From positions 3,906,001-3,970,000 of the forward strand of contig NC_047062.1 of assembly GCF_902459465.1 (NCBI RefSeq): 64,000 nt of DNA. The letters run 5' to 3'. The translations under genes and the position numbers were made by a program. Below are positions 1 through 64,000 of the stretch, in pieces. The notes beneath the pieces are model-generated. The model did not search any database. It had not been told where the DNA came from and saw only the letters and a list, made by a program, of their open reading frames with translations. Numbering within the stretch: position 1 is the first letter of the stretch; every line of letters begins with the position of its first letter. This stretch comes from Asterias rubens (Eukaryota).

Positions 1-1953
1 ACCCAAACCCTTAACTTTCCATGATGCCATGCATCAGAGAATATTGTGTTTGACCTCTTGTTACAAATTAACTGTCACTATGACAACCTAGCCCTCTCTA
101 TATTTCAGCTAACTCAATTAGCCATCTTGAGGTATGGTGGACACATTCAAGGATGGCACTATGGTTTGGGTAAATCTGTCTGTATACACCCAAACCAAAC
201 AGTGCTGTCCTTTTATTCTTAACCATATACACAAGAAAAAGGCTAATTGATGTGGCATAAACCCAACAACAGTCAAAAGTTCCTCCATGAGTTGTATTTG
301 AAACTCGATTGATTGGTTCCTTTTCAAATTAATTTAAACCACTACAAAGATTCTTATTCTGTTGGAAGAGATAATAAAAGCAGTGAGGTGACACAACATT
401 AGTCAACACTTCTTTCCAAAATCATGTTGTCGCTTTTTTTTGTTCCTGGCTAAACAAAAGTTCTTAAAGATTCCACAAAAGTAGAGAAGCAAAGTATTAT
501 TAAGGTTTTTTTACTTTCAGTGAGGTAAAATGGATTTCATGATTATACAAAAAAAAAGCCTACAAGTTACTTTTTGTTTGGGAACTGGAAACAAAAAACA
601 AGAGCATGATGGACCCATCCAGTCAATACACAATGCTTTATAATCCAAAACAAATAAAGAGGAAAATTGATGGCGATATGAGACTCGTTTACATGATTAA
701 TCAACTCTGATTAAAAACGAATCAAGGGATTACCCTCCACATAAAATAAAAACAAATAATTTTCTTGTCACGCATGACCGCTCTGTGGCCTGGTGAATAC
801 GTGACTCTGTAATAAGCCTTTACAACCAGAAGGCGAGGGATCTCAATTTTGTATTATTTTTTTTTGTTTTTTCAAAGATACTTCACGTCTGAAAATTCCT
901 GATAATTGGTAAGCAGAAGCGGCTAGATTGGGTACTGAACCATAGGGCACTGATCGTGCATAATACAACTAACTATGTAGGAGCCGCAAGCATAACGTGT
1001 ATACATAACGTTATCATGACAAGGCTTTCACCACGACAGAGATACACACTGCAATATCTATTTTCCCTGCAAGACAACGATTTGAAACAAACTCATATCA
1101 TTGTCAAGCATTTTTATTATTTATTATTTTCTTTTAGGGGAGACATAAAATCTTTACACAAAATGTTTGATGTGACAATTTTCCAGCATTAGTATAATTT
1201 TTGTGTGAGTAAATTGTTAGCTGGACACTAGTCATCCTCTTACATGCTACTGAGACTCCTAATTATGCCACACAAAAAGACAAAGAGAATAATTGCAGGT
1301 AGAGCCTATACAAATTAGGCATATTGCTAAAGACTAATAATTCTATGGTGCAACCTTGCAATATGTTTCAGTTCTTACTCTCAAGTCCAGTTTACAAACT
1401 CAAATGTAAAATTTTCAGCCAGGTGGAAAAAGTAACAGAAAGAGAACATAATTGTGTACAAAAATACATAATTACCACGCATGAAATTTTGTTCATGAGT
1501 CAGTCAGTGAATGCATTGTGCCCTGGTTAGCATTGTTTTTTTTCACACTGCCTCAACAAATATTTTTTTTAAATCTAAACATAAATATTTTATCAGATAT
1601 TGTATAGTATTTACCAAAAGTGTGTACATTAAATTTCCCATTCCCGTCCACATGTGATTTTCAAGTGGTAAATGTCACCAGATAATTACTTCAATTAAAT
1701 ATTAAGAAAAGTCAACACATAATTTGAAAAGGAACTATACAAACTTTATCCAGCCAACTGAAGAATAAAACATCGTCCATTATTGTTGTTCGGTTAAATT
1801 TTAACTGGAAATGCCAAATAGCTGAAGTATAGCGAGTGCTTTAGTTCAAAGTTGAGTTCAGGACTAGTTAATAAGGTTGCAGTTACTATTCCTTTTTTTA
1901 CCACCCCCCGCATGCAAAAACTGTATAAAAAGAATGCAGCCATCTCTCTTTTT

Positions 1954-1985
<32 letters not shown>

Positions 1986-3756
1986 TATTTTTTTCATATA
2001 TATTTTTTTTTAACTCTTTGGGTGAGATTTGGTAAGAACGAGAAAAACAAAAAAAGGTAAAAAAAAATATCATTGTGCAATTTTTAGTTTGTTTTTCATT
2101 TTATGATAATATGTACGTTGTTACTTGCTTTAAGACAATTTTCTCAGTGAATTATTGAACAAAGTACTATTAGTAATGTTTAAAAAACAATTAATACAAA
2201 AAATGTGAAATTTTTCAGTTTTTTCTGGGTGTTATTAAAATTGTCAGACATATGATATTAAACTATAGACAGCTTATTATACTAGACATGATATTTTCTG
2301 CCTTGTATTTAACGATGATGTTCTTGCCATTAGACGATTCAGATCGTATGCCAGTTTCCTAGCTAGCAGACGCCGATTTTGAACTTTTGAAATTAGCATA
2401 AATTACATGAATTTGCTCGAGTTAAATTATGGCTCATTGATATTTAATGGGACTTTTTATGGGTTGAGAGTGATTGTCATCATTTACATTGTGCTCATTT
2501 ATTAGCATAATCTGGTGTAATTATGCATATATTTGCATAATTATGCATATCATGTTAATCCAAGCATAATTATGTTTTGTATGCATATTTATGCAAATAA
2601 AGGTTGCAGGTTGGGGTGAACACCCATTGCCTATACTGGCCTTGAACCTGGTTCGTAATTATACAGGTGTGTTTAATACCATGTACTAATGGAGATTCAT
2701 TTTTTACCTTCCCCAAGAGAATTTCTCCAAGATTATAACTGTTGATAAGAGTGTCATTTCACATCCTCAAGGTTACAAGCAGATTTGGACTTTAAAAGAG
2801 CAATTTTAGCATTTATGGTAACACCGTTTGTCAGTTTTCAATTGTGTGTTCTTTCTTTAATACAAGTCAGTCTCCATTAATCGTCGCTTTTGATACAAAA
2901 TATCCCCCTCCCCTGCTCTTGCCCCCAAAAGGTTTCAATTGTAATTGTAAACTGCAGATGTAAAACAGCATCAATTCTCGACAATGAACCTTTTTGACCA
3001 TGAGTCCAGTGCTTGGAGGAGACGAGAGGAATAGGATGTTGTTCTTGGGGTCTGGACCCTTGACCCCAACATTGCTTGTGGCCATTTAATCTATTCAACC
3101 CATCCCCACCAGTCTAGACACAAAATATATTACAAATATAAAATAACATCAAAACATGACACATATTTTCACACCTTAATTCAGGAAACAATGACTGTTA
3201 TAGGCCTTAAAAAGCTGTGACATACAGCCTGGACTTCCTGCAGAAAACATTGAAAATTTGTATATATTTTTTACGAAGATTTGTATCAAATTTTTTTTAT
3301 GAAGACAGAGAAACTCAAAACTTGTTCACCTGTTGTTGTTTTTTACCTGTTGAATTTATGTGGAAACTATAATATGACCAGTGTTGTATCTCGCCTACCA
3401 AAAAGGACCAGGAATGTACAAGTTCACTCTTTTTGTAAATAAGGTTACATGGTCTATACAAACCAGAGTTTGGGATCTGTATACACAAAATGTAAATTTA
3501 AGTAAGACTGGAGGTAAAAGACAAAAGTCCTTTAAATGATACCGGATATGGATATAGCGCATCTAACAAAAATGTTCTCAAAGTACTGGAACAAAGAGAA
3601 ATATGTTTAAGACAGATCTTTGAACTTTTGAATCATGAGATCGATTATAAATGTCTTCAAGGTGCTGCGGTGCACTCAACCCCCCACTGCCATAAACTGA
3701 GCAAAAAGTGTAACTATTTTTATTAACGGGCACTACACAACACACGAGACCTACGC

Positions 3757-3915
3757 TTTTACATCCCATCCACCAGACGAAGCAATGATGGTAAAGTGCC
3801 TCTCGCTTAAGGACACAATTATCAAGACCTCTACCCCTGTAGGGACTCGAACCCACGCTCTGCTTATCAGAAACACCAAAGCTCTAGTGCACTTGACCGC
3901 TCGGCCAAGACACGC
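3757..3915 (-). mobile_element. tRNA-derived SINE (family S1)
   Basis: Minus strand has A box TGGCCGAGCGG, B box GGTTCGAGTCCC, then body TGTGTCCTTAAGCGAGAGGCACTTTACCATC. Same head as the copy at 17468. Confidence 0.75.
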
Positions 3916-3991
3916 AAATGGATGATCAATATTTGTTAACAAGCCAATTTCATCTGCCCCATTTCAAAAATTGTCCTCAATCATAATTTAG

Positions 3992-4109
3992 AAACAAAGG
4001 GACAACACAAGGACCAGTCCTCTCCAAAGGACGTCCGAAGGAGGACATTGGTTTCTTCCTCCAATTACGGCCATTCAAGATAACCTTCCTTTCCCTGACA
4101 CAGATGACC
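3992..4109 (+). CDS. Candidate internal exon of an unidentified gene (NKGTTQGPVLSKGRPKEDIGFFLQLRPFKITFLSLTQMT)
   Basis: Acceptor ataatttag at 3983-3991, consensus donor gtgagt at 4110, two frames open. One frame ends in phase 0 and joins the exon at 5417. No family recognised. Confidence 0.33.
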
Positions 4110-4555
4110 GTGAGTTCTTGCAGGAAGTCAAGTACTTCCGCAATGACACAAATTGATCCTCGACAACCCAAACATGCACCAGTCTCACTCATTTATCTGA
4201 ATATGTTACGAGGATTCGGGCATATTTTGTATGCACACAGTGTGTAAACACAAGCTTGTCACGATTATTCTTTTCTAACAACATGTCACATAGCAACAAT
4301 GCAGTGTGACAAACCCTATTAAAACAGGACTCGGTAACCAGTGTGCATGTGTTTACCAAGGTGATTGCGATTGGGTACCAATTACTATTATTATGCCAGG
4401 TAATTTATATGCAGCAAACTTTGAACACAAATAAAAAGAGGATAATTTTCAGTGTTGTTTTTCAATCAACCCATTTGGATCACAATTCACATAATCTGAC
4501 ATCTGTATTTTCCTTCTTACAAAACCATCTCCTTAAAATAAGTGCACAAGCCACA

Positions 4556-4923
4556 TTAAAGATGCTATGTCAGTTTTTTGGCCGATTTGACCCAAAAATT
4601 TTGATTTAAAATTCAACAGGTATTTTGATGGGGGTCGAGAAAGTTACAAGCTTTCATTTTAGCCATTGCTCGAAAAAGTCTGCAATTATTAGTAGCAGTG
4701 AAATAAAGTGCTCAAAATAAGTTCTTGTCGGGATCCCGACAATATATCACGTGACCATATCTTATGTGTTTATAAGAAACGTTTTGTCATGGTTCCTGAC
4801 CATTAAAAGTAAAAGTTAAACTTTTTTTCGTTAGAGCGGGTGATACTCTTTGAAATACCGTCCACTCCAAAACAAAATTTTGTTTTAATGTTTGGGGCCA
4901 AAAATCTGACATAGCATCTTTAA
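4556..4923. mobile_element. TTAA-flanked Kolobok/T2-type MITE (family D)
   Basis: TIRs ttaaagatgctatgtcagttttttggcc / ggccaaaaatctgacatagcatctttaa; internal 18-bp palindrome ttgtcgggatcccgacaa (4725-4742). Confidence 0.85.
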
Positions 4924-5416
4924 GCAGCCAACCCTTGGTTACTTAAAAGTCCTCGCCCAGCATCTAACGCAAACATAACATTTTCTGCTAACCTGACTTC
5001 TGTAATGCCATATGGGCAGAGAGCTATAATATGGAACCAGACTGATCCAAACTGTTTTTAAAATACCCTTTTCATCACCCCCCATAATAAAATCCTTATC
5101 CACTGACAGGATTAGCCTACATCCATTCAATGTATACCACATTGTTGTTGTAAATCGATGGGGTTTAATAGATTCATGTTAATCATGTTTGGCTTTGCAT
5201 TCATTCATGTAGTCAATTCTAGCTTCATGTATTGGAAGCAGTAAAACTATTCATGAATTCAACCGCTAGGGTGATGTTATTTTTGTGGCTCTCCTTGTCA
5301 ACGGAACCTGTCTATTTAGGAGGCGAAATTTGACGTATTTTGATGCTCTGTATAGCAAGTTTCTGACCTTTCCTAGATCTTAAAGATGTTTCTGTTGAAT
5401 TAATTTTTCTGTCCAG

Positions 5417-5476
5417 CTGTTGTACGGTGTGAGTGAGCCAGTGATGATCTATAGGATTGGTTCATGGCCGCAGTGA
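5417..5476 (+). CDS. Candidate terminal exon (LLYGVSEPVMIYRIGSWPQ*) of the same unidentified gene
   Basis: Strong acceptor taatttttctgtccag; open in phase 0 to TGA at 5474-5476; phase-compatible with 3992-4109. Confidence 0.33.
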   Translation: MLYGVSEPVMIYRIGSWPQ

Positions 5477-5680
5477 AATTACACTAAAACCGAGGACCCG
5501 TGATACAGGAATGTACTTGATCGTCATCGTGTCAGTTCAAATAGGTCATAACATTAAGGTCATTGAGGTCATTAAGAAGTTAGGGTTGTAAAATTTTAGT
5601 TTGAATAAACAGTAAAAGTTATGATTTTTTCAAAAAATTTAAAAACGACATCATAGCCACTGCAACATTCAAATGTGAAA

Positions 5681-5787
5681 TCAAATCCCATGCATTAAAT
5701 GCTCAAGGAAGGTTGTTATGGGACCGTCTGACCATTTCCAACCAAACCCCTCACTCAATGTTGGCACCCACAGGTTGGCATCGACAT
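5681..5787 (-). pseudogene. Degenerate C-type lectin domain-like exon fragment
   Basis: Translates DVDANLWVPTLSEGFGWKWSDGPITTFLEHL, resembling the CTLD LWIGL..W.WSDG..F.NW segment but with WIGL and NW disrupted. An AG precedes it. Confidence 0.4.
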
Positions 5788-6214
5788 CTACATGTACATG
5801 TAATACTAAATACATGATTGCAGTATTAAAGGAAAATCCCAAACACTCTGGAAATTCAGAACCTTGACACTCGCTCGTGACCCTTGACACCTACTAGTGA
5901 CCCTTGAAACATACCATTCCCATTGCGGCATGATTGCCATGAAGTTTATTCCATCAGCTCGTTGATTGTTGAGCTTCATAAAAGTCGTCCCTTACATCTC
6001 AGTGCTAATGTCTTCTTATAGCAGCAGCTGTACATTAAAAATTCAAACTATGGCCTTTTTCGGTTGACAATTGCAGGCTTCAGATGAGAGGACGAAGCCT
6101 GAAGCCAAATCCAAAGCCAAGGTTTCAAAAAGGGCCATAGTGTCTGTGCTCCATCCAAGAGAAAATGAAGACATAAGAAGACACAAACAGCTATTACATT
6201 TGAATAGTCAGTTG

Positions 6215-6500
6215 GAGTAATAATAATAATAATTCGAGATTTATAAAGCGCACGTATCTGCCCTAAAATGGCACCCAAGGTGCAAAAAAAAAAAAAAAAA
6301 AACACTAGAAACAGTAATTAGCGAAATAATGACAAGTATGGAAATGACAGTTAATCGCTGGATTCCTTCATGAGGTATGTTTTCAGATGCTTGTGGAGTC
6401 AGTTATAGTAGGACTGGTGTCTTGAAGATGAGGTATAGGTTTAGTGATGAACCCCATCAGAAACCGAGACTTCTTTAGTAATCTAAAGGCCAGTACTGGC
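6215..6500 (-). mobile_element. L2-like LINE 3' end fragment
   Basis: Minus strand encodes PHLQDTSPTITD/HKHLKTYLMK (frameshifted), like the L2 RT C-terminus FKKHLKTYLF. It is followed by a gcgctttataaat motif and a (TTA)n tail. Confidence 0.6.
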
Positions 6501-7236
6501 TTTAATCAAGTACTGCGCTAAAGACCTAAGTTACTTTGACAAAACATTGCTTTTAAGTTCCCCCTTAGATTTGTAACTTAGGCATACAAGGCAAGCAAAA
6601 TAAGACCACGGTTCCCGTGTTAGTATTAAAGGTACAATTGGTTTGCGTCTTTGTCGGGCATGTCTGAATGAGAATACTTCTCATCGAAACCGATATAAGG
6701 TTTATTTTATACAGAATAAATAACGCAGCAATAGAATCCAGCATGTATTTCCACTTATATACAAACACTTGTTTTTATATACAACAAATAAACAGCAATG
6801 AAAGACAGTAAACAAGTGTATACCCACATGTACAGAACCAGTACATCTATACATGAAAAACATATGGACAAGGTCACAGAAGGACGAATGAGAGTTATTA
6901 GCAAATACTGTAGTGCTTTATGTCAAAAATTCTTTCGAGAATACATTAAAAAGCATATAAAAAATGACTTGCTGGTGACAAAAATATGAGGGTACCTTTC
7001 CGTTATTTTAATTTTGTTTCCACTTCAATGAGCAGACGTGTCCTTGGATTGGTTTTGCGTAACTCTTTTGAGTCTCATTAAAACAGTACACCTCCTTTAG
7101 AATTCGGTGATGTAATTCCTGAAATTGTCAAATACAATTCTTTACTTTGACTTGCTGATTCAAAATATTGAGGCCAGGGCTGTAGAAAGGGTTTGCGCAA
7201 AAACCCTTGAAAATATATACATATTGATTAGCTTGT

Positions 7237-8015
7237 TTAAAGTTGCATTGTCAGATTTTTTGCCGACTTGGAGTCAAAAATCAATTTTGAATAGTGAACG
7301 AATTTAGAAAGGATATATATTTGTGTAACGAAAAATATAAAAAGTGAAGATTTGTGACGTTAGGAACGATAGTAATAACACTTTTAAATTCTGCATTCCG
7401 AGGACTTCATTCTGATTGGCTGACTGCTGGCAAATCTGGCGGCCAATCAGAAGGATAAGCATGTTAATGAATATTCATGATGAATACTCATTTTTCACAT
7501 GACACACAGCGATCGCGATATACACCATAGAGTTATATATAAGAACTAGAGGGCGCACTGGCCTATAAACACGCTCCGGCATGCGCGCAGGCGGCCATTT
7601 TCTTAGTTGACAAAACTGGCATTTTGTAAGTTGAACAAAACAGCATCGCGTAGCGTTCAATAAACACAAACACCAACGTGTGTTTCATATTCAACGCGCG
7701 TACATAATGGCGTGGGCTTATCAAATGTACATATGTACATGTATTATAGTACATACACTGCAACTTATGAATATGCATAACAACTAACTTTTCTTATGAA
7801 TAATGCATTTTTCAGCAGTGACATGAATTATTGTCGGGATCCCGACAATAATTCATTTTAGTTTTTAATTAACTATCAATAATCATTGGTGGATTTTTTC
7901 GTGCAATACATCAAATGAAAGTTAAGAACTTTTTATAATCTTTTAAAATAGCTATTCGAAATTTAAATCAAAATTTGCGGGTAAATCGGCCAAAAATCTG
8001 ACAATGCAACTTTAA
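7237..8015. mobile_element. TTAA-flanked Kolobok/T2-type MITE (family D-related), carrying a nested hAT MITE fragment
   Basis: TIRs ttaaagttgcattgtcagattttttgccga / tcggccaaaaatctgacaatgcaactttaa; same gtcgggatcccgac palindrome as 4556-4923. Confidence 0.8.
7526..7716 (+). mobile_element. Truncated hAT-type MITE (left end only)
   Basis: Begins catagagttatatataagaactagagggcgcactggcctata, matching the complete copy at 52671; right TIR absent. Confidence 0.75.
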
Positions 8016-8869
8016 TTAACTTGTGTCATTGTAACATCTTTTGATATTGTAGTTTTGTATCCATTTTATTATTGTGACACTGAAACCAGCATGTGAGAGC
8101 AACATGGTAATAAAAGTAGTTTCCCTATGCAGTCATCCGAAACTAGTAAAAAATCTGCTTTTAATACTGATGCAGGTTCCAAACATTCCAAAGTATGTTG
8201 AAATTCCGTTCATACTCCGGCATAAAGAGTTTTTATGTACCATTTAGCTTCACATTAAAGACATAGGACATGACATATTTCATGGCATACCGGCAAATAA
8301 TACAGTAACATTTCAGTTATTTTTAAATAGAAAATATAGGTACATGTACACACATACACATACATGTACAACTACTATAAAACTACATGGCATATCTTCC
8401 TTAAATGCATTCCTTAATTCAGATTTATTTCTTCTGAGAAAGGAAAACAAAAAAAAAGCGGAGAGCAAATCCTTCCGGATTTGCATTCCATGTTGATGTC
8501 AGAGGAATGCAGGAGTCCTAGTTTGCATTCAAAGATTACATACAGATCAAATATATATGGATTCTCCATTAAATCTCTGAATATGTACATAGTCAATGAA
8601 AGTCAAGGGCAATTTGCATTAATCAAGCTGGGTAGCAATTTCATTACTCTGCTTGGGAGCTCGTTTTAATTAAATTCCAATTGAAGCACACAACTTACTG
8701 GCAACAGGAGTAGCATCGTGTAATGAACGTTGGACACCATATAGTGCTTTGAGAAAAAACATTTCCCAGTTTTTTAAAGTAGCGAGGAAATATAAAGTGC
8801 AGCGGACTACCAGCGGATGGACAAAGATTTTTGTGTTAAGATATACTCTTTTCAGTTTCTGGGCCCAAT

Positions 8870-9255
8870 TTAAAGGCAGTGGACACTATTGGTAATTACT
8901 CAAAATAATTAATAGCACAAAACATTACTTTGTAACGAGTAATGGGGAGAGGTTGATAGTATAAAACATTGTGAGAAACGGCTCCCTCTGAAGTAACGTA
9001 GTTTTCGAGAGAGAAGTAATTTTCATTGAATTTGATTTCAAGACCTCAGATTTAGAATTTGAGGTCTCGAAATCAAGAATCTGAATGCGCACAACTTCGT
9101 ATGACAAGGGTGTTTTTTCTATATTTAATATCTCGCAACTTCGATGACCGATTGAGTTCAAATTTTCACAGGTTTGTTATTTAATGCATATGTTGAGATA
9201 CAGCAAGTGAGAAGACTGGTCTTTGACAATTACCAATAGTGTCTAGCGTCTTTAA
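8870..9255. mobile_element. TTAA-flanked Kolobok/T2-type MITE (family A), full length
   Basis: ttaaaggcagtggacactattggtaatt ... aattaccaatagtgtctagcgtctttaa; one of 8 copies in the window. Confidence 0.9.
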
Positions 9256-9415
9256 TAGGATAGAGTCGCTTCAGGCACAACAAATTATAGCTAAGAACAA
9301 AAACATTTTGCTTACCAGAATAAGGTTACCTGAGAAAATACCACATTGCGACTGGTATCCTGCTAATATTTCATTAAGTAAATATTGTTAAGCAGTATTT
9401 GCTGCTTGAAGGAGC
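9256..9415. mobile_element. Harbinger-type MITE body; its TIR gggcccaat (8861-8869) is separated from it by the family A insertion
   Basis: gcttaccagaataaggttacc...gactggtatcctgct...ttgttaagcagtattt is similar to the reverse complement of 24721-24874. Confidence 0.55.
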
Positions 9416-10161
9416 ATACCGATTTAACGTTTACATAATTTAGTGATGCAGAATCAAAGACAATAATTTTTAGATGGTTTTTGTAAAAAATAAAAAATAA
9501 ATCATAAAATGAGAGATGTTCGAAACAACAAAAGCAAAGGTCAACATGTACGCTTGACCATCTGTTTGCGAGGGTCACATTTACAAGGCAATGTTGCACA
9601 ATGATGCAAGTAGACTGGTGCTTTGTTTAAATGTAAATATTATAACTATGGCGAGGTATAATGATCCAGTCTGCAAATATCCATCCAGCAGAAAGTCATG
9701 TATAAACAACCACCATATACACACATCAGTCCAATCTATACAAAGCGATTTTTCTTTTGTCCAGCGAAGGTTAGCCCACTTTATTGGATATTGGGCTGTT
9801 ACGGCGCTCTTTTTTATCAGGTTTGTATAGCCATGCAAGAGAGCTATAACAGCCCAATGCCATGGTGAACAGTCCTTCAACATGCAATGATCATCCAAAA
9901 AACACCACAAAGAAAGAAAAACCAAAAGGCGGTAAAAAATTTAAAAAAGGAAAAAAATAGTTCCAAAGATCAGAAAATCTATCAGAAACAAAAATTCTGG
10001 TTTGGATAAATTATGTGACCTCAATTTTTATTTGTTTTGTCTCAAAATGGAAAAGTTTATTGGTTTCTTTTATGAAACGGGCTCTACTTCTGGAAACCTT
10101 CGGTGTCATGTTTGGGTTTATTTTGTATCTAAACAGCCCAAAATGATGCACTTGAGTACCT

Positions 10162-10530
10162 TTAAAAGCAGAGGACACTATTGGTAATTACTCCACATAA
10201 TTATCAGCATAGAACCTTACTTTGGTTAGGAGTAATGGGGAGCTGTTGACAGTATAAATCATTGTGAGAAACGGCTCCCTCTTAAGTAACGTAGTTTTCC
10301 ACTTATGATTTCGAGACCTCCAGATTTAGAATTTAAGGTCTCCAAATCAAGCATCCAAAAAAGCACACAACTACGTGCGACAAGGTGTTTTTTCTTTCAT
10401 TATTATCTCGCAACTTCGACGACCAGTTGAGCTACGTTGTCACAGGTTTGTTATTTTATGCACAATGTTGAGATACAGCAAGTGAGAAGACTGGTCTTTG
10501 ACAATTACCAAAGGTGCCCAGTGTCTTTAA
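10162..10530. mobile_element. Family A MITE
   Basis: ttaaaagcagaggacactattggtaatt ... aattaccaaaggtgcccagtgtctttaa; abuts a Harbinger-type TIR remnant tgaaattggaccctg. Confidence 0.9.
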
Positions 10531-11607
10531 GCAGCTCAATGAAATTGGACCCTGGAACTTAGCTTCTAATTTTAACTTCAAAGAAAACATAAAACTTCAA
10601 AAGGTGGCTTTTGAGAAACTAAATGTTATCAGTTTTAAGATGACTTTTTATCGAACCGGCTTTTAAATAAAATTTTCTGCCAAATAACATTCAATCGGGC
10701 TTACAGAAAATGGGTTTATGGCATCTTAATATTTAACATATTCTTTATCAGTTAATATTGCAATTTTTCTTGCTAAATCTGCTTCAACATGATAACATAA
10801 CACTACTCAAATATATCACATTTTCATCTGTATAATTTCAAGAAATTGTGTAAAGTTTCTTAGATTAGTTTTTACATTGAGGTTATAGGCCTAACTGAAA
10901 TCCTTATTACCACTGATGAATTAATGGAAATTTTTTTTCTTGTAAAGTGTAGCCTCTTTAAAATTGCTAAACTACGCCCTACCAATCCTTGACTAATATG
11001 AGGATACATGTGAGATATATCATTTTGGAGAGCAATTCATTTGATGCAATAGGACAGCTGCTATAATGCAGAGTAATGTAATGGCAACTCATCTTCCTCT
11101 ATGTCCAGACTAGTGAAAATAATTGCCCTCCTGCAATAACCGCGATTGAGTTTGGAACTAATCGCCTGCGACATGCCTCCCCCATATATTTCAATACAAC
11201 CCCCCCCCCCCTCCCGCTTTGATTGCTCCAATGCCGATGAGCTGGGGCTCCATGTTATCATTTGACTGGATTTCAATGGATGCCTTTACTACCGATAATA
11301 ACCAATGTTTGTCTCAAATATATTGCCCTAATTTTTCTTCTCAATAAAGCGTATTTGTCACATCACAGCGCATTAACTATGGTGCGCATCTGTGTACTTC
11401 GGGTTAGACCCTAACACAGACTGACAAACGCATAGGAGGAGACAACCAAGCGTACCAAAACTAACATTTCATTGCCGATTATAAAGCAAGAGATTTTCCC
11501 ACCATGGAGAATTGTAGAAAAAGAACTACCAGACAAACAAGCAAACAAACAAATCATATAATATTTCTGTTCAATGAAAAGGTTTAATAATTGTTTAGAT
11601 TGTATTG

Positions 11608-11892
11608 TTAACTTTTTGGTTTTACCCATACACCCACATGTGTTAGCACTGTATTATCAGTACTTTCCCTGAGTTCTGTGAAAAAATATCACAGGCATGT
11701 TACTTGGTAGGGACTCAAACCCACGACCAGTGCAATTCTAGAGCAGTGTCTTACCAACCAGACCACCGAGATTGCCCGGTAGCTAGAGGCAGTTCAAATC
11801 CTATGTTTTGGCAGCGGGTACGACAACGAAATAATAGATGTTAAATTTGCATCGGGGATAAGAATATTCCTTTTGGTTTTACCATACACCGA
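11608..11892 (-). mobile_element. Terminally redundant retroposon with an internal tRNA-like sequence (family T2)
   Basis: 12-bp TSD tagattgtattg (11596-11607, 11893-11904); ~22-bp terminal direct repeat cttt(t)tggtttta(c)ccatacacc; minus-strand D arm GTCT-GGTTGGTA-AGAC and B box GGTTTGAGTCCC at ~11700-11771. Confidence 0.8.
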
Positions 11893-14495
11893 TAGATTGT
11901 ATTGGATTCTGTATGGGATTCGGTGATTTGTGTCATATGTTATGCATAAAAGTAGTCCAACATTAATTTACATCATTCTACCAAAATAATCATCCTGTAC
12001 TAAAAAAAAATATATATGTTTATGCTTAACCTACATGTCTGCTTCGTAGACCCATTTTTGTAAACATTAACTTGAGAAAATATTCAGCAATTCATCATAT
12101 TTTGTTTTCCCTTCATATCACTATATTATCACACCACTACACCACACACACACACGCACACTCACCAACAGATTAACATATTATATACAGATATAATAAA
12201 ATATAATACAAAACATTTTAGATGTAGCACACACTGCAGCACACTGGCCCGACACATCATCATAATATATCCCACGGTACATTTTTGATGAGTTTGACAT
12301 TTCAAGCACATGACCAACGACCCACTTTGCCTCAATAATTCATTATGTCAATTGCTCACAAATTGTTCTCATCCATGGTGGTGGCATAGTTGCTGCATGG
12401 GCGTACTGTTTGGTCGTTTACAAACCAGAGTTTAACTGATAATGAAGGGGGAGAGTCTAACAGCACCAATGTCGCTACCTTCTTTACAAAAATACACTTC
12501 GCCATTATCAATTTACAAATAGGTACGCACCTTGATGTATGTACAAAGTGTGCAAATGACAGGACAGTAACATGACACCCACATAAACTAATTTGCAAAT
12601 TACCTAAAAAGCAGCGGATAATAAATTATGTGGCATAGCCATTTTATTGTGCTGCTGTCACTGCAGCATTTACAATCCACCATGAACCAAACTGTGCATT
12701 AATTGGATCTAAGACACAATGCAGTTAAATTTGCAGAATATGTCAAAACCCAGACACAATGGTATAATATATTATGTCGATTCCTAAAATCGTTAAACTT
12801 CTATTGAAATTCTGAAATTCTAATTTAAAAACAAGTTCAATGACCACATTTTTATTAGAATATTTTTTTTTTTTGTATAATATTTTCTCTGACAGATGAT
12901 GCTGTTTCAAAATATATTTACATGTTTGCAAATATGCAATGCGGTCAATGCACAAAGTATATTATGTAAAACATGCAAAATTGTTGGTACATGGCTGATG
13001 GACTAGAGGCAATGTCGGGATTCATAGCCAGGTTTTTTTTTTCCAACTCCAAATCTTAATTTCTGGGACAAAGCTGCCCCCAAAATCTGACCTAGAGTCT
13101 ATGAAGTACCTAAAGTGGTTTCATTTTCAACTGGAAGTAGATCCCAAAGTTTAACGGTTTCTTGAGAATTGCAGCTGGTTTTTTTTTTGCTCCTTAATCA
13201 TCAGTTATACAACTGAACTATAATTATCATACAAATTTTAAAGTTGCATTTCAACAAAGAGCAAAATTGAACTAAAGGTACTGAACATGTTTTGGGTGAA
13301 TTTCACAATACATTTCGGGGGATTAAAACTATCTTTATACTATCGAAAGCTGATGTACATCTAAAGCAAGTAAGTTTTTATTGCCATTAATTTTAAGATT
13401 GATTACAAAATGTATACCTTCCCTTTAACAGATTCTGGAGTAATTGATTGGAAAGTCACTGCACCTTTGTCTCTCAAACCATCGCCATGGTTTATGAGCA
13501 GTAATCAGAGGAAGCATTTCTTCCGACCTACTAAATTTACTGATACATTCTTGAAGACATTCTGATCTTGATTTATATTTTTGTCTGATGATTTAAAGTT
13601 GCCTTAACAGTAAATTCCGTTTGACTGTACTTCTGATCCATTATGCTAACTCAAAAGAAATTGAGGACTTGAATTTTTTGTATTATAGCCACTGTACACT
13701 TTCCCTTTTCGTTAGAAGTATTTTTATTCTCAGGAGACATAAACAAGTTAAAATACATAATTATTCATCCCTTGAACATGCTACTATGAAATTATGCCGA
13801 AAATTATCCAGTAAAGGCCTGTACACATACCGATGCAAAATTGTGAGTTTTCTTGCTTCACAATTGAAAAACAGCGCGTAAAGATGTATAAATTCGCTCT
13901 GCATTCGCTTTCTTACATTGATTTTTGTGACGGTACTGGTATAATTTATGTCGGCAGATTTAAATAAAATTTCAATAAATGTGTCTTTCTATAGCTTCTT
14001 ATATTATTATTAGTTCATTTTTTAAAACATTCAAACTTGGCAGCCAGTAGCTGAATTGCGGTTACAATTACAGAGCATAAGAAAATATATATATACTATT
14101 TTAAAATTACAGAAAAACATTTAGAGATAAAAATATTTATTTAAGTACAAATATAAAATACAAGATGTTCAAACACTAAAATACAAAAATACTTTCCACT
14201 AGGGAGGCATAACACACCTCTTGCTAAAAACTCTAAACAATTAGGAAAACATGCAAGACACAACATGGACTACTAATTGGTTTGAAGAAAAGAGAGACAT
14301 ACTTTAAGACCTACATTGATGTAAATACAAACACAGTTAAATTGCTCTGAATTCACCTGTTAATTAATCCAATTAAAAACTGTCTGTGTAATTCATTAAC
14401 AGTCATACTGGAGACTTCTTGTGACTATATTTGTTTGATCTTTATTTATAAACTTAAGGTATTCAGCCTATAGTCCAGACTGGTTAGAAAGTATA

Positions 14496-15294
14496 TTAAA
14501 GGCTCGGAACACTATTGGTTATTTCTCAAAATAATCATAAGCAGAAAACTTTACTTGTATGGAGTAATGGAGGGAGGTTGATAGTATACAAATATTGACT
14601 GATTCGAGTGCTAGGTTAAAACTACGACTCCCTAGGTGATCCCTGGAGCGTTCTATTTTCCCGAGGCGCAGCCGAGGGGAAATGGAATGGTCCGGGGATT
14701 ACCGAGGGAGTCGGAGTTTTAACCATGGCACAAGTAAAAGCAGTCAATATTTGTTATATAACACCCCAACAGACTATTTATCATTCTCGTACACGTAGCG
14801 TTCGTACGTGTGTTTCAGATACACAGATGCACAACTGATTGGGTTCGAGGTGGGTAAAAAGACGTCTGGGTACTGTATGCCGTGTGATAGCCGTTGGACT
14901 ATCACATGGCAAACGATGCCCTAAGACATATCATGTGACGCGCTCTAAACTGATGAAAAGGCAGAATATTTGTAGGGGGTGTTATAATATAAAACATTGT
15001 GAGAAACAGCTCCATCTGAAGTGAAGTAGTTTTTGAGAATGAAGTAATTTGTCACTAAAATATTTGAATTTTATTTCGAGACCTCAGAATTAGATTTTGA
15101 GGTCTCAAAATCAAGCTTTCGAAAGCACACAACTTGTGCAACAAGGGCGTTGTTTTCTTCCATTATTCTCTTGCAACTTCGATGAACAATTGAGTTAAAA
15201 ATTTTCCCAGGTTTGTTATTTGATGCATATGTTCAGATACACCAAGTGAGAAGACTGGTCTTTGACAATTACAAATAGTGTCCAGTGTCTTTAA
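14496..15294. mobile_element. Family A MITE interrupted by a 399-bp insertion
   Basis: Both TTAA termini present; host sequence gatagtata|aaacattgtgag is split at 14588/14988 with tata duplicated. Confidence 0.85.
14589..14987. mobile_element. Composite foldback element (two adjacent hairpin modules)
   Basis: caaatattgactg...cagtcaatatttg (14589-14753) with long internal inverted arms, followed by tataacacccc...ggggtgttata (14757-14986). Confidence 0.75.
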
Positions 15295-17467
15295 TGCATA
15301 CTGTTGTGTAAACGGATTTCTAATCTAACTGTTAAGTCAAGCAATACAATACCAGCAACTAATTAATTGTATGCATCGAATATGTCATGACAAAAATCAC
15401 CCAGGGGTCTGTGTACTTTCGGAAAGCAATCTGTCTCCGAATGTTTCCATATTTTATAAGCATCTAGAGGAGTTCTGTGACAGATTGCTTTATTCATCAT
15501 GGGTTTATTCCATTGTGCTGTAGTCATGCAACAGGCATAGGCCGAATAGTCAAAATGTGTTTGTACTCTTTCAAATGCCAAGGAACAGCATTGGCCATTC
15601 AAAGATATACATGTATTCCTTATTTCCATGAAATTTGGGATTATCTTCCCATAGCGATTGGTGCTATAATTTATGATTTATGATGATGATTCAGCAAAAA
15701 GTCTGCTGAGCCTCCCCGAACCCCTTGAATTGGTTTTCTGCAAATGTACACACTTCCCATCCAATTATCATGTCTTCTGGAATTTATACCATCCAGATAA
15801 GCCTATGAAAACAGCATAATATAGCAACAATATATTTTGTTTTGTTTTATGAAGATTATTAGTTGGTTTTTATTTAGCATAACATCATGCCATTCCTCCC
15901 ATTTAAGGGGAAGACATTTTTAGTGGAAAGATTTTCTGGCGGGGGGGGGGGGGGGGCCTCCAATTTTGCCAGAGTAGACCACCAAAACAACTGGTATAAC
16001 AAAGAATTTGGTGAGAGAGCATTAGTTTGTAATAATAAGTTATGGTGTTTTAATTTCAATCACAATCATTGACTTGAGCTATTTGTTAATCTTGCCTACT
16101 CTTATAGACGCAAAATGCTAAGTTGGAGGTTACTGGTGCTTTGGCTGTAAGTCACTTCTACATAAAGTATTTAAAGCTGTCCGCGATCAAGTTTTCATTT
16201 TCATTATTTAAAAAAAAAATGTGCACCTTTTTTAGATGATACTGAAAAGGTTATTTTCTATTTATAGTGATCTCCTTAGATCCTTCTTGAAGAATTAGGT
16301 TTGAAAGGAAAAAGTTATTCAATCTAACCGGAGCAGCATAACTTTTAAGACATGTTTTAGCTTCTTCAATCAAGATTTGATATGAAAACATGTTGACACA
16401 GCGCCATTTTTCGAATTTAATATTTCACTGAATTTGGAACATGATTCCGGGCCTATAATGTCACGACACACGCGTGACTGCTTCACCAGTCTAGGGGGGG
16501 AAGGAGGAAAAAAAAATACATGCACGCTTGGTTGTATCATTGAAAACTCAACCCCTGGGGACCTCAGAAAAGCCCAATAAAATTGGATTTAGCAAATGCC
16601 ACCTTATTATTGCAGGGTTCCCAGAATGTACTAATCTGATTTTGTGGCTCATTCAAGAGTCCAGTGTGGGTGGGGGGGGGGGGCTCAGCCAAAGATCAGA
16701 CATGGTAGTTTTTCAGACACGATTCAAACCTTATTATTACTGTCTGCAAAAGCCTGGCTGTTGGTTTACTAGCTTTCTATAATTTCTGTCCTTCAAAGGG
16801 AAAGTTCATTGTTGTATTATGAAGAGTGCAATCATGCCAATCCTATTTTTTTTTTTGACACTAAAACCTGACAAATTTTCTAAACAATTTAAGCTTGTGC
16901 TTATTTCTCTGGCGAGGTGAGGTACGCAAAATAAGATCACACCCAAAATCAAGCTCCTTGAAATCAAAGCTGTCTTAGTACATCCTCCAATAAGACATTA
17001 CCTGACCTTTTCAATCCATACTTGAAAACAAGTTGTTCCCTACCCTGTACTAGCCAAAACTCCCCAGGATGAAGCTGCCCCAACTAAACCAAAACCACGA
17101 CTAGTTAATCTGTAGTATTTAAACACCCCATGTTTGGACTCGAATACTAATATTCTTTTGCCTAGCCTCTATATAAGACAGTGGGTGATTTGAGAGTGCA
17201 ACATCAAATCCATGAAGTTCAAGCAGTGACATTTAAGGGACTTGACACAATACAATTTTCAGATGAAATCATGAACCTGGGCACTGCTGTGTTTATTAGC
17301 TAGTTATGGATAGCCACTACACAGAAGGCGAATTCAGGGAGACGCTGATTTCTATCTCTAATATGATACTTCTAATGATAGGATGACTAGCAGCATGATA
17401 GGAATAAAAGAAAACCTAGTAGTTTTAATCTAAAGCAACACTAAAATGTTATAACTTTGTGGCTTTT

Positions 17468-17735
17468 CTTGGCTGAGCGAATACTGATCAGCAGAGTGTG
17501 GGTTAGAGTCCCAGTTGTGGCACTTGCGTTCTCGAGCAAGATACTTGATTCGTCCCTCGGATAGGGTATTAAGCCGTCCGTCTCATGTACATACTAGGAT
17601 TGGTAGCACATGTAAAAGAACCCAGGACATTTATCGTAAAAGAGAAGGGGGTTTACCCACTTTTATGAGGCAGCCTTGGTTTTATTACCAGAAATACATA
17701 ATAGCAATTATTTACCCCAAATGTACAGAACTTAT
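17468..17735 (+). mobile_element. tRNA-derived SINE (family S1)
   Basis: A box tggctgagcg, B box ggttagagtcc, body cacttgcgttctcgagcaagatacttg...gtaaaagaaccc; homologous to 3757-3915. Confidence 0.7.
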
Positions 17736-18351
17736 TTCCCCCCATCAGGAAACAATAATGTATATTGAGGACATACCCTCTCTCACATTATAAAGACAAT
17801 TCGACTTTGTGAAAGGCTTTAATTCCTGCATGCACAGTTCTAGACTCATTGATTAACTGTACCTTTCCAACCTTCTTCTGAAAAACAATCCTGCCCCCCA
17901 AAAAAAATTCAATGAACGATTTTACCACAGCACACTGCACCTCCGTATAATAATAAAAAAGGGAGAGCTTTCTTAATGACAATTTCATTCCCCCCTTGAG
18001 CGTATTGGACAAAGGAGCGAGCTCAGAAAATGTCATGCTCAGAGGCGGGGGGAAAAATGGTCTAAAGAATGCCCCTAAGTTATGTCACCCACGTGTTCCG
18101 TGTTCTGAGTACACAACACCGCGGCTGGAGAATTAAGCCGGTGAAGTGGGGGTTCTCATCATGGTGACATCACGGCCCCAGATGGGGGGTTGTGAAGGGG
18201 GCCCCTTGGCATCTCCACGTCATCCAAGTCCGCAGTGTAAATTAATCTTACTCTGTCAACTCCCTCCGCATCTTCAAAATGCTAACCTCTCAATCTTGTT
18301 GTTACAACAGAAATACCCAAATATGGCAATTTATTACAGGACTGGCAAGTT

Positions 18352-18720
18352 TTAAAGCCATTGGTCACTTTTGGTAAACAGTATTATCCAACGGCTCACA
18401 CTTCGTGTATCACAACTTATATATAAAATAACAAACCTGTGAAAATTTAGGCTCAATCGGTCATCGGAGTCAGGAGAAAATAACGGGAAAACCCACCCTT
18501 GTTTCAGCACGTTTCGCCGTGTCTTGACATGTTTTTACTATAATCCGTAATTCTCAATGTCGAGAATTGATAATTGTTTTAATACTTTCTCAAAAAGTAA
18601 AGCATTTCATGGAATAATATTTCAAGAGAAGTCTTTTACCATTACCTTGTGTAAACCCTATAAGTTATTTGTAAATCTGTGAACTTTTTTTTTTTTTTTC
18701 TGTTCTGAAAGTGTATAAAT
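18352..18720. mobile_element. TTAA-flanked Kolobok/T2-type MITE (family B), right terminus eroded
   Basis: ttaaagccattggtcacttttggtaaac...; collinear with 25761-26098 and 41266-41640. Confidence 0.85.
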
Positions 18721-18811
18721 ACTAAATACACTGGTTTAGAAAAACACGAGCATTGTGCGAAAATAAACACACGTTGATGGTGTTTTGTTAATGTGTCTCA
18801 TTTTGGTTAAC

Positions 18812-19117
18812 AACAATTTTTCAGGAGCTGCTAAGCGCAACTGCAAGTACATTTTGCTTAATAATTGAGTCAGGTAAATTAGTGTACCACAAATGGACAA
18901 TTGCTGAGCTTTTTTCCCTGCTTTGCAGCACCATGAATGAACTTGCTTACCACAGTAAATTTGCTAGAAGAAAAGATTGTAATTATACATTAATAGGGAC
19001 TGGTTTCCCCATTTTGCCCAGCAACTCAAATTGAGGAACAATTGATTTTACTTGGTAAGTCTGCTGCCACCAAGCGTCTCAAAAGTCTCCCATTAAGCAG
19101 CTTTATGAAACTGGGTC
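18812..19117. mobile_element. Diverged Harbinger-type MITE
   Basis: aatttttcaggagctgctaagc ... ttaagcagctttatgaaactgggtc, resembling the ends of 24721 and 29025. Confidence 0.5.
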
Positions 19118-20265
19118 ATTGGACAAAGAAAATCTGTGAAAAAAAATGTAGTCACATACTATTATATTGCAAACTTGGACTCGGTGTAGTTCTATGAAGG
19201 GCACATTGAGGTTCATGTGAGCAATTGGAACAAAGTACAGTTACCTGCATTTTGAATACATTCTTTTATGCTGCAATGAAGTTGGTATGAAATTTAAATC
19301 TAAATTAAATTTGTGGGTGTTTTACTGGGCCGTCTCAATGGGGGGAAAAAATTAGAAATCTGCAATAAATCCCTTCAAAATACCATTTTAAATCAGTTAA
19401 CTAGTATTTCAAGGTAAAGTCGGGGACGTTCATAAGGGGAAATTAAAATTAGCTGATGCAAACTGCTTACCAACCAAAAGGACCTATGGTATAAATGCAA
19501 AAAAAAATAAGTAAAGGCCTGATGTTTCAACCCCAGCAGAGTCTTAATGAAGCATCCAAACAATGCGCAACATTGCATATCTAGGTTTGTGACTACTACT
19601 TTAAAGCTGACATGGAAGTAGAAGAAAAAAAAATACCAACTATTAATAACCTGAACAACTGAACAAGCAGTTCTGACGTGAAATGAAATGCTTTCCTTGC
19701 AGTCTTGACAAGAACTAAGGTGGGAATTTGTGGCTGAGTCGTTGGTAAAGTACAAAACGGATGAGGAAGTTCATCCCGAGTCTTCTGGGAAATTCACACT
19801 TGTCATTGTTCCTGGAGCATTTCTTGGGGGCAAGTAGGAGACAGTAGAGAGGAAGAAGAAAGAAAAAAAAGAGAGAATCTCCTCTGCCTAAGTTGACCAT
19901 CAATGAGGGCAAGGAAGAGGAAGTTAACAGAATTACAAAACAAATATGGCTCCTGTTTCCACTTGAGGGATGAGTCTTAACTTTCTCAATGAGTATTTTT
20001 AGAGCTGGCCTATCTCAGTGTACGCCCTGAAAAACAAATTTGATACATTGGTCAATGGCGATGTGGACTTGGTGTGAGACAGGGGACTAGGAGAACTGGG
20101 AGAGGGGGGAGGTACATGCCCCTTAAGGTCTCAAGGTTGTAGCCCACCAGGAACTTCCTTACGCAAGGTTAGATTAAAGGGCAAGTATAAGATGCGCCGG
20201 AGACATATAAAAAAAACAAGATAATTTGAGATCTTATAAGAAGTAAGCTTTTCAGTCACTTTTTA

Positions 20266-20460
20266 CGGTTAATAATAATAACAATAAGATAACAAAGTCT
20301 TATTAAGCGCACAAATCCACCAAAAGTGCTCAAGGCGCTGTAACAAAGGAAAAGGAAAAGTAAAACAAAAGGGTAAGGGATCAAAAGATAATTCAGTGAA
20401 GAGGAACTTGAAGATTCTGACATGAGGTGTGTCATCAGTAAAGACTGTGTAGGGCATGTG
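20266..20460 (-). mobile_element. L2-like LINE 3' tail
   Basis: Minus strand QSLLMTHLMSES (cf. KSLLKTHLF), then agcgccttgagcac...gcgcttaataag and a (TTA)n tail. Confidence 0.5.
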
Positions 20461-23400
20461 TTTCACCATTATCCTCTTTGTGAATATCATTTTAACTATT
20501 TAACGACGATGATAACTTGCTTATTGGCCAATCAGATTTGTTGTGTTGTTGAGTGCAAGTAAAAAAGAAATTACTTCAAGTTCCATTATCCTTTACAAGC
20601 TTGATAAAGAATATGTCCAGTTTTTGTATGTCCAAAGTTTTATTAAAATTGCCCGGTGTTGACTCCATCTGAAGGGAGGTGGAGGAGGGGCGTTTCGTTA
20701 TTCGGCCAATTTGATAGAAAACCTTAACATCGAGAAACTCCAGGGGTTGTGTCTTAAAGCTCATCAGAGACTTAATCAAAAGCGGGAAATCGAGACAAGC
20801 GTCAAACTGACATCTGCCAAGCTAATTCCCGATTGAACCAGTACAAACATGATAAATATTTTGTCGGCTGGAACTAATGAAATGCGTTATTCATAACTGG
20901 GCATTCAGTTCTGTGTGTGCTTGGGTGATTTGGCGTTATTAAAAAGGGCCCACAGCTGGCATTGATGAGCAAATAAAGGATAATTCAGCATTTATTTCCT
21001 TATTTTTTTATCTCTCATCTCTTGAATGGGCTAATTTTTAATTTGTCATGCTGTGTTCTTGTAAAATCAAGCAGTATCCTTTTTACCTCACAAATAAGTC
21101 CTTGAGTTAATGATTATTAGAAGGGGGAAATAACAAACACTATTGTTCGCGAAAGAGTACCCATTTATCTATGTACATTTGAATTGAAACTACAGAACAA
21201 CCCTTAGGAAACCACAGTTCACACACTTGAGACAAGTAACAAGGAAATCAATAAAATTTCAAGGAGAACATCAAGAACTGTTCTAATAACTTCATTACTT
21301 TGCAAATCAACCTAACATTTTTCTGATTGTAGTAAATGTGACATATCACACTGCACAACATTAAGTCACTTTGTGATGGCGCTCAGCAAATGAAAATATA
21401 CTTATTTGATTTTGAAATCTAAAATAATCACATTTTTCCCCCACAGTAATTGTCCTGAGCAAACCTATACAGAAAAAGATCCGCCCACATAAACCCCAAC
21501 AGTATGAAATTTTAAAAAGATTGACACTCTGATTTTCATTCAAGTAACCAAAGCCATAGCATATCTTTAAGAATTCCTCCGCATACAAGAAGTCCCTTCC
21601 ACAACATCACTATACTATATTGAAATGGCACGATAAGAACTCCATCTGCAGACTCAACACGGATCATTTTCATTGCCCTTTTTTTTTCTCTTTTCTTTTT
21701 TTCTTAAACCAAGACCTTTACATCCGTCAACACCTCTCTATCATGGGCACATATTAGCATGTTCTAGTGAGGGTAAATCCATTGCGGTGTGTATTATCCA
21801 GTCTATGAGAACTGGGCGAGAACCGCAATCCCACTCAGCGTTCCTCCTTGAAGACCGTGCTTGAAATTGGATCGGCAGCGACTTTCTCCTCATACAATTC
21901 ATTGGCAGGAAGGTGTGAGAAGCAATGCTGCGGCTGCATCATCAGTTGATGGGTCAATGTGAAATGTCTTTTCTTATAATATTTGTGTTGAGCTGCTTGC
22001 TTTAGTGAGGCAGTTTACGGCCATTGTAGCTCGTATTTACCGAGAAGGCAAAAGATACCCTGGATTTGATTGCATATGTTAATTAATAAGCAGCTCATGT
22101 TTAATCATATGGTAAATGGTGAGGATGGTTTTAAAAGCCGGTAGGCTGATACTTTAATGAAGGCACAACTATAACCTTCCTGGAAAAGTATTGTCAAGAT
22201 TCATCTTTTGTGAAATCAAATCATACAATTACGTTTTACCGTCCCCTGATTCCTATTCATTCAAAAGGATACATTCAGTCCTATATATATTGATTACAAA
22301 CAAATCTATTAAATTACAAGAACACACACCAATCTCTTGTTAACATTTACTGTGATTCCTTTTGGCTATCAACATAATGCAATAAAGAGCATTATATGAG
22401 TGTCATTTGTAAAGAAATATAAAACCAGATTTGCTTCAAATTGTGAAAAAAAATTGATGATGATCTCAAACATGTCACATTGAAACTGTTTCCCCCCTCA
22501 AGAACAATCAAATGTGCAACCCCATTAATTTGGGCCATGAGTTTCTAGCAACAAATTTTGATGCCAACAACATCAAACAACAATGACTTTTTATGCCAAA
22601 TTGATTGTTCACAGTAAAAAGTGAGAGAAACATGTCTGCTGTAATCAATGACGGTCGTGACGTGACATAGCTTTTGATGTCACCACGACATCTCTCATTC
22701 AACGAAGTTGAATTAAGACGTCTCTGTGACATTGAAAGTTCCATCGGTGCATTTCATCAATTTCAAAAGGTGCCTAAATGTTTTCTAATCAGTATAGGGC
22801 AAATCTATAAACGTTGATCCATGTGTAAAGGGGAGATATTTTACTTGTTTACATGCGTGTCTTGTCCTCATTAGTATAGCTGATCCATAGTACCTAGTAC
22901 CATGTACTATTCTCCATAAAGGAGAACTCCCCCCCCCCCCTTTTCATCAAGAAAAAAACAATTTATGATAAAAAAAATACTCAAGAAAAAAACATGTTGA
23001 GTAACCTTTGATATATCAAGCATTCATTTCAATTTACCCTAAGTAAAGGAGAGGCAAGTTGCACATGATGACTGTTGTCTTCCTTAGAAGTGCATCTTCA
23101 TCCATGGAATTTTATCCGTCAGCCCAACCCAGCATGGAGAGAGAATTCCTGAAATAGTGCCCCCATTCTGTGAAGACTGCATCTTAACTTGATCATCTTC
23201 CAGTATTATTATCATTACGTAGGGTTTTCTTTTTTATAAGAGAGAAAGCGGGACAGGGATAGTGAGAAGAAGATCGTAAGACCAAATTTCTTGTTTGTCA
23301 GGTTTTTTTTTTGGTCTCCCCAGGTCTCTGGCAATGAGATTCCAGACATTATCAAGAACCAATTCGATGTCATTCCAATCCACACAACTGCTTTTCTCCC

Positions 23401-24720
23401 ACTGTCTCAAGCGATTCGCTAATAAAGCGTTTTTTGTTTTTTTCATTTACAAGAAAATAGAATTAGCTTTTGAAAACTGCTTACCAAACAACATTACTTA
23501 TGGTATAAATGCACACAGAAAAATGTTATGGTTTTGAATCTAGAAGAGTCTTTCTCAAAGGCAAACAAAATCAATAACTTCATAAAAAATTCTTATCACA
23601 ATTTGACATACTACATAATATTCCATCACATTTAACATGAAAACATGTACAAAAGTTGATGTTTCAGAGAACAATTCCGTCTGATATATTTAAGAAAAAT
23701 AATTACCTTGAATCTCAAGATGTTAGGATGCAAGACCAGCATGTAATCGTTAACACACTTTTTCTTAAAAAACCTCAACTACTTACGAGAATGTTTTTAA
23801 TCAAAGTTATTATGTCTTCACATGTTGATTTAAGGGTATTTAATTTGTTTGAACACAGATGTTTTGAAGAATAATGTTGAAAAATGCAAACATGTACTTC
23901 AAGAGTCAGTTCTAAAAATGTACCCAATGGGACAAAGCCATCCTTGCTTTAAACAAAGATGTGCTACTCATTTTCTGTTTCTGTTTTTTTTTTTTATATA
24001 CTTTACTTCTTGACCACAAAGATATGACTCTGATCAATCATCCAATACCTGGATGAATTATCATCGTTAAATGTAACAGACACCAATTTCTTCTCTGTGT
24101 AAATTATCTCTTAAGTGACTTAGTATTAGCTTTCCCGGCCCGATTGGAAGCTGCGGAATGTTACCCTGAAAAGCTTGGGACTGTTCTTTAAAATAAATAT
24201 CTCATCAGAGTTATTTGTTTAGGCTATTTAGTGAAAATGTAAATTATTTTGATTTCCCATAGTAGCCAGCTAATCAGCACAAAGGTAAATCATTCTGAAA
24301 AATAAGGGTAGGCTCATTGTTGCCTATCTCTGCCAAAAGTCCGACCGAAGCTCCCACCGTCGCTGACTTAAAAATTCCAAATTTTATTTTCCTTTTATAG
24401 TAAATAAGGGTTCATTCATTCGAGGGTCCCTTGCTTTTTACACCCAGATGAAGATAGAAAATGCAAATTTCAAAACCACCATGTTGCTAATCTATCTGAA
24501 TACCCTGTAGAGTGGTTCATAACAAATTTAATTCTCGAAGCACTACTAGATTTAATTTAAGAAACAACCCACGCACACACAAAAATGACCCATACAATGT
24601 GTTAACCAAAGCATAGTTCACACAGTGTACAGATTTTAAAATGTTAATGAGATATTTATACACTGACCATGACAACAGCTTTAAAGGTGATGTATATAAT
24701 TGGTTCATCAAAATAACCAG

Positions 24721-24874
24721 GGCCCAATTTCATGGCGCTGTTTGAGCGGAAAATATTGCTTAACAAATTGATGCTTAGCAGAATTGAGCAGGGTACCAGT
24801 CACAGATTGTACATGTGTCATGGTAGTTTAGCTGATAACCATATTCTGGTTAAGCAGCTCTGTGAAATTGGGCC
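24721..24874. mobile_element. PIF/Harbinger-type MITE
   Basis: TIR ggcccaatttca / tgaaattgggcc, flanked by 3-bp CAG on both sides. Confidence 0.8.
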
Positions 24875-25594
24875 CAGATGGTTAACACCTTTCAATTCTT
24901 GTGTTAAGCTTCTATTTGCATCAACCATAAACGCGGTGATTTTGTCAGATGTGCTGCCACAATATTCAAAAGCAATAAGTCCATCTTACAATGATATTTT
25001 TTTAAAGACAAACCATGCATTTGACCAATTTCAAAGTTTGTCTTGAAGTGAATAACTTAAAGGTAATTTTCACAACTATCTAGTAAATAACCTGCGTTTA
25101 GTTGGCCATTAATATACTTTGACACGTACAAAGGACTGATGCACTTTTAAGCTTAATAACGATTTCCTCTTCACTCCCCCCTTTAAGTCAGCTGGACATA
25201 GCATCATACCATAGAGCTAGCACTATGCATCATACACAAGACCTCTTCTCTGACCAAGGCCAGTACAATTTACTGCCATATTACATTTTCCTCATCCAAT
25301 ATTCCAATAGTGTTATACATATAACTCCCATAACTCCTGCTGCAGTGCGTGCCTGCTGCATTTATATTAGGAATAGCATTTTAGCTTACTTCAGTTACAC
25401 GGGTGTGTCTGTTATAAATCGTGTTGATGACCCCTATTTTCTCTTGGATCATTTATGATTAAAATGTCCTAACTTGTCAACCATCTGTGAACATTGATTT
25501 TGAAGACAAAGAGGATATGTTGACGTCAGAGATGTCAGTGATAATCGATGAACTCCTTCAAATTAGAGATAAGTCAAGTGTTACTTTGGATAAC

Positions 25595-25710
25595 TTTCCG
25601 CATGGCGCCACCACTTTTTCACTCTTTTTTACAAAAAGGGATATTTAATTGAGGTAAATTGGACGCCGTAATTTCATATCGAATGAAAAAGTGGTGGCAC
25701 CATACGGAAA
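25595..25710. mobile_element. Small hairpin MITE-like element
   Basis: tttccgcatggcgccaccactttttca / tgaaaaagtggtggcaccatacggaaa inverted arms. Confidence 0.6.
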
Positions 25711-25760
25711 CTTTTCTGTTACTATCTGGTTCAGGTGAAGTAATCTGAAGCATAATATTG

Positions 25761-26098
25761 TTAAAGCCATTGGACACTTTCGGTAAACAGTATTGTCCAA
25801 AGCCCACACTTCGTGTATCACAACTTATATATAAAATAACAAACCTGTGAAAATTTAGGCTCAATCGGTCATCGGAGTCGGGAGAAAATAACGGGAAAAC
25901 CCACCCTTGTTTCCGCACGTTTCGCCGTTTCATGACACGTTTTTTAAAATAAATCTGTAATTCTAAAAAGTAAAGCATTTCATGGAATAATATTTCAAGA
26001 GAAGTCTTTCACCATTACCTTCTGTAAACCCTGTAAGTTATTTGTAAATCTGTGAACTTTTTTCTTTTTTCTGTTCCAAAAGTGTATAATGGCTTTAA
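25761..26098. mobile_element. Family B MITE
   Basis: ttaaagccattggacactttcgg ... aaagtgtataatggctttaa. Confidence 0.9.
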
Positions 26099-26770
26099 CC
26101 TAATTATTCTATTAACATCATGTGGAGGATTATGTACATTTTATCATTTTATGCAAACTAATCAATATTTGTCCATAACCAGAAAATACACTTAAAAGAT
26201 TTTTGCCAAGTCGATGTTCTCTGCCAATTTTTGAAATTATTTTCTCGATGACAACTTTCAAATCCCTTTCAGGTGTGCAGGAAATCCTAAAGAATGGCCT
26301 TCTTTTTTGTCTACGGTCAATAAAAATTGATAAAAAAGACATAGAATAAAAATTTAAAAAACAATACAAAAACAGACCTTCAGATTGAAAAAAAATAAAA
26401 ATGGATGGACATACAAAGCTAAACAAACTTTTAAAAAACTTTAAAAAACCTGTAAGTTATTCAATTAATTAAAAATGGAACTGAAAAACACCAAAATCTA
26501 TGCTTCTTTAGATCTGGTTTCCAACGTGCGTGAGAAATAACACTGCCATATAGATCTTCTAGCCATTTCCTTAAAAAATTCCACTTCTCAAAATCCCTTT
26601 TGTTTCAATAACCGCCCACTATAATAATCGCCATACATGGGTTTCAAACTGGGTGAGACAGGCTTCACATAGAATTGTTAAATAATCCCACTATATCGAT
26701 ACCCAATCCATCACTTTGTAAGAGCCCTTTTGTTTAATGAAAAACGCCCACTATAATAAGTGCAATACAT

Positions 26771-28675
26771 GGGTTTCCAACTGGACAAGAAGGGGCTTCA
26801 CACAGAATCGTCAGGTTATCCCACTACCCGATACCCAATCTTGGTGAGACGGGCTTCACATAGAATCCTCAGGTTATCCCACTACCCGATACCCAACTGG
26901 GCGAGAGAGAGAGGGGCTTCACATAGAATCGTCAGGTTATTCCACTATACCGATACCCAACTGGGCGAGAGAGAGAGGGGCTTCACATAGAATCGTCAGG
27001 TTATTCTACTATACCGATACCCAACTGGGCGAGAGAGAGGGGCTTCACATAGAATCGTCAGGTTATCCCACTACCCGATACCCAACTGGGCGAGAGAGAG
27101 AGGGGCTTCACATAGAATCGTCAGGTTATTCCACTATACCGATACCCAACTGGGCGAGAGAGAGGGGCTTCACATAGAATCGTCAGGTTATCCCACTACC
27201 CGATACCCAACTGGGCGAGAGAGAGGGGCTTCACACAGAATCGTCAGGTTATTCCACTATACCGATACCCAATCTTGGTGAGACGGGCTTCACATAGAAT
27301 CTTCAGGTTATCCCACTACCCGATACCCAATCTTGGTTAGAAGGGCTTCACATAGAATCGTCAGGTTATCCCACTACCCGATACCCAATCTTGGTTAGAC
27401 GGGCTTCACATAGAATCCTCAGGTTATCCGACTACCCGATACCCAACTGGGCGAGAGAGAGAGGGGCTTTCACATAGAATCGTCAGGTTATTCTACTATA
27501 ACGATACCCAACTGGGCGAGAGAGAGAGAGGGGCTTCACATAGAATCGTCAGGTTATTCTACTATACCGATACCCAACTGGGCGAGAGAGAGAGGGGCTT
27601 CACATAGAATCGTCAGATTATCCCACTACCCGATACCCAACTGGGCGAGAGAGAGGGGCTTCACACAGAATCGTCAGGTTATTCCACTTTACCGATACCC
27701 AATCTTGGTGAGACGGGCTTCACATAGAATCTTCAGGTTGTCCCACTACCCGATACCCAATCTTGGTTAGAAGGGCTCATATAGAATCGTCAGGTTATCC
27801 CACTACCCGATACCCAACTGGGCGAGAGAGAGAGGGGCTTTCACATAGAATCGTCAGGCTATCCCACTACCCGATACCCAATCTTGGTGAGACGGGCTTC
27901 ACATAGAATCGTCAGGTTATCCCACTACCTGATACCCAACTGGGCGAGAGAGAGGGGCTTCACATAGAATCGTAAGGTTATTCCACTATACCGATACCCA
28001 ACTGGACGAGAGAGAGAGAGGGGCTTCACATAGAATAGTCAGGTTATCCCACTACCCGATACCCAACTGGGCGAGAGAGAGGGGCTTCACACAGAATCGT
28101 CAGGTTATTCCACTATACCGATACCCAATCTTGGTGAGACGTGCTTCACATAGAATCGTCAGGTTATCCCACTACCCGATACCCAATCTTGGTTAGACAG
28201 GCTTCACACAGAATCCTCAGGTTATCCGACTACCCGATACCCAACTGGGCGAGAGAGAGAGGGGCTTCACATAGAATCGTCAGGTTATTCCACTATACCG
28301 ATACCCAACTGGGCGAGAGAAAGAGGGGCTTCGCATAGAATCGTCAGGTTATTCTACTATACCGATACCCAACTGGGCGAGAGAGAGGGGCTTCACATAG
28401 AATCGTCAGGTTATTCCACTATACCGATACCCAATCTTGGTGAGACGGACTTCACATAGAATCGTCAGGTTATCCCACTACCCGATACCCAACTGGGCGA
28501 GAGAGAGGGGCTTCACATAGAATCGTCAGGTTATCCCACTACCCGATACCCAACTGGGCGAGAGAGAGGGGCTTCACACAGAATCGTCAGGTTATTCCAC
28601 TATACCAATACCCAATCTTGGTGAGACGTGCTTCACATAGAATTGTCAGGTTATCCCATTTGCCGGACACCCAAT
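26771..28675. repeat. Minisatellite, ~53-62 bp unit, roughly 30-35 copies, with interspersed variants
   Basis: Core gggcttcacatagaatcgtcaggttatcccactacccgatacccaa followed by either ctgggc(ga)n or tcttggtgagac/tcttggttaga. Confidence 0.95.
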
Positions 28676-29024
28676 CCAGAAAACCATTTTATTTCATGTA
28701 ATGTCACCTGCGCCCTCTGGGCATAAAAAGGCTCACTCTTAAATTGCAGTGTCTTCATGCAGGTGTGGGACCCTCATTCAATGTAACCTATATTCAATAG
28801 CTTACAGTAGGGAGGTGCCATAACACTGTGGCATTCTCCTTCTCTGTGATTGTCCGAGAATTGAGATGAGGTATGGATGAAATTCCAGAGAGAGAGAGGG
28901 GGGGGGGGAATTTTCTTATAACTTGATGATGGGATGTTGATAATAATAATAACAACAAATAACTAGTTTGTATTAAGTACATTTTTAAAATACCATATCA
29001 ATACCGGCTTTCAGAAGTGCCCAG

Positions 29025-29210
29025 GGTCCAATTTCATAAAGCTGCTTAGCAGACGCGAGCTACTGCTTGACAAATTTATTTGCTTAGCAAATATTGAGTA
29101 GAGCACCAATGAAAACTTAGTGTCATTTGGGCGTGTCACCTGATTCTGCTAAGCAATACTATTACGTGCTAAGCAAGTTTTTGTGGTTACAGGCTCCATG
29201 AAATTGGGCC
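29025..29210. mobile_element. PIF/Harbinger-type MITE
   Basis: TIR ggtccaatttca / tgaaattgggcc, flanked by CAG / CTG (CWG). Confidence 0.75.
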
Positions 29211-30312
29211 CTGGTCATTGGGCCGATAACATTCCTGTAATCTGCCTCAGCTCCCTGGGGAGCATAGAGCCACAGGCGCTGCTAAGGCTTTTTCAAAATT
29301 GTTTTCAATTGATGCCGAACAATATTCAAAGCGTAATTTTTTTGGCACTAAACCATGATTAAGTTTGTAAACTATTTTCCATTTAGGATTAATCACTGTT
29401 CCTACAATAGCCTACAATGTCGGTAATATAACTAGGGTAAAACAAAAGCACGAAAAAAGAAAAAAGAAACACTATATCTTTAATCTAAGGCTATAGGCTG
29501 GTTGTATAACACTTTGGAAGCACAGAATCCAGCTGCACTGTCATGTTTACCCATTTCTACTGAGGTGACTCCGTTCTTGGATGCAAGACATAACGGCAGC
29601 TGAATCCATCACCTAACATCATTAACCACTCTCTGGACTTTCAAGAAAATGCGCAATTATGCCCAGAAATATTTTTAGAATTGGACAAGTGGAAAATAGA
29701 AAGAAAAAAACGCAGTTCTGGATGTTTTTGACTGACGTCTTTTGAAATGTATGAAATACTTTTTTTATACTTTGGGGCGGTAGAGCTTTGATCACCTGCC
29801 TTGGCAGTAGAGTGAAGATAACGGGAATGACGTCACGTTGAAGATGGTTGTTTAATACTGTCACTAAATCTTATGTATCTTTATCCTTAAAGCGAGGAAT
29901 GTTAACAAAACAAATCCAAACTCAAAGAGGGATGATGTCTGTATGGTAATATAGCGCAAGGTATTCCCCTCTACCACTGGTATCAAAATAGCTTATCCAA
30001 GTGGAGGGACAGTAAAATGTATAGTGACATTCCTTCTTGATATAATTTCCTCTTTGAAGAAATTTTTTTGTCAAAATTGTATTTATTTCCAATCAATAAG
30101 CCTAAAAGGTGTAGTTGGTACTGATACTATGAAATCTGGGAACTATTGTGGCCAGAAATGCTGTCAGCTTTAAGACAGTAATAATTGGGTGCAATTCTAC
30201 TAGGCCGAATAAAAAAAAAAAACATGTTTAGCGTCCCTGCCCACTTCCTTTTTAGAGGCCGCCTCCTTTTTTATTTTATTTTTTATTTTTATGCACATAT
30301 ATATATATATAT

Positions 30313-30981
30313 AATGAATAGGGTAGATGGCCTTAGCTTTCGATCCAATCCGGACCTTCTTCAGAGGCATAAAACAAGTACAAACAAATACATATCCATT
30401 TATAGAAAAAAAGAGGGGGAAAGGGATTAAGGAAAGGATCCAGAAAGAAGCGGGAAAATAACAGCCAATCAAAGTTCCTATTTCAGAAACAATATTGGTG
30501 GCTATGAACCAATAGGAGTGAAGTGGCGAGGACAAAGGATGTTTAGAATGAAAGGAAGGGTTACTGGACCATAAAAGTGGTAAATGTATTGTTCGACAAC
30601 AATGCAGGGAGACATGAAAGGGTAGGATTAGAGAGCAAGTTGCATCATGATGCAACTAACAATGGTCAATTAATAAGAATAGCAAGATCAAAGGTATGAT
30701 GATTTTAAAAATAAGTATGAGGGACCTGTGGAGAAAAAGGGGGGGTTACTTATATCAGATAGTTACAGTGATGAATTTATAAAAACAACTTTAAACTAGG
30801 TTAATTTATACTTTATGTACAAAATATATACAACATATAAGTTCTTAGGCAGAAGTGAAGTGGAGGGTAATGAGAAGTTATTTAACACCAGTGTTTATGT
30901 TAAGTCCAAAGGGTTTGACTGTCTTGAGTTGGTGAATCCAGTGTGATTCTCTATTCTTGCGGTGTGTGTCATCACCATTGC
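30313..30981 (-). mobile_element. Penelope-like element 3' fragment (pLTR-sized), copy 1
   Basis: Contains a GIY-YIG C-terminal peptide, 3' UTR and hammerhead; flanked by (AT)8 at 30297-30312 and 30983-30998; ~98% identical (by eye) to 39430-40100. Confidence 0.88.
30327..30370 (-). ncRNA. Minimal type I hammerhead ribozyme (dimer-type), copy 1
   Basis: Minus strand AUGCCU-CUGAAGA-A-GGUCC-GGAUU-GGAUC-GAA-AGCU-A|AGG(C)CAU: stem I, core, stem II and palindromic stem III AGCU. Predicted cleavage between 30334 and 30333. Confidence 0.85.
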
Positions 30982-30982
30982 A
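30878..30982 (-). pseudogene. C-terminal fragment of a Penelope-like GIY-YIG endonuclease
   Basis: CNGDDTHRKNRESHWIHQLKTVKPFGLNINTGVK*, matching the R..RE..WI..L.T..P.GLN motif of PLE endonucleases. Confidence 0.85.
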
Positions 30983-31005
30983 ATATATATATATATATTA
31001 AAAAA

Positions 31006-34000
31006 TGGCTTCTGACAGGCACCCCCGAACAAAGATATTGACAAAATTGGGAGACCACCAACATAGGGCTAGATAGCTCAGTTGGTAGAGCGCCGGCACG
31101 TTAAACCGGAGGTCGTTGGTTCAAATCCCGCTCTAGTCAATTTTCTTTGTTCAATCCAAAATCATTTAAAAAAAATGTTCCCAGTCAGTTTCCCTTGTGG
31201 TTTATTATTTGATATCTGATATAAAAAAGTCGCATCCCCTTAAGGTGATCCCCTGTCTGCCGCTTCCCAGGTTGTATCGTTACCCGGGTGTGATCCCTGG
31301 CTACACGGCAGTTTGCGGTTTAATGGCTTCTGACAGGCACCCCCGAACAAAGATATTGACAAAATTGGGAGACCACCAACATAGGGCTAGATAGCTCAGT
31401 TGGTAGAGCGCCGGCACGTTAAACCGGAGGTCGTTGGTTCAAATCCCGCTCTAGTCAATTTTCTTTGTTCAATCCAAAATCATTTAAAAAAAATGTTCCC
31501 AGTCAGTTTCCCTTGTGGTTTATTATTTGATATCTGATATAAAAAAGTCGCATCCCCTTAAGGTGATCCCCTGTCTGCCGCTTCCCAGGTTGTATCGTTA
31601 CCCGGGTGTGATCCCTGGCTACACGGCAGTTTGCGGTTTAATGGCTTCTGACAGGCACCCCCGAACAAAGATATTGACAAAATTGGGAGACCACCAACAT
31701 AGGGCTAGATAGCTCAGTTGGTAGAGCGCCGGCACGTTAAACCGGAGGTCGTTGGTTCAAATCCCGCTCTAGTCAATTTTCTTTGTTCAATCCAAAATCA
31801 TTTAAAAAAAATGTTCCCAGTCAGTTTCCCTTGTGGTTTATTATTTGATATCTGATATAAAAAAGTCGCATCCCCTTAAGGTGATCCCCTGTCTGCCGCT
31901 TCCCAGGTTGTATCGTTACCCGGGTGTGATCCCTGGCTACACGGCAGTTTGCGGTTTAATGGCTTCTGACAGGCACCCCCGAACAAAGATATTGACAAAA
32001 TTGGGAGACCACCAACATAGGGCTAGATAGCTCAGTTGGTAGAGCGCCGGCACGTTAAACCGGAGGTCGTTGGTTCAAATCCCGCTCTAGTCAATTTTCT
32101 TTGTTCAATCCAAAATCATTTAAAAAAAATGTTCCCAGTCAGTTTCCCTTGTGGTTTATTATTTGATATCTGATATAAAAAAGTCGCATCCCCTTAAGGT
32201 GATCCCCTGTCTGCCGCTTCCCAGGTTGTATCGTTACCCGGGTGTGATCCCTGGCTACACGGCAGTTTGCGGTTTAATGGCTTCTGACAGGCACCCCCGA
32301 ACAAAGATATTGACAAAATTGGGAGACCACCAACATAGGGCTAGATAGCTCAGTTGGTAGAGCGCCGGCACGTTAAACCGGAGGTCGTTGGTTCAAATCC
32401 CGCTCTAGTCAATTTTCTTTGTTCAATCCAAAATCATTTAAAAAAAATGTTCCCAGTCAGTTTCCCTTGTGGTTTATTATTTGATATCTGATATAAAAAA
32501 GTCGCATCCCCTTAAGGTGATCCCCTGTCTGCCGCTTCCCAGGTTGTATCGTTACCCGGGTGTGATCCCTGGCTACACGGCAGTTTGCGGTTTAATGGCT
32601 TCTGACAGGCACCCCCGAACAAAGATATTGACAAAATTGGGAGACCACCAACATAGGGCTAGATAGCTCAGTTGGTAGAGCGCCGGCACGTTAAACCGGA
32701 GGTCGTTGGTTCAAATCCCGCTCTAGTCAATTTTCTTTGTTCAATCCAAAATCATTTAAAAAAAATGTTCCCAGTCAGTTTCCCTTGTGGTTTATTATTT
32801 GATATCTGATATAAAAAAGTCGCATCCCCTTAAGGTGATCCCCTGTCTGCCGCTTCCCAGGTTGTATCGTTACCCGGGTGTGATCCCTGGCTACACGGCA
32901 GTTTGCGGTTTAATGGCTTCTGACAGGCACCCCCGAACAAAGATATTGACAAAATTGGGAGACCACCAACATAGGGCTAGATAGCTCAGTTGGTAGAGCG
33001 CCGGCACGTTAAACCGGAGGTCGTTGGTTCAAATCCCGCTCTAGTCAATTTTCTTTGTTCAATCCAAAATCATTTAAAAAAAATGTTCCCAGTCAGTTTC
33101 CCTTGTGGTTTATTATTTGATATCTGATATAAAAAAGTCGCATCCCCTTAAGGTGATCCCCTGTCTGCCGCTTCCCAGGTTGTATCGTTACCCGGGTGTG
33201 ATCCCTGGCTACACGGCAGTTTGCGGTTTAATGGCTTCTGACAGGCACCCCCGAACAAAGATATTGACAAAATTGGGAGACCACCAACATAGGGCTAGAT
33301 AGCTCAGTTGGTAGAGCGCCGGCACGTTAAACCGGAGGTCGTTGGTTCAAATCCCGCTCTAGTCAATTTTCTTTGTTCAATCCAAAATCATTTAAAAAAA
33401 ATGTTCCCAGTCAGTTTCCCTTGTGGTTTATTATTTGATATCTGATATAAAAAAGTCGCATCCCCTTAAGGTGATCCCCTGTCTGCCGCTTCCCAGGTTG
33501 TATCGTTACCCGGGTGTGATCCCTGGCTACACGGCAGTTTGCGGTTTAATGGCTTCTGACAGGCACCCCCGAACAAAGATATTGACAAAATTGGGAGACC
33601 ACCAACATAGGGCTAGATAGCTCAGTTGGTAGAGCGCCGGCACGTTAAACCGGAGGTCGTTGGTTCAAATCCCGCTCTAGTCAATTTTCTTTGTTCAATC
33701 CAAAATCATTTAAAAAAAATGTTCCCAGTCAGTTTCCCTTGTGGTTTATTATTTGATATCTGATATAAAAAAGTCGCATCCCCTTAAGGTGATCCCCTGT
33801 CTGCCGCTTCCCAGGTTGTATCGTTACCCGGGTGTGATCCCTGGCTACACGGCAGTTTGCGGTTTAATGGCTTCTGACAGGCACCCCCGAACAAAGATAT
33901 TGACAAAATTGGGAGACCACCAACATAGGGCTAGATAGCTCAGTTGGTAGAGCGCCGGCACGTTAAACCGGAGGTCGTTGGTTCAAATCCCGCTCTAGTC

Positions 34001-34713
34001 AATTTTCTTTGTTCAATCCAAAATCATTTAAAAAAAATGTTCCCAGTCAGTTTCCCTTGTGGTTTATTATTTGATATCTGATATAAAAAAGTCGCATCCC
34101 CTTAAGGTGATCCCCTGTCTGCCGCTTCCCAGGTTGTATCGTTACCCGGGTGTGATCCCTGGCTACACGGCAGTTTGCGGTTTAATGGCTTCTGACAGGC
34201 ACCCCCGAACAAAGATATTGACAAAATTGGGAGACCACCAACATAGGGCTAGATAGCTCAGTTGGTAGAGCGCCGGCACGTTAAACCGGAGGTCGTTGGT
34301 TCAAATCCCGCTCTAGTCAATTTTCTTTGTTCAATCCAAAATCATTTAAAAAAAATGTTCCCAGTCAGTTTCCCTTGTGGTTTATTATTTGATATCTGAT
34401 ATAAAAAAGTCGCATCCCCTTAAGGTGATCCCCTGTCTGCCGCTTCCCAGGTTGTATCGTTACCCGGGTGTGATCCCTGGCTACACGGCAGTTTGCGGTT
34501 TAATGGCTTCTGACAGGCACCCCCGAACAAAGATATTGACAAAATTGGGAGACCACCAACATAGGGCTAGATAGCTCAGTTGGTAGAGCGCCGGCACGTT
34601 AAACCGGAGGTCGTTGGTTCAAATCCCGCTCTAGTCAATTTTCTTTGTTCAATCCAAAATCATTTAAAAAAAATGTTCCCAGTCAGTTTCCCTTGTGGTT
34701 TATTATTTGATAT
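31006..34713 (+). repeat. Tandem array of a 318-bp tRNA-containing unit (11 full copies + 210 bp; family T1)
   Basis: Unit starts tggcttctgacagg at 31006+318k (k=0-11); no differences seen between copies; flanked by tatatatatattaaaaaa at 30988-31005 and 34714-34731. Confidence 0.97.
31067..31139 (+). ncRNA. tRNA-like cloverleaf, 73 nt, nominal GTT anticodon, probably non-decoding; 12 copies at +318-bp intervals (last 34565-34637)
   Basis: Acceptor GGCTAGA/TCTAGTC, D arm GCTC/GAGC, A box TAGCTCAGTTGG, B box GGTTCAAATCC, TTTT 2 nt downstream. Atypical A32/C33, C31-A39 and T51-C63 mismatches. Confidence 0.8.
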
Positions 34714-35854
34714 TATATATATATTAAAAAAAATATAAAAAAATTATTATTTTAATTTTATGAAAAAGGGTTATTTTAAATGATCTCAGCTAAAACAATC
34801 TGCATGTCTTGTCTGAATGTCTTTACCAAAATGTTTTATTTATGTATTGTGTGTTTGAGCAGTAGAAAAAAAAATGGATATTTGACATCTTAAAAAGAAT
34901 AAAAAGCCCCTCCTCCTTCCTTTTTTGAGAAACCCGGACACTAAACATGTTTCTTTTTTTACTCGGCCCTACTCTTGCAAAGGTGGCACAACAAATGAAG
35001 CATGAAATTGGGCAACTATGAATTGTTTTCCGCCTGATAAATTTTCCTTACTAACAAAGAGTTAAAAGCTGACGCAAGATCACAACTAAAGATACCATTA
35101 TCCCATCATGCAAACCTATGACCGCAATAACTTCAGCTATTCATTCCTCCCTTCACATATTTATGTCCCTCTGATAACTGTTATTCTACATAGTAGCTGC
35201 TAGCATTTTCTCATCGTTTGGCTCATGAACTTTGGACCGCCATCATGTACTTTATCCTTGCCACTATCCTGGAACAGTCACATCTGACTGTTAGGTGTAT
35301 TGACAGAACTAGTACACTCTCACTGAATAAACACACTTGCAATGGACAAACCCTGTGTCAAATCCTCAGCATGTCACACGTAAGAGGCCACCTATAGCAA
35401 GGCATTAAATCTACCTCCCTTAGTTCCCCTTACAGCAATTTTTGGAATACCTTTTGCTCTGATAATTTACCTTTTTTCAGTGGGGGGGTGTCCAATAGAT
35501 CGGTAATGACGTCATGAGCACTGCATTTGTTTTTGTATATGAACTCTAAATAAACTTGAGGTCCGTGTGTTTTGTTTTCTTAAGGAACACATGCAGGATC
35601 AAACTGTGAATGCATTAACATTTGTGGCTTAATTTATATACCTAGAGGCCTTCATAAAATGATGCAAGAAGGATGCCTTTCTGGATTTTGATGGGGAGTG
35701 GCAAGGGGGAGGGGGGCAAAACCTAATATGGCTCTGCTCCAACCCCAACCCAAACTTGTGAACACTGCATCATTACGTTGGTTTTCCTCCTTACAAAATA
35801 CACACCATCTAAACAAGGCTAGAAGCACCTTCGGGGATACATTTTCGTTCACAC

Positions 35855-36148
35855 TTAAAGGCAGTGGGCACTGTTGGTCATGAGTCAAAATAATTTTTAG
35901 CAGAAAACCTTAATTGATAATGAGTAATGGGGAGAGGTTGATAGTATGAAACATTGTGAGAAACGGCTCCCTCTGAAGTTACATAGTTTTTGAGAAAGAA
36001 GTAATTTTTCATGAATTTGATTTTCGAGACCTCAAGTTTAGAATTTGATGTCTAGAAATCAAGCATCTAAAAAAGCACACAACACCAAGCATACACCAAG
36101 TGAGAAGACTGGTCTTTGACAATTACCAATAGTGTCCACTGTCTTTAT
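35855..36148. mobile_element. Family A MITE with internal deletion
   Basis: ttaaaggcagtgggcactgttggt ... aattaccaatagtgtccactgtcttta; the segment between gcacacaac and accaagtgag is missing. Confidence 0.85.
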
Positions 36149-36667
36149 AATTACACATAATAATAGTTCAATGAGTCTCGTGCACATTTTATGGTCAGTT
36201 GTTGTTTCATGACAACAAAAAATGAGATTTTTGTATTATTCTGAAGTGTTGGTCATCAGCCGTCCATCATTTAAATTGTGTGATACAACAAAATATGTCT
36301 AGCAGTTTAGAAATATCACCATTTGCGCTCAGTTTGTTTCGGCAGTCACAGAAGGATAAACAGGTCATTGGAAAAATACTCCATATAAATCCTGCCCCAC
36401 AAATCCACACTTTCTCACAAAAATACACTTATTACCAAACGGTGTAATATCCATCTAAATCATCCCACAACAGATACAAATACCAAACAGTCTAAACCTT
36501 TTGTAGAACACTTCCCTTCTGCAAATTCATCCTCTCACTATGATGTCAGTAGTTCTCACTAACCCAGCATGGTTTACATTCATGGCCAAAATGATTACCA
36601 TAATTGCAGATTCACATTTTATTGACGAAGGGTGAATAAATCTAGTAATGTTTAATACTGCAAAGAC

Positions 36668-36742
36668 TTCTTGCAAACAAATTGCATTCTTACGTGTGCA
36701 CTTAACTTCTTGCAAACAAATTGCAGTCTAACGTGTGCACTT
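36668..36742. repeat. 39-bp tandem duplication
   Basis: ttcttgcaaacaaattgca(t/g)tct(t/a)acgtgtgcactt twice. Confidence 0.8.
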
Positions 36743-36987
36743 TGCATGTACAAACCTACACGACCTTCAATTAAAAAACAATTTATTCCGTAATTAGCTT
36801 TTATTTTATTTTATGGGAATGCGCATAATTGATCTATGGTGATCACCACAGTTTGATCTATTTTAAGATTTGCTAAAACAAAATTAGAATGTAATCAATT
36901 AATTAAAATAACCTACATGAATTTGGGGTGTAAATATCTTTTTAATTATTGTTTTAAAAATGTAAAGATGTACATATGACAGACCAC

Positions 36988-37130
36988 GGCTCATTGTGGA
37001 CCAGTGGTTAGACTGCGGGACTTGGAATCACAAGGTTGTGGGTTCGAATTCTACCACACTAACCGCTGATTTCACAATGACTAGAATAAGAATCGTAGTC
37101 TTTACTGAATCACAATTTCTTGATTTAAAT
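36988..37130 (+). mobile_element. tRNA-derived SINE-like sequence (3' boundary uncertain)
   Basis: A box tggaccagtggtta, B box ggttcgaattc. Confidence 0.6.
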
Positions 37131-37302
37131 TCATAGTCATAGACTTTGAACCAATTTTGTATAAGAGAGATGGGCTATAACTAGCCCTGGCGGCCTTACA
37201 CTTTCGTATTATACTACAGTGACGTCCTGGATATCAGGGTCCATTTCTGGGACAGAAAATTTTCAAAGCGTCATAACTCAAGTCTTACCTGCAAGAAACC
37301 AG

Positions 37303-37740
37303 TAATTTCAACAGATTCACATTCCATGGCAGCATATATTTTTCTGCGGTGGGTTTTGGTCGTCATATATTCTTCACAAATCCGTCACTTTCATGAAATA
37401 ATGCAGCTCCCAACATTAAGAAATTCCCATTTTTGTGTGGACTCTCACAGTCTGCCGTGTGTACACAAGACGCAAGACGCGCAAATATTGCGTTGCGTTT
37501 GTGTGTTAAGGCTGTGCAGTCAAGATACGGTGACCAAGAATTCGTGCGTCTTGCATATTGCGTCTTGCACACGAATGTATATGCGTACGCACAGCAGCAA
37601 ATAACACTGTGAGAAAACGATCAAAACTGTTGGGAGCCGCATTATTTCATGAAAATTAAGGATTTGTGAAGAATATATGACGACCAAAACCCACCGCATA
37701 AAAATGTATGCCGCCATGGAATGTGAATCTGTTGAAATTA
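37303..37740. mobile_element. Foldback element with 113-bp inverted arms
   Basis: 37303-37415 (taatttcaacagattcacattccatggc...ctcccaaca) is the near-perfect reverse complement of 37628-37740. Confidence 0.85.
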
Positions 37741-38987
37741 GCGGGTACGCATCTGTTGGAAATATCCAAATACAACTGAAGGCCATGCACCATCTGCATT
37801 AGTGAATGGCTTTATATCTGTGTAACATATTTTGCTAAATGCTCTCTACTCTTCAATGAGGCAGTAATTAAAAAAATGTTGTGCTGCAATTAATGGACGT
37901 TGTTAAGTAATCCAATTAAAGTTCTATTGGTGAATATTTAGCCTTCGAGAAAAACTCTACCTGGGTCGAAACTTCAGGCCATTAACTATTTTTTGCGTGA
38001 ATATCTAAATAAACATTTTGTACTTAGTACTTTAGATATTCTGGGTTGGTAATTACTTTTTTTTGAATGTCATCAAAATCTAGAAAACAGCATTTCAAGA
38101 CCCCCAAATAATCATTGGTTATTTCAGTTGCCACAATATAAACAAGCACAAATGTGCACAACATCCCTTGCAGAACATAAGCGCTATTTTCTTCTCATTT
38201 TTTTTTTTACACTGAAACAAGGCTACCTTGAAAACATACTCTTACAAAAAAAACCAAAAGAAAAAAAAAAACCAACCCCCCAAAACAAGAAAACAAAACA
38301 GTAATGTAATTTAATCACCGGTAAGTCAACCACAGGACTTTTTCTACAGACCAAGTAGGCTTCTAATGCATTCAGAATAAATAATTGTATTCTCATAAAG
38401 ATGATAACAACCAAGCTATAAAATTTGTCTTTCTAATCAAAACAAAAAATAAACACATGATTGAAAATAACTCATTGTAATTAATGAAGGTGAAGTACTA
38501 GTTACAGTGATATAGTATACCAGATGCTATTGTCAGATATGAACATTATTATTATTTAACATACCCGATGCAAAAACCAAATGTAGAATATAATGAGTTT
38601 AACTGAATGTAAGCATTTATTGTTTAAGATCTCTCACTGTATTTACCTTTAAAACACAGTTGTAAAGTCAATTGGAAGTTTGCACTGGATAATTTAAATG
38701 ATACCTAATCATACATCATTAAAATTTAAGCAACTGTGGATCATAAATCTGTGATCAATTTTAGGCAGAAATTACAAGGAACTGCAAAGGGTACTGATAT
38801 TGGTGGCCTGTGTTTTTCACTAGTATAGAACAAATTTAATTACACTTCAATACATGTGAAAGCCATTTCACGAAGGGATTTACACAAAAAGCTTTCACCG
38901 CTTAGTTTACTATCATAAACCAGTACGATTGAACTAGACATCAAATGATCCTGAGTAGAACATTGCAGAACAAAAACATACACATTT

Positions 38988-39355
38988 TTAAGGGTCTATG
39001 GACTTTTTGTAGGACAAAAAAAACATAATGTCCACAGATTTACATTAAACTTACACAGTTTGAAGATAATGATAGTAGAAAGCTTCCCTGAAAATATTAC
39101 TTGCCTAGGTGCTGTAGTTTTTGAGAAATGAGTAAAACAATGTCAAGAAAATAATTTTTGTCTCAGTGATCATGAGACAAAAATTTGTTTAGTATGTAAA
39201 AACGTATTTTCATGAAATTGTTTTACTCATTTCTCAAAAACTACAGCACCTCAGCAAGTAATATTTTCAGGAAAGCTTTCTACTAAAGTAAGTTTAATGT
39301 AAATCTGTGGACGCTGTGTTTTGTGTTACAAAAAGTACCTCAAACCATTTTGATT
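38988..39355. mobile_element. TTAA-flanked Kolobok/T2-type MITE (family C), largely palindromic
   Basis: ttaagggtctatggactttttgt...; long arms gtagaaagcttccctgaaaatattacttg / caagtaatattttcaggaaagctttctac. Confidence 0.8.
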
Positions 39356-39429
39356 AATTTTTGTTCAAGGTGCGTAAATTTCATTCACAGTGCAATCAAA
39401 ATGTGATATATTTAATGATCATATATATT

Positions 39430-40100
39430 AATGAATAGGGTAGATGGCCTTAGCTTTCGATCCAATCCGGACCTTCTTCAGAGGCATAAAACAAGTACAA
39501 ACAAATACATATCCATTTATAGAAAAAGAGAGGGGGAAAGGGATTAAGGAAAGGATCCAGAAAGAAGCGGGAAAATAACAGCCAATCAAAGTTCCTATTT
39601 CAGAAACAATATTGGTGGCTATGAACCAATAGGAGTGGAGTGGCGAGGACAAAGGATGTTTAGAATGAAAGGAAGGGTTACTGGACCATAAAAGTGGTAA
39701 AAGTATTGTTCGACAACAATGCAGGGAGACATGAACGGGTAGGATTAGAGAGCAAGTTGCATCATGATGCAACTAACAATGGTCAATTAATAAGAATAGC
39801 AAGATCAAAGGTATGATGATTTTAAAAATAGGTATGAGGGACCTGTGGAAAAAAGGGGGGGGGGTTACTTACATCAGATAGTTACAGTGATGAATTTATA
39901 AAAACAACTTTAAACTAGGTTAATTTATACTTTATGTACAGAATATATACAACATATAAGTTCTTAGGCAGAAGTGAAGTGGAGGGTAATGAGAAGTTAT
40001 TTAACACCAGTGTTTATGTTAAGTCCAAAGGGTTTGACTGTCTTGAGTTGGTGAATCCAGTGTGATTCTCTACTCTTGCGGTGTGTGTCATCACCATTGC
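39430..40100 (-). mobile_element. Penelope-like element 3' fragment (pLTR-sized), copy 2
   Basis: 12-bp TSD atcatatatatt (39418-39429, 40101-40112); same ends as 30313-30981. Confidence 0.9.
39444..39487 (-). ncRNA. Minimal type I hammerhead ribozyme, copy 2
   Basis: Identical to 30327-30370. Confidence 0.85.
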
Positions 40101-40101
40101 A
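39997..40101 (-). pseudogene. C-terminal fragment of a Penelope-like GIY-YIG endonuclease, copy 2
   Basis: CNGDDTHRKSRESHWIHQLKTVKPFGLNINTGVK*. Confidence 0.85.
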
Positions 40102-41265
40102 TCATATATATTGATATATCATTTTGACTCACATAATTTTGTTACAATAATAAAAACTACTAATCTTGGTACCAATCTTAATCGCAAGCCATTCCAAGAT
40201 TCAAGATTTACAAGAGACTAACCGAGCTTCATCTGAGGTTTCCAAGAAAATTGAAAATTACATCTCTCACTGCTGATTGGTTTCCCTCTTTTACGACATC
40301 ATAAAATATCCATCTCACAGGCATGACAAAAATGCCTTGAAATCATTTCATGGAAAATAGTCTAAGCAATCTGTACAGATGACTTTGCGCAGGAAAAACC
40401 TATTTATGCTTTGTACCACACAGAATTCCAACACCCATCCCAATTACCAAGTGCTCAAAAATATTACATCAATACAGAAAGCGTAATGGAAACCCACAAC
40501 TGAGTGGGATGCATAGAAATTTTGTTATTGGCAACACAATCGAGAAATGCGTACGCACTGGGTAGCTTAGATAATGGCCTACACTAAGGTTGATTCCGTT
40601 GCTAGGGTATTGTGGAACAGCCTGCCTGCGTTTTTCATGACTAATGGCTCCATATTTTGTTACATGAATTTCAATGACATATTTGGTTCCAAATATTGTA
40701 ACCCCTGCCATTCAAGGAAGATTCTATGACTCAGGAAATAATATGAAATGACAATCCAAATAATCCAGGGGCCTAACGGTTTATAGTTTCTCCCCCCCCC
40801 CCCCTGGTTTCTTCAAAACAAAAACAGGATGGAGTTTTAAAAATCAGTTACTTCTAATGGCCAAATAAATGTTTTGATGTCGTTTTAAAAATATCCTGTT
40901 GTCGCTTTTTCGAGAGAGTATACAGCAAAATATTGTAACTTTGAAAACGCAAACAATGTGCTCGGTGAAACGTATTACCTATGCTTTCATATGAGTGCTG
41001 GTACTTCATAAGAATTTCAAATAATGCAATTACATCAATTTCATTTAAAGGATCTGACCATGTAAAAAGGTCCTCTTGTTGCTGAAGGAGCAGACAATTA
41101 TTAAGGCCTTTGATTTGTAGAGATAAATTAAAATGAAATTCAATTACCCTTATTTCAATTAACAATTGATAAACTACATGTTCATGTGTAGATGTTTACA
41201 GAACTTTTGCTATTTCCCTGAAACATAAACTGTTGGCTACGAGAGAGTTTAACAAGAACAATTGT

Positions 41266-41640
41266 TTAAAGCCATTGGACCCTTTCGGTAAACAGTGTTG
41301 TCCAAGGCCCACACTTTGTGTACCACAACTTCTATATCAAATAACAAACCTGTGAAAATTTAGGCTCAATCGGTCATCGGAGTCGGGAGAAAACAACGGA
41401 AAACCCCACCCTTGTTTCCGCGCGTTTCGCCGTGTCATGACATGTGTTTAAAATAAATCTGTAATTCTCGTTAACGAGAGTTTATATTGTTTTGCTGTTT
41501 TCTAAAAAAGTAAAGCATTTCATGGAATAATATTTCAAGAGAAGTCTTTCACCATTGCCTTCTGTAAACCCTGTAAGTTATTTGTAAATCTGTGAACTTT
41601 TTTTTTTTTTTTTTGAACCGAAAGGGTCCAATGGCTTTAA
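41266..41640. mobile_element. Family B MITE with perfect termini
   Basis: ttaaagccattggaccctttcggt / accgaaagggtccaatggctttaa (24-bp perfect, including TTAA). Confidence 0.92.
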
Positions 41641-42842
41641 CTTATTTTATACGTCTTTGAAATCATTACATTTGCATCAAGGAATTGGCGACTTCACACT
41701 ACAAAATATGACTAAGGGTTGAGATAAAGTGTAAACTACCCACAAATTTCAAAAGTAAATAATTCTTTCTGATGACAAGTCGTCGAATAAGTGGATATTG
41801 GATAGCTTCATGTGGCCGCACTTAATTGTCACTATTTAGATGTACAGCTAACGTGTGGTATTATGCGTCATCTTTGAATCATACACAGTAAATATACACT
41901 ATTAATAATAGACCGGAACACGGCCACGAGGCTGGAACCATCCATAATATGGAGAATTTGAGAAAAACCAAGAAATGAAATGATAATAAAAATAACGAGC
42001 TGAGAAGCCTGTCTCTATACACACAGGGCCAAACCTCATCAGCAAGTTTTTGTGTTTTCTACTAAACTGACAATGGCAGGACCAGATGTTACAAGTACGT
42101 CACAGAAATGAATGCTATGACTCAATCAACTGTTTTAATAACAGCCAAAGCCAACTGGTAGATGTATCATACATAACAAAAAGAAGAAGAAAAAAACCCT
42201 GAATCTACGCTGCTATGGCTATGAGTAGAGAGTGAAGGCCAGCAAAATCACTGACTGGTTGATTTGCAATGAGTCAGTACCCTTGTAGTACTAAATGAAT
42301 TTCCATACAGACAACTCTCCTCGTTATATTCCTCAACCGAGGTAACTTTAGGGAGAAAGCTAAACACCATGACATGACTAAGCCAAACGTAATATCCTTT
42401 TAATGAACTTCTACATGAAACAAGATTGATGGTCCAAATTAAATGAGGCAAACAGGAGCGTTATTAAGGGGTTTCGTGGGATAGCGGTTTGGGAGGGTAC
42501 ATACAATGATGACATTATACTCTTATAATTTGTATTGCCGATATAACAGATGATGTGACACATTCCATTACTATTATCCTCGTTCAAACTCAAGTCAGTC
42601 AAAAACAGTTTGTTTAAACCTTTACCAAGAAGCTCCACCCCCCCCCCCACCTCCATTCAGTCAGGTGCCCCATATACGTAACTGCATAAATAAGTTCTTA
42701 TTATCATACACGGAATGGCACCAGACAAGTTCCTCATCCATCATTTGAGTTTTGAAAAATAACCAGACAGCCATTTTGTTTTATCTTCATGTCAAAACAA
42801 TTTTCAATGGCCCAAAACTTTGACCCAGGTAGAGTCTTTCTA

Positions 42843-43228
42843 CGAGGTTAGAAAGCTTGAGCTTGAGCTTCCCTTCAAATAATTACTAACTAAGGTTCTG
42901 TAGTTTTTTGAGAAATGAGTAAGACAAGTCACAAAATATTTTTTGTCTCAGTGAGACGAAAATTATTTTAGCATGTAAAAACCCATTAACCAGTTCTGAT
43001 ATTATACCATAAACATAGCAAAACTGGTTAGGCCTAATACATTTTTACATGCTAAAACTGAGACCAAAAACTATTAGTTTTACTCATTTCTCAAAAACTA
43101 CAGCACATCAGCAAGTAAAATTTAAAGGAAAGCTTTCTAATATCATTATCTTCAAACTGTGTAAGTTTAATGTAACTCTGCGGACATTGTACACAGACCA
43201 TAGACCAAAAGTACATAGACCATTTAAC
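42843..43228. mobile_element. Family C MITE, left terminus missing
   Basis: Arms match 38988-39355; ends aaagtacatagaccatttaa. Confidence 0.75.
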
Positions 43229-44974
43229 CATTAGGTCTCAGCATCATTATAAATACACAGCTGGGACAGAAAGTGAAGTAGGCTTCCTAATTGGGGAATT
43301 GTTTTCTTCTTCTAAAATACACCATTATCACTGATAGAGATATAGCACACCTATTAATAAGTTCAGCAATTTCTCTTTCACAAATCTGTTTTTACATACT
43401 GAAACAATAATCAAAACATGTAACAATAACTCACACAGAAAGATTCAATTATCAATGAACAGATTGTTAATTTGTCTACCTAAAATATTTCCTAGTAAAA
43501 AATTGTTACTGGGCAAATCATCCTGAAAATGAAAGCAACTTCAATAAACGTCTAAATTTATCACCCCCCCCCCCCCAACAAAAAAAAAACAACAAAAAAC
43601 ATACTGTCCTCTTGAAAAATAAATACAGATACATAATCTTTCGAAGTTGTGCATCAAATAAAATTGAATGTCACAGATTACATTTAACATAAGAATCAGG
43701 AAAACTAGATCAAACACAGTGCATAACATCACTGTAACAGCAGCTCACCAATAAATTAATTTCAGACAATTTCCAACAGTGTTGTCCCTCTTCAAAATAT
43801 ACGGGCATCGCCAACAGAGGGGGCTGTGAGTGTACATGTACATGGCTAAATTACATGCAATGTTTTACCAACACATTGTGTTATAGATGTTTACACTGAA
43901 CCTTATTGGATGAAATGCAAACTTCAGCAGATAATAGATTGCAATGGCAAATTCTGGTACTGATGCTTATTTTTAAGTAGGTTATCCTAGCTGTTGTCCG
44001 ACTTACATGTTTATGCTTATTAACATTATGTTGTGAGGCTACCGTTTTGATAAATTATTTCCATACACATGACAGCATTTCAGATGGACAATAGACCCCT
44101 ACCATAAGTCGCCATCTATGATAAAACCGTCACGCATAAAAGGCTTTCACATGAGCACTTTTCCATTGTTTTATATCAAAGATGGTGATCAATGACGCCA
44201 TGTGCAATCCATATAGTTTTCCGTGACTTTGGGGTGTGCACCAATTGGCGCCTTAGTTGTCAATTTACTTTCTAGTAATTGTCTTCAAAGTTACAAGAAC
44301 AAGAGTCTTTAAAAAGACGATCGTTTACTAACAGTCCAACTTCGGTGTAGGACGCCGCTCTAAAAAAGGGCCCTTCAATTTTATCTTCTGCTTAATTATG
44401 CATTTTCCATCTCGACTAAAAATCGGCCCATTGCCAGTTGGATTTATCCTTCCCAGTTGACTCCATGAAATATGCAGTGTAAATCATCACCTCAAATTGA
44501 ATTGGTGATAATGTGCGACATTATGGAAATAACGCGATAAGCTGAGAAGTTTGGCCGACACTCTGAAGAAACTGAGTGTCTTCTTGTGCTTACTAAGGCG
44601 TGGGGGGAAGAAGGAAGGGGGGATGTAAGAAGTAAGAATATCCTATCGACCTATTGAGTCGTATTATCACCATCCACAGTCATCACATTGCGGACCAAAA
44701 TTTTTAATTAGTTTAGAGAGATGAGAAAACATTGGTTTAAGGCGGAACTATGCCCCCCAATCATCGGGTCATCGAAGAACATCAAAACCATATACTGAAT
44801 TGCGTTACCATGGGTGACCTGGTTTATGAAAAATAGAAAATGGTGAAAGACGGTCATGTTATTTATAAGTTTTTTTTTAGCCAAGGCACTTACATTGTCA
44901 AATTCAGTTTCTAATAGGTGAGAACATTACAACCCAGTTAGTTTTTTTTATTATTATAATTTTTGACATATTTG

Positions 44975-45265
44975 TTATTTTAAATGATTTGAGATTGAAC
45001 CCAAAACAAATTTACTGGAGTGAAAATTTGAACAAACGACCTCTGGATTAACAGGCCGGCGCTCTACCAACTAAGCTATCAGCCGTATGTTGGCAGCCTC
45101 TTTATGTAGTCAATTTCTTGGTTCAGGTTTCAGTCAAATCATACAACTGTTAATTGCCGTGCAGAAAGGAATCACAAGTTTATGGTGCAACCTGAAAAGC
45201 GGCAGCCAGGGTATCACCTTAAAGGGATGCGACTTTTTTATTTAAGATATCAAATAATATACCAC
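44975..45265 (-). mobile_element. Diverged dispersed monomer of the 318-bp T1 unit
   Basis: Minus strand: tgtggtatattatttgatatc...aaagtcgcatccctttaaggtgat...gatagcttagttggtagagcgccggcctgttaatccagaggtcg...aaatcatttaaaa. Homologous to the array unit but starting at a different phase; tRNA-like part ~45013-45085. Confidence 0.85.
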
Positions 45266-45777
45266 AGTTGGTTTCCCTTGTGGGGTATTAATTGATACCT
45301 TGTATATTTCAAACATAACAACCACAACTAGTACTTCTTGATGTTATTTGCACTGTGCTTATTTAACATTATGAGACTATGTTTTAAGGTACAGAAGCTG
45401 CCTTGAATACTTTCACACAAACTGATTTCAGTTGGTGAAACCAAATCAGGACTAGGCCCATTAATATTCATTATAGTTTTTAAAACAAAACATGGAAGCC
45501 AGTAAAAAGAAACTAAACCTGCAATTGAGACGTTTCTACATGGCTACTGATGGTTTCCCCTGTGTAACTCCGTAAAAGTCTCTGAAATATTTATGACGTG
45601 GAAACACTATCGGAAAGGTACATGAAATATGCAGGAAAATGTTATAGTCATCATCTATCCGTGCGTAAGGCTGGGAGACGTGTTTACTCCTACCAGACAG
45701 AAAGCTGAAAGTTTACAAATGCATAATGTAAACCAACATGAACAAAATCAAACGGGAGTTAATGTAATGTTTAAACA

Positions 45778-46168
45778 TTAAATGGACACATTGCCTTGGA
45801 TCAGGCAAATTGGTCTATGAAAAGTGTTTGAAACCGCTTGTTATGAAATGCAATGGTCGGAAAGATGTTTTGAAAGTAGAATATAACTATCCACAAAAAT
45901 ATGCCTCGAAATTGTATGGTTTTCCTAATACGTAGCAAACTAACACGGCACGCCATTTTGTGGAGAAAAGTTTTTGACTCCATAAAATGGCCGAATGTGT
46001 TAGTTCGCAAAGTAAAATGAAAACCACACAATTTCATGGCATGTTTATGTGTAGTGGCCATTATATTCTACTTTTAAAAACATCTTTCTAACCATTTCGA
46101 TTTCAAACCAAATGGTTTCAAACGCTTTTCATAGATCAACTCATCCAGCAAGGCAAACGTCCCTTTAA
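45778..46168. mobile_element. TTAA-flanked MITE (family E)
   Basis: ttaaatggacacattgccttggat ... atccagcaaggcaaacgtccctttaa; internal tgtttgaaaccg / ggtttcaaacg inversion. Confidence 0.75.
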
Positions 46169-47179
46169 GATTGGCTGCTTATGTTCACGGTTAGCTATGC
46201 CGGAGAGTCTCTTTTGCTCAGCAGTTTTCTGCGTCAATTTTCTTCTGTAATAGATGTTTATTCTGCTCTAATTTTCTTCTACTTTGGTGCAGTCTTGTTT
46301 TCCAACAGGCAGATTAATGGTACTTGGTGTAATTTTCCCATCACAGCTTAAATTCATCACAAATTGATGTGAATACCCCTTTTTGTATTTTATAGCTGCT
46401 CAAACTAACAAGCAGATTAATGGTACTGCAAAAAAAAAAAATTTGTCTTTGGGCCTTAGAAATGATAGTACAATCTGCAGTTATAAATTCTCACCTAATA
46501 GACGCAACTCTGAGTCTGTGTTTTGCCCTAACCAACGCCTCGTGGCACGCCTTCACGATAATGCCAAAATCATTAAAGAACGCACACAATGTTAAATAGA
46601 ATTGATACGAGGAGTGAAGCCTAAATCTAAAGCTTGTTTTTCTGTCTGGGTGCTGGTTCACTACTGAGAGAGCAAATCCATGGGTTACAGATACTCTCCG
46701 AGGACAATGGAAATATGTTTAAGAAGAAATGTGATCTTGCGTCAGACAAGGAGTCAAGACGAGATAGTTGCGTAAATATCTCCTCTTAGTTTATTTTCAA
46801 TTTGGAACACACGTCCCGACTTGTTTATCCGGTGCGAAACAGTCTCATGTCTTGCTTTGCCTGCGTAACACACAACTTCGGAAGGTTTGTTTGTTTTTAG
46901 AGAATCTTGGAGTGAAATTACACAAACAAAACAGAAACTGAGTGTAATGAGTTGTGTGAAAATGAAATGAACCTCCAAAAAAGAAGAAAAGTTGCTGAGA
47001 GGATTGACCAACCATTTGGGATATAAATGTTGCAGTCTGTTATCGCAGATTATTAAATTCAAGAATATTAACAAGTAAATTTGAGTACAACTTCTGTTTC
47101 AATTTACTCTGTTTAACGTAATGTAAATTGACTACATAAGAAAGAGAGCATTTTATAAGTATATAATTATTATATTGGA

Positions 47180-47265
47180 ACTCAACTGACTAGGGCGCAG
47201 ACTGTTTGAGCAAGCGCCATGAACGCCTGATTTGGCTGATACCGGCGCTGTATATGACTTTGTTT
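47180..47265 (+). mobile_element. LINE/SINE 3' tail remnant
   Basis: gagcaagcgccatgaacgcc...ggcgctgtata...tatttatt resembles L2/CR1-type tails. Confidence 0.4.
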
Positions 47266-48292
47266 GATACTATTTATTCATAAAATATGCAATTTTCTTT
47301 TGACCAAAGATATTGCATGCTGCATGTAATCTTTAAATGGTTCTCTTACCATTTTCTCATTGAACTAAGAACCCATCCGACGAGAGAAAATCTATTTTCT
47401 TGAACACAATGAATTTGTGATGTATTTTTTCAGAAACGATAAAAATCATATCATTATTCTGTGAAACTATTCAGTTGGCTTGTATTGACCTGCCCTTTTC
47501 GAAAAAATCTTCATAAGATGGACTCTGCAGGATAACATGCCCTGAACGTCCGTGACACAGACATGTTTCTGAAGATGCAAGCTAGTGCATTCTTAAGATG
47601 TATGCCTAAGCTTCTTCAACTGGAGTGACCAAGATGCAAGTATGCCTGTCGCACCAAGCTATGTAAATTGGGGGGGGGGGATGTGGTTTAAGCAACATGG
47701 TTATGCAAGCTGTGTTATGACGTCACTGACAGTTTTTTATAGTACAATTTGATTGTGTCACACGACCACAGGACCGACGCCACTACAGGGGCAAGCGGGA
47801 GGGAGAAATCCTAGACACTCCGACGGTAGAGACATGGGCTTCCAAATTGACTCTAATCAAATAGACTGGCGGTGTACAAATGTGTGAATTTACATTGCCA
47901 AAGAAGGTCTTCAGGTGCTGATGAAAAAGGGGTCTGTGTGTGGGGGAGAGAACACAGTGCAATCCGGTACTTGATGACAAGACCACTTCTAAAATGGTGG
48001 TGTGGTCACTGTCGTCAAATTTTTAAAACAAATCTTTTTACTGCGCTGCATAACGTTTTTATCTAAGTCACTGGAGACGTCACATGATTACATTCGCATG
48101 AATGAAGACTGTGGGTCAAACTCTTTCCTTTAAGATTCCGAAAACAGACAAAAGTCCACAGATTTTCTTAAACTTTTTATTGTTGAGATATGTTGAGATT
48201 TAAATTGACATAAAAACATTAGCATGAATTAAATTCTGATGATGTTTTGTTTGTCTTATGTGTTGCCACCATAAAAAAATAACAATAATAAT

Positions 48293-48488
48293 AAAAGTAA
48301 TTTTCCACGAATCAGAAAGCACACAACTTTATGTGACAAGGGTGTTTTTTCCTTTCATAGTTATCTCTCAACTTCGATGACCAATTGAGCTGAAATTTTC
48401 ACAGGTTTGTAATTTTATGCATATGTTGAGATACACCAAGTGAGAAGACTGGTCTTTGACAATTACCAATAGTGTCCAGTGTCTTTAA
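48293..48488. mobile_element. Family A MITE, right half only
   Basis: aaagtaattttccacga...aattaccaatagtgtccagtgtctttaa. Confidence 0.85.
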
Positions 48489-62940: not shown

Positions 62941-63826
62941 TGACCCATGGTCACTAAAGACATGTGTTTGCATTGAGACAAAGAATAAAATTATATACAA
63001 TTCGGTGAACCAAAAGGTATGTGGTTGAGTAAGAGAACAACAAATTATAACATAGCCTAAGTCTCAATGCACAAATCATCAGTTTCACATTTACCACATC
63101 CATCAGTTTACTCCAACCCTGATCACAAACTATGAAGCCAACATGCCTGCACCAGCCATTGACCAAAAAAAAGTGACATGACCTTTGACTTCTTATGGTA
63201 CCACCATTTTATCTAAACGGTTGAATTTCTATAACAGAACAATGGGGGGAAAAAACTACTCTAAAACATTTGCTGGTAGTAATTTTAGACACAAGGCCCC
63301 CATCATTCAACAGCACATAAGCGTAATATATACAGGTATATCCAAAGACCTGGCAGGTGAATATCAACTGTGTTAATGAACATCTTTACTCTGATGCCTG
63401 TCAAAATGAACATCATAAGGTCAAGATGAGAACTATTGAACCCTGCCCTGGGTAAGGATCTTTCAAAAACCTTGGCTTTAAAACTGACCTCATCTATTTG
63501 AGAAATAAAACAGCACTCATGGCCTATGTGTAATCAGCGTAATCTGAACAGACCCATTTACTTTTGTTGTAAATTGAAACGAGGGCATATTCCCATGTTC
63601 AATTGGTACGTCATATGACTAAGGCCTACTCGTCAAATGTATGAACCTAAATCAGAGTACACATTTTTGCTGCAATTTGAACCGTCAGCAAACATTCTAA
63701 GTATGTAATTTGAAGTCATCAAAATGAAGTCATCCTAAGCATGAAATTTGTTCCTTGGAAAAAAAGGAGGACCATTTCATCGAGTACAAGGGCTGCCCTA
63801 CATGTGCACATGGTGCAGGCTCAAAT

Positions 63827-64000
63827 TTAAAGGCTGTGGACACTATTGGTAATTTCTCAAAATAATTAATATCATAATCCCTTTCTTGTTTACGAGTAAT
63901 GGGGAGAGATTGATAGTATAAAAAAAAATTGTGGGAAACAGCTCCCTCTGAAGTGAAGTTGTTTTCGAGAAAGAAGTAATTTTCAACGAATTTGATTTCG
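63827..64000. mobile_element. Family A MITE (runs off window end)
   Basis: ttaaaggctgtggacactattggtaatt... Confidence 0.88.

Follow-up and report, generated by a model that had tools for sequence, protein, structure and literature searches.

Two hammerhead-free families of tandem repeats with internal tRNA-gene-like modules in Asterias rubens that probably insert in the style of Penelope-like elements

Metazoan non-LTR retrozymes (Cervera and de la Pena, 2020, PMC7229834; Li et al., 2026, preprint, 10.64898/2026.07.22.740005) are non-coding low-GC units of ~300 bp (150-450 bp) that occur dispersed as dimers to long multimers, feature target-site duplications (TSDs) of more than 4 bp and are linked to Penelope-like elements (PLEs). 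Their defining feature is a type I hammerhead in each unit, their circles make use of the ligase RtcB (PMC7229834), they have been said to lack promoters (PMC7761336), and those of vertebrates are related in sequence to the pLTRs of PLEs. SINE-like elements termed Sm-alpha and Sj-alpha have been noted in schistosomes (Ferbeyre et al., 1998, cited in PMC2770079 and PMC8490949); as the citing papers present it, Sm-alpha is a tandem as well as dispersed repeat of ~335 bp with an active hammerhead and a tRNA-like part that is caught by tRNA finders (2,342 'tRNA-Gln' calls, PMC2770079). PLEs themselves exhibit a characteristic insertion style, treated together with the pLTR by Craig et al. (2021, PMC8557442), that comprises 5' truncation, partial tandems, an inverted 5'-truncated partner and a bias for (TA)n, the latter being linked to a CX2-5CxxC linker. 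The role of the hammerhead in PLEs and retrozymes and the way in which PLEs make tandem and inverted insertions have been stated as open questions (PMC8557442, PMC7761336).

The window analyzed here, a stretch of 64,000 nucleotides from Asterias rubens, contains three repeat insertions, all of which had been recognized in the original prediction and proved to be real: 11.67 units of a family termed T1 within an 18-bp TSD, a T2 copy within a 12-bp TSD and a third copy that lacks a TSD. Their assignment to two families holds for the T1 array and the T2 copy, but the third is an old relative of T1. The features concerned are, in order of position:

11596 to 11607, no strand: left copy of the T2 target-site duplication, TAGATTGTATTG, 12 bp
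11608 to 11892, minus strand: T2 copy of one unit plus ~22-28 nt, terminating at the main 3' end of the family (...AAAACCAAAAAGTTAA)
~11700 to 11772, minus strand: degenerate tRNA-like module of this T2 copy, homologous to the 73-nt module of other T2 copies
11893 to 11904, no strand: right copy of the T2 target-site duplication, an exact match to the left copy
30313 to 30985, minus strand: 5'-truncated PLE copy comprising the 3'-terminal ~675 bp of the autonomous PLE that resides in this genome, with the (TA)n tail region that is the T1 target
30338 to 30364, within the preceding PLE fragment: PLE hammerhead core CTGAAGA...CGAAA
30988 to 31005, no strand: left copy of the T1 target-site duplication, TATATATATATTAAAAAA, located where the upstream PLE fragment has its (TA)n tail
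31006 to 34713, plus strand: T1 array of 11.67 identical 318-bp units, starting at ~unit position 1-3 and with its 3' end at position 212 (...TTTGATAT)
31067 to 31139, plus strand: first of the 12 tRNA-like modules in the T1 array, which follow with a period of 318 bp, the last at 34565-34637
34714 to 34731, no strand: right copy of the T1 target-site duplication, an exact match to the left copy, 18 bp
39421 to 40111, minus strand: second 5'-truncated PLE 3' fragment, 97.8% identical to the fragment at 30313-30985
44975 to 45266, minus strand: old T1-like copy, 77-81% identical to T1, running from unit position 193 to an alternative 3' end at ~171
45252 to 45306, plus strand: short T1-like piece in inverted orientation, covering unit positions 167-214 and facing the old copy head-to-head

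The repeat units of both families (318 bp in T1 and ~248 bp in T2) hold a complete tRNA-gene-like module consisting of a 73-nt cloverleaf and a T-run, and this module is internal to the unit, just as had been predicted. In the T1 array, which TRF reports as a 318-bp unit repeated 11.7 times (31004-34713, 100% matches, 0 indels) and whose 3' end in the window is the main 3' end of the whole family, the 12 modules of 73 nt each occupy unit positions 64-136, are recognized as Asn-GTT with 54.3 bits (ARAGORN, Rfam) and are all followed, 5 nt downstream, by TTTT (TTTT or TTTTT in T1 as a whole). In T2, the module resides at ~unit positions 114-186 with TTTTTT 13 nt downstream, and in T2 copies other than that of the window it scores 42-48 bits as a tRNA and is called Ser-AGA by ARAGORN. 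The prediction that the elements are free of ribozymes was borne out for T1 and T2. A search for CUGANGA...GAAA with one core mismatch allowed found no hammerhead on either strand of T1, T2 and the old copy; this regular expression, for which the PLE hammerhead served as a positive control, was used because Rfam misses the PLE's own minimal hammerhead. Rfam at E<=10 likewise returned no ribozyme in T1 or T2.

The copy at 44975-45266 is an old relative of T1 rather than a member of the same young family. Its flanks contain no TSD, and a search for close relatives gave none above 80% identity. The inverted piece at 45252-45306 is best seen as the PLE-style inverted 5'-truncated partner of this old copy.

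Genome searches with T1 and T2 yielded 4462 and 3850 first-look candidates, respectively, with many arrays residing on most large contigs, a recurrence that exceeds chance. Start and end phase, copy number and TSD were tabulated, as the original prediction had proposed, for ~90 copies beyond the window (T1 and T2 together), each search being represented by its 40 best-scoring hits out of several thousand scored candidates. This resulted in a consistent picture of TSDs of 8-18 bp, fixed 3' ends and scattered 5' ends. Of the 47 T1 arrays in these samples, ~35 have their 3' end at unit position 212, with (AT)n behind it, and seven have it at positions 158-171, while the 5' phases are uniform (scan p = 0.26-0.41). 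The 5' ends at positions 53-58 had been considered as a possible Pol III start but are not significantly enriched (scan p = 0.26). The 3' ends of ~42-44 best-scoring T2 copies are found at positions 27-38 (...CCAAAATTAAT) or 60-76 (...ACATCTATTAT), and their 5' ends are scattered with an additional cluster at positions 214-245 (15 of 42, p = 0.006). Copy lengths range from 1.1 to 11.7 units in T1 and from 1.0 to 3.3 units in T2 in these best-scoring samples, in which copies of one unit or more are over-represented, and point at a template that exceeds one unit per insertion, again as predicted. (TA)n is found on both sides of T1 insertions, as is the case for the resident PLE, and T2 resides between TSDs of 8-13 bp in non-repetitive DNA at sites that are A/T-rich but not (TA)n. 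In both families there are head-to-head inverted pairs in which both partners keep the canonical 3' end (T1/T1 at L032, L038 and L067; T2/T2 at L087, L095 and L108).

Identity amounts to 99.84% within arrays, many of them at 100%, versus 96.6% between arrays, and subfamily variants are common to all units of an array. From these observations the arrays seem to have been inserted as such. Unequal exchange after insertion of 1.x units could also have let long homogeneous arrays grow in place. The 280-deletion pattern of one further array (L033) sits in a C homopolymer and was not counted as evidence for a dimeric template.

T1 and T2 are, in our opinion, probably non-autonomous retroposons that are inserted as head-to-tail multimers via target-primed reverse transcription in the style of PLEs. 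The hallmarks of PLE insertion listed in PMC8557442, i.e. 5' truncation, partial tandems, inverted 5'-truncated partners and (TA)n bias, were all encountered. T1 and T2 both combine a fixed 3' end with frequent 5' truncation, partial tandems stem from one event with copies of 1.0-11.7 units inside single TSDs, inverted head-to-head copies exist as T1/T1, T2/T2 and T1/PLE cases, and the target preference of the resident, apparently active PLE is shared by T1 although not by T2. New copies would be made by target-primed reverse transcription, with cDNA synthesis starting at a fixed A/T-rich site of the RNA, which in T1 (...UUUGAUAU) would be able to pair with the nicked (TA)n target. Synthesis would then continue beyond one unit on a template that has no effective end inside a unit, for which a multimeric transcript produced by read-through, a circle and repeated switching between homologous templates are all conceivable, and would halt at a variable point. 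Insertions made in this way would be head-to-tail multimers within a TSD that have the 3' end in common but differ in 5' phase and do not add up to a whole number of units, and no ribozyme would take part in the process. While the anatomy, the TSDs, the common target and the T1/PLE junctions were observed directly, the reverse transcriptase involved, the kind of template and a role of the tRNA-like module are inferred. The permuted or redundant ends of the original prediction do exist, but they amount to a fixed 3' initiation site combined with scattered 5' ends and are thus an ordinary signature of target-primed reverse transcription by PLEs.

The resident PLE is of the Neptune type, with 118 GIY-YIG matches in the genome and many intact 921-aa ORFs, and is apparently active. 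The encoded protein combines RVT_1, a C-terminal GIY-YIG and a CHKCTRSKCKTC linker, which is of the CX2-5CxxC kind. The element terminates in ...CCCTATTCATT(AT)n, features a ~16-bp TSD at one copy and targets (TA)n, the same target as T1. Fragments of it reside beside 18 of 40 T1 loci versus 0 of 39 T2 loci (Fisher p = 6e-7, best-scoring loci), an adjacency much of which is due to the (TA)n target common to both elements. Direct T1/PLE junctions are limited to three. At L047 and L074, a 5'-truncated T1 and a 5'-truncated PLE meet head-to-head, with zero spacer and a spacer of 4 nt, respectively. At L052, T1 (to position 122) is followed by PLE 151-228 and PLE 4316-4451 and the insertion terminates in the PLE 3' end, which we interpret as a template-switch chimera of T1 and PLE. 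The junctions and the chimera are indicative of a shared reverse transcriptase. The original idea that a recently active PLE provides this enzyme is thus upheld for T1, for which the resident PLE is the likely source; for T2 we infer a PLE-like partner from its insertion style. BLAST comparison of T1 and T2 with the resident PLE revealed no similarity beyond 11-14-mers, which is at chance level, and thus no common 3' tail such as that by which SINEs are linked to LINEs. We attribute to chance a 14-mer that T2 has in common with the repeated 5' UTR of the PLE.

It is conceivable, albeit unlikely (less clearly so for T2), that T1 and T2 are ordinary SINE-like elements mobilized by LINEs, that the arrays owe their length to unequal crossing-over or replication slippage in place and that the PLE link is a by-product of a shared liking for (TA)n. 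TSDs and 5' truncation are after all generic features of target-primed reverse transcription, T2 has no PLE neighbors (0/39), and a 1.x-unit insertion would give rise to homogeneous arrays, with the fractional part kept, if unequal exchange occurred between the two copies of its repeated part. However, TSD-bounded T2 copies exceed one unit, old ones included. In L1 twin-priming the inverted part begins internally, whereas the inverted partners described here keep their canonical 3' ends. Head-to-head T1/PLE junctions and the chimera without a (TA)n spacer also argue against this possibility, as does the lack of a poly(A) or LINE-like tail on T1 and T2. The elements are retro-inserted but no ordinary SINEs, in agreement with the original prediction: their 5' ends are variable and not enriched at the 5' end of the tRNA.

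The original prediction proposed a different role of the cloverleaf, namely as Pol III promoter of the unit and as the cut site at which RNase P and RNase Z resolve multimers. In the full form of this model, the resulting unit-length linear or circular RNA would be copied by rolling-circle reverse transcription. We consider this improbable, and equally so that protein enzymes substitute for the hammerhead as the model would have it. It could explain why two unrelated families both have a tRNA-like module of intact length inside the unit, and the uniform 5' phase of T1, its approximately geometric lengths and its perfectly homogeneous arrays are as expected from a circular template. T1-like reads including reads that span the unit junction are present in RNA-seq data of a related organism, but these are unstranded and compatible with a circle, a multimer or DNA carry-over. 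5' ends are not in excess at position 1 of the tRNA, 3' ends do not coincide with its position 73, and four raw RNA-seq runs (unstranded, most reads from diverged relatives) revealed no preferred sites at which RNA molecules start or stop, so that the cut site is not borne out. A double cut would furthermore strip the tRNA from the template, yet the module is kept in every unit. Cleavage by RNase P and RNase Z gives a 5'-phosphate and a 3'-OH, ends that RtcB, the ligase used by retrozyme circles, does not accept as substrates. As for a promoter of the whole unit, the runs of T4-5 in T1 and T6 in T2 that follow the module within 5-13 nt should halt Pol III. Viroid-like folding of the T1 unit is not significant (z = -1.1), i.e. 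the RNA fold is not unusually stable. A stem enclosing the T1 tRNA may be formed by a leader, ACAAAG...AAAAUUG, and the trailer CAAUUUUCUUUGU, which are complementary to each other; this stem is not a bulge-helix-bulge motif, and the T1 family is too young for a covariation test.

An origin at the DNA level, be it through Helitron/Helentron rolling-circle transposition, reintegrated extrachromosomal circles, a plain tandem tRNA gene cluster or an assembly artefact, is highly improbable. The AT dinucleotide targeted by Helitrons is present in the (TA)n flanks, the T1 units are perfectly identical and the module with its T-run resembles a real tRNA gene, but variable 5' ends, non-integer copy numbers, clear TSDs of 8-18 bp also in non-repetitive DNA and 3' ends in ...GATAT or ...TTAAT are largely inconsistent with such an origin. 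The fixed termini of Helitrons (5'-TC and CTRR-3'), which go along with a 3' hairpin and TSD-free insertion at AT or TT, are absent. The recurrence of one 3' end across dozens of loci and most large contigs likewise argues against this origin, and a constant 3' end is not expected for reintegrated circles.

With insertion in the style of PLEs as the preferred reading, T1 and T2 behave like PLE-dependent SINE or retrozyme analogues, and their presentation as a new class was overstated. They resemble metazoan retrozymes in being non-coding, PLE-linked, dispersed tandem arrays of short low-GC units (318 and ~248 bp) with TSDs, but differ from them in lacking a hammerhead, in bearing a tRNA-gene-like module and, as regards those of vertebrates, in the absence of similarity to PLE pLTRs. 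With Sm-alpha, as far as described in the papers cited above, they share the tandem and dispersed repeats of similar unit length and the tRNA-like part but not the active hammerhead. To our knowledge, neither a PLE partner nor (TA)n targeting has been reported for Sm-alpha. Unlike PLEs, T1 and T2 encode nothing, and they are 10-15 times shorter, so that up to ~12 units are inserted per event versus 1.x units. The hammerhead-free PLEs described in PMC8557442 (Naiad) carry an N-terminal EN, whereas here the partner PLE has a hammerhead and the passenger has none. Helenus/TRIMp3 (Kojima, 2024, PMC10886601) is likewise a small non-autonomous retroelement with tRNA-like sequence in terminal direct repeats and occurs in several lineages, but it is an LTR element with PBS, PPT and TSDs of 4-5 bp, in contrast to the variable 5' ends and 8-18-bp TSDs of T1 and T2 and the (TA)n tails of T1. 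Reminiscent of classical tRNA-derived SINEs are the A and B boxes of the tRNA-related module, the TSDs (8-18 bp), a borrowed reverse transcriptase and the thousands of copies. T1 and T2 differ from these SINEs in that their copies start elsewhere than at the tRNA, exceed one unit and lack a LINE-derived or poly(A) tail, and in that the tRNA is directly followed by a Pol III terminator.

The tRNA-like module may be essential rather than a passenger if host tRNA-processing enzymes or TFIIIC/Pol III binding gave rise to unit-length circular or endless templates for rolling-circle copying by the PLE reverse transcriptase. We regard this as a long shot; if true, T1 and T2 would be a ribozyme-free, protein-processed counterpart of retrozymes, and the hammerhead would be dispensable for tandem amplification of the PLE type. 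In any case, the Asterias rubens genome offers a natural system in which young, abundant, hammerhead-free T1 arrays of up to ~12-mers reside beside an apparently active PLE that shares their (TA)n target. Thousands of tRNA-finder matches in this genome are likely elements of the T1/T2 type, which is of relevance for annotation. Our observations suggest that it is the PLE machinery, when acting on short RNAs, and not the ribozyme that brings about the tandem amplification of short units, and that PLEs can support SINE-like parasites, a partnership that has rarely been documented.

The original prediction placed three insertions from two sequence families in the window. The T1 array and the T2 copy are indeed bracketed by exact target site duplications (TSDs), the 18-bp one of T1 containing non-microsatellite letters, while the third insertion lacks a TSD and shares just 77-81% identity with T1:

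11608-11892, minus strand, T2 copy with exact 12-bp TSD TAGATTGTATTG
30988-31005 and 34714-34731, exact 18-bp TSD TATATATATATTAAAAAA bracketing the T1 array
31004-34713, T1 array, 318-bp unit x 11.7
44975-45266, minus strand, old T1-like copy

TRF reports 100% matches and no indels for the T1 array, an identity that makes the exact copy number of 11.7 dependent on assembly quality. ARAGORN and Rfam each find 12 tRNA-like modules in it (73 nt each, Asn-GTT; 54.3 bits vs an Rfam gathering score of 29), and every module has a mismatched base pair in its anticodon stem and another in its T stem. In other T2 copies, the tRNA-like module reaches 42-48 bits as a tRNA. A satellite-like array at 26777-28658 (58-bp unit x 30, 86-88% matched, higher-order period ~426-487 bp) bears no relation to T1 or T2.

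The 417.6-Mb genome from which the window stems contains many T1 arrays, on most large contigs. From 4462 first-look candidates for T1 and 3850 for T2, 39 loci (47 mapped arrays) and 38 loci were fetched, respectively, both samples consisting of best-scoring hits and thus favouring copies that are one unit long or longer. About 35 of the 47 T1 arrays have their 3' end at unit position 212 (...GTGGTTTATTATTTGATAT), with (AT)n after it, and seven, including the old window copy, use an alternative 3' end at positions 158-171 (...AATCATTTA). The 5' ends are spread across the whole unit without significant cluster (scan statistic, p = 0.26-0.41), array lengths range smoothly from 1.1 to 11.7 units and nearly every array lies within (TA)n. 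At several 5' junctions, short stretches of the element are duplicated, as would be expected from template jumps. At one locus (L054:1082-1122), ~30 nt of unrelated sequence resembling an inverted tRNA T-arm fragment separate (TA)n from the 5' end of T1, recalling the 30-40-bp "tail" extension described for insertions of Penelope-like elements (PLEs). The T2 unit is naturally ~248 bp long, and copies span 1.0-3.3 units. They end at positions 27-38 (...CCAAAATTAAT) or 60-76 (...ACATCTATTAT), and their 5' ends are scattered apart from a significant cluster at 214-245 (15/42, p = 0.006). Their TSDs of 8-13 bp are unambiguous because the flanking A/T-rich DNA is non-repetitive.

Constant 3' ends, variable 5' ends and TSDs of variable length together characterise target-primed reverse transcription. 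We reread the permuted or redundant ends noted originally as a constant 3' end and a variable 5' end, the outcome of this process when the template exceeds one unit. In both families there are also head-to-head inverted pairs in which each member keeps a canonical 3' end:

T1: loci L032, L038 and L067, and window positions 45252-45306
T2: loci L087, L095 and L108

Exactly these features have been listed as hallmarks of Penelope-like elements, whose insertions are frequently 5'-truncated, form partial tandems, can lie beside an inverted 5'-truncated copy and favour (TA)n (Craig et al. 2021, PMC8557442).

A PLE resides next to the T1 array. The adjoining repeat (30313-30985; second copy at 39421-40111) corresponds to the 3'-terminal ~675 bp of an autonomous ~4.45-kb element. 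These two copies and one in the flank of locus L039 are independent 5' truncations with an identical start (TTGCAATGGTGATGACAC...) ~100 bp before the ORF stop, pointing to a favoured stopping site or a start within the element and less to a dedicated non-autonomous unit. The genome yields 118 GIY-YIG hits, many within intact 921-aa frames, and 11 of 12 fetched loci belong to the family of this element. Upstream of its GIY-YIG domain lies the linker CHKCTRSKCKTC, of the CX2-5CxxC type that has been tied to microsatellite bias (PMC8557442). The element ends in ...CUGAAGA-helix-CGAAA...CCCTATTCATT, then (AT)n, and one copy in a non-repeat site has a TSD of ~16 bp. Its 5' UTR (L082:2998-3760) contains internal tandem repeats of ~190-330 bp rich in TTTTCAG/TTTTCACAGG motifs.

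This PLE is the probable mobiliser of T1. PLE fragments flank 18 of 40 T1 loci vs 0 of 39 T2 loci (Fisher p = 6e-7), and much of this adjacency follows from the common (TA)n target. Three loci show direct junctions:

L047, 5'-truncated T1 head-to-head with 5'-truncated PLE, no spacer
L074, 5'-truncated T1 head-to-head with 5'-truncated PLE, 4-nt spacer
L052, T1 array to non-canonical position 122, then PLE 151-228, then PLE 4316-4451, a chimera terminating in the PLE 3' end

Such junctions are what one integration complex with two RNAs, or template switching, would leave. Sequence comparison revealed nothing in common between T1 and the resident PLE, and recognition may involve little more than the ...AUAU site pairing with nicked (TA)n.

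The data are compatible with three kinds of template: multimeric transcripts that read through existing arrays, circles of unit length subject to rolling-circle reverse transcription, or terminally redundant 1.x-unit RNA on which homologous switching would occur repeatedly. Units are 99.84% identical within T1 arrays (often 100%) vs 96.6% between arrays, and subfamily variants are common to all units of an array. Such homogeneity suggests a bottleneck of a single unit; an identical picture would arise if 1.x units were inserted and then underwent unequal exchange in place.

Cutting by RNase P and RNase Z at the cloverleaf, proposed in place of a hammerhead, has no support: element ends do not fall there, RNA reads have no preferred ends, and cleavage at both its flanks would leave the template without its tRNA. 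The absence of a ribozyme was borne out, as neither our search, which included a positive control, nor Rfam found a hammerhead in T1 or T2. The cloverleaf is also a poor candidate for the promoter of a whole-unit transcript. A T-run follows it in both families (TTTT or TTTTT 5 nt on in T1, TTTTTT 13 nt on in T2), so that the module has the appearance of a Pol III gene complete in itself. Just upstream of the module, both families carry AACATAGG (T1 positions 57-64, T2 positions 89-96). A few 5' ends lie nearby (T1 53-58, not significant; T2 88-92), and Pol III may use the site as a minor start. Flanking the T1 module (31029-31150; unit positions 26-147), the leader ACAAAG...AAAAUUG is complementary to the trailer CAAUUUUCUUUGU; this pairing, for which T1 itself offers no variation as a test, could close a stem around the module. 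The old copy seems to have retained a similar pairing in altered form. Folding of the T1 unit is not unusually stable. Four raw RNA-seq runs from a related organism contain T1-like reads at a depth similar to that of the PLE 3' end; some span the unit junction. Since the libraries are unstranded and most reads come from diverged relatives, the reads fit circles, multimers and DNA carry-over alike.

The closest known systems are metazoan non-LTR retrozymes, defined by their hammerhead (PMC7229834; preprint 10.64898/2026.07.22.740005) and said to be without promoters (PMC7761336), schistosome Sm-alpha elements, in which a hammerhead accompanies a tRNA-like part (PMC2770079, PMC8490949), PLE pLTR tandems (PMC8557442) and Helenus TRIMs with their tRNA-like LTRs (PMC10886601). 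In the way they work, T1 and T2 resemble retrozymes or PLE passengers, yet they lack the defining hammerhead, and they do not pass as classical SINEs either. No description of hammerhead-free, tRNA-bearing, PLE-style tandem retroposons was found in the literature searched. T1 words (window 31004-31639) occur in seawater and marine metatranscriptome runs and also under four different organism labels. The family is thus common to several species, and environmental samples contain detectable amounts of its RNA or DNA.

What the first reader, a model, noticed from the sequence alone, without database searches (positions are those of the whole stretch)
30988..34731. An apparently identical 11.66-mer of a 318-bp unit is bracketed by an 18-bp direct repeat, as if inserted in one event
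Seen: tatatatatattaaaaaa occurs immediately before (30988-31005) and after (34714-34731) the array. The array starts and ends at different phases of the unit, and I found no substitution among the 12 copies. Inference: a single target-primed insertion of a rolling-circle cDNA explains TSD, permutation and homogeneity together. The alternative is insertion of a ~1.66-mer followed by very recent unequal crossover. The flanking repeat is low complexity, so chance similarity is possible.
Basis: partly seen in the sequence, partly recalled or inferred. Interest (0 to 1): 0.75.

Follow-up and report, generated by a model that had tools for sequence, protein, structure and literature searches.

The report
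Young tandem retroposon array with tRNA-like units
This perfect 12-copy repeat is a very recent insertion of a short mobile element that carries a tRNA-like gene and lands in TA microsatellites, usually as one or two units and sometimes as many, most likely copied in by an active Penelope-like retrotransposon of this starfish-like genome; it resembles the known animal "retrozymes" but has no ribozyme.

Summary
Window 31004-34713 is 11 full copies plus 212 bp of a 318-bp unit with no mismatch. It is flanked by an exact 18-bp duplication, whose non-microsatellite part (TTAAAAAA) makes it a real target-site duplication.

The array belongs to a dispersed family with about 228 exact 3' termini genome-wide. 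Members share one 3' end (unit position about 212) followed by (TA)n. Their 5' ends are variable. They carry variable-length duplications, head-to-head inverted copies and short 5' self-duplications. These are the insertion scars described for Penelope-like elements (PLEs).

An active PLE (reverse transcriptase plus C-terminal GIY-YIG nuclease, many intact 921-aa frames) has the same (TA)n tails. A fragment of it lies directly upstream of the array.

Each array is built from one sequence variant. Private mutations are never shared by a subset of units. No longer identical parent array was found. Copy number therefore seems to be set at insertion.

A circular template is plausible but not shown.

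Each unit holds a tRNA-like gene with intact A and B boxes but a defective anticodon arm, and no hammerhead. I class it as a ribozyme-free variant of PLE-dependent tandem retroposons. This scan had already noted the same kind elsewhere in this genome (s1-180019). No read data could be obtained.

The parts
31004..34713 (+). Array of the 318-bp retroposon unit: 11 full units plus the first 212 bp of a twelfth. All are identical. The 3' end lies at the family's canonical end.
30988..31005 (.). Left copy of the 18-bp target-site duplication, (TA)5 followed by TTAAAAAA. Its last two A also match the unit (2-nt microhomology at the 5' junction).
34714..34731 (.). Right copy of the 18-bp target-site duplication. 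Its (TA)5 part is where the cDNA would have been primed.
31067..31139 (+). tRNA-like module of unit 1. It repeats every 318 bp up to 34565-34637, 12 in all. ARAGORN calls it Asn-GTT and Rfam tRNA scores 54.3 bits. It has C at position 33, a C-A mismatch closing the anticodon stem and a U-C mismatch in the T stem.
31074..31085 (+). A-box-like sequence of unit 1 (TAGCTCAGTTGG). The B-box-like GGTTCAAATCC lies at 31118-31128.
   Evidence: read from the sequence, against the textbook Pol III type 2 promoter consensus
31141..31144 (+). TTTT run two bases after the tRNA-like module, the only T4 in the unit. It is a possible Pol III terminator.
31212..31223 (+). AU-rich patch of the unit (ATATCTGATATA, unit 209-220). 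Family members end at 212, followed by (TA)n. I infer this is the site where the nicked (TA)n target primes reverse transcription.
30296..30985 (-). Context: the 3'-terminal ~685 bp of the autonomous Penelope-like element (last ~34 codons plus 3' UTR), with its own (TA)n tail at 30298-30313. The array sits in the TA tract at its 5' side.

Best explanation
The array is one very recent insertion of a non-autonomous retroposon whose 318-bp unit contains a tRNA-like gene.

Inferred mechanism:
- An endonuclease nicks a (TA)n microsatellite.
- The exposed TA end pairs with the AU patch of the element RNA at unit positions 209-212.
- Reverse transcription runs 5'-wards through 11.66 unit lengths of a template that continues past the priming site. 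That template is either a concatemeric or circular RNA, or the same RNA re-used repeatedly.
- The cDNA is joined upstream with 2 nt of microhomology.
- A second nick 18 bp away gives the duplication.

The enzyme is most likely the reverse transcriptase / GIY-YIG nuclease of the active Penelope-like element of this genome.

Shown: the family structure, the scars, the purity of arrays, and the presence of an active PLE with the same TA tails. Inferred: the priming step, the identity of the enzyme, and the form of the template.
For: - Family and copy number: the same unit lies at 40 or more loci in arrays of 1.1-11.7 copies.
- 3' ends: they fall at unit 212-224 in 37 of 46 arrays, with (TA)n in 36 of 46.
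- 5' ends: they are spread over the whole unit.
- Template continues past the priming site: two members run on to unit 214 and 218, and six end at a second AU-rich patch at 158-171.
- Informative duplications: 14, 17, 18 and 38 bp.
- PLE-type scars: head-to-head inverted copies (L032, L038, L060, L064, L067) and 13-19-nt direct repeats of the element's own 5' end (L037, L043, L049). These match the description in PMC8557442.
- Candidate enzyme: the PLE has RVT_1 plus a C-terminal GIY-YIG domain and a CxxC...CxxC linker. There are 118 nuclease hits, many of them open frames of 921 aa, and tandem spacings of about 4.4 kb. The PLE has (TA)n tails. At least 8 of these 118 nuclease hits lie within about 2 kb of one of the family's arrays (coordinates).
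- Array purity: 2 of 85 adjacent unit pairs are discordant at diagnostic sites, against about 60 expected if units were mixed.
- No stepwise growth: 32 private substitutions are singletons, none is shared by a subset of units, and 7 are fixed array-wide.
- Youth: three arrays on C1, C10 and C6 have identical units.
- No parent: no longer identical array appears among the best genome-wide matches.
Against: - No reads were available, so neither the copy number nor an empty allele was checked.
- The unit shares no sequence with the available 3' part of the PLE. The PLE 5' part could not be fetched.
- LINEs with TA tails were not searched for.
- Most family insertions are short. On C1-C7 about 73 have no internal junction, 57 have one and only 11 have two or more. 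The window array is therefore an outlier, and a simple constant-rate rolling circle does not fit.
- One array (L033) has the same 1-bp deletion in units 2 and 4, so some exchange after insertion does occur.
Confidence: 0.68

Rival explanations
1. A short copy (about 1.66 units, the commonest multi-unit form of the family) was inserted and then grew to 11.66 units by repeated unequal crossing-over or replication slippage.
For: Genome-wide, most insertions have zero or one internal junction. The window array is the longest seen. L033 carries one indel shared by two non-adjacent units. Identical copies cannot by themselves tell one event from very recent growth.
Against: In arrays with three or more units, all 32 private substitutions are singletons and none is shared by a subset of units. 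Unit duplication is therefore rare compared with point mutation. Yet this locus would need at least four expansions with no substitution in 3.7 kb. The two other arrays with identical units (7.05 and 3.19 copies) would need several more.
Confidence: 0.17
2. The element is mobilised by a LINE specific for TA repeats, not by a Penelope-like element. The array is a SINE multimer made by template jumping of a LINE reverse transcriptase.
For: A fixed 3' end, 5' truncation and variable duplications are also LINE features. The unit has no sequence similarity to the PLE 3' end.
Against: Partial tandems, head-to-head 5' copies and short terminal self-duplications are the combination described for PLEs. 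The only TA-tailed autonomous element found is a PLE with many intact frames, often next to the arrays. No LINE candidate was looked for.
Confidence: 0.1
3. The copy number or the perfect identity is an assembly or polishing artefact.
For: Perfect tandem repeats of 3.7 kb can be mis-sized. No reads could be laid on the locus.
Against: Other arrays of the family keep array-specific variants and private singletons, so polishing did not flatten the differences between units. Arrays of 7 and 8 units exist elsewhere with unique flanks.
Confidence: 0.04
4. It is a working cluster of tRNA-Asn genes or an ordinary satellite.
For: ARAGORN and Rfam tRNAs, each followed by TTTT.
Against: Position 33 is C. 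There are two stem mismatches. The anticodon differs between subfamilies (98T>C gives GCT). The unit is dispersed at hundreds of sites with duplications and 5' truncation.
Confidence: 0.01

Closest known systems
Animal non-LTR retrozymes (Cervera and de la Pena 2020, PMC7229834; Li, Clavereau and Pollet 2026, bioRxiv 10.64898/2026.07.22.740005)
   Same: Units of 150-450 bp. Dispersed head-to-tail multimers from dimers to large arrays. GC below 50% (45.6% here). Duplications longer than 4 bp. No LTR, PBS or PPT. They occur together with PLEs and are proposed to depend on them. A rolling-circle origin is suspected.
   Different: The defining type I hammerhead is absent: there is no CUGANGA box on either strand, and Rfam finds nothing but tRNA. 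The unit RNA is not highly self-paired (z = -1.1). No similarity to the available part of the PLE was found. Each unit instead carries a tRNA-like gene.
Sm-alpha / Sj-alpha SINE-like elements of schistosomes (as summarised in PMC2770079 and PMC6765202)
   Same: A unit about 330 bp long that occurs both dispersed and in tandem. It has a tRNA-related Pol III promoter inside the unit. At least two tandem units are needed for a transcript that contains a whole unit.
   Different: The schistosome elements have an active hammerhead that cuts multimeric transcripts to unit length. The starfish element has none, and it has a T4 run right after the tRNA-like part.
Penelope-like elements, canonical C-terminal EN+ type (PMC8557442)
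   Same: Partial tandems, inverted 5'-truncated copies, short terminal extensions, variable duplications and a bias for microsatellites. PMC8557442 reports a (TA)n bias for Naiads and discusses the CxxC linker as a possible cause in Neptune-type nucleases.
   Different: The unit is non-coding and unrelated in sequence to the PLE 3' end. It reaches 11.7 unit lengths, whereas PLEs are usually described as 1-2 copies.
tRNA-derived SINEs mobilised by LINEs
   Same: A tRNA-like module with A and B boxes. A non-autonomous, 5'-truncated, TSD-flanked retroposon.
   Different: The tRNA-like part is internal (unit 64-136) and not at a fixed 5' end. There is no LINE-derived or poly(A) tail. The element inserts as multimers and inverted pairs.

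Membership tests
Non-LTR retrozyme | Type I hammerhead ribozyme in every tandem unit | tested here: not met
   No CUGANGA core on either strand of the circularised unit. Rfam at E<=10 over more than 2 units on both strands gives only tRNA. Caveat: Rfam also missed the hammerhead-like motif reported in the neighbouring PLE fragment.
Non-LTR retrozyme | Short (150-450 bp) low-GC units in dispersed head-to-tail multimers, with duplications longer than 4 bp | tested here: met
   318 bp, GC 45.6%, 1.1-11.7 copies at 40 or more loci, duplications of 14-38 bp
Non-LTR retrozyme | Expressed as abundant circular RNA of unit length | not testable with these tools
PLE-dependent non-autonomous element | Partial tandems together with inverted 5'-truncated copies and short terminal extensions | tested here: met
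   compared with the description in PMC8557442
PLE-dependent non-autonomous element | An active PLE with the same target and tail in the same genome | tested here: met
   RVT_1 plus C-terminal GIY-YIG. 118 nuclease hits with many 921-aa open frames. The 3' end is followed by (TA)n and lies next to arrays.
PLE-dependent non-autonomous element | Sequence derived from the PLE terminal repeat (pLTR), as proposed for retrozymes | tested here: inconclusive
   No similarity to the last ~1.7 kb of the PLE. The 5' part of the PLE could not be fetched.
tRNA-derived SINE (LINE partner) | tRNA-related head at a fixed 5' end, and a 3' tail shared with a LINE or poly(A) | tested here: not met
   The module is internal at unit 64-136. 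5' ends are spread over the unit. The tail is (TA)n.
Functional tRNA gene | Canonical cloverleaf with U33 and a stable anticodon identity | tested here: not met
   C33, a C-A and a U-C mismatch. The anticodon is GTT or GCT depending on subfamily.
Satellite grown by unequal crossing-over | Variants shared by subsets of neighbouring units (higher-order structure or divergence gradient) | tested here: not met
   32 singleton substitutions, 0 subset-shared. There is one shared indel, in L033.

The most novel reading that the evidence does not exclude
The tRNA-like module replaces the hammerhead of retrozymes. Host tRNA-processing enzymes (RNase P, RNase Z or the splicing and ligation machinery) would cut multimeric transcripts to unit length, and a host ligase would close them. 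A ribozyme-free 318-nt circular RNA would then be the rolling template for the Penelope-like reverse transcriptase. This would be a protein-processed counterpart of retrozymes and a natural system in which PLE tandem formation can be dissected.
Probability: 0.13. Interest if true: 0.8.

Novelty: new variant of a known kind. Interest (0 to 1): 0.5.

Why it matters
How Penelope-like elements and animal retrozymes produce tandem copies is unsolved. The literature proposes rolling circles, template jumps or local amplification.

This family is active now: three arrays at different loci have identical units. Its 3' end is explained by microhomology with the TA target. Its arrays are each built from one template variant and show no later growth. 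It therefore gives natural evidence that multimers are made during insertion.

It also shows that a hammerhead is not needed for this life style. A tRNA-like Pol III-type module can sit in its place.

For genome annotation, the 12 'tRNA-Asn genes' at this locus, and the family's tRNA-like modules at its other insertion sites, are retroposon parts and not tRNA genes.

Tried and rejected
- Ribozymes: Rfam at E<=10 on both strands and a hammerhead core scan found none in the unit. The control motif in the PLE fragment was also missed by both, so minimal variants are not fully excluded.
- Viroid-like rod: the unit RNA folds no better than shuffles (z = -1.1).
- Endless reading frame: 318 is a multiple of 3, but every frame has 4-8 stops.
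- Shared tail with the PLE: only chance 12-mers.
- Preferred 5' end at unit 53-58, where a Pol III start would lie: five arrays start there, but the scan statistic is not significant (P about 0.24).
- Empty site or haplotig in the assembly: the downstream flank has one full match only, and its first 230 bp are another repeat family.
- Gapped pattern to list all long arrays: not accepted for this genome. It was replaced by a whole-array DNA query.
- Systematic TSD test: most duplications cannot be told from (TA)n. Non-TA parts of 10 nt or more occur in 8.7% of true flank pairs against 1.5% of shuffled pairs.
Full report
**1. Observation**

TRF finds one array at 31004-34713 with period 318, 11.7 copies, 100% matches and no indels. 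A base-by-base check gives 11 full units without a single difference, plus a 212-bp partial unit. Periodicity stops exactly at 31004 and 34713.

The 18-mer TATATATATATTAAAAAA occurs only twice in the window, at 30988 and 34714, touching both ends of the array. Its first ten bases are TA repeat and carry no information, because family members normally end in (TA)n. The remaining TTAAAAAA occurs at 4.4e-4 per base in the window. The duplication is therefore real. The two final A also match the unit, which gives 2 nt of microhomology at the 5' junction.

**2. What the unit contains**

- Each unit has a 73-nt tRNA-like module at unit positions 64-136. ARAGORN calls it Asn-GTT and Rfam tRNA scores 54.3 bits.
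- The acceptor, D and T arms and the A-box-like and B-box-like sequences are intact.
- Position 33 is C instead of the near-universal U. The pair that closes the anticodon stem is C-A. The T stem has a U-C mismatch.
- One subfamily has anticodon GCT instead of GTT (98T>C). It is not a decoding tRNA.
- A TTTT run starts two bases after the module and is the only T4 in the unit.
- No other Rfam family matches at E<=10 on either strand, and neither strand has a CUGANGA hammerhead core. Both methods also missed the hammerhead-like motif that another note reports in the neighbouring PLE fragment, so this control is weak.
- The unit RNA folds no better than shuffled sequence (z = -1.1).
- All six frames have stops.
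- GC content is 45.6%.

**3. It is a mobile family**

The genome is a 417.6-Mb eukaryote in 150 contigs. Earlier notes of this scan call it a sea star; I did not test that.

The unit gave 170 scored matches at about 40 loci and more than 4400 first-look candidates. I fetched 39 loci and defined 46 arrays of at least one unit.

- 3' ends: at unit 212-224 in 37 of 46 arrays, followed by (TA)n in 36 of 46.
- Other 3' ends: six arrays end at a second AU-rich patch (unit 158-171). Two run on to 214 and 218 before joining the flank. The template RNA therefore continues beyond position 212, and 212 is a priming hot spot rather than an RNA end.
- 5' ends: spread over the whole unit. A cluster at 53-58, where a Pol III start would be expected, is not significant.
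- Duplications: mostly hidden in TA repeat. Four are informative, at 14, 17, 18 (this window) and 38 bp.
- Complex structures: five loci have head-to-head inverted copies. Four have a 13-19-nt direct repeat of the element's own 5' end.

Craig et al. 2021 (PMC8557442) describe partial tandems, inverted 5'-truncated copies, short terminal extensions and a microsatellite bias as typical of Penelope-like elements. They report (TA)n as the favoured target of Naiads.

**4. The likely helper**

- A GIY-YIG search of the genome gives 118 hits. Many have identical scores and open frames of 921 aa. Several pairs on one strand are spaced about 4.4 kb apart, which indicates tandem PLE copies.
- A 597-aa partial frame has RVT_1 followed by a C-terminal GIY-YIG domain. 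A CxxC...CxxC linker precedes the nuclease. PMC8557442 discusses this motif as a possible cause of microsatellite targeting.
- The PLE 3' UTR ends in (TA)n. At least eight of the 118 nuclease hits lie within about 2 kb of one of the family's arrays (coordinates).
- In the window, 30296-30985 on the minus strand is the last ~685 bp of this PLE. The array sits in the TA tract beside it.
- In the window, three of the four (TA)5-or-longer tracts flank such insertions.
- The unit has no sequence similarity to the available part of the PLE. The 5' part of the PLE could not be fetched.

**5. One event or stepwise growth**

- Array purity: different arrays carry different diagnostic variants (169A>C, 98T>C, 192T>C and others), but within an array all units share them. 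Of 85 adjacent unit pairs, 2 are discordant, against about 60 expected if units were drawn from the pool. Free template jumping among a mixed RNA pool is therefore excluded. Each array stems from one template sequence.
- Chimeras: three arrays have a 3'-most copy of another variant (L036, L055, L032), so occasional template switches do occur.
- No stepwise signature: in arrays with three or more units, 32 private substitutions are all singletons, none is shared by a subset of units, and 7 are fixed array-wide. The only shared private change is a 1-bp deletion in units 2 and 4 of L033. Unit duplication after insertion is thus rare relative to point mutation.
- Cost of the stepwise model: it would need at least four expansions here, and several more in the two other arrays with identical units (C10 with 7.05 copies, C6 with 3.19), with almost no substitutions.
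- No parent array: with the whole array as query, this is the longest array of the family among the 40 best candidates. The next are 2.6 kb and 2.2 kb. No identical parent of at least 11.66 units is seen. This argues against simple copying of a genomic array transcript.

**6. What does not fit a simple rolling circle**

Exact counts over the genome give 218 internal junctions (...GATATC) and 228 termini (...GATAT followed by A, T or G). On contigs C1-C7, about 73 termini have no internal junction and 57 insertions have one. Only 11 have two or more: three with 2, three with 3, three with 4, one with 5 and one with 11, which is this window.

The chance of continuing is about 0.48 for the first unit length, 0.16 for the second, and 0.4-0.7 after that. 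This is not a constant-rate process. Either there are two kinds of template or event, or long arrays collapse with time. I cannot tell which.

**7. Relatives**

A sister family (85-89% identity, arrays up to 3.3 kb) shares unit positions about 35-205. That region covers the leader, the tRNA-like module and the 3' part. The sister family does not share positions 213-318 and 1-34, and its T4 is broken. The tRNA-like module and the 3' region are thus the conserved core.

**8. Comparison with the literature**

- Animal non-LTR retrozymes are 150-450-bp low-GC tandem units with type I hammerheads. They are expressed as circular RNA and are now argued to be non-autonomous PLE derivatives (PMC7229834; bioRxiv 10.64898/2026.07.22.740005).
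- Schistosome Sm-alpha elements combine a tRNA-related Pol III promoter with a hammerhead in a tandem unit of about 330 bp (PMC2770079; PMC6765202).
- The present family has the genomic behaviour of the first group and the promoter-like module of the second, but no ribozyme. I found no description of such an element, though my searches were limited to the held library.
- A follow-up of this scan reached the same reading for a 312-bp family elsewhere in this genome (s1-180019). My analysis is independent of it and agrees.

**9. Limits**

- No sequencing reads could be used. The assembled copy number, an empty allele and any RNA are therefore untested.
- The identity of the enzyme rests on scars and neighbourhood, not on shared sequence.
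- LINEs with TA tails were not searched for.

**Verdict**

A single multimeric retro-insertion is the best-supported reading (about 0.7). A circular template remains open. The element is a ribozyme-free, tRNA-like-bearing variant of PLE-type tandem retroposons.

Noticed in passing
window 30296-30985 (minus strand): A 5'-truncated copy (about 685 bp) of the active Penelope-like element: the last ~34 codons plus the 3' UTR, flanked by TA repeats on both sides. The same fragment start (...CATCACCATTGCAA) also abuts a 318-bp array in L039. It holds a CUGAAGA...GAAA hammerhead-like box near its 3' end. Neither Rfam nor my strict scan confirmed that box.
   Followed up: partly
window 34740-34971: The first ~230 bp downstream of the array belong to another interspersed repeat. 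At least 40 copies at 77-90% identity lie on many contigs.
   Followed up: partly
window 26777-28658: A 1.9-kb tandem array with a 58-bp period and higher-order periods of 426 and 487 bp, 86-88% matches.
   Followed up: no
window 11596-11904: A different short element with a tRNA-like core on the minus strand (A-box-like and B-box-like sequences). ARAGORN and Rfam do not call it at gathering score. Another note lists it as family T2.
   Followed up: no
L060:2340-2596, L062:537-646; G000:C13:11051774-11055114: A sister family at 85-89% identity. It shares the leader, the tRNA-like module and the 3' part but has a different remainder, lacks the T4 run and forms arrays up to 3.3 kb.
   Followed up: partly
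L074 (G000:C23:5207473-5210721): A nest in one TA tract: a minus-strand 318-bp array, a 5'-truncated PLE with an open nuclease frame, a plus-strand 318-bp array, then an inverted PLE tail.
   Followed up: partly
G000:C2:24069341/24073791, C17:2437990/2442422, C23:8984995/8989408: Pairs of PLE nuclease domains on one strand, 4.41-4.45 kb apart, indicating tandem PLE copies. Many copies have 921-aa open frames, so the PLE looks currently active.
   Followed up: no
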